Below, piece after piece: positions 1 through 64,000 of a stretch of 64,000 nucleotides of DNA. Made by a program: the position numbers and the translations under genes. The notes beneath the pieces are model-generated. The model searched no databases, was not told the DNA's origin, and was given only the letters and a program-made list of their open reading frames with translations. Numbering within the stretch: the stretch's first letter is position 1; the number at the start of each line of letters is the position of its first letter. Source of the DNA: a virus (Duplodnaviria > Caudoviricetes); the IMG/VR virus record IMGVR_UViG_2840842423_000001, positions 64,001 through 128,000 of that record. One strand, written 5' to 3'.

Positions 1-11
1 AGTATTATAAA

Positions 12-1345
12 ATGAATAAAGATCAATTTACAAATGAAAGAGTATGTAAGTTATTAGATGAAAAAGGAAACTGGAAATATACAGTCAAAGCAATTTATGA
101 CGGTAGAGGGTTTTATAAGTGGTGTATTCTTGCATTAGCTAAACATACAACAAAAAGTAAATGGGCAAAATTAAATAAAAAGAATACACTAGAAATTTAC
201 GAATAACAAATAAACTAAATACAAAAGGAGAAAATAAAATGGACAAATATTTTATCGATATTTCAAAAGGTGACAATCACGGATTTATTTATCTTTATGA
301 GAATTATCTATCCAATAATGAAAATGAAATTACTGTTATAAATGAACCACAGTTTCACACTTTAACAGTTTCAAAAAATAACATTATAGAGATATCCAAA
401 GAACAATATTCTTTATTGTTAGAAGTCAATTATCAAGGTTTGGATAATGTGGATATATTGACACAAATTTTTAAGAAATTAAATTTTAAAGATGGAATAT
501 ACAATATCTAAAATAACCATAAAAGGAGAATACACATGAACAACCTAACAAAAGAGGAATCAAAAGCACTAAGAATGTTAATTGTAAATGAGATCAACGA
601 GGTTAATTATGATATGAATAAGCATAACGAAAAAGAACTATCAGAGGAATTAAAAATATTGAAAAGCTTATGGAAAAAGTTTTCATCTGTCACACCTTTT
701 TAAAGTAATATAAAAAACCGTACAAGTCTTTTTAATGATACATAAGCCTATTAGAACTATTAAAAAGACTTGCAACAGTCTTTAAATACATACTTTAAAA
801 AGGAGACCATAAAAATGAATAAATTTACAGTAACAAACGAGTTTATAAATCAAATGATAGAAATTGCTAACAATCAAGGGATAGATTACAACATGTTTGA
901 AGGTTCATTGACTGACAATTTTATATTTTACGACACAGAGAGAATAAAAATTACAGAGGTTGGCCAATCAAAATATCTCATTATCAAAGAAAATTTTGTC
1001 AATACATGGACAAGTGAATTGGAATTAATAGCAACAAATGAAATCAGCACAGTTGAAAAATATGAAGAAATTTTTATTTAAAATACAATCAATCAAAAGG
1101 AGATCCAAAAAATGAAAACAAACCTATACCAAAAGTTTAAAAAATATCAAGTTTCAAACGTATCATCTGTAAGGGAATTTATAGAAAGGTATTACAAGCC
1201 TACACGCTTAAAAGATACACAAGGAATGGAAGGCAGAAAAGAAAGGCTTATTTCCAATTATGAAAAAGAATTAAAAGAGTGTGGTTATTGCTTCATTTCA
1301 CATCATGACAATATTACTGGTGAAGTAGTTTCATTCTATGGATAA
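12..1345 (+). CDS. Run of small hypothetical phage genes (12-206, 239-511, short ORF from 536, 815-1081, 1112-1345)
   Basis: ORFs after the first are each preceded by an AAGGAG RBS; the 770 ORF more likely starts at ATG 815. Confidence 0.7.
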
Positions 1346-1446
1346 TCACATGCAGGATGTTTTGTTTCCTGCTTTAATGTAATAATATTATATTGGATTG
1401 TTACATTAAAGCAATAAATAAAATTCAATCTAAAAGGAGAATACAA

Positions 1447-1857
1447 ATGACATATACTATTCAATCAAAAGAAACAGATTTAATCAATGTATTAAACAAT
1501 CTCAACGAAGATCATAAAATTACAATCATAGGTATTAATGATTTTGGCTTCCCTCAAGTATCACAAACGAAATTTCATTCAATAGAGATCAAAGAAAATT
1601 ATTCTCAAAGGTTTGTATATCTCATTCATAAACCAAAACACAAACGCAAGCATTATAAAAAGTCGTTGGATAGCAAAGACATAATTATACTTAATGACTG
1701 GCATGACATTAGCACAGAATCACAGCATAAAACGACATATAAGGATGACCATATTATCAAAAAATCCATATATACTTCATTCGATACTACTTTCTTAAAA
1801 GAAATAGATTTAATCTATAACACAGAAAAACTATACTCACACATTGCAGCAAATTAG
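1447..1857 (+). CDS. Hypothetical protein, paralogous to the C-terminal domain of the 2997-4862 protein
   Basis: RBS AAAAGGAG before ATG 1447; KITIIGINDFG..KPKHKRKHY..IILNDWHDI..KSIYTSFD aligns with KLTLFYISDWG..TPERKRKLH..LVYKGWHEL..KSKYHSVD. Confidence 0.7.
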   Translation: MTYTIQSKETDLINVLNNLNEDHKITIIGINDFGFPQVSQTKFHSIEIKENYSQRFVYLIHKPKHKRKHYKKSLDSKDIIILNDWHDISTESQHKTTYKDDHIIKKSIYTSFDTTFLKEIDLIYNTEKLYSHIAAN

Positions 1858-2412
1858 TAAATTCGTTTTTCTAATATGGATATGATCATTAACACCATTC
1901 TAAACAGATCGTATCCATCCATGGACAAATGAATTACATAATAGAATAACCAACAAACATAAGTCTAAAAGGAGGTTGCAAGCATGATTAAACGCTTAAT
2001 CATTGATGCATTGATAGACGTATTACCAAAGAATCGAACAGATTTTTATATGTGTATTCTATTCGTATTATCAGTATCATTCTTATGTTTCACCATGATA
2101 AACTCATAATAAATAAAAAATATTATATTTAACAAAACACTTTACACTTTTAAAATTTTATGTTATACTGTATTTACAAGGTTAAGAAACACTTAAAAAC
2201 TTTGTTCCTTGTCTTAAATGTTTAATATTTATTATACTGTATTCGCATTGAACATTTAAGAGAGGGATAGGAACTCTTTTTATAGTAGGCAATATAATTT
2301 ATTCTTTGCCCAAAGGATTGAAACACGTATTCTAATTGCAGCAATTCAATCTTTTAGGGAAAGAATAAACAATGTAAACTACACAATAATAACAAACTAA
2401 AGGAGCAAACAA

Positions 2413-2900
2413 ATGTATAAGCATTATGAATTTAAAGGCACACATAAAGCAAATAATAAGCCAATCAATATCCATGTATACATAAAAGATAATACTCTTA
2501 CATTACACGCATTCGGACAAATAACAAATTATCCTGCAATCATTGAAAAAGAGGTTATTCAATCATTACAACATGATTACAATTTAACTTTAATCACTGA
2601 TGATCAACTGGAAAATGTTTCATAATTTGATAAACAAAATATCATTGGAGGATCATAAAAATGCAAAATAAATCAGAATTTATAACACTTGTAAAAGCAA
2701 TTTTAAGCGACATGAGAGCCAATAACGATTTAATCAATACCAACAACAGGGAAAGGCTATTATCCTATCTAGGACAGTTTGATGCCAGCACAAACAAGTT
2801 AATATTAGACTTTTATAAGATTAATAAAACTATTGCTAAAAATGGAGGCATTCCAGTATTAAAAGAGATCATTAATAAATTTGAAACAAAAACATTCTAA
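2413..2900 (+). CDS. Two small hypothetical proteins (2413-2625, 2661-2900)
   Basis: ORFs with AGGAG/GGAGG RBS downstream of the promoter at 2141. Confidence 0.7.
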
Positions 2901-2996
2901 TAAATAATAAATATTGTATTGACATTTATATACTCTATATGGTAGAATGTAATTAACAGTTAAGCAACAACAAATATTATAAAAGGTGGCAATCAC

Positions 2997-4862
2997 ATGT
3001 TAAACGTAGAATTAAAAATCAATGACGAATTAAAAGGAATCGAATTATATTTTGACTCTATACCTAATCCAGAGGTTAGAAATACTTTAAAATCAAGTAA
3101 ATTTCGCTTCTCAAGTCGTAAAAAATGTTGGTATGCGAAACAAAATGAAGATACTTTTAAAATAGCTAACGCATTAACAAATAGTAATATTACAACAACA
3201 GATACACAAAATGCAGCAATTAAGAAAACAACCAACAAAAATACACTATCTCTATGGGAAGCTACACAATGGATAGATATAGAAGTTAATAACAATCAAG
3301 AAACAAAACAAATGGCAAAGGAAATAAGACAACATCTTAAAAAACGTTTTCCACAATGTAAAATAAGCGTTACAAGCGATTACAACCATATCAATGTAAC
3401 CATTAAACAATCACCATATAATGAAGATAGCCAGTATTTAAAAGCTATTAGAAACTATTGTAACAACTTAGTTAATGCGTATAAACATTGCTACAATGCA
3501 GGCGATCCATATACAGACATTCCTGCAAGCTATAATTTCTATTTCTTCAATACAAGTGTTAACTATGATTACAACCAAACAGAAGTCACGGAAGAAGTTA
3601 AAAAGAATATGGAATTATTTGATCAACAACAGGCATTATATGAGCAAGCAGAAGAAGCAAGAAAAGAAGAAGAGTATCAAGAATACATGAAACAACAAGA
3701 GTTACGCAATATTGAATATAAAAAGCAACAAGAAGAAACACAGAAGCAAGTTGAACATATTAACAATAGTATTAACGTAAAATCATTAGAAGATGATAAA
3801 CAATACTATATTATTGGTGCAGAATTCGCAAACTTAAATAAAAACAATACTTTGGATCAATATATAGAAGAAGTACAAAAAGGTGATTATTCACTTGAAA
3901 ATGTAAAGGTTACAAAAGAGCTGCATTTTGACAATCAAGAAGCATTAACAAATTATTCCAATATGTTACTAAACAATTTTGAATTTTTACAAGAGACAGG
4001 AGGAAGCTATACAGAGGATAACCGTATTAATTCAATGACAGACTTTCACAACATGGATAAAATGGAAAGAAACACCGTACAATGGAATTTAACGGGTGTA
4101 GCAGTATTCTACAATGATAAATTACAATTTGTTATAGATGCACAAGGACATGACTATGCACGTTATGTTGGATTAACTGATAACGCAACAATACAAATAG
4201 ATTTTACTTTTGATCAAGTACTAGAAGGTGAAGAACTTCAAGAATTAAAATTAAAAGCTGACGAACTGGAAAGCATTTCTACTGATACAATAACAGAATT
4301 AAATATAATTGACACATGGCAAACTGAACACTGGACAGAATACAAGGACACCATAAAAGATAAATTAAAACAGTATCAATTTAAACTAACTAAAGGTATC
4401 ATACAACAATTAGAAATAGAGTCACTCAAAACTAACATGTATAAACTGTTAATCGAAGTAGACGGCATACAGGATCAATTTATGGAAGCTAATATTAAAC
4501 AAGGCGAAAAGCTTACACTATTCTATATATCAGATTGGGGAAGTATAGTTACAAGTAGAATTACTTTTGATAATTGTATCCCAACAAAATACGCACAGTA
4601 TGACAACGCTATTAAATTAACATTTACACCAGAACGAAAAAGAAAGTTACATTATAACTATTTTCATTCCACACTATTAGTATATAAAGGATGGCACGAA
4701 CTACCAGAAGAAGTATTACACACTGTAGAACATACTGGCAATATGAGAATAACAAAAAGTAAATACCATTCAGTCGATAATAGGCAATATGATGAGATAT
4801 TAAGCCATTATAAGCGACAGGATATTATTCCAATCATAAACACCTACAAGCCAGTATTTTAA
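2997..4862 (+). CDS. Polyvalent-type multidomain protein with LPD29-like domain
   Basis: N-terminal GIELYF..P..EVR..LK..KFRF..KKCWYAK module, then TKQMAKEIRQHLKKRFPQCKISVTS (LPD29-like), then coiled coil; own class I promoter. Confidence 0.65.
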   Translation: MLNVELKINDELKGIELYFDSIPNPEVRNTLKSSKFRFSSRKKCWYAKQNEDTFKIANALTNSNITTTDTQNAAIKKTTNKNTLSLWEATQWIDIEVNNNQETKQMAKEIRQHLKKRFPQCKISVTSDYNHINVTIKQSPYNEDSQYLKAIRNYCNNLVNAYKHCYNAGDPYTDIPASYNFYFFNTSVNYDYNQTEVTEEVKKNMELFDQQQALYEQAEEARKEEEYQEYMKQQELRNIEYKKQQEETQKQVEHINNSINVKSLEDDKQYYIIGAEFANLNKNNTLDQYIEEVQKGDYSLENVKVTKELHFDNQEALTNYSNMLLNNFEFLQETGGSYTEDNRINSMTDFHNMDKMERNTVQWNLTGVAVFYNDKLQFVIDAQGHDYARYVGLTDNATIQIDFTFDQVLEGEELQELKLKADELESISTDTITELNIIDTWQTEHWTEYKDTIKDKLKQYQFKLTKGIIQQLEIESLKTNMYKLLIEVDGIQDQFMEANIKQGEKLTLFYISDWGSIVTSRITFDNCIPTKYAQYDNAIKLTFTPERKRKLHYNYFHSTLLVYKGWHELPEEVLHTVEHTGNMRITKSKYHSVDNRQYDEILSHYKRQDIIPIINTYKPVF

Positions 4863-5018
4863 CTGTATAGCAGCAGTTTATAGGTTTCCTGCTATAACAA
4901 AAAACCTATAAATAATTAATATTATACTTGCTTTATATATCCCATATATGGTATAATGAACTTACAGTAAAGAAACTAATAATTACCAATCACAAGAATA
5001 TCTTTAGGAGGTTGTAAC

Positions 5019-8000
5019 ATGTATAAGAAGCAAGATACAAATGAATTTATCGCTTTCAAGTCTTTATTCAATCAAAATTTACATGACGCATTAATGGACA
5101 ATGACATTGCAGCATTGATGGATATGCTTCATAAGGATTATAAACATGAAACATATAACGATTTTTATAATCATACTAAAATAAACACAAAGGAAATTAA
5201 AGAACAGTACAATCAATTCATGCAAGACATCGCAAATGATCCATACTTAATTTATAAACTATAACAGTATCACAGATCATGATAATATCAATAGGAGGGT
5301 TAACAAATGGAATCATTCTACAAAGGCTACAAATTTACAATTGAAGCAACAGATATTATAGGTGGAATCCGAATTTATCACAATAATGAAAAGCATGTTG
5401 TAGCACGAAAAGGAAGTTACGAAGGCAGAACATTTTCAGATTTGTTTGCAATCACTGAGGAACTAAAGGCATTAATTGATAATGACAATTTTACTTCAAT
5501 TAAACAATTGCCAGATCACAAATTTTGAATTAGATTAAAAATACAATACATGGAGGAATTTAAAATGACAGTAGCAACTATTAACATTGAAGAAATCTTA
5601 GGACATATGGTAAAAGCTGAAATTAGTGTAAATGGAATGCTTGGAACAACCAGAATTAATGAAGAGGGTAGAATTGTTTACAGTTTACACAATCAGTCTT
5701 TGTTCTTTTTACCTAAAGGAAAGAGAAACAAGGGTTATGCAATTAGGGGTGAGGAAAACATTCATAGTGTAGAAATAATTAAAAAGGATAACAAAAAGCA
5801 CAATGAATATATTAATGACTATTTAAATAGGGAGCAATTAGAAAGAGATCATATTGAAAGAAGAAGGGAACACAATAAGCAACAGGAGCAAGCTAGGAAA
5901 GAACAATTCGATAGAGAGCGTCAAAGAGAAAAAGCAGCAAAAGAAAAAGAGATTAAAGAAGCTAAGGCATTAGGTGGCTATGAAGAATTAGAAAATGAAG
6001 TTATTGAACTATACGAACAAGACGGAGAATTTTATAATGAAAGTTTTGTAAAAACATTCACTGTTCCTTTATTGAATAAATTGATTAATAAAAGTATTCC
6101 CAACATAAACGAATATAATAAACACTATTTCGATAAGAAACGTAATCCCAAACTTTGTAAGCTAATTGAAGCTAAACTAAACATTAAATTGGTAAACACT
6201 CAAAAAGGAAATGTAATCAAATTAAATGAGTATTTAAATCAATAAATAAACAATAACATACTTGACTTCTATATACTCTAAATGGTACAATGTATATAGA
6301 AGTTAAGGAGGGAAAATAATGAATACAAGCACGAAAGAATATGAGGACTTGATGAGATGGGTAATGAATGATATTAGAGATTTACCCAAAGATGTAAAAG
6401 GAAAGGCCAGAAAGCAATTTAACGACTATCTTATGATGACAGTTATGAACTTGGATATGTTTTGCGTAATAAATAATGAGACTGAATTTCAACGCTTTAA
6501 AACGGATCTGATAAACTGAATATAGTTACATAGCAGGTTAGCAAATGAACATGTTAGCCTGCTGCAATTCAATAATCAATCAACAATAATATTAACAGGA
6601 GGTTTCACAAAATGAATTTATACAGTCAATTAAAACAAGCACACGAAAAAGAGGTAAACAGTTTTCCCATGAAATTTGCTTTTAGTGATGATCAATTTAA
6701 TCAAAGTATGCAAGAATTAGGATTAACCAAAGATGATACTGATAAAGTGATTAGTATTGGTGCAGGAGGTTTCATCCGTAAAATTGATATAGAAGCATAT
6801 AGAGAGTTATTTGCACGAATGGAACGGGAACATGATCAAGCTATAGAAAACGATACAACAGGCACAGGGTTTATTAAAGATATGTTTAAATATGAGTTAG
6901 GCAACCATGAATATGGCTACACTTATGAAATAAATGATACATTAAGAGCATTAAGTTTAACATATGAAGAAGTAAAACAGTCGGATAAATTGCAGCAAGG
7001 TTTAAAATTAGCTACAGAAGAGTGTTTGCAAAGCGTAGAATAAATTAATAAAATTAGGAGGTTTGAATATGAGCAATAAATTATATATAGTCATTGAGGA
7101 CAATGCAGAGGAAGGTGTAGAATCATTCCTATTCAAAGATAAGGAGAAGGCAGCAGAAGCATTTAAAGCTATCATACAAGAGTATAAAGAGAGCATAGGC
7201 AAACTAGGTAATTATTCTGAAATAAATGATACATGGGCAGATATTCTCGATGTGCATAATGATCCAGTGGCCAGAGTATTTTGGCAGGAGAAAACAGTAA
7301 AATAAATTAATAAATAAATAACATTATACTTGTATTATTATACTTTATGTGGTAGAATATTATTAAGAGTTAAGAAACAAAGCAGGGTTATTTCCTGCTA
7401 TGAGGTTATAATATTATATTGTAATTTGATAGCAGAAAATAATATAATCAAAGGAGATTATTATAATGAAATTCAAAAAGACAACACACTATTTGGATCA
7501 TAAATACATTGACAAAAAGGAATACTACAGAGAAGTGAAAGAAGGTTATATCTTTACTGTACTCACTAAAGACAATTACAAAACAGATTTGTTTGTTTAT
7601 AAAATGAGTGATAAATGGCTTGTGAATACGGCAGATGGTAGTTTTCAATTGATCAAGGAGAAACAAGACACACGCAAACAAGCAGCAGAACAAGCACAGA
7701 CAATTATATCCATGCTTAATCTTAATAAGTACAATGAAGCTATACAAGGAATGAAAGAGGTTAAAAGCAAGCTTACACAAGTTGAAAAAGCAACTTCAAA
7801 TGGTAACTAAAAGAAAGTAATAAATAATTAATATTATACTTGCATTAACATACAATGCATGATACAATTGATTTAAGAGTTAAGGAAGAACAAACAAAAC
7901 TATAAAAATAAAAAGGTGGAATTAAAATGAACAACAAAAAATTAATGGAAAAGGTTATTGAATTAGATACGCAAACTTTACATACTAGGGAGCAAAGCGA

Positions 8001-8828
8001 ACGTGTGATGGTACAAATTGCCATTATCCGCAAAGCGTTTGGAGTTAAAAATTATGAAACAGACTCAAAAGTATTAGATTTTGAAAGAGAACAAATTTTA
8101 TCAGATCAAGAAATTGAAAAAGAGTTTAAACGTTATATAGGTTTCTGGGAGTGGGCTATTGAAACAAACAATCCAGACAAAGCCAAGTATTTTGAGAATC
8201 GAGTTTACTACTTTATTGATGGTGTACGATTTTTCGATGAAAAACTAGCAGAAAATTTTACAAAGTCATTCATGAACAATTTAAACGCAGCATAAACTTT
8301 TAATAAATAAACAATATCATTCTTGTATTACCTAACTATATATGGTGCAATAGATTTAAGAGTTAGGTAATACAAGAAATAAATTAGGAGGATTTAAAAT
8401 GAAAGAGAAATACTACTTAAACTTTAATGATTTGAATGAGGAAGTACAAGAAAGGATCGTACAGGATGCAATTATTGATTTAGAGGATGAGCAAGACAAA
8501 GAGGAATTACAAGAGGAAGCTGCATTAATGAATATGGATTATGATGAATTTATTACAGAAAAAGCAGAGCGTTATATGATCAACTTTGATTTTGAATTTA
8601 ATGTTTAACGAAAATTGAATTTATTGGAGAGTGTAAAAAATGGAAATCAATAAAACCATTCTTAAATTATTGCAAGGTAGCACAATTAGAATGTCTTATG
8701 ATGATTTTGAAACATTAACAGATCATATTCAGAATGAAGTAAGTGACAATGTTTATAAGCAATTCAACAGTTTAAAATCATACAATGATACACTAGGAAC
8801 AATTAAAGTATTAAAAGTATCGCTGTAA
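5019..8828 (+). CDS. Early small hypothetical genes (5019-5264, 5307-5528, 5565-6245, 6319-6519, 6612-7043, 7063-7305, 7466-7810, 7927-8295, 8399-8608, 8640-8828)
   Basis: Co-oriented ORFs with RBS, interspersed with class I promoters; 6612-7043 carries FAFS..QF and MFKYELGNHEYGYT motifs seen in conserved phage proteins. Confidence 0.72.
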
Positions 8829-8854
8829 AAAATATAATTAAGGAGAATCGCAAA

Positions 8855-9010
8855 ATGTTTCAAACTAAAAAGGAATATTGTGTAAATTGTGGATACTATT
8901 CTCATGAAGTGCATGAAAAGAATCCCATCAAAAAGAAAACTGGATTAGGAAAATTATTATTTTGTAATGAACATTGTTTTGAAGAATGGAATGATGAAGA
9001 AGATTTATAA
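8855..9010 (+). CDS. 51-aa CxxC...FCxxxC zinc-finger-like protein (below ORF-track cutoff)
   Basis: AAGGAG RBS; MFQTKKEYCVNC...LLFCNEHCFEEW. Confidence 0.65.
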   Translation: MFQTKKEYCVNCGYYSHEVHEKNPIKKKTGLGKLLFCNEHCFEEWNDEEDL

Positions 9011-9038
9011 AAAGTCTATAACAAAAGGAGATATTAAA

Positions 9039-12000
9039 ATGAATAAAGAAATTAAAGAATTGATTAGCAAAGTTGAAAGTTTAGAGTGGACAGTGGACAA
9101 AGAAGGGGATAACGAATACAGATTGAGCAAGTACAGTCCAGCAGGGCAAGACTTTAGTATAGTAGTAGAAGGTGAAGAGGTCGAAGAGTTAATCGAAAGC
9201 ATTTATCAAGTTTATAATGACTTTGACACATCAGAAGAGACTTACCTATGGTTAGACAATACAGGGCATGGAACAAATGGAGCGCCATATCATATGAAGG
9301 ATTTACTGGAGGATATGGAAGCTTGTGAACAAATGATATCAGACTTGTATGATGAGTTGAATAAATAAAACAATAAATAAATAATATTATACTTGTAATA
9401 CTATCCTGTATATGGTATAATTAATTTAAGAGTTAAGAAGCAAGCAAAAGATCAAATAGGAGGAATTAAAATGATCATAGGGTATAACTTAGAGGGTAAT
9501 ATAGAGTGTTTAGAGTGTGTAAAGGGATTTATAAACGACACTTTCAACGGTAATGAGGATGATTTTTTAGACTATGTAGAAGTAAACGAGTGCGCAATAG
9601 ACATATCGGACTTGAAAGATAATGGAAATACTAAAGGATATGGGCATATTGAGTGTGTTTCTTGTAAGAAAACGATTAATTAAAACTATAAATTTATCTT
9701 GAAAGGGAGAATGTAAAATGAATAAGATCGAACAAAATAAACAAAATAAGGAAATTGTAAACGGGTATAAAGAAACCATAAAAGAGATTAAAAATAATCT
9801 GTACAATGTTACTTCTATTAAGCATAGACATTATTTAATTAATACTATAAAAGAAACAGACAACTATATAAAAAGAATGGAATACTTTGCAGTGCAGTAA
9901 AAACAACATTTTATTAAAATTTGAAAGGGTTGACTATGTATGTTGGCTATTTATGGAAAGTTAAAAAATGAAAAACGTTTCAGAATGTATAATTTGAAAG
10001 AAGATTGTTTTGTAGAAAGAAAAATTTTTGTGACACTATTCCATGAGAGTCAAAAAGACGAATTACAGGAAGACGTTGACTATATGAATAAGCATAATCC
10101 TAATTATATTTTTGAATTAAGAAAAGTGTAATTTGGTAAACTTTAATAATTCACGATAAAATCAATAATTCATGAAGGAGAATGTAGTATGGAACATATA
10201 AAAGTATTGGGTTATTTTAAAGAAAGTGAAGTGGTTTTTAATCCAGAAAATGAAAAGTTATTATATTTTGTAGCATATGAGAATAGCTACAATTATAGTC
10301 AAAGAGACCAATTGGAGGGCAAGAAGTGGGTGGAGGGTTTTAATGTTATGGATGGACATTTTCAATTAATGGATAGAAATTATCTTATCTCATGTAAGGA
10401 AATATCAAAATATGAATATCTAAAAGCTACAGAAGGATACGTGACACCAGAAGTATACTTGTAATATAATAAAATTAATGCTTTATGAGAGGAGAAAATA
10501 TAATGTATGTAAATTGGATTGATAAAGATGGTAGGCATTCAGTCAAATGTAGCGATAAGATAACAGCTAAAATTCTTTATAAACAAATAAAGGACTTCAA
10601 AGTAAAAGAAATTAGCAATGACGAATATGGATTCACAGGGTATAAAAATTCAAAATATAGGCTTTTAGCAGTATAGATAAAACCATTATTTCACATTAAA
10701 AGGAGAAGATGAAAATGAGATATATTATTGTAGATCAGTTTACAAATGATGATTATGTAAATATTTATGTTGCAGATGATAAGGAGAATGACTTTTTAGA
10801 AATAGAACAGGACAATGAACTTCCAGACGCTTACAAGCTAATAGAACAATTTAAAAAGGAGTACAACATTAATACTATTGAGTTTGTTCTATATGACAGT
10901 GGTCACGTAACACAGGATGGTAATAATACTGAAATATATAGAAGGTCAATAGAAGCTTAATTAAGATAAAACAAATATATTATTGGGAGTGAGCAAAGAT
11001 GGTTAAATTTATGAATACCATGGAAAGATGTTTAGATTGTGGGGGGAAAATTACAAGAAAATGCAATACCAATTAAAAGTGAAAACGGGCAGCATTTTTG
11101 TTCTAATTGGTGCAAAGATAATTGGGTGTCAGATACTAATTAAATTTAATCATTGAAAAGGGGTAATACAAAATGAAGTTCACAAGAGAAGAAATGTTAG
11201 ATGACTTTAAAGAGTTAGAAATGGACTTAGAAGGCAGTTTAAACAATATGAGTATTTACCTTAGTATGAACGACAAAGAACTAGAAAATACTCATAAAGA
11301 TATGTTAGATGCAAAGTACATGGAAGAGTATAATTAAACAATACCATAAAGGAGTGTGTAAAAATGGAACACATACAAGCATACAATGACAACGAATTAA
11401 TATTTGAAGGTGAAGTTGGTGAATTTTTAAAGCTGCAAAACGATAGTGATGGATTTTTAGAATACATTATCGAAAGTAGAACAGATGATATTATAGAATT
11501 TCCGGAAACTATAAACGGAGATTGGAAATTTATTATTAAGTAGCTTAACCATTAAGTAAACAATATTATATAAGGAGAATCGCAATGAATAGATTTGAGT
11601 ATGAAACAGATAATGGATGGGTCGTTGGTTATTTTGATATTTATCAAGCTAGGAACGGATTTATTTATTTAGTCATGGGCAACAATTTTACAAAACTCAC
11701 ATTGGGGCAGATAGAACAATTAAACATCAATTGTTACTCACTAAAAGATTATGATCACGACGATTTTGTAAAAGCATATAATTTACCATTTTGAATTAGA
11801 CCATAGAAAGGAGGTTGTCATATTGGATTTAAACAAATGGAAACAGGACATCCACGAACAATATGTTTTACTACAAACCAATTTAAAGAACATCAAACAC
11901 ACTTCATTATACACAAGTCTACAGAATACAATAAACAACAGAGATGAAACAAGCTGCACATTAAACGATTTTTTAGAGAATCATTTTCAATTATCCAATA

Positions 12001-15000
12001 TATACAATCAGTTCCACCAATTACAGTCAGAGCGTTTAGAATGGCTTAAGGAATACACTAATAGCAACAGTATAAAAGATAATGAATACTATAGACATAT
12101 GGCTTATAAGGTCATACATGAGGATATAGTATTATATAGTCTACAATTAATTATGAATGATCATACACCAGAGTTAACAGTACAGCAAAATAAATTGCAA
12201 CATACTTGATTATATTGTATAATGTCAGACAGATAGGAGAGTGTACAACACAGTGTATGATCAAAAGACATTAGGTTTATTAGGTGGAAAAGAACTACTG
12301 GAGCAAAAAATCAAAGCTAATAATTTTATGGGGGGTAAAATATTTACTCAACAATGGGTATTACTGGCATTCTCTTTTCACGGTTGCAAGCATACTAATT
12401 TTTTAACTATTTCAAAACGTGGAAAATATAATCTCATTGGAGAATACATTTTCATATTTTACAAAATTTCATTGTTCAGACATAAAAAGATAAAAACAAT
12501 TGAGGATGTAACAAATGATATTGTATTATCGACATTCGAGAAAGAAACAAAGTTAAAATTAGCGGATAAAGTGATCCAGTGAATAATATTGATTATCTAA
12601 TAAATAATTAATATTATATTGACATTTATATACTTTGTATGGTACAATGTAATTAAGAGTTAAAAGACACAAAGATAAATAATAAATTAGGAGTGAGTTA
12701 TTATGATTAAGAAGGTAGTGTTAACAAGCAGTGGAATTAAAAACAAACAGGTTATAGAACATGAAAAAATCAACGATTTTCAAACATATTTGCTAAAGGA
12801 TCAGTTAAACGATTTAGAAAATAATTATGATAAAGAAGAACAGGAGCAGTATAAAAGACATTTATTATTATTGGTGGAAGTAGACAAACATCTATTCACT
12901 GTATGTCATTTAGATCAAATTGAAATGATAAAACAGTATGATGGCAACCAAATATTAGAAATGCTTATCAGCAATTTCAATAAAGAGTTATCGGGTAATA
13001 AAGCTATCAATTGGGGAATGGCACAATATTTAAATAAAGAAGATGAATTTAATCAAGTAAAAGAAAATAAAAGAAAAGAAAATGAACGATACAAATTAGA
13101 ACAAAAACAAATACGAGAAGAAAAAGAAAAGCAACATCAGAAAGAACGTGATAGAGAGTTAGAAACATCTTTAAATGAGTTGTTAGCAGGAAATAAAATC
13201 GATAATTATGATTTTGTTGATTTATGTGACAAATACAGTATCAAATTACCTTTACGTACTAGAGGATGGGCTTTAAAGAGTTTGAACGAAATAGGCAAAG
13301 ATCAATATTCATACGGTGGCAATCCTTCTAAAGTGGTGTTCAATTATGTTGAAAAATTAATCAACGTGGCAATGACAGAACAAGCAATCTAATTGTAATA
13401 AATAATTAATAATATATTATAGGATAACTATTGCAATGTTATCCTATAAATGGTATAATGTAGCTAAGTTAAAATTAAATGGAGGTTTTACAAAATGGTA
13501 GATACTTTTAAAGTCAATCAATGTAGAAAACAGTCTGCAAAAGAAATCGGCACAGCACTCAATGAGTGTAACATGTTATTCAAATGTGATATTGAAGATC
13601 AAGCAAACAAGATTGTTTTTCATATTATAACAGATAGCGTGGATATTCAATACACAGAATTAGATAACAAAAGAATGGATAACTTTCTAAGTGTATTAAA
13701 AGATTTTGTCGTCAATAAAGAGGACATTGAAGAATTGAAAGAAGAATTGTTAGTAGTATAATTCAATAAATAAATGGAGGTTTTACAAATGGAAAAAGTA
13801 ATAATTAAAATCAAAACTGAAAATGCAGCGTTTGAAGAAGTTGGAGTAGGTAATGAATTAGCTAGAATATTAAAAGATATGGCAGATCAATTGGAAGATG
13901 CTTACAATTTTCCTAAAACATTAATGGATCTGAATGGTAATAAAGTTGGTACAGTGGAGTACGAATAAAATCACAGTTTTATCTGAAAATTTATGATACA
14001 ATTTAAAATAATATAAGGGATAGGGAGAGGTTTAAAAATGAAAAAGAAAGTTGTCGGTTTATTAATGGTAGGATTATTATTGGGAGGTACAGTCACTTAT
14101 GCAGCAACAAATTATTATGCAGATTTAATACTCAATCAAGAGGATCAAATGATGAATGAAATAAGCGAATACTATAATCAGAATTTTAAAGAAAGAGGAG
14201 AATTACAACATCGGGATATGGTGCATTACGCAACAATGGAGAGAGAATCTTTGATGGATAGAATGAAATCAAAAATAGATGAAAAAGTAGCAAGTGATGC
14301 AGATAATCGCAGAAAAGAACATGTTAAGCATATTGATAACGCAGTAACAGGACTTGAAGAAGAATTGTTGAATTATATTAATGAATTAGAATAGAGCAGG
14401 GTTTATACCTGCTATAAAGGTATATGAGCATATTCACCATGTATCCTTATAATAGGTATAAATAAACAACAATACAAGGAGATGATCTATAATGACAATA
14501 AATAAATAATATTATACTTTCGATAGTACAATAGATATGATACAATAAATTTACAGTAAGAAATCAATGAGGAGGTAATGATATGCTAACAATATTAGAT
14601 AGAGATATTGAGATAGTAGAAAACATATTAGGGGATCATAGTAGTTTAGAGGTGACACATTGTTATGATGACTCACGTTCAGTAGGAGACTTCAAAGAAG
14701 CCTTAGAAGAGGTTTTAAACAGTCTAACAGACAAAGAAGAATATATAGAAGAGTATAAAGAGGAAATTGCAGATCACCAACAGGATAAAAAGGAAATGTT
14801 AAAGCATATTAAACGACTTGAAAAGATGCTTAATAAGCGTGAAGTTAAATTTAAAAACTGGGAAGCTGTAGAAGATGATTTGAATTATTAGTACCATGGA
14901 TTGAAAATAACATATCATAATATATGGAGGTTATACAATGAGAAAGCAAACTAAAAAGCAATTGCAGGATTTTAACAATGAAGTCATTGAGATATTAGAA

Positions 15001-16293
15001 TTTTACGGTGCGAGCAGGGTCGAGAATCCTCATACTAGAATGATCACTTATATAATTGACAGTGAGAAAATTGGTGAGTTATCAATCAAACTGGAATATG
15101 AAACATCACGTATATATACAATATATACTAAGTTTGATGATCCAGAGAAAGCTGTTAAGTTTTTCAATATATCAGTACACAATGGCAAAATGAATAGTCA
15201 TGAATATAGTCCAGAACCATGTTTAACGTTTATTGATGAGTTATTGGATAACTACAATCAGATCAATGGAATTGATTCACATGCAGCTTATTTAGAGGTT
15301 AATAGCAATTAATATTAAATAGGAGGTAGTAAAAATGATTAAATTAAATGTTGGCAGCGATTATGAATTTACAGACACAGACGGAACAAAATATGAGGGA
15401 ACGCTATTTGAAAATATCAATGGTTGCTTAGGGTTTGATCTATTTGATGACAGTAGCGTAGAGAAGAGTATTGATGAAATTAAGGAAATCGAAGAAATAG
15501 CTGTATGAAACAGGAATTTTATAGTATGACTTATGATAGAATTGCAAACAAAAGGAGAGTATATTGAATGGATAAAAAGGATTTACTTATGACATTAAAA
15601 ATCGAAAGAGATTATGCTAAACGTCAAGCATTGCAGGAAATAGGTATTTTAAGAGGGATTTTAGATAAGGTAGAGCAGAGGGTTGTTGATGGTAGTATTA
15701 TAGCAGATGATGGGTTGCAAGGCAATGAGTGGCGTTTATATAAAGCATTATCGAACTTAGAACAAATGAATACTCATATAAAAAATATCAATGAATTAAA
15801 ATAGAAAATAGTATTAATTGGCAGTCTGAAATACGGCTGCCAATTAAGATAAAACTATAACAGGAGTGAATTATAATATGGGAACATTTAAAGTTATCTT
15901 TACCTATGAAAATGGTCTTACACATGTATTAACTTATAAAGATGTAATAAGAGACAAAGAGAAAATTTTACATGCAGCGTTAAAAGATAATGAACATGGT
16001 TATTCAGATATTCATTCCATACAGATTATCGAATATGACTTTTAAATTACAAAAGGGTTGTATAGGTATAAAAAGGTCATTTAAGGTTGCAAAAGGAGTT
16101 GTAACAATTGATAAAAATTTATATTCACTGGCAACATAGACAGGATCAATATATAGTTATGGCTGTTGATGGTGAAACAATATTATATTCAGATATAGTA
16201 ATGAGCGAGGTTTTAGAACTCACACTATCCATGCTAAAAGAATCTTTTTCTAGCACTCATAAAGAAATTAAAGAATACAGGAGATATATTTAA
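9039..16293 (+). CDS. Array of small hypothetical genes (9039-9368, 9471-9683, 9718-9900, 9940-10131, 10189-10464, ~10500-10676, 10709-10960, 11585-11794, 11823-12209, 12241-12582, 12703-13392, 13495-13761, 13789-13968, 14583-14891, 14938-15312, 15568-15804, 16108-16293 and others <60 aa)
   Basis: Co-oriented ORFs, most with own RBS; many junctions carry the TAAAA-N6-TTTTA site. Confidence 0.7.
10999..11143 (+). pseudogene. Small CxxC/FCxxxC protein frameshifted in a G6 run (or sequencing error)
   Basis: Removing one G at 11041-11046 gives MVKFMNTMERCLDCGGKLQENAIPIKSENGQHFCSNWCKDNWVSDTN. Confidence 0.55.
14038..14394 (+). CDS. Secreted or membrane-anchored helical protein
   Basis: MKKK + hydrophobic stretch + TYA/YAA signal-peptide-like N-terminus. 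Confidence 0.7.
   Translation: MKKKVVGLLMVGLLLGGTVTYAATNYYADLILNQEDQMMNEISEYYNQNFKERGELQHRDMVHYATMERESLMDRMKSKIDEKVASDADNRRKEHVKHIDNAVTGLEEELLNYINELE
15815..15848 (+). terminator. Stem-loop, probable terminator or processing site
   Basis: TTAATTGGCAGTC...GGCTGCCAATTAA inverted repeat after the 15568-15804 ORF; no long U tract. Confidence 0.45.
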
Positions 16294-16302
16294 AAATGAA
16301 GG

Positions 16303-17073
16303 GTGATGTTATTGATGAAAACAATTGTATTTTTAACTAGTGTATTTATAGGACTTTTTGGAGCAACGGATATTGTAAAAGCAGACGCAGAGGTAAAGGA
16401 ACAACCAACAACATTTTTTATAGTACCACACCAAGACGATGAGATGTTAACATATGGAGTTGCCATATTAAACCATACATGGCATGGAGATAATGTTCAT
16501 GTGGTATTAATGACAGATGGGGCTGCAAGTAGAGTGTATGAATTATTAAACAAAAAATTAGATAATCCATTAACTAGGCAAGAATTCAGTGAAGCAAGAT
16601 TAAAAGAATTTAAGCACAGTATGATGATTTTAGGTGTGCCAGATGAAAATATTCATGTAAAAAATTATCCAGATGGTGGTTTACAAGTAGCAGATGTTGA
16701 GAGCACAATTTTAGCAATTCAAAAAGAATATCCTAACGCAAAATTTAAAGCTATGAGTTATTTGGATGATCACAATGACCACAAAGTGTCAGGATTAGCT
16801 TTACAAAACCTGTATGACAAAGGGATAGTAAAGGATGCACGTTTCTATTTTAAACCTTCTCAATTTGGTACAGAACGTTTTAGTGGAGCAATTAAGGATA
16901 AGTACTTACCAGAGTATAAACCATTCATCCATGCAGGAGTTGAGGTTTACAAAAAGTGGCAGCCTCAAATTGGAAGATATGCAATTGGAAACACAAGTGT
17001 TGGCAAAAGTTTTGAATTGTTAAAGAATAGTCCAACTAGTATGTACCATGTTCCGGGATATAAATTGAAATGA
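16303..17073 (+). CDS. Secreted PIG-L/LmbE family N-acetylglucosaminyl deacetylase
   Basis: Signal peptide ending VKA; PHQDDE metal motif, TDG, R..E, YPDG, HNDH motifs. Confidence 0.85.
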   Translation: MMLLMKTIVFLTSVFIGLFGATDIVKADAEVKEQPTTFFIVPHQDDEMLTYGVAILNHTWHGDNVHVVLMTDGAASRVYELLNKKLDNPLTRQEFSEARLKEFKHSMMILGVPDENIHVKNYPDGGLQVADVESTILAIQKEYPNAKFKAMSYLDDHNDHKVSGLALQNLYDKGIVKDARFYFKPSQFGTERFSGAIKDKYLPEYKPFIHAGVEVYKKWQPQIGRYAIGNTSVGKSFELLKNSPTSMYHVPGYKLK

Positions 17074-17205
17074 TTTAATAAATTAAAAGTATTATATTAA
17101 TAATATATAAACAAACAATTGGAACTAATCATCAAAAATTTCAATTGTTTGTAAGATCACAAATGTAGTATAATATTATTCATAATAAGAAAAGGGGAGA
17201 ATATC

Positions 17206-17772
17206 ATGTCAAACGAAAAGTTGAAACAAATTGTCAAATCAAAATGGTTTAAATTGGGTATTGTGGGAACTGTATTAGTAGCTATTGGAGCATTTCTTTT
17301 TATGAACATTAGCAGTAAAGGAGTAGCAAAAAACTTTGCCGAGGACTATATGGATGCTGTAAAGAATGGAGAAGACACATCAGACTTCATAAGTCGTAGC
17401 GAAGAAGGCTTTATTGATGTATTTGATTATGATTATTTAAAAGAAGTTGAAATGGAGCAGGAGAAGGTTATAATGTCATTAAATTATGAGGATTATGAAA
17501 TATTGCAAGAGTATGGCGAAAAAAATGATTTTGATTCATACGATGAATTTAAAAAACATTATAAAGACTTGTTTTCAGATCATGAAATCATAAGGGAATC
17601 AGATATGTCTTTAGAGTTATGGGAGGAAGGAGAATTCAAAGATCGGTATAGCTTCCTGTATGATGTGACTATTGCTAACGGATTGGGACAGAAGATTTAC
17701 AAGAAAGCTGAATTAACTGTTGAGAAAAATGTTTTAGGAGAACATGAGATTACATTTATTGATATTAAATAA
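17206..17772 (+). CDS. Membrane-anchored extracellular protein
   Basis: Single N-terminal TM segment followed by an acidic domain. Confidence 0.65.
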   Translation: MSNEKLKQIVKSKWFKLGIVGTVLVAIGAFLFMNISSKGVAKNFAEDYMDAVKNGEDTSDFISRSEEGFIDVFDYDYLKEVEMEQEKVIMSLNYEDYEILQEYGEKNDFDSYDEFKKHYKDLFSDHEIIRESDMSLELWEEGEFKDRYSFLYDVTIANGLGQKIYKKAELTVEKNVLGEHEITFIDIK

Positions 17773-17848
17773 AACGATTAGATGGCTATGAGTAATGTGC
17801 ATCTTATATTTACGTTGCTCATAATATCACTGGCACACGGAGGGTTGT

Positions 17849-18079
17849 ATGGAGAATAACAATAGCTACAAACTCAATTTAGCAATGGAAAAGACTGAAC
17901 GACTATTTCAGCTTAGTGTAATCAACGCATATGAATACGGGCAATTAAATCGTTATTTTATAAGTAAGTATAGCAGCACAAAACTAAGCAGAATGTTTAA
18001 GAAGGACTACAATCCTTCTTCTGATAAACTTAAAAATATTATATGTACTGTAAATAAGGAAATCATAAAAGGAGACTAA
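17849..18079 (+). CDS. Small hypothetical protein
   Basis: GGAGG RBS; closely coupled to the XRE gene. Confidence 0.55.
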   Translation: MENNNSYKLNLAMEKTERLFQLSVINAYEYGQLNRYFISKYSSTKLSRMFKKDYNPSSDKLKNIICTVNKEIIKGD

Positions 18080-18083
18080 CAAT

Positions 18084-18302
18084 ATGATCAATTTAAAACT
18101 AAAGGAATATCTAAAGGAAAAGAAAATTAGTATACAGTGGCTACATGAGGTGACTGGAATTAGATACGCAACGTTATATAATATGATCCACAAGAAACAC
18201 AAGAGTATAAATTTAAAATATCTATATTCTATAATGGATGCATTGAATGTTAGAGATATGAGTTTAATATTTGAAAAACAAGCAAAAGAAAGGAAGTCTT
18301 AA
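18084..18302 (+). CDS. XRE/Cro-type HTH transcriptional regulator
   Basis: LKEYLKEKKISIQWLHEVTGIRYATLYNM...INLKYL..IMDALNV pattern. Confidence 0.85.
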   Translation: MINLKLKEYLKEKKISIQWLHEVTGIRYATLYNMIHKKHKSINLKYLYSIMDALNVRDMSLIFEKQAKERKS

Positions 18303-18538
18303 TATGTTAACAACAGTAGGAGCTATTCCTTACGATGGATTTAAAGAGAGGGTTAATATTATAAAGATGTTAGAGAACAGTTATAAAGGTGCAAAGATTC
18401 GATTTGATGATGATATTGTATCTTATGAGTATAAAGTAAAAGATAATTAATAATATATTGACATCCTTCATATTATGTGATACACTTAATGTACGTTATT
18501 AAGAACAGTCACATGATGATAAAAGGAGGATGTAAAAG

Positions 18539-18727
18539 ATGGGAAAAGTTATTGATCTACAGGAATACAGAATTGAGCAACAGTACATAGCATTCTATTC
18601 TACACGTTTGGACTTATCTAAGGACATACAGTATAAAGATAAAGAGAACAGACGTGATGCGGCTAAAAAGATGCAATTAAGCTACATGAGAGTGCTAACT
18701 TATGGTATTGATAATAAGACAAGTTAG
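18539..18727 (+). CDS. Small hypothetical protein, first gene after the promoter at 18458
   Basis: AAGGAGG RBS; MGKVIDLQEYR N-terminus. Confidence 0.65.
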   Translation: MGKVIDLQEYRIEQQYIAFYSTRLDLSKDIQYKDKENRRDAAKKMQLSYMRVLTYGIDNKTS

Positions 18728-18827
18728 GAGAGGTTGTGATATGAAATAGTTGTATTTTTACATTGATTGAAATATCGCTGGCTTTATTTACAAATGATCA
18801 AACAATAATATAAAGGGAGAGATTAAG

Positions 18828-19670
18828 ATGAATGGATTAGCAGTTAAAGAAGTGGAGTTTAATGGTGATGTGTTGTTAGCGGCACAAGACAAACAAAGTG
18901 AAAAGGTGTATATTACAGTTGCAGGAGTTTGTGAAGGAATAGGTTTAAATGAAAACCAAAAGGATAGGCAAGTTAAAAATATACAAAGTGATATTGTTCT
19001 GTCACAAGGGGTTAAAAACCTCTCCGTCAAATTTGACGGACAGTCCAGACACGTTGTGGGAGTAGAGTTAGATTTTCTTCCATTGTGGTTAGCTAAGATT
19101 TCTATTACGCCAAAGATGAAAAAAGAATTACCTAAAATGGTTGATAAATTAATCGAATATCAGATTAAGGCAAAAGAAGTTCTTGCTAATGCTTTTGTTC
19201 ATAATGTGACTCAAATTGTACCACAGAATTACAAAGAGTCTTTAAAGGCTTTACTGGCAGAAGTTGAAAAGAACGAAGAGTTAGAGCAGACTATTTTGAT
19301 TCAAGAACCTAAAGTTAAGGAGCATGAACACTTTATAGCGAGTAGAGGATTGCAGGAAATGGGATCAGTCTCAAAGTCTTTAAAAGTTGGTAGAACATAT
19401 CTGTTTCGCTTTCTACGAGAGGATGATGTTAAGGTTATGATGAAGGGCAGAGTTACGCCTTATCAAAGTTACATTGATCGTGGCTGGTTCACAGTTATAA
19501 TGAGAACCAAAAATGGGATGACAAGACCGAAGACATATGTTACACCAAAAGGTGTTAGTGGTATTAGTAAGTTGCTAAGAAAGCATATAGACAAATATCC
19601 ATATATGTATAAGTTTAAAGATGTGGTATTTACACAATCTGAATTATCGCAGGCAAATAAAGATAAATAA
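18828..19670 (+). CDS. Phage antirepressor (P22_AR_N-like N-terminal + KilAC/ANT C-terminal)
   Basis: VEFNGD..VCEGIGL..FLPLWLAKI N-terminal; PKV..GRTYLFRFLRE..PYQSYIDRGWF..TYVTPKG C-terminal. Confidence 0.85.
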   Translation: MNGLAVKEVEFNGDVLLAAQDKQSEKVYITVAGVCEGIGLNENQKDRQVKNIQSDIVLSQGVKNLSVKFDGQSRHVVGVELDFLPLWLAKISITPKMKKELPKMVDKLIEYQIKAKEVLANAFVHNVTQIVPQNYKESLKALLAEVEKNEELEQTILIQEPKVKEHEHFIASRGLQEMGSVSKSLKVGRTYLFRFLREDDVKVMMKGRVTPYQSYIDRGWFTVIMRTKNGMTRPKTYVTPKGVSGISKLLRKHIDKYPYMYKFKDVVFTQSELSQANKDK

Positions 19671-19830
19671 TAACAGATAAATCAATTATATTTATCTGTT
19701 ATAGTTATACATAATAAATATTATAAAAAAATCATGTATATTGCAAATACTTCTTGACTATACTTGTATTGTATGGTATTGTTTACTTAATGAGACATAC
19801 ATAACCAATATTATAAAAGGAAGTGAGAAC

Positions 19831-19965
19831 ATGTTAACAGATTTACTAGGCTATTACAAAAGGAATGTAAATAAAATGTCGGATCAGCAGATTAAGAAGT
19901 CTAAACATGATTTAGAACAAATTTTACGAATCATGGACAAAAAACTAATTAAGGATGTGGTATAA
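19831..19965 (+). CDS. Small protein immediately upstream of the yopP-like gene
   Basis: AAAGGAAG RBS before ATG 19831; stop abuts the recombinase start. Confidence 0.5.
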   Translation: MLTDLLGYYKRNVNKMSDQQIKKSKHDLEQILRIMDKKLIKDVV

Positions 19966-21012
19966 ATGTTGGCTGAAAAGGTTGTACCAATTAAAAATGA
20001 AAATGATGATGGTAGTAAAAGAGGATTCAATACAGAAGTATATGATCAGATTATGAGATTCATCAGAGACTTCTCAAGATCAAGTGAGAATACTGGATCT
20101 GCATATGAAAGAGATATTAGAAACTTCTTTCTTAAAACTAGAGACAAACAAATTGAACATTTAATCAAAAATGATTTAGAATATACAATAGAAGAGTTTG
20201 AGGATTACTATGCTTATCTTATCGATGAACGTAAAGTCTCTATTGTTACAGCGAACAGATATATTGGAGCTATAAGTGAATGTATAAAACACTTAAGAAG
20301 AAGAAGGCTGATTAATGATATATCCTTTTTAGACATTAAGAAGCACTCGGGAACGACTGACAGATACGGTATACTAACACTCAATGAAGTTGAGAAGATG
20401 GCAGAATTAGCTTCTAAACAAGGCAGAGGGAACATAGGAAGAATTAAGCAGCTGATGATACTCTTTGCATTAGATACTTGCGCAAGGCGGAATGATTGTC
20501 TTACAATCAAATGGTCTAACTTTACAGTGAATGAACATGATGTAGGTATTCACATGATTGGAAAAGGTAACAAAGACTTTAAACCTTCAATTAGTAAAGA
20601 ATTTTATAATGAGTTGTTGACTCTTAAACAATCTGAGAGTGAGTTTGTTTTCAATATACATGTTAATACAGTTAATAGAATGATGGATGATTTAAGAAGA
20701 GACATGAATATCCCAAAAGAAAGAAATATTGTATTCCATTCATTTAAGAAGACTGGTGTACAGTTTATTTGGAAAAAGACTGGTGACATTAATCAAGCTA
20801 GGAAAGCAGCCAATCACAGCAGTATCAAAACAACAGATATTTATATCAATAGAGAAGAGAATTACGGTATCATGGGTGCTATTTCATCTGGATCAAGTGT
20901 TGATGAAGAATTGTTTGAGGGAGCTAGTCATGAAGAATTATTGAAAGCAATTAGAGGATTAGGAAAAGACCAACAGATGTATATTAATTTACAATTAAAC
21001 AAACAAAAATAA
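19966..21012 (+). CDS. yopP: Tyrosine recombinase/integrase-family protein, SPbeta YopP (SroD)-like
   Basis: SAM-like N-domain; DTCARR (R), GKGNK (K), FHSFKK (H-x-x-K instead of R), ANHSSIKTTDIY (H,Y); synteny with yopQ/yopR. Confidence 0.8.
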   Translation: MLAEKVVPIKNENDDGSKRGFNTEVYDQIMRFIRDFSRSSENTGSAYERDIRNFFLKTRDKQIEHLIKNDLEYTIEEFEDYYAYLIDERKVSIVTANRYIGAISECIKHLRRRRLINDISFLDIKKHSGTTDRYGILTLNEVEKMAELASKQGRGNIGRIKQLMILFALDTCARRNDCLTIKWSNFTVNEHDVGIHMIGKGNKDFKPSISKEFYNELLTLKQSESEFVFNIHVNTVNRMMDDLRRDMNIPKERNIVFHSFKKTGVQFIWKKTGDINQARKAANHSSIKTTDIYINREENYGIMGAISSGSSVDEELFEGASHEELLKAIRGLGKDQQMYINLQLNKQK

Positions 21013-21080
21013 AATTGGTAAAACTTACCTTTACATTAATTAGATAACAGTATATTATAAAATTAGAGGAGTGTTAAATT

Positions 21081-22421
21081 GTGAAACAAGATAAAACTCG
21101 TCAAGAATTAGAAGAAAATTTGATACAACCGACTTTATCAGTGAAAAGAAAACGAAAGATTGTACAAGAGATTAAAGATAGCTTATTCAATAATCACAAA
21201 ATAATTGGTGGAAATACACAATCTTGGATCAATGATCCAGAAACTGAATTACCATTGTTAGATTGGAGAATACTATACTTATTTGCCAAACAAATCCATT
21301 CTAAAATTAATCAATCTAATATTAACCCGGATCATTTTTACACAGAGGTAGAAGCTAAGAAGGCACAACAGTATACCGGAAACTTAACAATAATGGAAGA
21401 TGTATCACTTCCTATGGTATTCAATGACGTTACAGAATTAAGATATGGAACGTATTTAACTCATATTAGCGCAAAACTACTAGCTCAAATGAGTTCAACA
21501 TTGTTAAATTATAATTTTGACATACAAAGAGAAGCGACCAAAATAACAAGGAACAATGAGACAATCAAAGAAGCTACTTTAGTTTTGAAAAACGTATTAG
21601 AAATTAAAAGTCATTTAAAACAAGATTCATTAGAATCAACAAATATTGTATTTAATGCAGCAATAGGTACAGCAGACGATGGAGATGAATTAACTTACAA
21701 TCCAGAAACTAAACAACTACAGATTAACAAGGGCACAATTATTGACATTGTAGATGGATATCACAGGTGCAAAGGAAGTGAGTTAGCTCTAAACGAAAAT
21801 CCAGATATCAATTTTAAATTTTCATTAATTATATTAAACTATACAGATGACCGAGCTGCCAATTATCAAGGGCAGTTAGCAGAAGCAACACCAATGTCTA
21901 AACCAAAGAAGAAACAACTGTCATCTAAAAGACATTCTGATGCTATTGTAAGAGAACTAATGACACAATCCGAACTAAAGGACAAAGTGGCTGTTGCCCG
22001 TGTTCCAAGTGCACGTAATAAAGAATTAGTAACTTACGATGTCTTATCTGATACCATTGATGAACAATTTAAATTGGATAGAATGATTGATGTTCATAAA
22101 GTAACTAATTATCTAAAAACTTATTTTAATATCCTGTTAGGTGAATATGCAGAACAATTCATAGAGAACCCTATTGAGTGGAAAAAGAAATCGGTCATGG
22201 TTGAGAATAACATGTTTATAGGCTATATTGTTTTAGCAAGAAGAATGTATGAACTAGGAATAGATGCAGTAAACGTTATTGATTATATAGATAGTATTGA
22301 TTTTGATAAAAATAACGAGTTGTGGCAAGATATAGGATTCTTAAATGAAGATAAAAATTTAAATAAAACTATGTCAGCGAGAAATGCTATAGAAAACTAC
22401 TTTAAACAATTGGAATTGTAA
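21081..22421 (+). CDS. yopQ: DndB/ParB-like (DGxHR) protein, SPbeta YopQ (SroE)-like
   Basis: IVDGYHR motif, YNFDIQRE; 446 aa between two integrase-fold genes. Confidence 0.75.
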   Translation: MKQDKTRQELEENLIQPTLSVKRKRKIVQEIKDSLFNNHKIIGGNTQSWINDPETELPLLDWRILYLFAKQIHSKINQSNINPDHFYTEVEAKKAQQYTGNLTIMEDVSLPMVFNDVTELRYGTYLTHISAKLLAQMSSTLLNYNFDIQREATKITRNNETIKEATLVLKNVLEIKSHLKQDSLESTNIVFNAAIGTADDGDELTYNPETKQLQINKGTIIDIVDGYHRCKGSELALNENPDINFKFSLIILNYTDDRAANYQGQLAEATPMSKPKKKQLSSKRHSDAIVRELMTQSELKDKVAVARVPSARNKELVTYDVLSDTIDEQFKLDRMIDVHKVTNYLKTYFNILLGEYAEQFIENPIEWKKKSVMVENNMFIGYIVLARRMYELGIDAVNVIDYIDSIDFDKNNELWQDIGFLNEDKNLNKTMSARNAIENYFKQLEL

Positions 22422-22440
22422 CCAAAAGGAGTGTAAGATA

Positions 22441-23409
22441 ATGGAATTGTACAATCAAAGCACTAAGATGGAGTATTTAGACACACTAGCCAGCCCAGAC
22501 GTACAAACATTACTAAGATCGGTTTTTGAGAAATCTAAGAATACAGAGATTCTTTATGACAAAGATTTACATTCATTTAGCTTGGGTCAAATTGAAGAAG
22601 TAATAAGAAACATCAATCCTGCAACATTAAACAGCGTCTCTAACACTAAGAGTAGAATTAACACTTATCTAATATGGGCAATTAACAATGGAAGAAGAGA
22701 GAACAACATTAATCCATTAGCAGGAACGACTAAAGAATGGGAAAGAAAATTTATAGATAATGTTTCACAAAGATATTTATCAGAAACAGACATGTTTGAT
22801 CTTACAGAAATGTTATTAAATGCTCAAGATCAAGCCTTGATTCAATGTATATTTGAAGGAATATCTGGACAAGCAATGTCAGAATTAATCTCTATGAACT
22901 ATCACAGAATTAATTGGAATGACAATGAAGTCACTGTTAAAGATGTTAAAACCAATAACTTCAGAACAGTCAAAGTAAGTAATAGATGTATAAAATTTAT
23001 TGAGAATGCATATAGACAACAGGTATTTACCGCAGAAGATACAGAAAATGAAAAGCAATTAGCTGAATTTGAAGGGTCAGTTTTTAAAAACACGGTATGG
23101 AAAAACACAAGAAATCATAAGGTTAGCAGAGGAAACTTAGCGAAAAGATTGTATATAATAAAAGATAAATATGAAATGGATTCTTTAACTGTAAATACAA
23201 TCAGTGAATCTGGAAGAATTAAAATGGCTGCCGATTTATATAGAGAACGAGGAAAACTTGGCAAACAAGAGTTTACTGAAATAGGAGACAGATTTAACAT
23301 TAATAAAATGACTGTAAATGGTTACTCTTATTACGATACAGCAAAAATGAAAAATTATATTGATAGTGAAAATTTAAAAGAGATGTATAATTTAGATGTA
23401 GAGTTTTAA
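22441..23409 (+). CDS. yopR: Integrase-fold master repressor, SPbeta YopR (MrpR/SroF)-like
   Basis: LLNAQDQALIQCIFEGISG..SELI integrase-like box lacking the catalytic Arg; 322 aa; synteny. Confidence 0.75.
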   Translation: MELYNQSTKMEYLDTLASPDVQTLLRSVFEKSKNTEILYDKDLHSFSLGQIEEVIRNINPATLNSVSNTKSRINTYLIWAINNGRRENNINPLAGTTKEWERKFIDNVSQRYLSETDMFDLTEMLLNAQDQALIQCIFEGISGQAMSELISMNYHRINWNDNEVTVKDVKTNNFRTVKVSNRCIKFIENAYRQQVFTAEDTENEKQLAEFEGSVFKNTVWKNTRNHKVSRGNLAKRLYIIKDKYEMDSLTVNTISESGRIKMAADLYRERGKLGKQEFTEIGDRFNINKMTVNGYSYYDTAKMKNYIDSENLKEMYNLDVEF

Positions 23410-23431
23410 TCCCAAATTATTTTTTTGGGAT
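23409..23431 (+). terminator. Hairpin after the yopR-like gene
   Basis: ATCCCAAA-ttatttt-TTTGGGAT. Confidence 0.5.
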
Positions 23432-23572
23432 ACATAAAAAACAAAAAATAATATATTGATTGAGGAATACGAGTATATAAAGTGAAAGCATGTTATATAT
23501 TGGTGTGGCTTAATCAATGTGACAAAAAGTGCTAACTTTGTAATATAGCTGTATTAATTGTCACAAAAGGTA

Positions 23573-23622
23573 TTGCCAAAGTTACCAAAAAATAGTATAC
23601 TATTTCTACAAACATTTGTTCT
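23573..23622 (+). promoter_or_regulatory. sigmaA promoter followed by a LexA/DinR (Cheo)-like box
   Basis: TTGCCA-17-TATACT then CAAACATTTGTTCT (reverse strand AGAAC-AAAT-GTTTG, one mismatch to GAAC-N4-GTTC). Confidence 0.55.
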
Positions 23623-23667
23623 ATAATTTGTTCGTACCAATAAAAAAGTAGAGGAGATTATTACATC

Positions 23668-23862
23668 ATGGGGACTAAAAATCGATATTATGGGGAATTG
23701 GTTTTAGGTGTTGTAGCAAAGTCAAAACTGGAACTTGAAGAATTTCAAAACGCATTTGATGAGGATGGGCTTAGAGCAGAATTGGTTTTGCAGTTGTTAG
23801 ATGGTACGAAGAGTGTTTCAGAGGTTTTGGAAATATATTCTACAAAGTGGGAATCATTCTGA
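23668..23862 (+). CDS. Small hypothetical protein, possibly SOS-regulated
   Basis: GAGGAG RBS; downstream of the LexA-like box. Confidence 0.65.
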   Translation: MGTKNRYYGELVLGVVAKSKLELEEFQNAFDEDGLRAELVLQLLDGTKSVSEVLEIYSTKWESF

Positions 23863-23906
23863 TATAGTACAAAGGTAGAGAATGAATTAATATGTTATAT
23901 AATTAA

Positions 23907-23985
23907 TGTCATCAAAGTATACATAACTCACAGTAAAATGTACTTTGCATCGGACGTAATAAAAACGCAGATCACTTTGATGACA
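23907..23985 (+). ncRNA. Candidate structured small RNA
   Basis: 12-bp perfect terminal stem TGTCATCAAAGT/ACTTTGATGACA, TATAAT at 23898, no ORF. Confidence 0.3.
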
Positions 23986-24164
23986 ATACTTTTAGGGAAA
24001 GATTGACTTTTAGGATATAAAGTTATATAATTTAATTAACGGATAATAAATATTATATAATGATATGTAAGTTAAGAGAATAATTAGGTGTGTCACACAG
24101 TTACTTATGGGAGTACAGTAAGTGGTAGAGATAATTGAGAATGAATTTGAGGAGGAAGGATAGT

Positions 24165-27100
24165 AATGAATAATGATTTAGAGCATCCAGACATAACTAA
24201 AATACGTAAAGATGGATATTTACATATGGAGAGACAAACAGATAATACAGTTGAGGAAAATGAAGAAGACGAGTGAAAGGAATATGGATATGAAATTGGA
24301 TATATTAGAGGATGATGAGTTGTTTAGACTTGCTGCACATCAAGGTGGATATAACGAATATATAGATAAAGAATGGAAGAGCAGATACAGATTAAGTTTT
24401 CCGTATCAATTAGTGGCAGATGAACAAAAGGTATATAATGCTTTATTGGATCAGAAGATTGATTACGTTGACTGTGATATAAAAATTGTGGAGCAATCTA
24501 AAATAATAAAAGGAGTGTGCTAAAATGAATATTGAATTGATTAATTATCTTGAGCAACGCATAGAACAGTCTAACAATCTTAAATTTAGCAAGGAAACAC
24601 ATAAGGCAGACCAGTTGTTTTTCAATGGTCAAGAACAGGCATTTAAAGAGATTGTAGACTATCTACAAGGAAAATACTTCATTAATGTCGAAGGAAAAAC
24701 AGATACATTCTAATTATGATACGGTATAAATTATTAATTTATTGGGAGGAATTAAAATGAAAATAAGTAGGCGAGACGTTTTTAAGATGTTAGACAGAGA
24801 TTGTGTCGATTCGCAATCGGCTGAATTAATCAAAGAATACATTAACAGAATTCTAAAACAAGTACCAAATAGCAATGTAAAATAAAGCTGTTACTTGAAG
24901 GAGAAGTGAAGATGAAGATAAAAACATTTGACAATGGATTAGTTGTTAAGCATCGTAAATCTGCAATTATATTTGAAAATGCAAATGGCAAAAAAGAAAA
25001 AGAAGAACATTTTTCTTATCACTTTTCAGATGAAGATTTTAAAAGGTTTATGGAGTATATTAAAGAAGCTGCCAATGAATCATGGGCTAATATAACACCT
25101 AAAGAAGCAAATAGCATGGGAACTGATTATGATGAATACTATGACCGTAGATATGATGATAATGGGTATTTAACTATCGGAGACTATGGCATCAAAATAA
25201 GAGCACCATATTGGTCGACTGATACTTTATACCAGTTCAATAAGCCTAAAATACAATCATTTATTTACGACTTACAAAAGGCTAATTAAAACTATTGATT
25301 TATTCAGATAGGAGGTAGGGGAATGGAGTTATTAAAGTGTGCAAAATGCGATACTGAATTGTCAGACAAGATGGAGATAGAATATAGTCGTTGGGTCACA
25401 GAATACTTTTGCAATCCAGACTGTGCTATGTCGTATTACTTTGAATATATGGGCAGTGTTCCGTTTGATGTACACGACTTACCAGAAAGCCTTAAACATA
25501 ATAAGGTGAAAGCCGTCAATGGAAAACTATATGATATCAGTTAAAACAATTATTTTATTGAGAGAAGGAGCTGAAAGATGATGAGCGAATTAAAACTAAA
25601 AACATCTATGGAAGTTGAGATTGATAAAGAAGTTCCAAATAACGAAATTCATGTGTATGACAAAAATGGAGAATTTGTTGGTAAAATTAAAAACATTAGA
25701 GAAGAAAATTCTAAATGAAAACTATAATTTAAGGAGATGAACAAATGATAAGAAAAGAGAAATCATGCGTATATTTTCTGATTAAAAATGGTACAGAAAT
25801 CAACACAGAAGTAATACATCTAAATGATGCTTCGGAATCAGATGTTATATTGAAAGCCAAAATGAAACTAACTGTAGAACTAGGAATAAATATTGACTTC
25901 ATAGCAGATAAAGTTGGCAGAAACAAAGTACACGATGGTGATTGGACGTTTGTTGATTTTGTGGAATATATAGATTAAATATTATAATATGCTGAGGTGA
26001 AAAATGATAAACCATAAATTAATCGAACAGGATATATTGGAAGGTGGCTATCCTGAGAACATTAAAGATCAAGTTGTTTCTTTAGTTAAACGGATTGAAG
26101 AATTAGAAGGAGAAAATAGATATCTGAAAAATAATAGTGATAATAGCATTGAATTTGAAACTTATAGAAAGTGTGTAAGAGGAGACATTTAACAAATCTA
26201 AACTATATATGGGAGTGATATTATGACAAACTGCAAGATATGTGGCAATCATATGGGTATGTATTTTCAATATGCAGGTAGAGTTATAGATGTTGATTGT
26301 GAGCGTTTCGGAATATATTGTAGACGGTGTGCAATGGTTGATACAGAAAAATTACAGAGCAAGCGCTTTGTTGAGTATTATAAGGATAATGCAATTTATA
26401 TGAAAGAAGGAAATTATTATCCATATTGGGAGTGTCCATATCATTTTAAAAATATTGAAGATGTAAGAGCAAGAATAGATGATTCACATGCAGCCATCGT
26501 TGATATGGAAAACCTTAAATTTGTAAACAGTTTGAAATAAATTCCAATACTTACTTAAAAGGAGAGACATGTGATGGAAGTAACATTAGAACAATTAACA
26601 ACAATTAATCCAAAGGACTTAAAAGCACCTTATTATAGAATGATGCTTAAATCAGCAATTAAACACGTAGAAGAACAAGGTGGCAAAGCATGAGTACATC
26701 CTCATGTACTGGCTGACTTTGGTATTAAATCCAATTAAATCTAAATTTATTAAGGAGGAGCTAAAATGAAAAAAGAGGTTTCTGGAAAAGCTTATACAAC
26801 TGTAATTATGGAAATTGAAATAGACGATAGTGAGTTAGAGGGTTTAGCTCAAGAGGAAATTAATGAACTGTTTGTTGAGAAAGCCTATGATAGCTTTGGT
26901 GGCATTGACAGCTTTCTTGGAAATGGAGGAGCAGATAAGCTGATAGGTGTTACTGGCATCAATGAAAGTATCTATGGTGATGGTGAAGTGGATTTTGATG
27001 AAGTAGAGAATGTTGAAGATTGAATAAAAGAATACTTTCATTGTAATTTAACAGCGACTTGGAAATATCACGGTGATTTTAGATCAAATAGAGATTTTAA

Positions 27101-30100
27101 ATAAATATTAGGAGATGAATTAAATGGGATTAGATGTAAGTCACGATGCTTTTAATGGCGCATATTCTGCATTCAATCGTTTTAGATGGTTCGTATTAAA
27201 ATCAATTGGAGGTAGTTATCCACCACATGGAAACAAAGAACTAAATGAGGGTTATTGGTATTTCGGAGATGGGTACTCTCCAGAAACACACAAAGGATTA
27301 ACGGAATTTTTAAAACATTCAGACTGTGATGGAGAAATTAGTCCAGAAATGTGTAAGATTGTTGCTGATGAATTGGAAGAGATTATGCCACAGATCGAGA
27401 AGTTAGCAGAAACAGAAGAGTCTTATGGACATATTAAAGGAAATGGTGGATATGTAGAAGTTACTAAGAGATTTATAGAAGGATGTAGACTGGCACATGA
27501 AAGAAATGAGCCTTTAGAATTTCTTTAAAACATGCATTATAACGAGAAAAGGAGAAGTGAAGAATAATGAATGAGACTAAATATCAATATTTACTATTTG
27601 CATTTGACAGTCACGAAGCAGGCGGTGGCATGGAAGATTTAATTTTTTAAATTCAATACACTAAAAGATATTATAAGTTTTGAATATCAAAATTTATATC
27701 ATTATCAATTAGTTAGTACAAGGGATTTTTCTTTTAAAGAATTTACGACTAATATTATTTATCGTGTAGGCGATGACGATTTTGAGGAAATTATCGGACG
27801 AAGACGAGTGGAATTTATTAATTGGCTGACTAGAGAATTAGTCTAAATAAAATCCACATTTTAAATGAACAATAGGAGGAGCTTAAATGACTAGATTTTA
27901 TGTTGAGCACAACAATAGTACAGATATGTATGAAATATTTGATGGATTTAGGGATAAGCCCATTGAGGATAACAGTGATGAAAAATATATCAGCAACAAA
28001 TGTGGTCGGTTAAATCAGGATGTTGAACAAGGTGTCATAACTGAAAATAACAACCCTGAATATTCACATGATTGGTAACACAATTAAAGCAGTCTCACAC
28101 TAAAAGGAGATGGAGAAATGTCATTATCAATAGCAATATTAGTATGGTTGATTATTGGGTTTATTGTGGGGCTATATTCAGTTAAAGACTTTGATGAACA
28201 GGATCATAGAGAATATTGGGAGTCATCTGGTCTAGGTAAAATGACTGGATATCCCAAAAAACCTAAAATGTTTGATATAGTCATCTACACCTCACTAGGG
28301 TTATACGGTCTATTCGTTGTAATTAAAAATCGATTGAAATAACAGACTTATTAAAAGGAGAATGAAAAAATGGACAGAAAATTATTTAATATAGTGCAAG
28401 GGTATAATGGTTTAGCAAATGACATTTATTTTAAGTTGATAGACGAATTAAAAATTGATATGGATGTAGCTGAAGAGTTGACACAAAAGGTGTACGACTA
28501 TAGTGACAAGGTACTTAAAACTGGCAACTATGTTGATCGAGACATGTTTGTAGATAAGTGGACTCATTTAAATAAGAAATATAATGAGTTGGAAAAATAT
28601 CATAAGTTTCATGTTATTTACGAATACGATAACGGATTAATTTTGGGTGAGACAACATCTGGGCTAGGTTATCTAATTCCAAAAGATCACTTGGAAAAAT
28701 ATTAATAAGTTGAATGTTTAGTTCAAAATAGTGAGGTGATGACAAATGTACGAACCATATTTTTTAGAATATCGAAGAGATGGAAGATTAGAACTCTATG
28801 AAACCGATGGAACTTTTTACAACCATGATTCACAAGATTTGCTAATTGCTACACTGTATGACGATGAAGAAGCAGAGAGATTGTGTAGGATTCTAAATGA
28901 TATTTACTATGGAAAGATTCAATTAAAATAATCATTTTAAAAGGATGGAAGATATGAGTGAATCTCAAGGTCTGTATAAGATGTATTTAAGAGGGTTGGT
29001 AACATTCGAACAATTGACAGGCTTTATTCATGACAAATTAATAACCGAAACGTTCGAAAGTTTGGGTGTTAGTTCTGAACACTTTAAATAAAAGAGCGAA
29101 TTTATATAAAAGGGGGGTATGTTAATTGGAAATTAAATTTAAAAATGGCAGTCTCATAAATACACTAGAATCAGAAAACATAATCAGAGGTAGTCAGAGT
29201 AAAAATATTGAGTGGGTCAAAAGTGATAAGCCAATGAGTGAGTACTTTATTAAGTATATTCTTAATGGTGAAAAATTCGATTTTAATGATTTTAGAACAA
29301 AAGAAGAATTTAACAACTATGAAAAAGAATTGAATGAGTTTTTACAATCATATTTCATAATTGACAATGAAGGTATTTAAGCAAATGAGGTGTTACTTAT
29401 GGAGACTGCTTCTGTTCTGACCAACTTAGAACGAAAAATAATAACTATTATTCAACACCATAATAAAAGAGGTCGATCCACATCATTAAGGGAATTAAAA
29501 ATGCGGTTGAGTCATGAAGAATCTAAGATTCAAAGTACAATCGAGGATCTAATCAAAAGAGAGTGGATCAAGATTCATGAAAATGAGTGGACAGTAGTTA
29601 AGAAGTTATTTTAAATTACTTTATAATTGTGGATGCCTTTACAACGAATAACAGGAGGATGAAAAATGACTTATATGAACATGAGCGACTTTGATATAGA
29701 AGTACTAGAAGTTAGACGTAAGGCAAAAGAACACTTTAATAATATGAGCAGCGAAGAATTTAGGGAGTTTATGGGTGATATGTTAATAGACAAAGAAGAT
29801 GATAACAGAGTGTTAGTTGGTAAGAATTATGAGGAGATTTTAGAAATAATAAACGAACAAGTGTATTCCGCTGATATATCTAAGTTGGCAGATATTGCGA
29901 GAGAGTTGTTGGACTGTTCTTGGTATGCTGATCATACACGATAAAAGGCTCGTTTTATTTTATTTTATAGTTGACAGAAAATGCGAAGGAGTGATTTTTT
30001 TAAATGAGAGAGATTAAATTTAGAGCTTGGATAGAAAAAGATAAAAAAATGGTTGATTTGTCTAGTTTAGAGTTTGATCGTTGCGGATTCCCCGAAGCAG

Positions 30101-30633
30101 AAGGAGACCAAATTTTATTCGAAGTGGGTTACAGAAAAAGAAAAAGTGATTGGGTCTATAAAACTGCCAGAAACATTGTTGTCATGCAATACACAGGTTT
30201 GAAAGATCGCTATAACACTGAAATTTACGAAGGTGACTATGTAATCGGTATTAATCGAATTACCGAAGCAGAAATAGAGCACGAGGTAACATTTTTAAAT
30301 GGTTGCTTTATGTTCGGCAACTGGAACGCTCATGAATACTTCAATAAACATGCAGAAATATTTATTTCGGGGAACAAATTTGAAAATAAGTAATTCGCAT
30401 TCCGATTATGTTGCGAACCAGTAGATAAAAAAATGAGGTGATTAAAAGTGAATAACATCATAAATCAATATGCATATAAGAAAGCAGGGCATTTATCCAA
30501 TTTAATTGGTAAAGTTGAGATCAGTGAAAGCATCATGTATACATATCAGCTAAAGTTTCACTCTGGAACAGTTACAGGATTTGATCATGTTGATGATATT
30601 GTGGTTGTGGAGTTTGGTGACACTGGAGAATGA
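24165..30633 (+). CDS. Second array of ~25 small hypothetical genes (e.g. 24290-24523, 24525-24713, 24906-25289, 25323-25544, 25745-25978, 26004-26192, 26223-26540, 26766-27023, 27887-28078, 28118-28342, 28370-28705, 28746-28931, 29126-29380, 29666-29944, 30448-30633)
   Basis: Co-oriented ORFs with individual RBS behind the promoter TTGACT(24003)-17-TATAAT; junctions carry family A sites. Confidence 0.72.
27124..27528 (+). CDS. Conserved phage protein with MGLD...YSAFNRFR and HSDCDG motifs
   Basis: Motifs recognised from a widespread phage hypothetical family; function unknown. Confidence 0.65.
   Translation: MGLDVSHDAFNGAYSAFNRFRWFVLKSIGGSYPPHGNKELNEGYWYFGDGYSPETHKGLTEFLKHSDCDGEISPEMCKIVADELEEIMPQIEKLAETEESYGHIKGNGGYVEVTKRFIEGCRLAHERNEPLEFL
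27567..27846 (+). pseudogene. Small gene frameshifted in a T6 run (or sequencing error)
   Basis: MNETKYQYLLFAFDSHEAGGGMEDLIF continues as KFNTLKD...ELV if one T at 27643-27648 is removed. Confidence 0.55.
29390..29614 (+). CDS. Winged-helix DNA-binding protein (LexA/MarR-like N-domain)
   Basis: LTNLERKIITII...TSLRELKMRL...IEDLIKREWI pattern. Confidence 0.65.
   Translation: MLLMETASVLTNLERKIITIIQHHNKRGRSTSLRELKMRLSHEESKIQSTIEDLIKREWIKIHENEWTVVKKLF
30004..30393 (+). CDS. yopX: YopX family protein
   Basis: MREIKFRAW...MQYTGLKD...EIYEGD...GNKFEN signature. Confidence 0.9.
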   Translation: MREIKFRAWIEKDKKMVDLSSLEFDRCGFPEAEGDQILFEVGYRKRKSDWVYKTARNIVVMQYTGLKDRYNTEIYEGDYVIGINRITEAEIEHEVTFLNGCFMFGNWNAHEYFNKHAEIFISGNKFENK

Positions 30634-30648
30634 GCACAAATTATATCA

Positions 30649-30677
30649 TTGACATTTATCATCAAACGATGTAATAT
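30649..30677 (+). promoter_or_regulatory. sigmaA promoter of the tRNA
   Basis: TTGACA-17-TAATAT about 20 nt upstream of the tRNA. Confidence 0.5.
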
Positions 30678-30697
30678 GTACAAGTGTTAGCAACAAT

Positions 30698-30771
30698 GTA
30701 CCCTTAGCTTAGTTGGTCAGAGCCATCGGCTCATAACCGATAGGTCGTAGGTTCGAATCCTACAGGGTACA
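30698..30771 (+). tRNA. tRNA with CAT anticodon, most likely tRNA-Ile2(CAU, lysidine); CCA not encoded
   Basis: Acceptor stem GTACCCT/AGGGTAC, D-arm, anticodon stem ATCGG/CCGAT with loop CTCATAA, T-arm GTAGG-TTCGAAT-CCTAC; closely resembles Bacillus tRNA-Ile2. Confidence 0.9.
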
Positions 30772-30823
30772 CTTTAAATTTTTTACAATGGGTAAATAGT
30801 GCTATACTATATAATAAGGAGAT

Positions 30824-32752
30824 GTGAATATGCGGAGCAAATTACAGTTATTGATTGAACAATTGAATCACGCCAATCATGAGTATTACAATTTGAATGA
30901 ACCTGTTCTTTCAGATAAAGAGTATGATAAGTTGTATGACGAGTTGTTACAACTAGAAAAAGAATCCAATATTTTATATTCCAATTCACCTAGTCAAAAT
31001 GTAGGCTATGAAGTTAAATCAGAACTAACAAAAGTCAAACATGAAATTCCGTTATTGTCACTTGACAAAACAAAATCATTGGATGAGTTAGAAGAGTTTA
31101 TTGGTGATAAAGAGTGTATTTTAAGTATAAAATTAGATGGTTTAGCTACTAAAATATCTTATCAAAATGGACAGTTGCGGCAAGGTTCAACGAGAGGTTC
31201 TGGAACAATAGGGGAAGATATTTCACATAATGTTAAAGTGTTTAAGAATGTACCACTGAATAGCGATGTGGATGTTACTGTTGTAGGCGAATCAATTATA
31301 ACTGACAATGACTTTAATATTATAAATGAACAATTCAATGAGGAAGATAAGTATAGTAATTCGCGTAATCTTGTAAGTGGATCTGTTCGACAGTTGAATA
31401 GTGAAATTTGTAAAGATAGACATGTGAAATTTATTGCTTATGGGATTCAAAGCAGTGATTTTAATTTCAAAAAGAGCGAGTTGGAGAGCCTAAGTAGACA
31501 AGGATTTGATGTTGTTCCATATAAATATGTCAGCAGTGAAAACTTTAGAGAAGCAGTTGTAGAATTACAATCCATTGCTAAAGAATTAGGATATCCAACA
31601 GATGGTTTGGTATGCACATACGATAATATTCAGTTTAGCAATTCATTAGGAAGTACATCAAAGTTTCCAAGGCATTCAATTGCTTTAAAGCATGATGATG
31701 AGGTACATGAGACGACTTTCAGAGGATTGGAATTGAACACAACAAGAACAGGAATTGTTTCATTGGTAGGTTTGTTTGATCCTGTGAATATCGATGGAGC
31801 TATGGTCAGTAAAGCTTCATTACACAACGTAGATATATTTGAATCATTGCAACTAGGCATAGGTGACACAATCACTGTAAGACGTGCTAATATGGTTATT
31901 CCTCAGATTATGGACAATCTAACAAGAAGCAACACTTTTAAGATACCACAGACTTGTAATGAATGTGGTTCACAGGTAGAAGTTAGAACACAAAAAGAAG
32001 CAAGATTTCTACATTGCCCTAATAGCAATTGTAAAGCACAACTAATGCAAAGAGTCGTTCATTATGCAAGTAGAGATGCTATGAACATTGTCGGACTATC
32101 TGAAGCAACAGTAAAGAGATTCATTGAACAGGGATATATCAAGAGTGTTAGTGACTTATATGATATAGACAAGTTTAAAGATGGAATCACACAGCTAGAA
32201 GGATTTGGTAAGAAGTCATACGACAGATTGTTTAATTCAATTGAATCTACTAAACATGTTAATTTTGCTAATTTCATATATGGATTGGGAATACCGAACA
32301 CAGGTAGAACAGCATCAAAGATACTGGCAGAAGTTTACAATAGCGAAACATTCTTATCTGCAACAAAAGAAGATATTCTTAGACTTGATGGAATTGGAAA
32401 TGTTCTAGCAAGTCATATATATAACTGGATCACTAATCAGAAAAATATTGATCTGTATAATGAGTTATTGAGTAAAGGAATCACATTTGAAGAGACAACT
32501 GAATCAGAAGAAAGTTCAATTGCTGGATTGACATTTGTAGTCACAGGAAAAGTAAATCGTTTCAAAAATCGAAAAGAGTTGAGTGCAGATATTGAACAAA
32601 ATAGAGCAACTGTAAAAGGAAGTATCAGTAAAAATACAGATTATTTGATCAACAACGACAAAGAATCAAGTAGCTCTAAGAATGTAGCAGCTAAGAAACT
32701 AGGTGTGCCAATCATCTCAGAAGAAGAATATTTAAATTTAATAAATAAATAA
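30824..32752 (+). CDS. ligA: NAD-dependent DNA ligase
   Basis: YY..SD.EYD, HEIPLLSLDK, KLDG adenylation motif, TRG.G.IGEDIS, zinc finger, HhH repeats, C-terminal BRCT. Confidence 0.95.
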   Translation: MNMRSKLQLLIEQLNHANHEYYNLNEPVLSDKEYDKLYDELLQLEKESNILYSNSPSQNVGYEVKSELTKVKHEIPLLSLDKTKSLDELEEFIGDKECILSIKLDGLATKISYQNGQLRQGSTRGSGTIGEDISHNVKVFKNVPLNSDVDVTVVGESIITDNDFNIINEQFNEEDKYSNSRNLVSGSVRQLNSEICKDRHVKFIAYGIQSSDFNFKKSELESLSRQGFDVVPYKYVSSENFREAVVELQSIAKELGYPTDGLVCTYDNIQFSNSLGSTSKFPRHSIALKHDDEVHETTFRGLELNTTRTGIVSLVGLFDPVNIDGAMVSKASLHNVDIFESLQLGIGDTITVRRANMVIPQIMDNLTRSNTFKIPQTCNECGSQVEVRTQKEARFLHCPNSNCKAQLMQRVVHYASRDAMNIVGLSEATVKRFIEQGYIKSVSDLYDIDKFKDGITQLEGFGKKSYDRLFNSIESTKHVNFANFIYGLGIPNTGRTASKILAEVYNSETFLSATKEDILRLDGIGNVLASHIYNWITNQKNIDLYNELLSKGITFEETTESEESSIAGLTFVVTGKVNRFKNRKELSADIEQNRATVKGSISKNTDYLINNDKESSSSKNVAAKKLGVPIISEEEYLNLINK

Positions 32753-32844
32753 TACTATATCCCTTGTAATATAATATCTGTTGTGCTATAATGAACTTAG
32801 ATAAGAAAAGCAGACAATACTATATTACAAGGGAGTTTTTATTT

Positions 32845-34182
32845 ATGGTACTTGAATCAGCCTCAAAAATGATGTTTTACCCTACTGACGAAAAAATCAT
32901 CTATCGCATGATTGGTGTACTAGGTAGACTTTCAGTAAGCGCAGAATCAAGAACATATCTTCAAGAATATCTAGGTAAAACTACATATCAGCAACAAATC
33001 CTCAAAGCCATGGACACTGGTGTAACTAATCCAATGACTATAATGTATGACTATCTACTCAACCAAGGTGATCTTGAAACCATACACAAATGTTTCAATG
33101 TAGCTTTTGGCTATTCGTCTAAGCAAACAATCACAATTGCAGATTTATTTGCAGGTGAAGGTAAATGGCTAGAACTATTCAAGTCAGCAATTCCACATGA
33201 AGAGTTGGGTGCAGCTAACTTACATCTCATAGCAAATGAATTAGAGACTAATCGTTATAATAAGATAAAGGATAATGAACTAATAGATGAGTCATACAAT
33301 GGTACGTTTGAGGAGTTTAATCAGCTACCACAAGGATCAATCTCATTGATGTTGTATAATCCTCCATACGGAGATACGAACCAACAACGCAACGTTAAGC
33401 ACTATCTACAGATGATTGTAGACGAGAAGTTACTATTCAATAGTAAAGGTAGCAACCATACAAATGATAATGGTAAAATTGTAATGGTCATTCGTAAAGA
33501 TGATGTATTGGATAGTTTGCCATTGATAGTTGAACACTTTCATGTAGAAAAAGAACATCTATATAAAGTAAACAAAGAAGAATATGCAAAGTATAAGCAG
33601 TTTGTCGTATATGCAGAATTAAGAAAGAATCCACTAAACAAAGGTAATGTAACTCAAGCTATGGTGTTGCAACAAGAAGTAAAAGAAATTAGTGATATTG
33701 TAAATAGTAATCCAGAGTTTAATGTTAAGATGTATGACATGAGAAGATTCTATATTCCAGAAGTACCATATAGTGAAATGAAACGTAATCATAAGGTTGT
33801 ATTGGAAGCTAATTATCATAACTCTAATTTGAATAATGATAATTGGAATTGGATTAAGGAAATGACTGAGGTTAAGGATATGGGAGAAAGCGTGATTATG
33901 AAGCCTACAAAAATAAAATCCGGTGAGCTGGCTAACATAATCGCTTCAGGGATGATTAATGGAGATATGGAAATCAACGGAAAAGGTAAGCATATAGTTG
34001 CCGGAGGTATGAAACAAAAAATACATGAGGAAGAAACAACTGAAGAGTTAGCAAACGGTGAAGAACAAGTTATAAAAAAGAAAATGCTATACTCAGAGCC
34101 ATATTTGAATGTATTGGTTAGTAAGAATGGAAAAGCTAAAGTTAAAGAGTTATCTGGCGGAACTGGAGGAGATTTAGAATGA
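32845..34182 (+). CDS. SAM-dependent N6-adenine methyltransferase-like protein (DUF6094 type)
   Basis: RBS AAGGGAG before ATG 32845; N-terminal KMMFYPT, motif I DLFAGEG, motif IV LYNPPY. Confidence 0.75.
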   Translation: MVLESASKMMFYPTDEKIIYRMIGVLGRLSVSAESRTYLQEYLGKTTYQQQILKAMDTGVTNPMTIMYDYLLNQGDLETIHKCFNVAFGYSSKQTITIADLFAGEGKWLELFKSAIPHEELGAANLHLIANELETNRYNKIKDNELIDESYNGTFEEFNQLPQGSISLMLYNPPYGDTNQQRNVKHYLQMIVDEKLLFNSKGSNHTNDNGKIVMVIRKDDVLDSLPLIVEHFHVEKEHLYKVNKEEYAKYKQFVVYAELRKNPLNKGNVTQAMVLQQEVKEISDIVNSNPEFNVKMYDMRRFYIPEVPYSEMKRNHKVVLEANYHNSNLNNDNWNWIKEMTEVKDMGESVIMKPTKIKSGELANIIASGMINGDMEINGKGKHIVAGGMKQKIHEEETTEELANGEEQVIKKKMLYSEPYLNVLVSKNGKAKVKELSGGTGGDLE

Positions 34183-36743
34183 GTAAGAAAATGATACCGT
34201 ATGTTGTTGCTGAGAGAAATCAAAATGTAGCTGAGGTTAGTGCAGATTTTTTAGTACTGCATAACTCAAGTTTAATACTCGGTTCTTTTGTAGATATATC
34301 TGGAAAAATAAAGAAGGCATTTGCCGATCTTATCCAAGGTAAATCAAGTATTACATTAAGAGATCGTTCTAATATCTTCTTTGAAAATAATATTCGCACT
34401 TTCGATGAAAAATTTAAATACAAATTAAATAAACATGACAGTAAAAATACTCATGGAGTCATTCATAATGTCAAACAAGAAAATTACGTGTTTGATTGGA
34501 ATGGTGAAGGATTAGTTAAATCACTAACAAAATATATGAGTAACAAACAATATCTACCTGTTACTGAAGATATAGTTGAGAAAGTATTAGCGAAACAAAC
34601 TGAATACTACTCAATAGTTGAAGAATGTGATATCTATAGTACACAAGAGGGATTGAGTAATGTAGGTGTATGGTATGTTAATTCAACGGCGTTTAAGCAA
34701 TCATTAGAACAAGTAGATATGGAAGTAGATGAGAGTTTTAATTGGGATGAGATTGAGGATATTTCAGATTACTTAGTTACGTTTGTTGACCCGATTAAGG
34801 AGAAGCTGAATAAGAATATTCGCGTATTATATGATGAGAATAAGATTGATGAGAAGATGTTCGAGGGTGAAAAGAAGCCCTATGACGGTCAGATTCCGTT
34901 GATTCAATCAGGCGTGCAAGTTTTACAGCAGAAGGATAGTAGATTTGTTTATTTGGCAGCAGAAATGGGAGTTGGAAAATCTTTCATTGCTTCAAAGATT
35001 AATCATCTATATCACCACGAAAAAGGCAAAAGTAATTATATTTCACTTATTGTCGCACCAGCTATTACTCTTACACAATGGGAAGATGAACTGAGAACAG
35101 CAATTGCTGAAGATATTGATGTAAAGATTATTAAGAACACCAACGAATTTATTCGTTTTCACACTCAAACAAAAATGAATGTAGATAAGCCTACATATCT
35201 ATTGGTAGGTAAAGAGACATTCAAATTGTCATATAAAGTAAGACATGGTGTTATTCCTGTTAAACGTACAATGACTATACAAGAAAAAACAGAATACGGA
35301 TGGACAAGAGATGTGGATAAAGAGATTGAAGTATGTTTATGTTCTGACTGTGGAAAACCATTGCAAAATCCTTTACGAAAAGACACAGTATTTTTCACCG
35401 AGAAAGATTTTAATACACCTAAGAAAAGCAATTACAAATGTTCTGAGTGTGGTGGCGTATTATTTCAAGCCGTATATGACAAAACAAAGAAGACAAGTAT
35501 CATCAACTACATGAAGAAAAAGAATATTAGACTGGACAGCGTGACAATAGACGAGATTCATGACGCAGGAAACGCACAGAGTCTCATTGGCGTTTCCTCC
35601 CGTGACGTTATGAAACGTGCCAAAAAAGTTATTTTATTATCTGGTACAGTATCTAATGGATATGCAAGCAGTGTATATAATGTTTTGTCTGCGTTGATTC
35701 CCAACCAATTAAAAAAAGATAATGTGTTTGATCAGGACAAATTTGTTAAAGCTTATGGGACTTTATTAGGGAAGACTAAAATTAAAGACAGTGATTTTTA
35801 TAAATCAAGTAGAATTGAGGTTAAAGACAGTTCTCTTCAGGAGATAGAAGGAATTAATCCAATTTTATACTCTCGATACTTAGCTTCATCGTATATCTTT
35901 ACGGAATTGAAAGATGTAGCCGGAAAACGATTACCTGAATTAAAAGAGGAGTATGTTGCCATAGATGTTCCTAAGGAATTGCAAATTAGCGAAAAACGAT
36001 TGATGGATGATATAGAAGGGGCAAGCGCATTTAATGCGAGTTTTTATAAGGATAGTGTAGTTAAACACTATGTTAATAATCCATTCAATTGGAAAGAGAT
36101 ACCTTTCATCTTTAAAGAAGGCTCTGAAAAGATGGATACGTTTGTACAGCCGACCAACCTTGAAAAACAAATATTGCCAAAGGAAAAGAAATTGGTTGAG
36201 ATTTGTAAACAAGAGAAAGAGAATGGGCGTAAAACTTGGGTGTATACTGAGTTCGTTACTAATGGAAAATATACAACAGGAATTAATATGCAGGATCGCT
36301 TGAAAACTATTTTAGAAAACTATGGATTAAGCGTCTATGTACTAAAGTCAAATGTGCCAACGATTAAGAGAGCCGAAGTAATTAATAAAGCCCAAAAGAG
36401 TGGAAAGTACGATGTTTTTCTTTCCCACCCACAGCTAATTTCAGTCGGTGTAAACTTGCAATGGTGTACCAACTATGTGTTCTATACGCCTAGTTACAAA
36501 GTTAATACAGTTAAACAATCATCTAAAAGAGGTTTACGTATAAATAGTATCGAGGACAACAAAATTTTTCACCTCTATGGGAGCACGGGTATTGAGGCTG
36601 AAATAATGGAACGTTATATTCTGAAGAAAATGGAATCAGATGCGCTAGAAGCTAAATATGATAAAAAGGAGACTGGTGTTAAACGTACAGCAAGTGGGCT
36701 TGGTGCTAAAATTGAAGAAAGTTTAAGCAAACAAGTAATGTAA
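34179..36743 (+). CDS. SNF2/SF2-like helicase with zinc-ribbon insertion
   Basis: Walker A AEMGVGKS, CSDC...CSEC, DEIH, LLSGT, GVNLQ, KQSSKRGLRI; overlaps the MTase stop (ATGA). Confidence 0.8.
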   Translation: MSKKMIPYVVAERNQNVAEVSADFLVLHNSSLILGSFVDISGKIKKAFADLIQGKSSITLRDRSNIFFENNIRTFDEKFKYKLNKHDSKNTHGVIHNVKQENYVFDWNGEGLVKSLTKYMSNKQYLPVTEDIVEKVLAKQTEYYSIVEECDIYSTQEGLSNVGVWYVNSTAFKQSLEQVDMEVDESFNWDEIEDISDYLVTFVDPIKEKLNKNIRVLYDENKIDEKMFEGEKKPYDGQIPLIQSGVQVLQQKDSRFVYLAAEMGVGKSFIASKINHLYHHEKGKSNYISLIVAPAITLTQWEDELRTAIAEDIDVKIIKNTNEFIRFHTQTKMNVDKPTYLLVGKETFKLSYKVRHGVIPVKRTMTIQEKTEYGWTRDVDKEIEVCLCSDCGKPLQNPLRKDTVFFTEKDFNTPKKSNYKCSECGGVLFQAVYDKTKKTSIINYMKKKNIRLDSVTIDEIHDAGNAQSLIGVSSRDVMKRAKKVILLSGTVSNGYASSVYNVLSALIPNQLKKDNVFDQDKFVKAYGTLLGKTKIKDSDFYKSSRIEVKDSSLQEIEGINPILYSRYLASSYIFTELKDVAGKRLPELKEEYVAIDVPKELQISEKRLMDDIEGASAFNASFYKDSVVKHYVNNPFNWKEIPFIFKEGSEKMDTFVQPTNLEKQILPKEKKLVEICKQEKENGRKTWVYTEFVTNGKYTTGINMQDRLKTILENYGLSVYVLKSNVPTIKRAEVINKAQKSGKYDVFLSHPQLISVGVNLQWCTNYVFYTPSYKVNTVKQSSKRGLRINSIEDNKIFHLYGSTGIEAEIMERYILKKMESDALEAKYDKKETGVKRTASGLGAKIEESLSKQVM

Positions 36744-36822
36744 TTTAGTAATACCAAAGAGCTAAAAATATTATATTCAGATAAATGAATTGACTTTGCG
36801 GATATATGTGGTAAGATAAGAA

Positions 36823-36878
36823 TAGTAGAGGTTGCGCTTTAAAAATCTATTCTCCTAGATTCGGCTTCCTCTACTATA
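36823..36878 (+). ncRNA. Candidate small RNA with anti-SD-like loop
   Basis: Promoter TTGACT(36790)-16-TG-TAAGAT; outer stem TAGTAGAGG/CCTCTACTA; inner hairpin AATCTA-TTCTCC-TAGATT. Confidence 0.4.
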
Positions 36879-36967
36879 ACATAAATAAGAATAAAAGAAA
36901 GTTTCAAAAAGCATTGACAATAGATAATTAATACTATATTATATCAATAAGGAGGAAATACACCAAA

Positions 36968-38356
36968 ATGAAAAAGTTAACCATGTCTCAGAAAATCGAA
37001 CAAGAGAAGACAAGGATCAGAAACGCAGGATACGAAAGTATCCCCATCAATTCAAAAAATGATTCTGTTGAGGATATTGAGTTAGGAACAATGTACATCA
37101 AAGAAAAGATGGATTATGGATTCCATATCTATTTTATTTATAATCCAGATTCAGGACACCCCTTAGCAGGTAAGAATGGGATACTAACAGAATTATACTA
37201 TGACTTAAGACACAAAGAATATTGGATTAAGCGCAATCTAAAGGATGTAAAATTTAGCGAAAGGAATATTGATACAATCTTTCCCAATTCCTATAAAGAT
37301 AGAGAAGAGATATTCACTAAACTATCCACCAAGCACAATCAAGGATTGTATACTAACGCATACAGATACCTTGGTGCTATGGGAGAGGAATATTCAAATC
37401 GTATCAGCAGATTTTTCTATAGATTAATAACACGACACAGCTACTTTGAAATTTTATATAAGGCTGGACTTAATTTAAATAGCAACCGATATTATTACTC
37501 TGATGTTATCAATCCAGATGAGACTTCACCACGAGGTATTCTAGGTGTATCTAAAACAAGATGGAAGATGATTTCTCGATATGGTATCTACCCAAGAGAC
37601 CTTAGAAACTTGGGTATAAACGATAAAGCAGATCAGAGAATGATTAACCTGTTGAGCTATGTTGCCAAGTTGGGAGAAAAATATGGGGTTGATAAATCAC
37701 AGACATTTTTCGATAATGAATCCGACTATACTTATGGGAGAAATATGTATCGATATGAATCATGTATAAAAACAAGTGAAGATTACAATCTCAGTGAGAA
37801 AAGGGTTATTGAATATGTATATTTTGAGTGTGAGACAACTCAAGGATTAAGCGAAAGACATTCTGTAGATACATACCACGACTATGTTCGTATGAATGTA
37901 GAAATGGACAATATTAATTTTGAACGTTATCCTAGATACTTAAGAACAATGCACGATATTGCAGCAATGAACTATAAGATCAATTTGGATGAAATTCAGA
38001 AAAAGAATTGGGAGAAAAAAGTTAAAGAACATAAAAAGTATGAATATAATTACAAAGGGTATAAGCTATTTCCTCCACAAGAACCGGAAGACTTAGTAAA
38101 AGAAGGTAACGCTTTATCACATTGCATTGGGAGTTATATAAGAAATGTTACCAATGGGAGTTCTACAATTTTATTCTTACGTAATAAGGAAGAAGTAGAC
38201 AAATCACTGGTGACAGTTGAATTGCGTGATGGAATGATTACCCAAGCAAGAGGGAAAATGAATCAAGATGTAACAGAAGAACAGAGTCGTGTACTAAGTT
38301 ATTTTGCAAAAAAGTTTGAATTAAAATATAAACCAATATATGAGGAGGCAATTTAA
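36968..38356 (+). CDS. PcfJ domain-containing protein
   Basis: YHDYVRM..YPRYLRTMHD..DLVKEGNALSHCIGSY..ILFLR..LVTVEL..QARG. Confidence 0.85.
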   Translation: MKKLTMSQKIEQEKTRIRNAGYESIPINSKNDSVEDIELGTMYIKEKMDYGFHIYFIYNPDSGHPLAGKNGILTELYYDLRHKEYWIKRNLKDVKFSERNIDTIFPNSYKDREEIFTKLSTKHNQGLYTNAYRYLGAMGEEYSNRISRFFYRLITRHSYFEILYKAGLNLNSNRYYYSDVINPDETSPRGILGVSKTRWKMISRYGIYPRDLRNLGINDKADQRMINLLSYVAKLGEKYGVDKSQTFFDNESDYTYGRNMYRYESCIKTSEDYNLSEKRVIEYVYFECETTQGLSERHSVDTYHDYVRMNVEMDNINFERYPRYLRTMHDIAAMNYKINLDEIQKKNWEKKVKEHKKYEYNYKGYKLFPPQEPEDLVKEGNALSHCIGSYIRNVTNGSSTILFLRNKEEVDKSLVTVELRDGMITQARGKMNQDVTEEQSRVLSYFAKKFELKYKPIYEEAI

Positions 38357-41300
38357 TATGAAACAAATGAAATGTACTAAAGACGTTGTTGTACAAGGTA
38401 GGACGGTGTTTGTTAAAGAGAAGGTTTATGATTTTGAAGCAGTGAAAACGAATGGTGTATCGGCTTATGAGGTAAATGGTGAAGGCGGAGTAGGTGTTAT
38501 TTCTAAAGATGATAAAATCTTGAAGAAGAATTTTGTTAAAGTGAAGAAGAAGTTGTTTAGAAAGTAAGTTGACAATAGCTAATAAATATTATATAATATA
38601 TACAGATAAATAAAACCAATCCACAGCACACAACAGAAAAGAGGTGAACATATGAAAATTTGGAGTTCTAACAACAAAAATCACAAACAAGACTTCACTG
38701 AACTACTTCGAGACGTATTAACAAACAAAGATACAGACAACTCTGACACGCCTCAGAAGTGTGACTATGTAACAGTAGTCGATAACGACACAGGTGCAGA
38801 AACAAGTGGCAGAATTGTCGACTACACCAAAGACAGTATTGTATTAAAAACAATCACAGAGTTTGATGCGCATAAGGTACATTTCAAATAACTTTACCAA
38901 GAGGTGAAAGAGGATTATTAATTTGTACACTGTATATTATCAAAGACCAGATGGACTAGTTTGCAGCATAGAAACAATAGGTAGATATGAAAATGAAGTG
39001 TTAGCACAGTTTGAAAGGTTTGACGACTATAATGTAATTTACATAATCGAGACTAATAAACTCATCTAATAAAGCTACGATTTTATTAGATAAAAAATAT
39101 TATACTGGAAGGAAGTTATACAATGGATGTTTACATAGTGCTTTATGAACACCACAAAGATGGGATAGTAGATGTGTTAGACGTTTACTCAGATGAAGAA
39201 AGAGCGAATAGACGAGTTAGATTTGAGAGAAGTGTGATTGAGTCCAATCCTGAAACATATTTTAGAAATGAGTGTTGGTATCAGGGAAGAGAGATTATAC
39301 CACCAGTACAATTAAACACGAATGCGATTATCAAGGAGTGAAGTTATGAGCACATGGATACCCATAACGTTATTTTATGCATTATTGTCTTTTGTGAACT
39401 TAATCTTAGCTGACGGTCAGGACAACAAATATTGGAAAATCGCACATGTAGTAGTTGCATTGTTTTGTCTAGGAATGTTTATAAGAAATGTTATTGTGTA
39501 TATTTGACAAAAATGCGACATAGAAAGGATGGAATTATGAGTAAATACAAATTAGCTTTTTCAATTGATATGCATGATTCAGATGGAGACACTTATGAGG
39601 AAGGAATCTTATTACACCTTGGAAATGGAGTTATTCTACATTTCAATAACTTAAAAGAATATGACAATTTTATTGATAGTATGCAAGGTATGCGGGATGA
39701 AATTAGAGAAAATCTGTAACGTTGTATTCCGACTTAAAGTAGACAAGAAAGGAGCGATCAATATTTGTAAACATGGTACACATACATACGTAAATATAAT
39801 CAATAAAGGGCAAAACAGAAGTAGTGTTCCTGTTGATGCTTGTATAGCCGAAGAGATCAGAGAACTTAATGACGCAGGAATTATAACATTAGGCTGTTGT
39901 TGTGGACATGGTAGGGCTGGACAACTTATTGAATGGGAGAATGGCTTCGGGAAGTGGAAAGGTTATTACGATCCACCTCATGCATTAATAAGAGCTGAGA
40001 GTGTTGTATTAGCTAAAGAAATGGGATATCAGCCCTATCCATATTATTATGCAGATGGTGTACATAATGATGTTTGGCAAATGCACTTAAAGACTGGATG
40101 CATCACAGAAGAAGATGTGAAAGAGTGGCATAAAACTGACAAAGGGGTTTATAACATTGAATCAAGAAATAATTATTAAACGTGAACAATATTATACTGA
40201 GACTGAGGAGAAGAATATTTCGAAATTACAAATGGAATTTAGGCATATGCATTTCAGTACTTACGATGCTTATAGAAACTATTTGCATGTTCGAGTAGGA
40301 GAGTATGACGATTTTAATTTTTATCTTGAAATGTCACCCCGTGAAGCTGAGAAGTTATTCTTGAAGTTAGCAGAAAAAGCAGGCAATGTAGAAAGAGGTT
40401 TTTGATTTGACGAGACAGGACGTAACAATATTGAAATACGACTATCAACTAATAGGTGGAAAATTAAAGGTTAAAGTGACAGATGTTGAAATGTGGGATA
40501 TTATAGCAATCCGAAGTGATGATGGAAAAGAAGATATTTTTCCATTGGGATATTTTCAGAAACATTTTAAAAAGATTGATAAGGAGTGAAAATGAATGTC
40601 AATAGGAACATTAATGTTAAATCTAATTACCATAATTATCTTATATTTACTTATCGCATTCTCATGGCAAGGTGCGGAGAGGTTAATTTACGGTAAAATC
40701 ACATCAAGAATTATAGATGATGTAGTTGCTATAATTCTAGCTGTATCAATATTCACCAATTTAAATTAAGACAAATAATAAATAGCCAAAAGGAGGAAAC
40801 CAAAATGACAATGAAAGTATACAAAATGAACAATATAGAAAACGTTGCAGCTAACTCAGCAGAGGAAGCCAAGCAATTCTATGCCGAGCTTTGCGGATAC
40901 ACATATGATGAAGTGCAAGAGGATTTTGAAGGTGAAGTTGATCTGCAAACTAAAATGTTAGTAGATGTGAAAGATTTACCAGATGATGTATTCATTAGAG
41001 TAAACAACTTAGAGTTTAAATATGGAACAGCTTGGGCATATATGACGTTCCAATGGGTATTAGAAAATGATCTATATGATGATAGTGAACCATTCGTAAT
41101 TAGCTCAACGGAGCACTAGAAGGAGATAACAATGAGTAAACAATATTATGTTTCTATAGTACGGGATCATGATGGCGGATGGAGATTAATTATGGATGGA
41201 TTGTGTATACATACATTCTATAGAAAGAGTAATGTTAAGGCATTCGTTGTAGAGATGATTGATACGAATAAGAATGTTGAGTTTGTTATTGAGGCTGATG

Positions 41301-41486
41301 ATTAGAATGACAGACTTAACTATTGTTCTAATCCTCTTGGTTGTTAATGTGATATCGGTATGTGTGATTGTAACAAGCGAAGAAAGAAAATATTCCAATA
41401 TTCATATTGATATACTTTTTGTAGTTATTATGAATACAATTGCAATAGTAATTATACTTGTGATTGTGTATTTGCTCAATGTATAA
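38357..41486 (+). CDS. Small hypothetical genes (38357-38567, 38652-38891, 39123-39341, 39346-39507, 39537-39719, 40157-40405, 40407-40589, 40805-41119 and small membrane ORFs)
   Basis: Co-oriented ORFs with RBS. Confidence 0.65.
39763..40179 (+). CDS. VDxCIA..EI..L...G..T..CC.GHG protein (TYW3-like motif), probable ATT start
   Basis: AAAGGAG 8 nt before in-frame ATT; paralog at 46901. Confidence 0.6.
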   Translation: MCKHGTHTYVNIINKGQNRSSVPVDACIAEEIRELNDAGIITLGCCCGHGRAGQLIEWENGFGKWKGYYDPPHALIRAESVVLAKEMGYQPYPYYYADGVHNDVWQMHLKTGCITEEDVKEWHKTDKGVYNIESRNNY

Positions 41487-41634
41487 GTTGCATGGGGGAT
41501 GTTTTGTAGTGGGACAGAAAGGTGAATAATAATTAAAATAGTTTGTGGATTAGGTTGACTATAAGTAATAAATATTATATAATGTATATAGATAGTAAAT
41601 AGGTTAAAATTATATTCTAAAAGGAGAATTAAAA

Positions 41635-41817
41635 ATGGATCAACAACCATCAAGCAGCGAATTTCTGTTTTGTTATAACCCAAAACTCTCAAAGCATTTA
41701 AGTAATTTGGGAATAAGGTACATAACGAAAGGAATTAGCCCAAAGGAAAAAAGGATATTCACTTTATACTACAAGAATAAGGAGTTACAGGAAGCACTAG
41801 ATAGCTACCAAGGATAA
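41635..41817 (+). CDS. Small DUF5659-like protein
   Basis: FCYNPKL..HL...GIRYI.KGI.P....FTLY...EL..AL pattern. Confidence 0.55.
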   Translation: MDQQPSSSEFLFCYNPKLSKHLSNLGIRYITKGISPKEKRIFTLYYKNKELQEALDSYQG

Positions 41818-41841
41818 AATTAAATTAAAGGAGATTCTAAT

Positions 41842-43335
41842 ATGAGAGTAACAGACAAAGTAACGGATTACAAAGATTGGCAACAAGGAGACTTAATTAC
41901 AATATCAGCCGGAACAGGCAAAGGAAAAAGTTATTTTGTAAAACATAGGCTATACGAACATGCCAAAGCAAACGGTAAAAAGATACTGTTTTTAGTGCAT
42001 AGGTTAAACTGTTTGAAACAATTTCAAATGGAGATTGAAGAAGATAACAAGACAGATGTAATAACATTGACTACATATCAAGCTATTGAACATAGAAAAA
42101 TCAAAAGAAGTAACAAAGAAAACATTGATCCTAGCACATATGATTATATAGTTTGCGATGAATTTCATTACTTCTTTAGCGACGCATCATTCAGTCGAAC
42201 AACAGACCTATCACTTGAATCAATCCTCGATGCCAGTAATAGTATTAGGATTTTTATGAGTGCAACAGGAGATTATGTGGAGAGATACTTAGAGAATTAC
42301 AGGAAGTTGAACATACGTCATAAATATGAATTGCAAACTGAATATGATTTCATTAAAACTTTAACATTATATAACAAAGCAGATGATCTAGAAAGTTTTG
42401 TTGAAGAGGCAATAAAAGGAAAATATAAATCAATTTTCTTTATCAATAACACAAAACTTGCTGTTGAATTACATAAAAAGTATAAGAAGCATTCTATGTT
42501 TAATTGTTCGCCACACAATAGTTCCTATAAACATGTTGATGAAGATAAAGTCAACAGTATGCTGAAAAATGAACGCTTTGAGGATTTAATTCTTTTTACG
42601 ACTAGTGTTCTAGACACAGGAGTAAGCATAAAAGACTCGGAAGTAACTAATATAGTCTGTCATAACTTTAGGGATGTTCGAGTATTAACGCAATGTATCG
42701 GCAGGAAAAGGCTTGTAGATGATAACGATCATTTACATTTAGTGTTAAGTAATTTGAACAATAAGCAATTAGGCGGCAGCAAAGGGAATATTAGGAAGAT
42801 GATAGAGAAAGCGAATTATCTTAGAGAATATGGTGTAGAAGATTACAATAAGAAATATTATCGTCAGGTTGATAAGACTAATATAATTTACGATGAGACA
42901 GATGAAAAATCAGCCAACAGAAAAGTAATTAAGAAAGTAAACGAATTAGCATACTTTAAGTGTCTTATTGACATAGAGGACATTAATTTGATGCTTACTA
43001 AAGGTAAATATGGTTATACAGAGTTTATCAAGGAGTGGTTCGATATGAGTAAGGTTTTCATTGAGACTGACGAAAGTTACAAAGAAAACTTGGAGTTTTA
43101 CTTGGATAGCATAGTTGACAAGAGATTATTTAAAGACGAACAGAAAGAGTTAATCAACAAGATTCTACTTAAAGATTCAAGAGGTAGACTTCAGAAAGGG
43201 ATAAGCACAATTAATGCTTATTTTAAAGAAAATAAGTTAAGGTATGAAATTGTGAGTAAAAGAACTAGCGAAAGAGTAGAAGGGAAAGTCAAATCTTTAA
43301 GATACTGGCAGGTGATAGGCGATATTGACATATAA
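41842..43335 (+). CDS. DEAD/DEAH-box SF2 helicase
   Basis: AGTGKGKS, CDEFH, MSAT, TTSVLDTGVSI, QCIGRKR. Confidence 0.85.
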   Translation: MRVTDKVTDYKDWQQGDLITISAGTGKGKSYFVKHRLYEHAKANGKKILFLVHRLNCLKQFQMEIEEDNKTDVITLTTYQAIEHRKIKRSNKENIDPSTYDYIVCDEFHYFFSDASFSRTTDLSLESILDASNSIRIFMSATGDYVERYLENYRKLNIRHKYELQTEYDFIKTLTLYNKADDLESFVEEAIKGKYKSIFFINNTKLAVELHKKYKKHSMFNCSPHNSSYKHVDEDKVNSMLKNERFEDLILFTTSVLDTGVSIKDSEVTNIVCHNFRDVRVLTQCIGRKRLVDDNDHLHLVLSNLNNKQLGGSKGNIRKMIEKANYLREYGVEDYNKKYYRQVDKTNIIYDETDEKSANRKVIKKVNELAYFKCLIDIEDINLMLTKGKYGYTEFIKEWFDMSKVFIETDESYKENLEFYLDSIVDKRLFKDEQKELINKILLKDSRGRLQKGISTINAYFKENKLRYEIVSKRTSERVEGKVKSLRYWQVIGDIDI

Positions 43336-43593
43336 TCTCGTATGTCAAAAATAGGAATAAGCTATTAATAAGGATAATCCATTTATTAGCATACACAGAT
43401 CAGCAAAGAAAAGCGTTTGCCGATCTTTTCTCTACGCTACCTGTTAGGTAGCTAGGAGAGATATTGTTTTATGGATAGAGAAATCATTCCATCTATACCT
43501 CTAAAGGTTTTACATTTAGGGAAAGAAGTGGAATGTTTTTGAAAATCTTTCTTACTAGAAGTGGTTGGTCAAATTATGAGAGAAGGTGAACAA

Positions 43594-46500
43594 ATGAATA
43601 AAAAGAACAAAAGGATTCTCAAAGAAGCATTCATATATTTCGGAGTTTTCGTTGGTTTAATTGCATTAGTTATGGGAATCTTAGCGTTAGCGGCATTAGA
43701 AAGTATGGTTCTATTTGTGATAGTGTCATTGATCGTTATTTTTATCTTATGCTATGTAATGGCTTGGTTGGGAAATAATTATTGAAGATTAAAATATAAA
43801 CAATACTATAATAAAAGGTCAATTTTAATTAAAGGAGGGTGAGTACAGATGTTTATTAAAAATGAAATAGAACTACACCAGAATAGCGTTGATCATATAG
43901 AAGAAACGTTCGCAATGTATACAGAGATATATCAAATAAGCGAACAAATAAAGAATCCAATTATGCATATGTATCCGATCAAAGATACTTATGATCCTGA
44001 TGGTGGACTCAGTGGATACATTGACGCTTTATTTTTCAAGATGAATGTGTACGACACAGAGAATATGACAGTTTACAAAGACGAGAATCTTCATGATGGG
44101 ATTCTACCTTTTAAAGAGTTAAATGTGTCTCAGATTAAAATCTTTAAAGACTTGAGTACTATGATTGTATTAAGAGGTGAGTATGCTATTTCAACCCATC
44201 ATACAGATGTTAATATTTACATTAAGGAATAATTTATCCAATGCTTGACTATAACTAAATAATATTATATACTGTATTAATATACGGAATTGATTTACAA
44301 ATAATATAAAAGGAGGAATAAATTAAATGGATAAAACAATTAAAAGAATCATAATCACATTAGCAACAATTTTACTACTATCGGGTGTATTTGCAGTAGG
44401 AGCATACGCAAGTGCAACATGGCTATCGTTTGAGGGTGATGAGAAGGTAAGTAACACAGAAAGTAATATTGATGAGATTATGGATATTCTACGTCAGGTG
44501 AATGAGGATAAATTGTCTGCTGAGGAAGCTTTGGAGGAATTAGAGGATATGAATCCTCCGGGATTAGTTGAGCAGATTAAAGAACTAGAAGAACAGATTG
44601 AAGTGTTGAAAGATGAGAAACAAGTGTTAGTAGATGAGAATGAAGCTTTAAATGAGTATGTAGAACATTTGGAAACAGAGTTGACTAGAGCAAATGAGAA
44701 AGTTGATGGATTGAGTGGTAGGTCGGAAGATGCTGTGGAAGAAGCTAGAGAGATTGTTGGAGAGTAATTGATTGTGAAATTAGTAAATTAGTAGCTGACA
44801 ATAAAATAATAATGTTATATAATTAAGTCAGATGAGAAAAGGAGGTGCTTAAATGGAATACACTACACGTCCAAAATCGTATGAGCAATCTATCAAAGAG
44901 AAAGTCGAAATATTCTTCAAGGTGTTGACAGGTGGTATTTATATTGTGGAGAAGGATCGGCATGATGTATTTGGCGAAGGAGCTTTTGTAACAACTGAGG
45001 AGTTGGTAAAAGTGTTAAATACATCAGCAATGACAATTGGAATTTATACTGGAAGAGGAATTAAGGTGGTAACCAATAATGAAGATGAGTTGAATTCGAT
45101 TGCGGGAAATGAGAGTGATATGTATTTGGAAAGAAGTCGAGGGATTGATTACATGTAAGATGGAGGAGGCAATAAGGTGATCTCAGAGAAGATTAATGAG
45201 ATGGTGAACGAAGAAGTTGGAAGAGTTATTGGCGATAAAATAGCAGAATTAGACGAAGCGAGAAAACATTTATGCGATGTAGAAGAGAAAACTCGTTATT
45301 TAGACAATGATAACTATGAATTAAATCAGAAAGTAAGATCATTGAGCAAAGCAGAGGATCTCATCGCTAAATTTACACCTTTGGTAAACAAAGACAACTT
45401 TGAGGATTTTCTGGATAGTTTAAATTTAGAAGGTACAGGAATTGTAATAGATGGAATGGATAGTGGAAAGATTCCTGTATGGTTTCAAGCAGTGGTGAAA
45501 TATTATGATCATAAAGAATTGGTTATTAGTTTAATGAATTTGTTTAATATTGACTATCCTAACTGGGCTGCAAATTTCAAGTTACCATATGATTACAATG
45601 AAGAAGAATTGGATTTATTCTTTAGGAATATTAGCTATGCTAGTGTGACTAATGGTGCAGATTTTCAACATAATACAGGTTTCTTTTATGAAAAACTAAA
45701 GAGAAACAATGGTGATGTGAAGCTGTTGTTGACAAAATCTGATTACTTTAATATTCCATGGAATTTGTTATTGCAGAATAAATTGTTAGTTACAGGTGAA
45801 TATTTCAATAAGATTCTAAATGAGTTGAAAGAGAATAGCATGGGTTACATGAATTCATTTAACTTTTTCTACATACAAAAGTATCAAGAGTTAAGCAGTT
45901 ATCAAGTGTCGCAAATGTTGGATTTACTACCTGAGAAAAGGTTAATGGATTGTCATAGAGCATTTATTAATCAAAATGTAGATATATTCAAAATTAAACC
46001 TGAGTTGGTAAATAGATTCTTGAATAAGATTAGTGATAATCAATTCTCTACATTTTATTATTTAAATTATCCAGTGGAGATACAGAAGGATTATGTTAAA
46101 GATTACACTGAAAGATATGGATATAGAGATAAATTTGAAATGGTGAAGAAGATGGATATTAGTAAAGAGGATAAGATAAAATTGCTTAGTGAGATTGCTG
46201 AGATGGAGTTGGGAGAATCAGAGGATTGATAGAAAATACGATATAATGGAAAGGGGATGGAGACAATGGTAGAAATAATGGGGCAAAATTTAGATAATGC
46301 ATTTGAACAATTAGATGTTAATGCAGACAGGATGGTTGAAACAGAAGAAACTAAATTGCAAGTTTGGCAAATGTCTGAATTAGAGTTTGATAGGTTAGCG
46401 GCTATTCCCGATGAAGATTGGCATGAAGATTTCGGATGGTGGCGTAATGGCAGATGTATTTATGAAGGACGTGCAACTACTGAATACATTGTCAATGGTG

Positions 46501-48880
46501 AAAAAATGCTGGGATATGGATCTGATATGGAGTTATTCGGGAATGAATTTATAACCTATTCTCAATGGTTTAATGAAGCGATGAATCTATCCACAGATAC
46601 GAATCTCGTTATATTCGCAAAGAGTTTAGCAAGTGATAATGGAATGAGTTTATCTGAGTTTATTTCCAAATATGAGAAGTAATATATTGCGGTTCAAATA
46701 AAAGATGGCTTTTATATGAATTAATCAGAGAGGATGATAACAATGAGTAGTGCAGAATTGGAAATTGCAAGAGAACAAAGAGCATGGGAGAAATATTGGA
46801 AAAGTTATCGAAGTAGTTTGTTTTGTGAAAACTGTGAAAAGAAAATACCTGAATCGTTTTTCTCTCTTTCATATTGTTCTCAATTGTGTAGAGATAAATC
46901 ATGAACCGATGCCCTAACGAAATTGGAACATACAAAGGCTGTATATACCTTGAGTTCCCTAAACACATGTTGAAAGAATACGATGGATTCTATGAAACCG
47001 TATTTGGATGTGATGTTGATTACTGTATTGCTGGTGAGATTCAGGATTTGTGGGATCAAGGTGTTACAACATATGGCTCTTGTTGTGGTCATGGGATCAA
47101 TGAAGGAATGATAAATGTGGATGAGAAAGATGTATCTAAGATGTATAAACTGGGTTATAAATTGTTTCCATCTCAAAAAGGGATGTATCCATATACTTTT
47201 ATTCCGAAGTCTCGACATAAGTAAGGTGGTGAATACGCAGTGTTAAAAATATTTGAAACCAAAAATAAGAAAGAACATGATAATGTGATGGAACATCTAA
47301 ATAATTGGGCATCTCAAATGTATAGTAGTGAATATGATAGATGTATGAAAGTAGCTAAATCACGCAATGAAAATGTTGTTGCTATTTTTGATGATTGGTG
47401 GCATGGTAAGCGTGTGTATACTGATGAGTATAGATTAAAATATTCTAAAGATGATTATGATAATGCAAGTGGTATTATATTAGAAACTGTTTCTAATGGA
47501 TTTGGGTAACAAATGGAGATGATTATAGATGGATGTAGAATGGAAGATGAATGGTGAGATTGTGATTAAGCTTAGAGAAGATGATTTGTTGGATGAAGAT
47601 AAGAGACAGAAGATAGCTGAGTTTATATCGGAGCAGTTAGGGTTTCAGGTATGCGATGTTAAACAAACAGTAGAAAGGAGAATAAATATGGGAGATTGGC
47701 TAACTACTGGGCAAATGATTGATAAGTTAAAGGTTGGTGAGAGAGCAGATTCTGTTAAAAAGTTTACAGGTTATAATGTCACAAAAACAAATCGAGGAAT
47801 AGTTTTTGGTGATGGTGAGCCTTTATTTATGAATAGTGTGGCATTAGATATTAAGTGGAAAATCACTCCAGTGTATGTGACTTTTGAAGAGGCGATGAAA
47901 GCATTGAAAGAAGGTAAAGAAAAAGTTTTCTTTCATGATGGAGAATGGAAAGCACACGTAGTTTATGATGAGTGGATTGAAAATAGTTATGTCAGTGGAT
48001 ATACATTTGAACAGCTATTAACAGGAAATTGGACTGTTGAAGACTGAATGAATTTCAATTTACACATGGAAGGTGATAGTCAATCATAGACTTAATAGAT
48101 GCAGTTACATATGCACTGAAAGAAACAAAATGGAGTTTGCCAAATATAAATAAAAATACAGAGGAGAGAGTGAATATGAGTAAAATTACACCTACGAAAG
48201 AAAAGTATGAGGAAGCGTGGGAGATTGTGCAGCGATACGAGGATAGACAAAAGGATTTAGCAAAGTTGAACAAGGATTTAGGATTCTGTTTGAAACAATT
48301 TGTTCAGTTTAAATTTGATGTGAATGAGGGCAAAGGCGAGGTTACGTTTAGTGGATTGACTAAAAGTGGAGAATTGAAACTGACTAAGAGTGCAGTGAGA
48401 CATGGAGATAAGTTTGAAGATGTTATTGGGAAATTGATTTGTGTCAAACGTGCGATTGGAGAAGATGTAGAATATTTAGAAAGATATATCGAAGGCGAAC
48501 TGATTATAGGAGTGTTACATACTGATATAGTCAATGGATTGGCTTTAAGAAATCCATTGGGGAATGGAAAAACTTATTACAAAGCATAAAAATAATTAAA
48601 AGAAATTTTAAATCTGGTTGACTATAGGTAAATAATATTATATAATGTATATAGAGTAGTTGGTTCTATTAATTTTAAGGTGGTGAGATAAATGACAAAT
48701 AACGCAGAGAATGCCATTAACATTATTAAAGGTGCTACAGTATATGGTGCTTTAAATTCTTCAGAGATTGTTACTAGAGAGGATGGGAGTACAACTTATA
48801 CTCAGAAGAATGAACATGGACATACACAAGTTGACGTATCATTTGATGGGATTGAGATCAGTATGAAGAAGTATCAATAA
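43594..48880 (+). CDS. Hypothetical genes (43594-43785 membrane, 43849-44232, 44853-45158, 45177-46229, 46257-46682, 46743-46904 Zn-finger, 47240-47509, 47529-48047, ~48176-48589, 48692-48880)
   Basis: Co-oriented ORFs with RBS behind class II promoters. Confidence 0.68.
44327..44767 (+). CDS. Secreted acidic coiled-coil protein
   Basis: Signal peptide ending AYA; long heptad-rich acidic region; own class II promoter. Confidence 0.7.
   Translation: MDKTIKRIIITLATILLLSGVFAVGAYASATWLSFEGDEKVSNTESNIDEIMDILRQVNEDKLSAEEALEELEDMNPPGLVEQIKELEEQIEVLKDEKQVLVDENEALNEYVEHLETELTRANEKVDGLSGRSEDAVEEAREIVGE
46901..47224 (+). CDS. Second TYW3-like-motif protein
   Basis: VDYCIAGEIQDLWDQGVTTYGSCCGHG. Confidence 0.6.
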   Translation: MNRCPNEIGTYKGCIYLEFPKHMLKEYDGFYETVFGCDVDYCIAGEIQDLWDQGVTTYGSCCGHGINEGMINVDEKDVSKMYKLGYKLFPSQKGMYPYTFIPKSRHK

Positions 48881-49177
48881 ATGAACAATATTATATATAA
48901 TACGTTCGGAGAGAGGGTGAGGTAAATGGAAGATAGATTAAGTAAATTGGAATCAGAGGTTGATTCGTTACACAGCGTTGTTAAGCAGCTTAGTTCAGGT
49001 TTGAGTGAAAGAATCAGTAATGTGGAAGCTGATTTAGATTCTCTTGCTGGGCAAGTGGCATTGAAAAGTGATGCGCACTGATTGATAGGAGTTTTAATGG
49101 TAAATTAATAATATATAATTGTTTTGTAGTATATAGAGCAAAAATAAAATTAGAAGAAAAAGGGAGATTGAATACAT

Positions 49178-50122
49178 ATGACAACAGAAAACAATGGTAA
49201 TACAACGATCCGTGAGGCAAAGAATATTGTGACCGTGGAAGGTTTGTTACTTGAAATGGAAAGTCGAGAAGGAACTTCGGCTGCGGGCAAGGATTTCCTT
49301 TCGGCTAAATTAACTGTAGCAACAAATGAAGAAAAAACAGAACAACATGTCATCGAATTGTTTTCAATGAAATTGAAGGCAGACGGAAATGTGAATGGTA
49401 TCTACAGTAGCTTAAAGACTGTTGTTGATGAGTATAAATCGGTAGCACAGCACGGAGATCAGGCTGATTATGTGCGAACTACAACTGGTAAAATTGCCCT
49501 GAACGACTATGTGGGTGGAGATGGACAATTAAAATCGTTTCCTCAAATTAGTGCAACATTTGTAAATCGTTTAGACGCAGGCGAGGAACCGAATTACCAT
49601 GCAGGCTTTGAAACGGAACTAGTTGTATCCAAGGTAGTTGAGGAAATTAACCAAGATGAAGAAGAGACTGGTAGAGTTAAATTAGGTGGATATATTCCAT
49701 TATATGGTGGAAAAGTAATTCCATTTGAATTTGTAGTCAATGAAGATGGATCACCTTACGTACTGGATAATTATGAAAATGGTGACACTGTTTTCGTTTA
49801 TGGAGATATTATCAACTTTAAAGAGAAGACTGTGAAGACTATTGAGTCGGCGTTTGGCGCAGATAAACAGGAAGTAAATTACAAAACGACCAGATCTTGG
49901 ACTGTGAGTGGTGGTGTCGAACCATACGAAGAAGATAATGTTAATACATATAATGTAGATGCTATTAAGAAAGCGTTAGCTGAGCGAGAAGTTTACTTAG
50001 AAGGATTGAAAGAAAAAAAGAAAAAAGGTGGAGAGAAGAAGAAAGGCGGATTTGATACAAAGAGTAAGACTAAGAAGAAATCTGGGGCTGCCAGTATAGA
50101 CCAGGATTCACTACCTTTTTGA
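49178..50122 (+). CDS. Putative single-stranded DNA-binding protein, SPbeta YorF-like
   Basis: Beta-rich tandem OB-like domains, Lys/Gly tail ending DSLPF; lies upstream of the YorG-like ATPase. Confidence 0.65.
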   Translation: MTTENNGNTTIREAKNIVTVEGLLLEMESREGTSAAGKDFLSAKLTVATNEEKTEQHVIELFSMKLKADGNVNGIYSSLKTVVDEYKSVAQHGDQADYVRTTTGKIALNDYVGGDGQLKSFPQISATFVNRLDAGEEPNYHAGFETELVVSKVVEEINQDEEETGRVKLGGYIPLYGGKVIPFEFVVNEDGSPYVLDNYENGDTVFVYGDIINFKEKTVKTIESAFGADKQEVNYKTTRSWTVSGGVEPYEEDNVNTYNVDAIKKALAEREVYLEGLKEKKKKGGEKKKGGFDTKSKTKKKSGAASIDQDSLPF

Positions 50123-50251
50123 TAGCAATAATGAGGTAAATAATACATATGATATGTTTAGTTATTTAGAAGTTGATCCATGGTGGATGAATGTAATGGG
50201 GTATTAATAACCAAATAATGATATATTATATAACGGAAGGAGGTGGTTTCG

Positions 50252-51439
50252 ATCACCAACAAACAAGAAGAAAGAGAGAAAAGAATTATACAAGGAATAA
50301 AAGATGCGCAAAAACTAATCCAATGTGAAGACAGGATGCCGAGCGCTACTGAATTAAGCAATAATAACTATGAATGGTTAAGAAGCTTGATTGGGACTAA
50401 CGGTGGATTTAAAAGGTGGTCAAAAGAGCTAGAACTCCCATTAAAAGATTATAGAAAAACAGGAGCAACTGACGAAGAAATTGAACAAGAGATACGAGAT
50501 GTAATGAAAAAAGGTAATTTTAACAGAATGATGACCAAAAAAGAAATTAGAGAAGCTAGTGGAAACAACTCTCTTAATTCTAGAATTGATAGAACATATG
50601 GCTATTCAGGTTGGGCAAAACGTCTAGGGGTTGACATGAAAACCCGAGAGGGCTATTCTGAACCAAAAGAAAAACAAGAGCTTCAGATTAAAGAAGGAAT
50701 TAAAGAGGCACAAAAAGAACTAATGATTGAAAGAATGCCCACATCTTTAGAGTTGAGAAGTGGCAGGTTTGGTCGGTTAAATTCACTCATTACGAAAAAC
50801 AAAGGTTTCCTATACTGGGCAAAAGAACTGAACCTTGAGAGGAAACAAGGAAGTCCCACCAAAAGAATGAATGATAGTGAAATCGTTAGTGCGATCAAGA
50901 TCATCCTAAGCTCTCTTAGCATAGACAGAATGCCTTCTTCTTCTGAAGTTCACCAGTCTGAGTTTGGTGGAAAACTACATAACAGCATTGTTAGAACATA
51001 CGGCTATAGAGAATGGGCAAAGAAGTTGAGCCTAAAGTTAAAAGAATCAGAAACTCAACTTGGCAATGATTATGAGCGTATAGTCGTTGATATGTTAAGA
51101 GATAAAGGGTACGAGGTTGACAAAATGACAACTAATCACCCTTTCGACCTACTAGTTAACAAATCTATAAAAGTTGATACTAAAGTTGCTAATCCACATA
51201 TGTTAAAAGGGAAAGACAGGGTTCACACTTTTGCAACGAACAAAAGATTTGGTTCTTGTGATTTATACATAATGGTAGCTTTGGATGAAAAAGAAGAAAT
51301 AGAGAAAGTGTTGATTATACCAAGTCACAGGCTGCAAATCGTTACACTTTGTATTGGCAGAAATAGTAAGTATGATGTGTATGACTATCGGTTTGATATG
51401 ATAGATAAGTACACCGAGTTTTTTGACTTAATTAAGTAA
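50252..51439 (+). CDS. Free-standing PD-(D/E)XK endonuclease with four tandem N-terminal repeats (homing-endonuclease-like)
   Basis: Repeats RMPS/RMMT/RMPT/RMPS...G+..W.K.L.L; C-terminal YE...PFDLLVN..KVDTK; AAGGAGGTG points to ATC 50252 as start. Confidence 0.7.
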   Translation: MTNKQEEREKRIIQGIKDAQKLIQCEDRMPSATELSNNNYEWLRSLIGTNGGFKRWSKELELPLKDYRKTGATDEEIEQEIRDVMKKGNFNRMMTKKEIREASGNNSLNSRIDRTYGYSGWAKRLGVDMKTREGYSEPKEKQELQIKEGIKEAQKELMIERMPTSLELRSGRFGRLNSLITKNKGFLYWAKELNLERKQGSPTKRMNDSEIVSAIKIILSSLSIDRMPSSSEVHQSEFGGKLHNSIVRTYGYREWAKKLSLKLKESETQLGNDYERIVVDMLRDKGYEVDKMTTNHPFDLLVNKSIKVDTKVANPHMLKGKDRVHTFATNKRFGSCDLYIMVALDEKEEIEKVLIIPSHRLQIVTLCIGRNSKYDVYDYRFDMIDKYTEFFDLIK

Positions 51440-51478
51440 TACATATGAATAAACAATAATATAACAGGGGATTTTTGA

Positions 51479-51910
51479 TTGGCTAAAATTTTAGGATTAA
51501 AACATAAATATTCGGACATGTATGAGTCAATTTACTATTATAATGATGCTCTACTATCAGACGGAATAGTGTTTAAAGAAGAAAATACCGATTATGAAGA
51601 TAGGAATGGCAACCTACAGATTAGAGCAGAGCTTAATATAAAAGTTATTGACGAGAATGACGCACAACATTTAGGAATATATTGTGGAGATATATTAGAC
51701 AAAATTCAAACACATCTAATGCTTAAAGAAATACTGGGATGGTATGAAAGTTATTCAAGAGAAGAGTTTGTAAAATTATTGCAGGAGTTTTCATCAACTT
51801 CCATGACTTCAAAATCTCAAAGTACAAAAGCACACCAAGATAATATAAGGCAGTGGGTTGAAGAAGAATTTGAGTTTGTTGAGAATGACGATCTTGGTCA
51901 CACTGACTAA
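51479..51910 (+). CDS. Hypothetical protein
   Basis: 143-aa ORF with TTG start. Confidence 0.6.
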   Translation: MAKILGLKHKYSDMYESIYYYNDALLSDGIVFKEENTDYEDRNGNLQIRAELNIKVIDENDAQHLGIYCGDILDKIQTHLMLKEILGWYESYSREEFVKLLQEFSSTSMTSKSQSTKAHQDNIRQWVEEEFEFVENDDLGHTD

Positions 51911-51966
51911 AAATAATTTCAATACATTGCTAAAAAATAAAAAAGGATAAGAAGGAGAAATGTTAA

Positions 51967-52950
51967 ATGTCATTAGATATATTTGCGCCTAGTAAAAGTG
52001 TAGTTAGTAAGGGGTTATTTGGGAAGAAAATTATGGTATATGGTTTTAATGATTTAGGCAAAACTTATCAGACTTCACGGATGGAAAAACCATATTTTCT
52101 CAGTTTTGAAAAAGGCTTGTCGGCAATAGACGGTGTTCCATTTGCCAATATTAAAAAGTGGTCGGATTTCACAAAGGTGCTAAAACAGTTCGCCAGAAAC
52201 TCTGAGAAAGCAAAAGAGCTTTATCAAACCATTATCATTGACGGAACAGACATCATGGCTAAGTATTGCGAGAAGTATGTTAGTAACGCTTACGGTGTTA
52301 ACCGAATTAAGGACGGAAATGAGGGGTTCGGTTTATGGAAGGAACTGGAAACGGAGTTATTCTTTGCAATTGATGAATTGATTTCACTTGATTTTACAGT
52401 TGTTTTTATCGCTCATGAAATGGTAGAGAGTAAAGACAGTGATAGAAAAGTTCCTAAAGGTGACAAGCGATTAATGCCTTTAATTCAAGACAATTGTGAC
52501 TATGTGATCTACCTAAAAGGAAATAATGTGGACGAAGACAATAATGTTATTCTTTCATCAGCTTATACTGTGCAAACTGACGAATTTTTTGCTAGAAGTC
52601 GTTTTACTCAAACACCACCATTTATAGAAGAATTCACCGCAGAGAATCTAGAAGCTGCCATTGTTGAGGGAATCGAGAAGGAAAGTAAGGTTCAAGGGTT
52701 TAGTTTAGTAAGCGAAGATGAGAAGCGAAACGTGTACAAAGAAACTAAATTAAACTACGACGAACTAATGTCTGAAATCAAACAGGTTGGAGGACAATTG
52801 GTTGAAATTGACAAGTTGGACGAAATGAATAATATCGCAGAGAAACAATTAGGTATTGGAAATAGAGTGACAGAATGTAAAAAAGGTCAAGAGGAAGTAA
52901 TGTCTGTCATCTTAGATGAAATGAAAGAGTTGCTTGAAGAAGCTGAATAG
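51967..52950 (+). CDS. AAA_24/Sak4-like ATPase, SPbeta YorG-like
   Basis: VYGFNDLGKT Walker A, TIIIDG, VFIAHE. Confidence 0.8.
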   Translation: MSLDIFAPSKSVVSKGLFGKKIMVYGFNDLGKTYQTSRMEKPYFLSFEKGLSAIDGVPFANIKKWSDFTKVLKQFARNSEKAKELYQTIIIDGTDIMAKYCEKYVSNAYGVNRIKDGNEGFGLWKELETELFFAIDELISLDFTVVFIAHEMVESKDSDRKVPKGDKRLMPLIQDNCDYVIYLKGNNVDEDNNVILSSAYTVQTDEFFARSRFTQTPPFIEEFTAENLEAAIVEGIEKESKVQGFSLVSEDEKRNVYKETKLNYDELMSEIKQVGGQLVEIDKLDEMNNIAEKQLGIGNRVTECKKGQEEVMSVILDEMKELLEEAE

Positions 52951-53106
52951 TTACCATTGACAATAACTAAATAATATTATATAATGTATTCAACAAGCAA
53001 TACATACACAACAAACAAAATAGGAGAGTATCCCACACGATCACTCTCCTATTTTCATTATCATCTACACTAACACATCTGCACCAGTAAAAGGAGGCGA
53101 CACACA

Positions 53107-53298
53107 ATCAACATACAACAAGCTTTACCATACATATTAATCTACACACCACTTATCATTCTCTACCTGTTATTCCTATTCTTCCCAACATCTAAACTGG
53201 GAAGTAGCCTAGCAGCTAAACTGTATCTTCACATAGAGGATAGTAAACAAATATTATACGACAGAATGGAAGAGGAGCATAACAAAAAGGATGAATAA
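53107..53298 (+). CDS. 63-aa membrane peptide with probable ATC start
   Basis: AAGGAGG 9 nt before ATC; ALPYILIYTPLIILYLLFLFFP TM segment, charged tail. Confidence 0.45.
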   Translation: MNIQQALPYILIYTPLIILYLLFLFFPTSKLGSSLAAKLYLHIEDSKQILYDRMEEEHNKKDE

Positions 53299-53402
53299 TA
53301 TCATATAAAATAATAGTAATATATCAGATATTCAAGCAAGTAGTCAAAAATATTGGAAATTCCGGTATGCAACTTTGACACAAAATGCGAAGGAGTGGAA
53401 GA

Positions 53403-53604
53403 ATTGAAAGAAAATGATTTTATAACAAGAGAAGAAGCATTAAAAGCTTTAAAAAAAGGAAAAAGAGTGCAATTTCATTGGAAAGATAAAGTTGCAGAAA
53501 TAAGCCCTGATACTACTCTTAACGAATTACGTTGGAACTTAATGGCTAATTTAAAACTCCTTGTAAGTGACGTTGTGAATGGTAAATATTCAATTATTAA
53601 TTAA
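53403..53604 (+). CDS. Small protein with T.EEALKALKKGKRV motif (DUF2829/Tad2-like N-terminus)
   Basis: AAGGAG RBS before TTG ~53404; flanked by family B sites. Confidence 0.5.
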
Positions 53605-53696
53605 TGTCGCATTCCGAACAAAGAATGAATTAAATAAAACACATATTTTAATTGAGCATTATAGTCAAATAATATTGTAATAAAGGAGTGAATTAG

Positions 53697-54485
53697 TTGA
53701 TTAAAGAAAACAGTGTAAACTGCTATGATGCAATTGATTTCATGAGAATGACATACGAAGAACTCGGAGACAATTCTGTTCAAATGTTCTTAGTTGATTT
53801 TCCATATACATTTAAAGGTAAAAATAGAGTAACAGCAAACAAATGGGATTTGCCTGTTGATGATAAAGAGTTCTTTGAGATTGCAACTAAGATGTTGGCT
53901 GATGATGGAGTTATCGCTTTGACTGCCACTAATCCATTTGCCAGCTATTTAATATCAAATCACTTAGACATGTTCAAGTATGAATGGATATGGGAGAAAG
54001 ACAATGGTAGTAACTTTATGCACACGAAATATCAACCAATGAAAGTACATGAGCAAGTATTGATCTTTGGTAAAAGTGCTACTACATATACTAAAAAGGG
54101 AAACAATATGAAATATAATCCACAATTCACTGAAGGAAAACCTTATGAAGTTAAACGTAAAGGGATGACAGAAAACTTAGCTACAGGAAAAGGATATGAG
54201 CGAACTAGTGGCAAGTATGAAGGTAAACGACATCCTAGAAGTGTTCAAAAGGTAAGCTTAGAGAGAGGTTTACATCCAACTCAGAAACCTGCTGGACTAT
54301 TTGAATTTTTAATTCGTACATACACAGATGAAAATGATATTGTAATAGATTGTTGTGCAGGAAGTGGAACGACAGCTATTGCAGCAATCGATTCAAATAG
54401 ACAATACATAGTGAATGACAATAGTTATGATTATGAAGTGCTAATAAATGATCGTATTGAAAAACATGTAAGCAAACCACGATGA
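53697..54485 (+). CDS. Orphan N4-cytosine/N6-adenine DNA methyltransferase (beta class)
   Basis: VDFPY (motif IV), FKYEWIWEK, HPTQKP, DCCAGSGTT (motif I). Confidence 0.9.
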   Translation: MIKENSVNCYDAIDFMRMTYEELGDNSVQMFLVDFPYTFKGKNRVTANKWDLPVDDKEFFEIATKMLADDGVIALTATNPFASYLISNHLDMFKYEWIWEKDNGSNFMHTKYQPMKVHEQVLIFGKSATTYTKKGNNMKYNPQFTEGKPYEVKRKGMTENLATGKGYERTSGKYEGKRHPRSVQKVSLERGLHPTQKPAGLFEFLIRTYTDENDIVIDCCAGSGTTAIAAIDSNRQYIVNDNSYDYEVLINDRIEKHVSKPR

Positions 54486-54520
54486 TTGTATAATACTATA
54501 AATTAAAGGAGGCACACAAA

Positions 54521-55116
54521 ATGGAAATACTAACACAAACAGAACACACATTTCAATTTTATTTCATCATATTATTATCAATACTCTCTATTCTATTTCT
54601 TCTATTCTTAGGAATAGGCACACTAGTTGAGATGATATCAAAAAGAAAATTTACTCCTTTAGGCATCTTTGGAGTAACATTCGCATTGTGTTTAACAGCA
54701 ATAATAGTATTTGGTGTAGTCATGCACATAGATCGTGGTGCAGAAGTTACATACAAAGCTACAGTGGATGATTTTAACGAAGTCTATGAGAGTGGATATA
54801 AGGTTATAGGTCAAGAAGATAAGATTTACTTGTTGAAGAAAATAGATTGAAAGGAGGAAGTTAAGTGAAAGCAATATTAAAACATAGTTTTTCAGCAATA
54901 TTTATCTATGGTGGCAATCATTTGCCATCTGGATTACCTGATAGTCTCGATGAAGTAGATTCTCAAGACATTTATGAGTTTAAAAAGGGTGATGAGGTAG
55001 ATGTAATCAAGGTTGTAAATAATCCTATTTATGATAGCGGCAAAGGATATGTAATTATGAATCAACGGAGTGAAACGGTTACTGTAGATGAGTTGTTCTT
55101 GGAGATCAATCAATAA
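54521..55116 (+). CDS. Two-TM membrane protein (54521-54850) and hypothetical protein (54865-55116)
   Basis: ORFs with AAGGAGG RBS. Confidence 0.65.
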
Positions 55117-55143
55117 ATTATAGTTTAAACAGGAGGATTTCAA

Positions 55144-55500
55144 ATGAAAGAATTAAAACATGATTTGTTAACCAGTAAGTACACGAAAGTTTACCATGAA
55201 GAAGATTTTCAATTTAATGCGCCGCATCACTTTGATGTTGTATCAAGCGAAGATGAGACCAATCTACTGGCAGGAATTAACTTCCAAGAAGGTGTAATCA
55301 AAGAACACGGTGTAAATGGTGTTATGAATGAAGATTTGATTGCTGTGATTATTACACGATTAGAACATTTTAATCAATCTGATTTTCGCTGTAGAGAAAA
55401 CTCAATGGCGATTACCAAATTGGAAGAAGCGTTGCTATGGTTGCGGAAGAGAACAATGGGTAGAGAGCAGCGTGGAGTTGAAGGAAAACATGTCAAATAA
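55144..55500 (+). CDS. tad1: Tad1-family anti-Thoeris/anti-CBASS nucleotide sponge
   Basis: APHH..INFQEG..E.GVNGV..EDL....RL..F....F.CREN..AIT.LEEAL.W...R...R..RGVEG matches the Tad1 pattern. Confidence 0.8.
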   Translation: MKELKHDLLTSKYTKVYHEEDFQFNAPHHFDVVSSEDETNLLAGINFQEGVIKEHGVNGVMNEDLIAVIITRLEHFNQSDFRCRENSMAITKLEEALLWLRKRTMGREQRGVEGKHVK

Positions 55501-55505
55501 GGAGT

Positions 55506-55977
55506 GTGAATAATTTGGTAAACGAAAAAACATGGAAAGACTTTAGAGATTCAGGGTTACTGTGGTTTATCAATCAAACATTACATTTGTTCGGTTGGGC
55601 TTTAGTTGCAGAAATAGAAGAAGATGAGATTAAAAGAGTTTATCCAGCTAGAGTTAAGTTTAGAGGGTTTGATGAAGATACGAATAGCAATGGTTATGTT
55701 AAGTTATCAGAATATCTCAAGAATAATATTGATGATTTACATAAAGAATCTAAAGAATAAATTACAATAAAAGTTAAATTTTATTGGAAATTAAAAGGAG
55801 AATACACAAATGAATATTTGGTTTTTAGTTTTGATCGGATTATTTTTATTAAGCTTAGGGATAACATTGGCTAAACATGGTGAACAAAAACGAGAGGTAC
55901 ACAATTTTTGGGTGGTATTGATTAGTGGTTTAATACAGGTTTGGCTAATCTATATGGCAGTTTCAGTAGGGTTTTAA
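55506..55977 (+). CDS. Conserved phage protein (W.DFRDSGLLWFINQ.LH.FGWA; 55506-55760) and small two-TM protein (55810-55977)
   Basis: ORFs with RBS. Confidence 0.65.
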
Positions 55978-56026
55978 CTAGTCGAAGAGGAGGACAGTAT
56001 GACAGAAACAAATGAGGTGAATTACA

Positions 56027-56581
56027 ATCGCAAAAACAGATACAACTCTTAAACTTGAAAGAAGTGTATGGAATGCAACAAATAAGATGGGAACGTTTGG
56101 TTGTTTTGAAGTGACTATCGGATTTGGCAGTGGCAAGGAGCGTGTCGATTATATTACATATGATACAAAAGGCGTATGGAAATGTTATGAAATTAAAGTT
56201 TCCAAGTCAGATTTCTACAGTAAAGCAGCAAAGACATTTGTAGGTCATTATAATTATTATGTTCTGACAAACGAATTATATAAACTAGTAAAAGATGATA
56301 TACCAAACCATATAGGTGTATATGTAGGAGAGCAAAGTGTAAAACGTGCAAAGAAACAAGAGTTGGCTGTAGATGAGCAAATACTGAAGGATTCAATGAT
56401 TCGATCTCTTGCAAGAGAGTTTCAGAAGCAATATAGGAGTGGCAATCCGAATGTGGTTGAAAGCTTAGAGAGACAGCTAAGAAATGCGCGAGAGGAAGCA
56501 AGAGGAGACAGGAAAAGATTGCAAGAGTTAATGAATTTTGGTAGAGATAAATACGGTAGGAATTGGTATATGGATGAATAG
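56027..56581 (+). CDS. PD-(D/E)XK (MmcB-like) nuclease
   Basis: FEVTIG..ERVD....YEIKVSKSDF; frame open upstream to ATC 56027 behind GAGGTGA. Confidence 0.7.
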   Translation: MAKTDTTLKLERSVWNATNKMGTFGCFEVTIGFGSGKERVDYITYDTKGVWKCYEIKVSKSDFYSKAAKTFVGHYNYYVLTNELYKLVKDDIPNHIGVYVGEQSVKRAKKQELAVDEQILKDSMIRSLAREFQKQYRSGNPNVVESLERQLRNAREEARGDRKRLQELMNFGRDKYGRNWYMDE

Positions 56582-56596
56582 AAAGGAGAATTACAT

Positions 56597-57791
56597 ATGA
56601 AAGTTTTAGCAACGGCATCACTTAGATATTGGGACGGAGAAGCTATATCGACTGCACCCGAAAGATTAGAAATAATTGTTAAGTTTAAAGAAAAAGGGAA
56701 GTTGTTTAAGACTAAATTAGGTGAAACCTTAGTTACAACAAGAGACAGTATATTTTCAGACATTAGTATGACATATGACGAATTTCTAGATGAAATGAAT
56801 CATGTTGTTAGTGATAAAGAAATTATTGAGGAAAGGGCAGAAACTATGATTAAAGAATACTTTAAGTATGAGGCAAGGCATGTAGCCGCAAATGTTAAGA
56901 AACAGGGCATCCTCGATAAAGTTGACAAATTAAACGATATTAAAGTAAAAGTGAAAATTGATTAACAGATAGATACATAATAGGAGGAATACAAATGGAA
57001 AATAAAACATTAAAAGAAAAGTTTATCGAAGAGATGAAAGTAGCAAGTATACCCAAATTGATTACAGTTGCAGTAAAATTGCCTAGTGGAGCTATTGAGA
57101 CGATTACAAATACAGAAGATACTGTAACTAAGGCTTTATATTATACAGATAAATATGATGAAGAATTTAGATTGAAACATAACACAGATGTACAAATAGT
57201 TGGATATATGATCGTATAGAGGGAGGGTAAATAAACTATGACAGTAAAAGAATTGGTCACCGAGTTGTTGGAATACGACATGGGAGCAAATGTTGAGATT
57301 AAAGCCAAGTTTAATGATGATGAAGAAATGACTGACTTTAAAGTTGAAAAACCATTGTACAATGACGTAGTTGAGCTGTTTGTAGATTTGAGTGACTATG
57401 AGATGATCACAAAGGAAGACTTGGAGGATTTAGTGAAGGAAACGGATGAATACAATGAGTTGAAATCTCATATGTAGTTGACTATAGATGATAAATATTA
57501 TATAATGTATATGAGAGGAGAATGATAATGGAATTTTTATACGTTTATGGCGATGAGTGCGCAGCAATGGATTTTAAAGAACATTTTGATGTGAGCTCAA
57601 TTGTCAAACAATTAAGAGCAAGCACTGATAAGCGAATCACATTGGAAGATAGCAATGAAAACGAGTATACATTTAAGTTGTTGGAATTTGGAGATGTTGA
57701 TCCCAAGTTTGTTAATTTTGTTAGAAATGAAATGATTGATTATGACCATGCAAAACAAAAAGACTTCTTTGAGATTGTGGAAGGTGGATAA
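56597..57791 (+). CDS. Small hypothetical genes (56597-56965, 56995-57219, 57238-57477, 57522-57791)
   Basis: Co-oriented ORFs with strong RBS. Confidence 0.7.
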
Positions 57792-57793
57792 AT

Positions 57794-58155
57794 ATGCAAT
57801 GTCCTATCTGTGATAAGAAACTGCAACCGGAACATGAAGATTATATGATAACATCTTACTGGAAGAAAGCTATAAATGTGAGGATAAATACCATAGTTAT
57901 AGCTATTTGTATGTAACTGGAGCTACATTAGAAACCATAGATGATGTGAAATTCCATCACAGTTATACGTATGATGAGGAAAGAGATGTAAGGTTAATAA
58001 AGCAATATAACGCTGTAGTTAAAGTGACTAGAGAGATGTATTGGATGAATACTGATAGGATTGCTAGTGAGTTAGAACAGAGTTGGATTGGAAGTAAATT
58101 ACATGAAGTATTGAACAAATTGGAAAAGTGGTTGGGTAAGTATAAAAATAAATAG
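57794..58155 (+). pseudogene. CPxC zinc-ribbon protein with a 1-nt frameshift (or sequencing error)
   Basis: MQCPICDKKLQPEHEDY(M) joins DNILLEESYKCEDKYHSYSYLYVTG... if one base is added near 57845. Confidence 0.55.
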
Positions 58156-58180
58156 TATTATATTTAATAAGAAAGGTGGT

Positions 58181-58684
58181 TTGGAGATGGAAGAAAAACC
58201 ACAGACGAACAAGAAGGAAGCTAAGTGTGGAAGATGTAGTGAGAAGATACCAAAAGGTGAAGGGATAAAGCATAGTAGTAGATATTATCATGAGGATTGT
58301 TATAAGGAGTGGAGAGGTCAGGCTGATGATCGTACACAGTTGATTGAATTTATAATGACACTTCTAGACTTAAAGAAACCCACAGGCATGATACTGATGC
58401 AGATTAAAAGGTTTCAAGATGAATTTGGGTATACATATAAGGGGATGGAATTATCACTTAGATACTTCCATGAGATATTAGGAAATGAAGTACAGGAGAA
58501 TGGTGGAATAGGGATTATTCCATATATTTATGAGGACGCGACAAGACAGTATGTTCAGCAAATGAAGATCAATGAAGCTGCACAGAATGAGGATAACTAC
58601 AAGAATGAGGAGAGAGTGGTTTATATATCTCCTAAAGGACAACCAAAGAAAAACAACAAGTTAATCGACATAGATAGATTGTAG
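58181..58684 (+). CDS. SPbeta YorH-like protein with N-terminal CxxC..HxxC zinc finger (candidate helicase loader)
   Basis: KCGRC...YHEDC, YTYKGM..SL.YF, GIGIIPYIY; directly upstream of the helicase. Confidence 0.7.
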   Translation: MEMEEKPQTNKKEAKCGRCSEKIPKGEGIKHSSRYYHEDCYKEWRGQADDRTQLIEFIMTLLDLKKPTGMILMQIKRFQDEFGYTYKGMELSLRYFHEILGNEVQENGGIGIIPYIYEDATRQYVQQMKINEAAQNEDNYKNEERVVYISPKGQPKKNNKLIDIDRL

Positions 58685-58695
58685 GGAGTGGGAGA

Positions 58696-60243
58696 ATGGC
58701 GATTCAAGAGAAGAGCAGCACGATTCAGGTACTTGGGAGCTTAATAAAACAACCTGATTTATTATCGGAAACGAATGAATATAAGATTGAAGTAAACGAT
58801 TTTCCAGAGAAGTTTCATAGAATAATATTTGCAGCAATACATAATTTATACAACTCAGGAGATGTAGAGGTAATTGACTCAGTGGTGATTGATGGGTTCT
58901 TGAGTCAATATGATGTTCAGTATGAGATATTTAATCAGAATAAAGGATTGGAATACTTAGAAACAATACAGGAAATGGCTGAAGTTGAAAATTTTGATTA
59001 TTATTATGGTAGATTGAAAAAATTTTCACTTATTCGAGAGATGGATGGATTAGGGTTTGACATTAGCGAAGTCTATGATGAAACAATAATGAATCCTAGA
59101 GAAGCTGAAGAATTACAGAAGAAATTTGATAAGATGAGTATTGAGGATATTCTTGGAATATATGAAAATAAAATGGTTGAGATTAAGGACAAGTTTGAAA
59201 GTGATTCTGAGGCTCGTGGAATACAGGCAGGTGACGGTGTAGATGAATTACTTGATAGATTAAAAGGTTCTCCCAACGTTGGTTTGCCGCTGAACAGCCC
59301 AATGCTTACAGCAGCGGCATCTGGTGCAAGATTAAAAAAATTCTATATTAGGAGTGCTCCGACTGGTCATGGAAAGAGTCGTAATTTAATCGGAGATGCT
59401 TGCAAAATGTCAGCCAAAGGTTGGTATGATTCCAAGTTAGGTGAATGGGTGCAAAATCAATTTGATGTAAACAGTGTTGTTATTTCTACTGAAATGTTGT
59501 TTGAAGAACTACAAACTCCTGCTATTGCTTACATTGCAGATGTAGAAGAAGATAAAATATTACTAGATACAATGACCGAAGAAGAAGAAGAAAGAGTAAG
59601 ATATGCAGCTAATATTCTTAAATCATCAAATATTTTCTTTGAATTTTTACCAAACTTTGATGTTACAGATATTGAAAGAACCGTAGAGAAAAATATAATC
59701 AAAAATGGCGTGGAATATGTATTTTTCGACTATATTCACTCCAGCATTTCTATACTTTCGAGCTTTGCCAAGGATAGTGGAATTAATTTAAGAGAAGACC
59801 AAATATTGCTTCTTATGGCAGATAAATTGAAGCAAATCTGCAACAAATATTCAATTTTCCTAATGAGTGCTACACAATTGAATGGTGAGTGGAAAGAGGC
59901 TTGGCGAAAAGGGCAAGAGATTGACCAATCTTTCATCAGATCAAGTAAGGGTTTGATCGACAAAGTTGATCTCGCTGCAATAATGTTACCTTTGAGCAAT
60001 AAGGAAGAAAAAGAAATCGAAGAAATACTTTCACAAGGCTTTTATAAGAAAAAACCAAACTTTGTCACTCACATATTTAAGAATCGTGGAAACAAACATA
60101 CAAAATTAAAGATATTTTCATACATAAATATGGGCACGATGAGAATTGTGGATTTGTTTGCTTGCGATATAGAGAACACATTAATTCCTATGGACTTGCT
60201 AGAGATTAAAAATAAAGAAGTACAAGAAGTTGATACAGAATGA
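58696..60243 (+). CDS. yorI: Replicative DnaB-family helicase, SPbeta YorI-like
   Basis: DF....HRIIF.AI..L N-domain; SAPTGHGKS, ISTEM, FFDYIH, ATQLN, KNR. Confidence 0.88.
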   Translation: MAIQEKSSTIQVLGSLIKQPDLLSETNEYKIEVNDFPEKFHRIIFAAIHNLYNSGDVEVIDSVVIDGFLSQYDVQYEIFNQNKGLEYLETIQEMAEVENFDYYYGRLKKFSLIREMDGLGFDISEVYDETIMNPREAEELQKKFDKMSIEDILGIYENKMVEIKDKFESDSEARGIQAGDGVDELLDRLKGSPNVGLPLNSPMLTAAASGARLKKFYIRSAPTGHGKSRNLIGDACKMSAKGWYDSKLGEWVQNQFDVNSVVISTEMLFEELQTPAIAYIADVEEDKILLDTMTEEEEERVRYAANILKSSNIFFEFLPNFDVTDIERTVEKNIIKNGVEYVFFDYIHSSISILSSFAKDSGINLREDQILLLMADKLKQICNKYSIFLMSATQLNGEWKEAWRKGQEIDQSFIRSSKGLIDKVDLAAIMLPLSNKEEKEIEEILSQGFYKKKPNFVTHIFKNRGNKHTKLKIFSYINMGTMRIVDLFACDIENTLIPMDLLEIKNKEVQEVDTE

Positions 60244-61487
60244 CGCATGACAGACATGCAGTTTTAAGATTATCTTTTGAAGTGATAGAAGGATACTTTT
60301 CTGTGCTAGGGTTGACAATAGTTGACGATTTAAATAATTATAAAAATACTAAAACCAAATTTACTGCAATTGATAAAGATGGTTACAAAGTTTTCATGAC
60401 AGTGAATTCAGCAAAAAATTCAAAAGGTTATCGCAAATTTGATAAAAGCAATCCATATACTATAGACAATATTAAGCTTTGGTTGATACTAAATGATCCA
60501 GATTATGAGTTACTCTCTACAGAATATTGTGGAACTGATGAAAAATATACTTGGAGGATGATATCGAGACCTGATCTAGAACCATTTCGAACGACTTGGA
60601 CTGATTTTAAATCTGACGGGAATAGACATCCAGATTTGGGGCGGCAAAGGTCGGCAGACGGAAAAAGAAGAAAACCTGATCAGGTTAAAAGAGACATAGA
60701 CAAAAGGCTTGAAGAATCGTATCCCGATTGGCTTCTAGATGAAGGCGAGGAGTTTAAATATCGTACAGCCAAGAGCCCATATTTAAATTTTACACATAAG
60801 TTGGGATATAAGTCACAAACAACATATGCTCAAGTACACTCAGAAGTCCTAAGAACGTTAGTTTTATTTCATCCAAGCTACCCGGAGACTTCAATACATA
60901 ATATGGAGCTATGGACACACCTAAACTCTAAGTACGAAATGGTTAAGGGGCAAGAATATACAGAGTACAGAGGAAAATACAAGTTTATCTGTGACATTCA
61001 CAATGAGTTCACCAACAACTTTAGCACAGTGTATTCATATAACACGGGTTGTCAAGACTGTATCTCTGAAGCTCATTATGGGGAAGGTAACCCAAATTGG
61101 AAGCCATTTATCACGGACGAAGAAAGAGAGAATAGACACACTAGAGAAATGTATGTTGATGGATATGCAAGATGGCGAACAGACTCTTTGAAGCGAGATG
61201 CTTACTCTTGTCAAATTTGTGGGCACACAGAAGAACTAGTTGTACATCACAAAGATGGTTTTCATTGGAACGTAGATCGAAGAGCAGACCTATCCAATTC
61301 AGTGACCTTATGTTCTACTTGTCATGATGATTTTCACACCCAATACGGTTATTTTTATAATACAGAGGAACAGTTCAACGAATATTTTACCGACATGCAA
61401 AAGATAATCGAAGACGTTATAAAAGATGCAAAAGAGTATCACCAAAGAAAAGATAATAAATACCATACAGAATTACATAAAGAATAG
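60240..61487 (+). CDS. HNH homing endonuclease between helicase and primase
   Basis: Repeated Y.....K..F modules, C..H...GC..C, GEGNPNWK, C-terminal CQICG..VHH...NSVTLC..CH..FH. Confidence 0.85.
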   Translation: MTHDRHAVLRLSFEVIEGYFSVLGLTIVDDLNNYKNTKTKFTAIDKDGYKVFMTVNSAKNSKGYRKFDKSNPYTIDNIKLWLILNDPDYELLSTEYCGTDEKYTWRMISRPDLEPFRTTWTDFKSDGNRHPDLGRQRSADGKRRKPDQVKRDIDKRLEESYPDWLLDEGEEFKYRTAKSPYLNFTHKLGYKSQTTYAQVHSEVLRTLVLFHPSYPETSIHNMELWTHLNSKYEMVKGQEYTEYRGKYKFICDIHNEFTNNFSTVYSYNTGCQDCISEAHYGEGNPNWKPFITDEERENRHTREMYVDGYARWRTDSLKRDAYSCQICGHTEELVVHHKDGFHWNVDRRADLSNSVTLCSTCHDDFHTQYGYFYNTEEQFNEYFTDMQKIIEDVIKDAKEYHQRKDNKYHTELHKE

Positions 61488-61503
61488 TGGTGATTAATCC
61501 TGT

Positions 61504-62637
61504 ATGAGTAGACTAGACAAAGACAAAATAAAAGAATCGCTCACATTATCCGACATAAACTTAATCCTATCTGACTTAGGTTCTTCTTCTCCTAGACAAG
61601 ATAGCCAAGGCAATCCAATATACAGTACGGTGTGTCATCATGGAAATAGCAGTGATCATAAACATAAATTATATTATTATCCTTCTTCGTATAATTTTCA
61701 TTGCTATTCCAATTGTGCAAGCATGGACATATATGAGGTAATTATTCAAGCTAAAGAACAACAAGGATACACCTTTAGCTTCTACGAGTCTATCAAATAC
61801 GTAACAGAATTAACTCATAAAAGTTTTACAATGAACGATAGCAGTAAAGGCAAACAATCAGATAAAATTTCAGACTGGAATTGGCTTAATCGCTTCAAAC
61901 CTAAGAAAAAAATGACAACTCAACTACCATCATTCAACGAGAATGTACTGGATGTATTCTTACCTTATCTCAACAATTGGATCGGCGAAGGAATTACACC
62001 GAAAACTGCAAATCTATTCAATGTGCGCTACTACTTCAAGGAAGAACAAATAATTCTTCCACACTATGATATCAATAGTAGATTAATCGGCATTCGTTCC
62101 AGAAATACAGATGAACGTGCAGATTCAGGAGCAAAATATATTCCTACGATTGTGGAGAATACTCAATATAATCATGTATTATCTCATTCGCTTTATGGAA
62201 TTCATCTTACACAAGAAGCCGTAAAATCTAGTCGTAAATGTATGTTGGTGGAAGGCGAGAAAAGTGTATTAAAAGGAACAGAATTCTATGGAGAAGATAA
62301 TTTCACAGTTGCAGTATGTGGCAGCAACATAAGCACAGTTCAACGAGATTTAGTACTTTCTTTAAATGTTGAAGAAGTATTTATAGCATTTGACAAGTTT
62401 AGAGGGCAGAAAGATATGGAATCGGATGAAAAGTATGAAAAAGCATTGCTAGAGTATCAGAAGAAATTGGTGAGGTTAGCGCATATGTTTACTGCATTCG
62501 TGAGAGTGTACATTTTATATGATGATTATGGGGTGCTCAATCCCAAGGATTCACCACTGGATCAGTCAAAAGGCGCACTAGAACTTCTTATGATGAATAA
62601 AAATGAAATTACTACTAAGGAAGGAATGGTAACTTGA
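61504..62637 (+). CDS. yorJ: DNA primase (CHC2-like zinc finger + TOPRIM), SPbeta YorJ-like
   Basis: TVCHH..KLYYY..FHCYSNC; IILPH..GIRSR; LVEGEKS; IAFDK. Confidence 0.85.
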   Translation: MSRLDKDKIKESLTLSDINLILSDLGSSSPRQDSQGNPIYSTVCHHGNSSDHKHKLYYYPSSYNFHCYSNCASMDIYEVIIQAKEQQGYTFSFYESIKYVTELTHKSFTMNDSSKGKQSDKISDWNWLNRFKPKKKMTTQLPSFNENVLDVFLPYLNNWIGEGITPKTANLFNVRYYFKEEQIILPHYDINSRLIGIRSRNTDERADSGAKYIPTIVENTQYNHVLSHSLYGIHLTQEAVKSSRKCMLVEGEKSVLKGTEFYGEDNFTVAVCGSNISTVQRDLVLSLNVEEVFIAFDKFRGQKDMESDEKYEKALLEYQKKLVRLAHMFTAFVRVYILYDDYGVLNPKDSPLDQSKGALELLMMNKNEITTKEGMVT

Positions 62638-64000
62638 AGTATAATTTAAAAGGAAATAATAACATATTGTCTCCTTTAGAACAAATATTACATAATCGAG
62701 GAGTCACAGATGTAGATGGATTCCTGAAAGCAGGAAGTGACCATAGCGTAACAAATCATTATTCTAAATTGGATAACATTGATAAAGCAGTAGATTGTCT
62801 ACTAAAGCATATTGGAGGTGATAACAACATCTGGGTGCAAGTAGACCCGGATGTTTAGTTGACGGATATACATCTTCCGCAATGTTAATTAATTACTTAC
62901 ATAAAATCAAACCAAGCATCAACATACAATATAGACAACAAGACGGAAAGGAACATGGTATTAATGCTAATCATGTTCCTTCTGGTGTAGATTTAGTGTT
63001 GCTTCCTGACTCTGGGAGTGCAGATTTTGCAGAACACAAGAAACTACGCGAACGTGGCATTGATATCATTGTACTTGATCACCATGAAGTAGAAAACAAT
63101 CAAGAATCGAAACATGCAATTGTAGTAAACAATCAATTGTCACCTAAATTTGATAATAATAGCTTCAGTGGTGCAGGTGTCACATTCAAGTTTCTGGAAG
63201 CATTAGATGACAGGTTAGAAGTAGACTATGCCAATACATATTTAGATTTATTAGCTTTAGGAATAATTGGCGACAGTATGCTAGTTTCAGAAAAAGAAAA
63301 TAGATACTACATTACAAAAGGATTAAAAAGAATAAAAAACCCTTTAGTAAAAGAGATATTAAAATCGCAAGAATATTCAACTGGTGGAGTGGTAGATATA
63401 ACCAGCATCTCATTTTTTATTAACCCACTGTTTAACGCAGTTGTCAGATCAGGAAGCAAAGAGGAAAAGAATCAGGTATTTGAAGCATTGCTAGGAGATG
63501 GTACTGAGGAAGTATACTATGAACGCGGGAAGAAATATGAACCTTTAACAACAAATACAGTGCGTATGATGAAGCGTGTACGTGTAAGACAAAACAAACT
63601 AAGAGACAAAGGTGTAGAAGCAATCGAAGAGAAAATTGCAGAAAAGAATCTGTTGAACAATAAAATATTGACTGTAGAGGTTACAAATGTTTTAGATCCC
63701 AATTTAAGTGGGTTGGTAGCCAATAGGCTTGCGCAGAGTTATAAGCGTCCAACATTGCTTGTTAGGTGGGATGATGACAATGCAACATTAAGTGGCAGCG
63801 CAAGAGGATATGAGAATGGTTATATTAAAGACCTTAAAGGATATTTAGATTCTATGAATCAGTTTATTTATCTTCGTGGACATCCTAATGCGCATGGCGT
63901 AAAAATCATTCCAAACAATCTCATAGAAGTAAACAATATGATAAACAAAGATTTGAAAAATATCGAGTTAGATACAGGCTCATACGATGTTGATTTTGAG
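62634..64000 (+). CDS. recJ: RecJ-like DHH ssDNA exonuclease (SPbeta YorK-like), interrupted by 5 extra nt at 62856-62860; runs off the window end
   Basis: Frame 1 ends VDPDV-TAG; second frame from 62861 reads DGYTSSAML..KEHG..LPDSG..VLDHHE..SGAGVT..GDS..SGSARG..GHPNAHG with no stop seen to 64000. Confidence 0.88.

Follow-up and report, generated by a model that had tools for sequence, protein, structure and literature searches.

A spaced palindrome marks swap points of unrelated genes in SPbeta-like phages and may belong to a built-in gene-exchange system

The stretch of 64,000 nucleotides analysed here, the window (IMG/VR record IMGVR_UViG_2840842423_000001, positions 64,001 to 128,000), is from an SPbeta-like prophage of Virgibacillus profundi. 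Many of its small genes are separated by palindromes of the form WTAAAA-N6-TTTTAW, which raises the question whether these palindromes delimit exchangeable genes and, if so, how the exchange takes place. The original prediction of an integron-like cassette system with about 27 sites was partly supported.

A palindrome with a fixed spacer at gene junctions

The window contained nine exact matches to WTAAAA-N6-TTTTAW, versus 0.58 ± 0.77 expected from 100 dinucleotide shuffles, none of which reached nine (maximum, three). The predicted preference for a 6-nt spacer was confirmed, as these nine matches occurred at 6 nt and zero to three at each of the remaining spacers between 0 and 20 nt. Similarly, the predicted enrichment over shuffled AT-rich DNA was found in the intergenic DNA (116 segments, 10,602 nt, 27% GC). 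With at most one mismatch to ATAAAA-N6-TTTTAT, 15 intergenic matches were present at 6 nt, versus zero to three at other spacers and 0.9 ± 1.0 (maximum, five) when the intergenic DNA itself was shuffled 200 times. The coding DNA (52,062 nt) displayed no motif excess, with three matches at 6 nt versus zero to six at other spacers, and the enrichment was confined to the intergenic part. By mismatch class, the intergenic excess concerned zero mismatches (nine at 6 nt; mean for other spacers, 0.5) and one mismatch (17 versus 5.3), and was lacking for two mismatches (45 versus 53.4). This indicates that the window contains about 20 real sites; roughly one third of the one-mismatch sites could be due to chance.

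All 27 18-mers of the original prediction were retrieved at their positions and with their sequences (Table 1). Scored against the ten-position core TAAAA/TTTTA, ten of them had no mismatch, 12 had one, two had two, and three had three; the 22 sites with at most one core mismatch were retained, whereas the five others were not supported. The motif was located at the 3' border of single genes or small groups of genes, with the next start codon 13 to 55 nt downstream, and often supplied the stop codon. Indeed, at 12 sites, positions 2 to 4 of the left arm terminated an open frame spanning 40 codons or more; in 11 cases this frame was that of the called gene (an alternative frame at 55767), in agreement with the at least 11 cases predicted.

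Table 1. Palindromic sites, cassettes, and candidate site-reading proteins in the window
Feature	Position	Strand	Remark
Junction site TTAAAA-CTATAA-ATTTAT, 1 core mismatch	9680..9697		Left arm, stop of ORF 9471-9683
Junction site GTAAAA-ACAACA-TTTTAT, core exact	9897..9914		Left arm, stop of ORF 9718-9900
Weak site ATAAAA-TCAATA-ATTCAT, 2 core mismatches	10156..10173		Upstream of cassette 10189-10464; mismatch class without statistical excess
Junction site ATAAAA-TTAATG-CTTTAT, 1 core mismatch	10469..10486		Thrax1 homology stops here; site in Thrax1 too
Junction site ATAAAA-CCATTA-TTTCAC, 1 core mismatch	10677..10694		
Junction site ATAAAA-CAAATA-TATTAT, 1 core mismatch	10966..10983		
Junction site ATAAAA-TCACAG-TTTTAT, exact	13965..13982		Left arm, stop of ORF 13774-13968
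Listed site TTGAAA-ATAACA-TATCAT, 3 core mismatches, not supported	14901..14918		
Junction site ATGAAA-CAGGAA-TTTTAT, 1 core mismatch	15505..15522		Left arm, TGA stop of ORF 15335-15508
Junction site GTAAAA-TAAAGC-TGTTAC, 1 core mismatch (3 over 12 positions)	24877..24894		
Junction site TTAAAA-CTATTG-ATTTAT, 1 core mismatch	25286..25303		Left arm, stop of ORF 24906-25289
Junction site TTAAAA-CAATTA-TTTTAT, core exact	25541..25558		Left arm, stop of ORF 25323-25544
Weak site ATGAAA-ACTATA-ATTTAA, 2 core mismatches	25715..25732		Left arm, TGA stop of ORF 25578-25718
Listed site ATAAAT-TCCAAT-ACTTAC, 3 core mismatches, not supported	26537..26554		
Junction site ATAAAA-GAATAC-TTTCAT, 1 core mismatch	27024..27041		
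Junction site ATCAAA-TAGAGA-TTTTAA, 1 core mismatch	27083..27100		Left end of block homologous to FADO, PK-3, SPbetaL2, BUCT082, PJN02, 2S-4
Junction site TTAAAA-CATGCA-TTATAA, 1 core mismatch	27525..27542		Right end of 27083 block; left arm, stop of ORF 27124-27528
Junction site ATAAAA-TCCACA-TTTTAA, core exact	27847..27864		
Listed site TTGAAA-TAACAG-ACTTAT, 3 core mismatches, not supported	28334..28351		
Junction site TTAAAA-TAATCA-TTTTAA, core exact	28923..28940		
Junction site ATAAAA-GAGCGA-ATTTAT, 1 core mismatch	29088..29105		Left arm, stop of ORF 28945-29091
Junction site ATAAAA-GGCTCG-TTTTAT, exact	29941..29958		Left arm, stop of ORF 29666-29944
Junction site ATAAAG-CTACGA-TTTTAT, 1 core mismatch	39069..39086		
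Junction site ATAAAA-GGTCAA-TTTTAA, core exact	43811..43828		
Extra intergenic site ATAAAA-TAATAA-TGTTAT, 1 mismatch	44801..44818		A further intergenic site, missed by the original prediction
Junction site ATAAAA-GATGGC-TTTTAT, exact	46698..46715		
Junction site ATAAAA-CACATA-TTTTAA, core exact	53634..53651		
Junction site ATAAAA-GTTAAA-TTTTAT, exact	55767..55784		
Single-gene cassette, 134 aa, no Pfam family	27124..27528	+	75-78% nucleotide identity with eight Bacillus phage records
Single-gene cassette, 91 aa	10189..10464	+	67% nucleotide identity with phage vB_BanS-Thrax1
YopP-like tyrosine recombinase, 348 aa, candidate site reader	19966..21012	+	
YopQ (SroE)-like DndB/ParB-type protein, alternative candidate site binder	21081..22421	+	
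MrpR/YopR (SroF)-like recombinase-fold repressor, context only	22441..23409	+	SPbeta counterpart binds SPBRE promoter boxes, not N6 palindrome

Distribution of the motif among phages

When all 5-mer inverted repeats with spacers of 0 to 12 nt were scanned without bias, TAAAA-N6-TTTTA ranked first in the window (10 occurrences), in SPbeta (34), and in an IMG/VR relative (L013; six in 22 kb). Besides the window and SPbeta, ten other large Bacillaceae phage records were strongly enriched. Whole-record motif matches versus those of a backwards-pattern control amounted to 37/3 in G001, 33/1 in FADO, 27/3 in PK-3, 25/1 in Thrax1, 37/1 in Goe13, 30/2 in phi3T, 35/0 in SPR, 23/3 in Tsamsa, and 30/7 in Geobacillus E3. 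The motif was absent from SPO1 (0/0), SPP1 (0/2), and Staphylococcus phage K (4/4). The 18-mer [A/T]TAAAA-N6-TTTTA[A/T] is specific to large Bacillaceae siphophages (120-170 kb) of the SPbeta-like and related types, and its arms were conserved between phages with only 28 to 59% amino acid identity in 10 of the 132 called window proteins. In SPbeta, it takes the extended form TYTRN-ATAAAA-N6-TTTTAT-NYARA (11 + 6 + 11 bp); conservation of the window arms spans only about 6 to 7 bp, not 11. SPbeta sites also occurred in convergent and divergent intergenic regions, in both coding orientations, and in the late operon. A description of the N6-palindrome element was not found in the literature searched.

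AT-rich intergenic DNA, TAA stops, and T-rich leaders might by themselves give rise to such a motif, as the GC content of the window (27-35%) and the five listed sites at background level would suggest. However, the excess over shuffled intergenic DNA was 15- to 18-fold, a spacer of 6 nt alone stood out, and Staphylococcus phage K lacked the motif at 29% GC, as did SPO1 and SPP1. The spacer scan, intergenic shuffles, and phage controls refuted an origin by chance or composition, the probability of which is negligible.

Sites as boundaries of exchangeable cassettes

The sites had been predicted to lie at cassette boundaries, and the homology of both window cassettes was indeed bounded by them. 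That of cassette 27124-27528 to Bacillus phages extended from motif to motif (27083-27530), and that of cassette 10189-10464 to Thrax1 (10189-10470) ended at a motif site in both phages. In an 18-kb region of nine SPbeta-clade phages, breakpoints of gene gain, loss, and replacement fell at the sites as well, 106 of the 599 HSP ends being located at most 14 nt from a site centre (9.3 for random positions). Near sites, 62 of 89 homology starts were at motif positions 0 to 2, and 32 of 101 homology ends were at positions 15 to 19, with nine at position 6. All ten motif-bearing junctions of SPbeta carried breakpoints, versus 13 of the 28 motif-less ones (Fisher P = 0.0024). Furthermore, a 3,213-bp block common to phi3T and SPbeta (99.97% identity) extended from the first base of site 83687 to a point within site 86885. 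As the genes on either side differed between phages and homology was bounded at the edges of the 18-mer, the sites are boundaries of exchangeable cassettes.

Most exchange is ordinary homologous recombination: only five of 36 identity change-points in continuous alignments were at sites (above the 2.4% expected, P = 0.0016). Site-specific exchange is also opposed by the crossovers in laboratory phi3Ts-SPbeta hybrids, which lay within kilobase-long common tracts and not at sites, by the breakpoints at motif-less junctions, and by the isolated short exact islands, as just 32 of the 159 carried the motif. Short-homology recombination at a regulatory operator is a strong rival to a Xer-like site; this rival is possible, if doubtful. 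According to it, the palindrome would serve a phage DNA-binding regulator as operator or insulator, with cassette exchange as a by-product: the sites, being the sole conserved 18 to 28 bp in variable DNA, would anchor RecA or a phage Sak4-type annealase, and selection would retain only recombinants that keep the site. The pervasive homologous recombination in the SPbeta clade, the crossovers of the hybrids in long common tracts, and the 31 change-points away from sites agree with this. In addition, an identity of 18 to 28 bp would suffice for exchange at the same address, and the window encodes a homologue (53% identity) of the Sak4-like annealase YorG.

The spacer as address of a slot

In all nine SPbeta-clade phages, the N6 spacer was conserved per slot and the order of the spacers was collinear, and the genes flanking conserved spacers differed in reticulate combinations. 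At least 30 distinct left/right combinations occurred at about ten slots; ATAAAAGATGCATTTTAA, for example, was found with four different left flanks and five different right flanks. Between the addresses TGTAAG and GATGCA, five content clusters were present in five phages, between AGACTG and GATAGT four in six phages, and between GATGCA and GTAAAA two in five phages. Among 247 same-address pairs, both flanks differed in 81, the left one only in 70, and the right one only in 30. The same-address pattern was replicated in FADO versus PK-3. A window cassette common to Bacillus phages was flanked by different spacers there, indicating that exchange is not strictly same-address. For homologous exchange at an operator, 18 bp is short in view of these many combinations; moreover, the breakpoints lay exactly at the edges of the 18-mer, both flanks were unrelated in the 81 pairs mentioned, and an operator does not need a conserved slot-specific spacer.

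These data are tentatively explained by a Xer/dif-like duplex site for same-address cassette exchange, a reading whose probability comes close to even. The arms would be the constant part, namely two inverted half-sites read by a conserved phage protein, and the 6-bp spacer would be the slot-specific address. When two phages or prophages reside together, their same-address sites would recombine, whereby non-homologous gene cassettes would be exchanged between phages at the 18-mer, one replacing another. Since the spacers and their order are shared within the clade, this would swap cassettes without scrambling gene order, resembling recombinase-mediated cassette exchange with heterospecific lox sites. 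The predicted analogy with Tn916 did not hold, as Tn916 tolerates heterologous coupling sequences, whereas SPbeta-clade spacers are conserved per slot and exchange involves the same spacer.

A true integron-like system, in which an IntI-like enzyme would insert promoterless cassettes, each with its own attC-like site, would agree with the small promoterless RBS+ORF units ending in a recombination-site-like palindrome and with the tyrosine recombinase gene nearby. It was rejected, as three defining features failed: an attI/Pc arrangement beside the recombinase was absent, the sites were 18- to 28-bp duplex-type palindromes without the stable folding of attC, and the spacer belonged to the genomic slot instead of the cassette. 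The sites were also spread genome-wide, late operons included, and this explanation is very improbable.

An RNA element is improbable too, albeit less so. A weak AU hairpin at the cistron end might signal processing, stabilisation, or translation coupling in the stretch from the stop codon to the next RBS, in line with the constant placement of the motif there. Indeed, promoter-like sites in the arrays were not in excess (52 versus 46.2 ± 7.4; 28 versus 31.3 ± 5.8) and no intrinsic terminators were found in them, indicating that the arrays are polycistronic, and two of ten sites folded well (z = -4.2 and -4.6). The eight others, however, had minimum free energies between 0 and -2.2 kcal/mol and folded no more stably than shuffled sequences, and an Rfam search yielded no family match. 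The flanks displayed palindromic base preferences, and covariation beyond marginals was found neither in the flanks nor in the spacer, which together with the poor folding fits duplex half-site recognition and not a hairpin. Moreover, SPbeta sites are found between genes that converge and in either coding orientation, and a hairpin would leave slot-specific spacers and edge breakpoints unexplained.

Candidate readers of the site

Protein binding and strand exchange at the site, as well as the identity of the enzyme, are what we infer from these patterns. The most likely catalyst would be a phage-encoded Xer-type tyrosine recombinase, for which the YopP-like protein is the leading candidate; it would act at the arm/spacer borders. 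Its structural model (pLDDT 81.8) best matched XerH bound to difH (E = 1.8e-10), and its residues R174, K200/K203, H258, K261, H284, and Y293 form the pattern R-K-H-K-H-Y, in which R, K, both H, and the catalytic Y are kept. K261 replaces the second catalytic Arg (HxxR), which is Lys in SPbeta YopP and YomM too. Xer core sites are described as 11-bp half-sites around a 6-bp central region, which AAAA adjoins in the difH and difSL arms (PMC5357621); the N6 palindrome has an equal geometry, and its AAAA/TTTT inner arms match likewise. The yopP gene is reported as a conserved SPbeta-clade gene expressed in lysogens (10.1101/2021.11.22.469490). The motif co-occurred in eight of ten YopP-positive records tested, these being related phages with many genes in common. 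Brevibacillus phage Sundance (no sites; control, four) and Lactococcus phage 949 (seven sites; control, three) possessed a YopP homologue and no standout palindrome.

Candidates for binding an operator are YopQ/SroE (ParB/DndB-like), an Xre-type protein encoded in the same operon, and YopP in a catalytically inert role. Deep arm conservation needs a reader, not necessarily a recombinase, and the Lys at the second catalytic Arg of YopP would suit such a role. MrpR/SroF, a recombinase fold of the same operon, is described as now being a pure DNA binder (PMC10516654; 10.1101/2025.11.27.690993), and SroE is a second repressor without an assigned target. Nevertheless, the 11 + 6 + 11 architecture with its inner arms is that of recombinase core sites, and the placement of the SPbeta sites in convergent and divergent regions and in the late operon follows no simple regulatory logic. 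Exchange at a Xer/dif-like site is still the preferred reading. As the palindrome marks the exact swap points of unrelated genes, these phages may have a built-in gene-exchange system to which it belongs.

A palindromic element at small-gene junctions

All 27 sites listed in the original prediction as copies of the 18-mer WTAAAA-N6-TTTTAW, in which constant inverted arms surround a variable 6-nt spacer, matched their description. The exact motif was enriched as had been supposed, nine copies being observed for 0.58 expected, and a scan of spacers of 0 to 20 nt gave nine sites at N6 and zero to three at all other lengths, in agreement with the claimed preference for 6 nt. When at most one mismatch was allowed in the intergenic DNA of the window, 15 sites were retrieved at N6 versus zero to three at other spacers and versus 0.9 +/- 1.0 in shuffles of the same AT-rich DNA; the same scan revealed no motif excess in the coding DNA of the window. 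Among the listed sites, mismatches to the 10-base core numbered zero (10 sites), one (12), two (2), or three (3). Compared with the background at other spacers, an excess was found for the class without mismatches (9 vs 0.5) and for that with one mismatch (17 vs 5.3), and none for that with two (45 vs 53.4). As only the first two classes exceed the background, about 20 sites of the window are real, whereas those at 14901, 26537, 28334, 10156, and 25715, with two or three core mismatches, are unsupported. The sites are scattered across 46 kb, and the recombinase gene lies between the two arrays of small genes (9.6-15.5 kb and 24.8-30 kb). The left arm, said to supply the stop codon in at least 11 cases, does so at 11 sites in the frame of the called upstream gene, and the next start codon follows most sites by 13-55 nt.

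Arm conservation is clear over about 6-7 bp each in the window sites, and in SPbeta it is symmetric out to TYTRN-ATAAAA-N6-TTTTAT-NYARA (11 bp per arm, with palindromic preferences). Symmetric flank positions displayed no covariation beyond their marginal frequencies, and the spacer had no internal pairing. For eight of ten window sites taken as RNA, folding energies were 0 to -2.2 kcal/mol and did not beat those of shuffles; no Rfam family matched the element. Neither array showed an excess of sigma-A promoter-like sites, and intrinsic terminators numbered zero in both. Furthermore, SPbeta sites also occur between convergent and between divergent genes. The simplest reading of these sequence features would be two independently recognised half-sites on duplex DNA.

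Kinship of the phage and distribution of the element

The window (27-35% GC) carries all of its sizeable ORFs on the plus strand, and its genes between 19966 and 23409 follow the yopP-yopQ-yopR order of SPbeta. Ten of the 132 crudely called proteins had tblastn matches in SPbeta (28-59% identity), all of them core genes. On the basis of these few, core-only matches and of the gene order, the window is assigned as a distant SPbeta-like prophage. The MrpR-like gene had a 100% identity match on a 286-kb contig of Virgibacillus profundi P3-H5; a search for close relatives via its protein returned only the window's own record among genome contigs and none among viral contigs, and a ligase search gave a single distant provirus. 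For this reason, the indel comparison was carried out in the SPbeta clade and in FADO and PK-3.

Features of the window, with positions in nucleotides
Feature	Position	Strand	Evidence or remark
LPD29-domain protein	2997-4862		621 aa
Repeated promoter element	4908, 7820, 9373, 12600, 14498 (weaker: 2109, 17078)		
PIG-L family deacetylase	16303-17073		
Tyrosine recombinase (YopP-like)	19966-21012	+	PF00589, 2e-12
DndB-like protein (YopQ-like)	21081-22421	+	phrog_5732, 1.5e-99
MrpR-type protein (YopR-like)	22441-23409	+	PF22822 1.4e-18, PF22823 3.5e-14
tRNA gene	30698-30771		Rfam RF00005, 71.9 bits; between second array and NAD-dependent DNA ligase gene
SNF2-type helicase	34179-36743		854 aa; not a YonO-type RNA polymerase

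Other phages, in place of a host-genome background, served as controls for the motif counts. At N6, SPbeta contained 13 sites without and 38 with one mismatch, versus 3-10 at other spacers, in early and late regions alike; sites are spread genome-wide, the late operon of SPbeta included. When all 5-mer inverted repeats with spacers of 0-12 were ranked, TAAAA-N6-TTTTA headed the list for the window, for SPbeta, and for the IMG/VR relative. Whole-record counts of the motif versus a backwards-pattern control were 37/3 for the IMG/VR provirus, 33/1 for FADO, 27/3 for PK-3, 25/1 for Thrax1, 37/1 for Goe13, 30/2 for phi3T, 35/0 for SPR, 23/3 for Tsamsa, 30/7 for Geobacillus E3, and 17/8 for a Staphylococcus SPbeta-like phage, against 0/0 for SPO1, 0/2 for SPP1, and 4/4 for Staphylococcus phage K. 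By these counts, the motif is neither a host-wide Bacillus-phage signal nor a by-product of AT-richness; it is a family trait and no local oddity. The arms are kept across phages that have no remaining DNA similarity, which implies that something reads them.

Gene turnover and positional spacers in related phages

An 18-kb early region was compared among nine phages, namely SPbeta, phi3T, Goe11, Goe13, SPR, and SPbetaL2, L4, L6, and L8. As anticipated, alignments among related phages break at the sites, since 106 of 599 HSP ends lay within 14 nt of a site versus 9.3 for random positions. Within the motif, homology started at positions 0-2 in 62 of 89 cases and ended at positions 15-19 in 32 of 101, with nine more ending at position 6; such breakpoints bear indirectly on the binding and strand exchange that a Xer/dif-type site would undergo where its arms border the central region. 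Breakpoints occurred at 10/10 motif-bearing versus 13/28 motif-less SPbeta junctions (P=0.0024), and tightly coupled genes that lack sites between them move jointly.

Unexpectedly, each position has a conserved spacer of its own, and the spacers are collinear throughout the nine phages, in the order TGTAAG, (CTGAAT), GATGCA, GTAAAA, (TTGAAG), AGACTG, ..., GATAGT, TATTTA, (CAGAGA), ACGATA, GTAATT, TGATAA. Between these addresses the genes differ: the TGTAAG..GATGCA slot had five unrelated fillings in five phages and the AGACTG..GATAGT slot four in six phages. Similarly, four distinct sequences adjoin the single 18-mer ATAAAAGATGCATTTTAA on its left and five on its right, and both flanks differed in 81 of 247 same-address pairs. 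The anti-Gabija genes gad1 of SPbetaL4 (12579-14401 of L008) and gad2 of SPbetaL6 (11630-12899 of L009), reported to lie 'at the same locus' (10.1101/2023.05.01.538930), are alternative fillings of the CAGAGA..ACGATA slot, and the site downstream of gad2 holds the stop codon of this gene in its left arm. FADO and PK-3 repeat the pattern: their spacers agree in sequence and order though not in distance, and HSPs between them end at positions 0 and 18. Moreover, phi3T and SPbeta have in common a 3,213-bp block (yopW to yoqD; SPbeta record 83687-86899, or 33687-36899 of L003) with 99.97% identity versus about 95% elsewhere, which reaches from the first base of one site to the inside of another and suggests a recent block transfer. 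At position 14486 of L010, phi3T has the spacer TTATCA where eight phages have TGATAA; the two are exact reverse complements, which would be the outcome of an inversion of the site.

No spacer is duplicated within any one genome, which is uninformative because chance alone predicts few duplicates. Two window spacers, TCACAG (13965) and GAATAC (27024), are identical to SPbeta spacers (120075 and 128076) next to unrelated genes (2 vs 0.16 expected, P about 0.01), a result judged too weak to build on; the IMG/VR provirus, FADO, and PK-3 have TCGCTC, to which the window spacer GAGCGA (29088) is reverse complementary. Such coincidences may hint at addresses common to different genera. The isolated conserved islands of SPbeta relatives include SOS-box-like sequences of the AGAACACTTGTTC type. 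An A-rich island, TAAAAATAAAAT, was dropped, as its seven SPbeta copies all lie on the plus strand, several in coding DNA, and none occurs in the window.

Within the window arrays, the phage collection gave nucleotide matches to just two stretches. The first, 27083-27530, is 75-78% identical in eight Bacillus phage records, its homology beginning with the first base of site 27083 and stopping within the left arm of site 27525; the FADO and PK-3 copies of this gene also have two flanking sites, and nothing outside aligns. The second, 10189-10470, is 67% identical with Thrax1, the homology stopping at a site in both phages. The same cassette lies between different spacers in the window and FADO; given such differences between the window and the Bacillus phages, cassettes can change slots over long distances.

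A candidate reader of the sites

The YopP-like protein of the window has 43 database relatives and the catalytic residues R174, K200/203, H258, H284, and Y293, with K261 at the second catalytic Arg of the set R-K-H-R-H/W-Y. This H-x-x-K is retained, together with the Tyr, in three orphan tyrosine recombinases (the window protein, SPbeta YopP, and YomM); other YopP-family members have Arg at that position. In a fold search against the PDB, the AlphaFold model of the window protein (pLDDT 81.8) matched the XerH-difH complexes 5JJV/5JK0 best, at E 1.8e-10, with XerA, lambda Int, and Cre next, and phmmer against PDB sequences gave no match. The protein is thus predicted to have a Xer-type recombinase fold. 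YopP homologues were present in 96 phage records, all of 115-170 kb. Among these family records is the Lactococcus 949 group, a virulent group whose genome opens with this gene, and this argues for a role other than integration. yopP has been reported as a conserved SPbeta-clade gene of no known function whose expression is seen in lysogens (10.1101/2021.11.22.469490 and PMC8612738).

Because the sites have Xer-like geometry, YopP a XerH-like fold with the catalytic residues save for the second Arg, and the clade a lysogen-expressed yopP throughout, we tentatively favour same-address site-specific exchange as the process acting at the sites. The main rival, only somewhat less probable, is that the motif serves another protein encoded in this operon as its operator, exchange being a by-product of recombination through the short homology of the conserved 18-28 bp. 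Several observations count against enzymatic exchange: the YopP-positive phages Sundance and 949 have no such palindrome; 31 of 36 identity change-points within alignable DNA lie away from sites, the five at sites being nonetheless above the 2.4% expected (P=0.0016); and the motif is present in only 32 of 159 isolated exact islands. The reconstructed laboratory phi3Ts-SPbeta hybrids, too, crossed over in long homology, every crossover lying within long shared tracts, so that they are uninformative on site use.

Comparison with known systems

The literature covered SPbeta mosaicism, cassettes and hotspots, YopP, Sro proteins, SPBRE, and YonO, with the 1999 genome paper of Lazarevic et al. and all supplements outside the search, and contained no description of the motif. 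A close parallel is the Xer/dif type of core site in single-recombinase systems (XerH/difH, XerS/difSL). Spacer identity decides which lox spacer variants are partners, and the motif resembles such heterospecific lox sites, used in recombinase-mediated cassette exchange, in that spacer identity would set the partner sites. Xer core sites consist of 11-bp half-sites and a 6-bp central region, beside which the arms of difH and difSL end in AAAA (PMC5357621). Likewise, the motif has inverted arms around a central region within the 6-8 bp of such sites, strictly N6 in the window, SPbeta, and relatives, a 28-bp extent in SPbeta equal to that of dif, inner arms ending in AAAA/TTTT, and a candidate enzyme that models best onto XerH-difH. 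In contrast to the single Xer/dif site, however, the motif occurs tens of times per genome, each copy with its own spacer, at gene junctions of a phage; its candidate role is cassette exchange rather than dimer resolution, and the second catalytic Arg of the candidate enzyme is Lys.

T4-type PeSLs are described as short conserved intergenic elements flanking small non-essential genes in hyperplastic regions, whose recombination leads to insertion, deletion, or replacement of ORFs and can yield mini-circles (PMC2839356 and PMC4122927). Indels and replacements of small ORFs would also take place at the present elements, judging from genome comparison. However, PeSLs are composite sigma-70 promoters with terminator stem-loops that recombine by homology between copies, whereas the motif is an 18-28 bp palindrome without promoter or terminator signature and with weak folding, whose copies have just 10-12 positions in common and whose spacers are slot-specific and collinear between phages. 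PeSL identity was rejected, as neither array had a promoter excess or any terminator-like site.

The likeness to integrons that had been proposed extends to promoterless RBS+ORF units, to the inverted repeats that bound them and resemble recombination sites, and to a tyrosine recombinase encoded nearby. Integron identity was nevertheless rejected, because three defining features fail. Firstly, there is no attC-type folded site, the element being 18-28 bp long, with eight of ten copies folding no better than shuffles and no covariation. Secondly, the site does not travel with the cassette: spacers keep their slot while cassettes change, and one cassette has different spacers in the window and FADO. 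Lastly, instead of intI beside attI/Pc and one adjacent array, the recombinase lies between two arrays and the sites are genome-wide.

In SPbeta, MrpR/YopR (SroF) has an operator named SPBRE, which is repeated in intergenic DNA (PMC10516654 and 10.1101/2025.11.27.690993). It belongs to the same phage family and its reader is a recombinase-fold protein of the same operon; unlike the motif, it is a non-palindromic, monomer-bound box of 15-26 bp in about ten promoters. SPBRE was recovered in SPbeta as TAGACAAATACAAATAATATGTATATAAT, and identity with the motif was rejected, since sequence and places in SPbeta differ. The window has its own repeated element, ATAAAT-AATTAA-TATTAT-ACTTG...(TG)GTATAAT, made up of strong promoters of the sigma-A type preceded by a conserved box, which by analogy is probably the counterpart of the MrpR/SroF-bound SPBRE operators. 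The motif was also rejected as a YonO promoter, as transcription of the late genes by YonO has a single start site (PMC5467207). In the way it would work, the motif comes nearest to a set of heterospecific recombination sites, or else to the elements that bound modules in phage evolution.

Significance for SPbeta-like phages

Large temperate phages of the SPbeta type carry arrays of small accessory genes with fast turnover, including anti-defence genes, and how unrelated genes come to be replaced so cleanly has long been asked of phage mosaicism. Here, a family-wide element marks replacement points to the base, and the variable core of this element has the properties of a positional address. 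It is possible, though less likely than not, that SPbeta-like phages possess a natural multiplexed system of cassette exchange, with dozens of heterospecific sites per genome. The constant palindromic arms would be read by a Xer-like phage recombinase of the YopP family, the unique 6-bp spacer of each site would be a positional address common to the phage population, and accessory genes would be swapped slot for slot between co-resident phages, leaving genome order undisturbed. If so, Gad1 and Gad2 in the CAGAGA..ACGATA slot would be examples of such a swap. The question is directly testable in a tractable model, SPbeta or phi3T in Bacillus subtilis, and provides a testable role for the conserved orphan recombinase YopP. 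It also offers a practical rule for delimiting accessory-gene slots when such phages are mined for counter-defence genes and, if the sites are enzymatic, they would constitute a set of natural orthogonal recombination sites.

Follow-up and report, generated by a model that had tools for sequence, protein, structure and literature searches.

A TAGTT insertion in the catalytic motif of a RecJ-like gene of an SPbeta-like prophage: a candidate for rescue by a short ribosomal stop-hop

The window, here the whole 64,000-nucleotide stretch of phage DNA that was analysed, holds a replication module near its end. Compared with the gene order of SPbeta, Geobacillus virus E3 and Goe12, a helicase homologue (58696-60243) and a primase-like yorJ homologue (61504-62637) precede a yorK/RecJ-like gene, placing the latter within the replication module. 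A free-standing HNH endonuclease-like ORF (Table 1) lies 1.4 kb upstream of the break described below, and is given as context only. No MobA-like gene adjoins the break in the window, and no adjacent endonuclease gene is present at two of the interrupted relatives (L006 and L011). Downstream, RNA-ligase-like and RlaP-like genes occupy the place where a polymerase would be expected from the order in the relatives; a split polymerase, considered in a longer copy of the locus (L004), was rejected on identification of these two genes.

By its sequence, the gene is that of a RecJ-like ssDNA exonuclease in the replication module of an SPbeta-like prophage. It is 46-53% identical to YorK of SPbeta, Geobacillus virus E3 (gp97) and Goe12, and keeps the LDHHE and GH.NA.G motifs. 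The 5' piece aligns with residues 1-74 of these three proteins, while the 3' piece matches PF01368 (Pfam, E 2.9e-14) and the protein called from it, P0003, carries PF01368 and PF17768 in precomputed annotation. The domain make-up is thus that of the DHH/RecJ-like type (DHH plus DHHA1-type), and what is missing is an uninterrupted motif I in one frame. The original prediction had described both halves as otherwise intact, with over 370 open codons downstream, and this holds: the second frame runs from 62861 through 380 stop-free codons within the window (the called ORF begins at ATG 62882), and in L004 the 3' piece has 502 codons, with its stop 369 nt past the window end.

Table 1. Features at and near the interrupted yorK/RecJ-like gene (window coordinates)
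Feature	Position	Strand	Remarks
HNH endonuclease-like free-standing ORF	60240..61487	+	PF01844, E 1.1e-4; between helicase and primase-like genes
5' piece of the yorK/RecJ-like gene	62634..62858	+	TTG start, 74 aa, ends V-Q-V-D-P-D-V then TAG; from the ORF list
SD-like string GGAGGTGA	62814..62821	+	encodes I-G-G-D; 31 nt before the take-off codon
Proposed take-off codon GTT (Val), codon 4 of DHH motif I	62853..62855	+	last codon of the old frame
Extra bases TAGTT	62856..62860	+	in-frame stop TAG 62856-62858, then TT 62859-62860; in relatives codon 4 directly abuts GAY GGN
Proposed landing codon, second GTT	62858..62860	+	directly 5' of GAC GGA, which starts at 62861
Predicted hairpin TTGaCGGA...TCCGCAA	62859..62885	+	not significant; other interrupted loci lack it
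3' piece of the gene	62861..64000	+	starts D-G-Y-T-S-S, holds the DHH domain, runs past the window end

The break falls inside DHH motif I (D-x-D-x-D-G), and the site reads GTA GAC CCG GAT GTT TAG TTG ACG GAT ATA. Joining the two pieces as D-P-D-V / D-G-Y-T-S-S and aligning them with VDSDVDGYTSS, VDPDVDGYTSA and VDSDCDGYLSS (SPbeta, E3 and Goe12, respectively) leaves zero gap and zero overlap; with no residue missing or duplicated, exactly 5 nt are extra. The alignment to the three YorK proteins thereby upholds the earlier claim that skipping 5 nt restores D-P-D-V-D-G, and the repeated GTT, with a stop directly after the take-off codon, was also confirmed in the sequence. The repeat makes the placement of TAGTT ambiguous by up to 3 nt. 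The site thus combines matched codons, the second directly 5' of the codon at which the frame resumes, with a stop in the A site and exact restoration of the protein. Shifts by -1 or +2 were rejected for the window, as D-x-D-x-D-G would then be lengthened by one or two residues, and a +1 slip of the shifty-stop kind does not fit, GTT_TAG offering no overlapping Val codon, so that a hop would be required. A suppressor tRNA was likewise rejected: only a tRNA-Met was found, and read-through of TAG would leave the frame unrestored. No other frame break was found in the window by tblastn with the ORFs of G001 and the SPbeta stretches L254 (record positions 50001-100000) and L001, with which few genes are shared, and a crude junction scan of the window gave no further candidate.

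The original prediction proposed an alignment of relatives, in which a conserved stop, co-varying codon pairs and variable gap lengths would be seen. The refuting result named for this comparison, uninterrupted relatives throughout, was not obtained. Interrupted relatives do exist at the same motif, and they show the stops, the variable gaps (1, 2 and 5 nt from DNA, and 11 nt inferred from protein) and the co-changing codon pairs; conservation is absent, 217 of 225 distinct homologous genes being intact. Reading these 225 genes as DNA revealed five with frameshifting micro-insertions, each 1, 2 or 5 nt long. The insertion is inside motif I in every one of the five, with zero frame breaks elsewhere in the approximately 570 codons, indicating that the gene is under strong purifying selection. 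Motif I was intact in all of an additional 80 loci (80/80). One of the interrupted loci belongs to a viral genome of 118 kb that has terminal repeats and is rated 100% complete. In every DNA case, the window included, the stop directly follows the last codon of the old frame (6/6), and a codon for the same amino acid stands directly before the resumed frame (6/6): GTT/GTT in the window, ACG/ACT in L011, CTT/TTA in L006, and CCC/CCT in L018, L223 and L280, where the break reads CCC_TGA_C.

For a random 5-mer of the gene's base composition, the probability of a stop in the first three bases together with a Val codon in the last three is 0.0058. The arrangement in the window exceeds chance, and the same design recurs in relatives; for the three non-overlapping or +2 cases, random inserts would give a stop and a codon match with probabilities of 0.0058, 0.0086 and 0.104. 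Counted in frame over 214 intact genes, CCT-GAN and CCC-GAN sites number 275 outside motif I vs 10 inside. These 275 comparable Pro-Asp/Glu sites were not hit, so a generic capacity for rescue is insufficient as an explanation, and a cause specific to the site is needed. Among Pro codons within motif I, CCA is commonest (19/29) and CCT-GAC occurs once (1/29), and a C insertion at CCA would yield no stop. The prevalence of CCA and the rarity of CCT-GAC make the stop and its poor-termination context look selected, rather than a mutational by-product. No intact relative nearer than approximately 73% nucleotide identity to any interrupted locus was found. The GenBank phage collection gave no near-identical DNA; protein identity to the closest phages is 47%, and every phage listed has an uninterrupted gene.

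Protein data contain many more interrupted cases, approximately 40 being known from protein only, and the breaks have at least 11 independent origins. In a tree of 115 proteins, built with FastTree, 14 split forms require 13 changes, and every split form has intact close relatives. Conservation of the recoding site is therefore absent family-wide, and a common break is seen within small groups. For example, N-pieces in five clusters, 73-77% identical overall, have one common +1 break, and 11 clusters of N-fragments end F-D-T-D-T, this at protein level only; tblastn for the latter group gave no match other than Geobacillus virus E3. Another 5 N-fragment clusters end D-P-D-V. A break of the CCC_TGA_C type is also implied by approximately a dozen cases at protein level. 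Of 12 N-terminal fragments breaking at the motif Pro codon, 11 end exactly there, and the remaining one (P0276), which has a 2-nt insertion without an immediate stop, continues into an out-of-frame tail. No in-frame indel in motif I was found among 101 full-length proteins; both in-frame indels and deletions are expected without selection, and having zero of either counts for selection. Several interrupted alleles persist: that of P0004 is on 4 contigs and has a further variant with 6/511 changes, 5 of them scored similar by BLASTP, and P0278 has four variants, 95-99% identical, every one ending D-S-D-P. Scans of viral contigs with the single proteins P0001 and P0022 gave no match, and a search of 50% representatives added only ambiguous N-truncated forms.

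The interrupted genes show no excess of decay. The window deviates at 2 of 88 highly conserved columns, the mean for intact genes being 1.29, and split C-pieces as a group deviate no more than intact genes at these columns (one-sided Mann-Whitney p 0.075, driven by one clade whose intact members deviate equally). With its 502 open codons and conserved residues kept, the gene does not have the features of a decaying pseudogene, a test that a very young null allele would pass too. Similarly, sporadic breaks accompanied by intact close relatives point to young or transient alleles, which is also how null mutations look.

Two accessory elements had been put forward alongside the codon pair. The stem following the landing site is in the minimum-energy fold, yet this fold is no better than those of shuffled sequences (z -0.83; 42/200 shuffles do as well), and when 5 interrupted and 3 intact loci were folded, no significant or shared stimulatory structure emerged. 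The upstream SD-like string GGAGGTGA is indeed present, and G-rich strings occur at its position in several relatives, interrupted and intact alike; a role for it is not supported. Of the programmed +5 stop-hop as originally proposed, the stop and the codon pairs at the same site in relatives therefore stand, while an old conserved signal does not, the breaks being sporadic, and neither does a stimulatory structure.

The reading preferred here, which we regard as evenly poised between right and wrong, is that the gene is not simply dead, and that a tolerated insertion would be rescued by a +5 stop-hop, in parallel to shifty-stop +1 frameshifting in relatives. In this mechanism, translation would end at TAG for most ribosomes, leaving a free N-terminal fragment of 74 aa. 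For a minority, the peptidyl-tRNA(Val) would leave GTT while the slow stop codon fills the A site, and would re-pair with the GTT 5 nt downstream, allowing decoding to restart at GAC GGA and giving a protein with the normal D-P-D-V-D-G motif. Rescue in the 1-nt relatives would involve +1 slippage of tRNA(Pro) on CCC_TGA_C, and in the 2-nt relative a shift from CTT to TTA. We infer that hopping would occur and would yield enough enzyme. Stop-hop efficiency in E. coli constructs is approximately 1%, which weighs against sufficient rescue. The efficiency reported for unstimulated CCC_UGA shifts, generally <=2% (PMC3082878), weighs in the same direction. As for the cause of the choice of site, the favoured explanation is that motif I DNA would be the target of a homing endonuclease or intron, so that a tiny insertion would block cleavage while recoding would preserve the protein, a scheme reported for the insert in T4 gene 60. 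The insertion may have been selected at such a target, because two relatives hold intron-like inserts in motif I.

These two more distant relatives also bear on a different reading. Long inserts occupy motif I in L193, where the 1229 nt include a LAGLIDADG-like ORF, and in L218, where the insert is approximately 280 nt. The two inserts have a common conserved core and each open with TAA right after a GAT codon; every micro-insertion likewise opens with T and a purine, like the 5' end of such an intron. The alleles could accordingly be young null alleles (pseudogenes), with motif I a hot spot for damage and the 5 nt a scar, produced, for example, by imprecise repair after cutting by a free-standing or intron-encoded homing endonuclease, or by imprecise loss of a stop-initiated intron, and no full-length enzyme would be made. 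An excision footprint, raised in the original prediction, may also be the origin of the 5-nt insertion. Such alleles could persist if the gene were dispensable in a prophage, or if the scar protected against renewed cleavage. The sporadic and, on the tree, recent breaks, their low frequency (5/225 genes) and the lack of a stimulatory signal in the folds all fit this reading, which is the main rival of the stop-hop, though rather less likely. Against it, repair scars should include deletions, in-frame changes and inserts lacking a stop or matching codons, none of which were seen, except for the insertion without a stop in P0276, and the absence of other frame breaks in 225 genes argues for selection to keep the protein. 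Furthermore, the ACG/ACT pair in L011 is synonymous and not a duplication, and interrupted alleles on several contigs differ by conservative changes only. As to the intron itself, no intron-bearing allele was present in the SPbeta-like clade among the loci read, the inserts of L193 and L218 lie at neighbouring motif positions, the window holds only 5 nt, and Rfam gave 0 matches (E up to 0.01) for the two inserts, whose link to group I introns is by anatomy only.

Very little probability attaches to a split enzyme, in which the 74-aa N-piece and a separately initiated C-piece cooperate, or the C-piece works alone. A restart reading is permitted in L011, where the TGA stop shares bases with a new-frame GTG (GTGA), as is common where translation restarts at a stop, and in some +1 relatives a new-frame ATG lies a few codons upstream, the called proteins starting M-P-I-P-D-G. 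These start codons are, on the other hand, not conserved among the interrupted relatives. In the window, the new frame lacks any ATG, GTG or TTG between the stop at 62822 and ATG 62882, no SD-like string precedes this ATG, and the product begun there would lack the D-G of motif I and both first Asp residues. To our knowledge, there is no case of a DHH enzyme whose metal-binding motif is split between two chains. An assembly or sequencing artefact, with the 5 nt absent from the real genome, would be more improbable still: the same DNA was found in a SPAdes contig with a coverage of approximately 113x by its title, a 5-nt non-homopolymer insertion is atypical of short-read errors, and comparable insertions turn up in assemblies made independently from several sources, with the same alleles on several contigs.

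A bolder generalization, speculative and on balance unlikely in its full form, is that phage RecJ-like genes are repeatedly contested at DHH motif I by homing endonucleases, whether free-standing or carried in introns. Immunity would be gained through "recoding patches" of 1-11 nt, each consisting of a stop and a re-pairing codon and skipped by ribosomes through +1 slippage, +2 shifting or hops of +5 or +11, so that the target would be destroyed and the motif translated unchanged. Such patches would be a natural, signal-poor analogue of the insert in T4 gene 60, evolved many times, and would constitute the first family of short stop-hops known from nature. If the micro-insertions are indeed skipped, these genes supply a natural panel of minimal sites for bypass and shifty-stop recoding, with varied codon pairs and gaps in one protein context, suited to dissecting what the ribosome requires for hopping. 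It would also mean that annotation pipelines drop working genes as pseudogenes or split ORFs, and that the long-standing idea of a mobile-element conflict fought by recoding inside unchangeable codons becomes testable in Bacillus-type phages. If the alleles are null, the extreme site specificity would still indicate that some unrecognised process makes site-specific lesions in a sequence encoding a catalytic motif.

Utilised translational bypassing is known from very few systems, namely T4 gene 60 and its homologues, the yeast mitochondrial byps and a Streptomyces phage candidate. PMC5009743 presents short stop-hops as known only from engineered reporters, states that natural occurrences of in-frame stop-hopping are not known, and cites Weiss, Dunn, Atkins and Gesteland (1987) for synthetic stop-hops and +5/+6 hops in E. 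coli. The window site resembles these constructs in having a stop flanked by matched codons, a short gap (5 nt), re-pairing over a few nucleotides and no elaborate signals. Unlike them, it is natural, lies in a catalytic motif, changes the frame and has counterparts in relatives with different codon pairs. At CCC_UGA, shifty-stop +1 frameshifting is reported for the tail gene of the Listeria phages PSA, A118 and A500 and for E. coli pheL, with CCC_UAA used in SPP1 (PMC3082878, PMC5009743). L018, L223 and L280 carry exactly CCC_TGA_C, likewise in Firmicutes phages, where CCC is rare. In contrast to the known phage shifty-stops covered by these sources, which are conserved and add a C-terminal extension to form a second product, the sites here are sporadic and would be needed for the only functional product.

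"Saviour" indels, exemplified in PMC5009743 by the G-run of herpes simplex thymidine kinase, are comparable in that an advantageous indel is kept through a low level of frameshifting product. The viral kinase case involves a homopolymer and drug selection, whereas the sites here lack a homopolymer, and the advantage, be it immunity to an endonuclease or dosage, is conjectured. A further parallel is the candidate UUA-triggered bypass in terminase genes of Streptomyces phages (phiHau3), described in PMC10732093, where short non-coding blocks of 7-10 nt split a conserved gene at highly conserved junctions in 3/100 relatives, and where the argument that ordinary frameshifting would add residues at a conserved junction is the one used here. 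The slow codon in that case is the rare sense codon UUA, with regulation by the host life cycle proposed, while here a stop plays that part; the two cases are also unlike in gene, site and host phylum.

The T4 gene 60/MobA system, as set out in bioRxiv 10.1101/2022.08.31.505936, differs in scale and in its signals, with a 50-nt gap, a nascent-peptide signal, stem-loops, an SD sequence, high efficiency and an HNH endonuclease gene with which it travels. The gaps here are 1-11 nt, with no stem-loop signals found and no consistently adjacent endonuclease gene, and the window, with its 5-nt gap, a fold that is not significant and no adjacent MobA-like gene, does not contain a cassette of this type. 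Both nevertheless involve non-coding sequence inserted where a phage gene of DNA metabolism is highly conserved, with take-off and landing codons that match and a gap that opens with a stop, and in both the insertion took place repeatedly and independently at one location; for T4 gene 60 the same source reports that the insert protects against a homing endonuclease.

The yorK/RecJ-like exonuclease gene of the window is split inside motif I (D-x-D-x-D-G) of its DHH domain, the stretch 62840-62890 containing GTA GAC CCG GAT GTT TAG TTG ACG GAT ATA. PF01368, the DHH domain, is recognised in the 3' piece (E 2.9e-14), whose closest GenBank phage relatives are YorK proteins of SPbeta-like phages (46-47% identity). 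In an alignment with YorK of SPbeta, Goe12 and Geobacillus virus E3, where motif I reads D-S-D-V-D-G, D-P-D-V-D-G or D-S-D-C-D-G, both window pieces abut exactly inside the motif, as D-P-D-V, five extra bases and D-G. The gene order (helicase, primase-like gene, exonuclease) is of the SPbeta type, with the RNA-ligase-like and RlaP-like genes downstream of the exonuclease standing where SPbeta has DNA polymerase after yorK; a single tRNA gene lies elsewhere in the window. The original prediction described the break correctly in each checkable detail. Identical DNA is present in a contig titled Virgibacillus profundi strain P3-H5, NODE_4 (coverage ~113), where the second frame extends to 502 codons; this coverage, and independent parallels in relatives, make an assembly artefact an unlikely source of the five bases.

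Queried with the 3' piece, a large protein collection yielded 120 best matches, mostly of 557-586 aa; 14 of them, the window's called protein included, start a few residues before or after the D-G of motif I. The short out-of-frame leaders of these split proteins (e.g. M-P-I-P-D-G, T-A-I-P-D-G) are D-[SA]-D-P codons read one base late, which implies, from the protein sequences, that 1 nt was inserted behind a CCC proline codon; an 11-nt gap is similarly implied for the protein P0113. At the DNA level, 320 loci from four homology scans (three on viral contigs, one on metagenome contigs) represent 225 distinct genes, which were compared over their whole length against 237 full-length proteins. 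Eight of the 225 are broken: five by micro-insertions, all in motif I; two, L193 and L218, by long inserts there (1229 nt and about 280 nt, respectively); and L233 by a long one at residue 210/211. No other part of these genes showed a frame break of any kind. In-frame indels at the motif I hot spot were not seen in the full-length proteins used, 101/101 of which have D-x-D-x-D-G. A fourth viral scan added 80 loci, some on contigs already covered, and in all of these the motif, which alone was checked, is intact. The homologue on the short metagenome contig L212 carries in-frame TAG codons in its N-terminal region and soon after motif I, suggestive of a phage in which TAG is decoded as sense.

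Positions of the breaks and associated features (window positions, or positions within the compared loci)
Sequence	Position	Feature	Codon pair (last old-frame/before resumed frame)
Window	62634..62858	5' ORF, TTG start to TAG 62856-62858; 74 codons, C-terminus V-Q-V-D-P-D-V	GTT/GTT
Window	62825 to window end	open second frame, offset two bases downstream; from GAC 62861 D-G-Y-T-S-S..., 380 codons	
L011		GAT ACG [TGACT] GAT GGT	ACG/ACT
L006		GAC CTT [TA] GAT GGC	CTT/TTA, one-base overlap
L018		GAT CCC [T] GAC ACT GAT GGA	CCC/CCT, two-base overlap
L223		GAT CCC [T] GAC GGC	CCC/CCT, two-base overlap
L280		GAT CCC [T] GAC GGC	CCC/CCT, two-base overlap
L018	4784-4993	5' piece, +1 break after D-P	
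L193	1269-2497	long insert after D3 of motif I	
L193	1744-2502	252-aa ORF, LAGLIDADG-like motifs	
L218	2225-2506	long insert after D1 of motif I	
L233	497-1573	~1.08 kb between residues 210 and 211, flanks in same frame	
L212	130-300	in-frame TAG codons	
Window	60240-61487	415-aa ORF with HNH motif; its ATG overlaps the helicase stop (ATGA)	
Window	30698-30772	tRNA-Met (CAT)	
L004 (longer copy of window DNA)	4511-6691	RNA-ligase-like gene (PF09414 and OB fold), RlaP-like nucleotidyltransferase gene; just past window end	
L011 (in G001)	6696-11122	after exonuclease: DUF1643 gene (other strand), small GIY-YIG ORF, PHP-domain polymerase piece, TnpB/IS605 OrfB-like gene	
L006	6523-10809	PolIII-alpha-like polymerase in three ORFs; ~470-nt gap after first, second and third overlap	

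The insertions follow a common design. In the window and its five interrupted relatives (L011, L006, L018, L223 and L280), the very next old-frame codon is a stop (TAG, TGA, TAG, TGA, TGA and TGA, respectively), and the triplet directly preceding the resumed GAY is synonymous or identical with the last old-frame codon (6/6 for both), the L018 break lying after D-P, two codons earlier than the others. Given the gene's base composition, the chance that a random insert would satisfy both conditions is 0.0058 for the window, 0.0086 for L011 and 0.104 for L006. The arrangement of a stop between matched codons had been proposed from the window alone, and its independent recurrence in L011 and L006 has a joint chance of ~9e-4. 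The three 1-nt cases all read CCC_TGA_C. In 214 intact genes, Pro-Asp/Glu pairs number 588 outside motif I (CCT 189, CCC 86) and 29 inside it (CCA 19, CCT 8, CCC 2); because the presumed precursor CCT-GAC occupies just 1/29 motif I sites, and a C inserted into the commoner CCA-GAY yields no stop, CCC_TGA_C is unlikely to be a mere mutational by-product.

By profile search, 55 stand-alone N-terminal fragments were recovered, among them the window's 5' piece. Twenty-one end exactly after codon 4 of the motif (last residue Thr in 11, Pro in 5 and Val in 5) and six exactly after codon 2 (Pro); three end after D1 and one after D3, both being long-insert positions, and one after D-G. In one, P0276, nine out-of-frame residues past the break imply a 2-nt insert without a stop. 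The rest cross the motif intact and end further on, mostly on contigs of about 2 kb or less. The stop is immediate in 11/12 breaks at a proline codon. Judged at the protein level, the largest interrupted group, 11 clusters ending F-D-T-D-T, may reflect either micro-insertions or introns.

In a FastTree phylogeny of the 3' parts of 115 proteins (six rows, fragments or duplicate calls, omitted), the 14 split forms require 13 changes, at least 11 of them forced by well-supported branches. Several split forms have intact sisters at short distance: P0022 (P0015, P0018), P0113 (P0122), P0086 (P0076) and P0080 (P0064). P0004, the relative nearest to the window (60% identity), carries a break at this junction too, but one of 1 nt that follows another codon, and N-pieces ending D-P-D-V-stop (P0284, P0285) are 69-70% identical to the window, no closer than the intact P0005 (70%) and P0047 (73%). 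On these grounds the break is recurrent and mostly young rather than an old conserved feature. The predicted recurrence of a stop, co-varying codons and varying gap lengths among relatives was borne out, but their conservation across the family was not. Some breaks nevertheless persist or spread: the P0004 allele occurs on four contigs and also has a variant with 6 differences in 511 residues (five of them similar by BLASTP scoring), P0300 occurs on 12 contigs, and P0278 in four variants (95-99% identical) that all end D-S-D-P, and L011 lies within a 118-kb viral record (G001) with direct terminal repeats, rated 100% complete. Five N-piece clusters just 73-77% identical overall have the break after D-P in common, with their last 31 residues almost identical. 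N-pieces with this +1 break (P0277, P0279, P0280, P0282 and the L018 piece) are mosaic, roughly 60% identical over the first ~40 residues and nearly identical over the last 31, a pattern that a co-conversion tract around the break would produce, as would strong constraint on the sequence immediately 5' to the shift site.

Three facts have to be explained together: the frame-shifting insertions occur in motif I only, nearly all of them are of a kind on which a peptidyl-tRNA could re-pair beside a stop, and they neither remove nor add a codon. Selection acting as a filter at the level of translation would account for the latter two. PMC3082878 describes CCC_UGA as especially prone to +1 shifting and used by Listeria phages (CCC_UAA by SPP1), with efficiencies generally of 2% or less without stimulators, and +5 and +6 hops, as well as stop-hops with matched codons, are described in PMC5009743 (reference 54) as demonstrated in synthetic constructs. 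In view of these precedents and of the insert design, we take GTT_TAG_TT_GAC in the window as a candidate +5 stop-hop site, which would give a small amount of normal enzyme, a low yield that may be tolerated or useful. Literature searches on yorK of SPbeta and on RecJ in connection with phage ribosomal frameshifting listed no report on this gene.

The main rival is a young null allele left by a lesion specific to this site, be it the imprecise repair of an endonuclease cut or what remains of an intron. This would agree with the sporadic distribution of the breaks, the T-purine start of every insert and the lack of any stimulatory signal found at the break; the hairpin proposed earlier (62859..62885) is indeed predicted by folding, but no better than in shuffled sequence, and is not common to the other interrupted loci. 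A null allele does not predict that deletions and in-frame scars should be lacking, that a stop should be nearly universal, or that ACG and ACT should be synonymous without being identical. Over 88 columns with at least 95% conservation in 101 intact proteins, the interrupted gene gives no sign of decay, its 3' piece having 2 deviations (intact proteins, mean 1.29, maximum 11). Taken together, the split forms do not deviate significantly more than intact ones (one-sided p 0.075), and the two with 10 and 11 deviations come from a clade in which intact members show 9 and 11. Other frameshift-like junctions were found neither by a crude scan of the window's prophage nor by comparison of the window with G001 and SPbeta, which have few genes in common with it. 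A split two-chain enzyme is unlikely in the window, where no start codon of the new frame lies close to the break.

The stop-hop reading leaves the choice of site to be explained: generic rescue does not account for insertions in motif I only, since comparable Pro-Asp/Glu sites are about 27 times commoner outside the motif, and there is something special about motif I DNA. The long inserts in the distant gut-metagenome relatives L193 and L218 are homologous, with a conserved core and the string AAATTGCGGGAAGTTCCTTA in common, both starting with TAA directly after GAT. They look like group I introns, with T as the last base of exon 1, G as that of the insert and a LAGLIDADG-like ORF inside one of them; an Rfam search of both inserts gave no match, leaving group I identity unconfirmed. 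L233 represents a second intervening-sequence site in the exonuclease family. Among neighbouring genes, the set downstream of L011 marks the polymerase region of G001 as evidently riddled with mobile elements, and the polymerase breaks of L006 may be introns or frameshifts. No endonuclease gene stands consistently beside the interrupted genes: the window has an HNH ORF 1.4 kb upstream, between helicase and primase-like gene (a position with no gene in SPbeta and an HNH endonuclease gene in Geobacillus virus E3), L011 has a GIY-YIG ORF downstream, and L006 has none near its interrupted gene. We conjecture that the micro-insertions would confer immunity to a homing endonuclease, by analogy with T4 gene 60, whose insert, according to bioRxiv 10.1101/2022.08.31.505936, gives protection from the MobA endonuclease at a place where conservation precludes changes in the protein.
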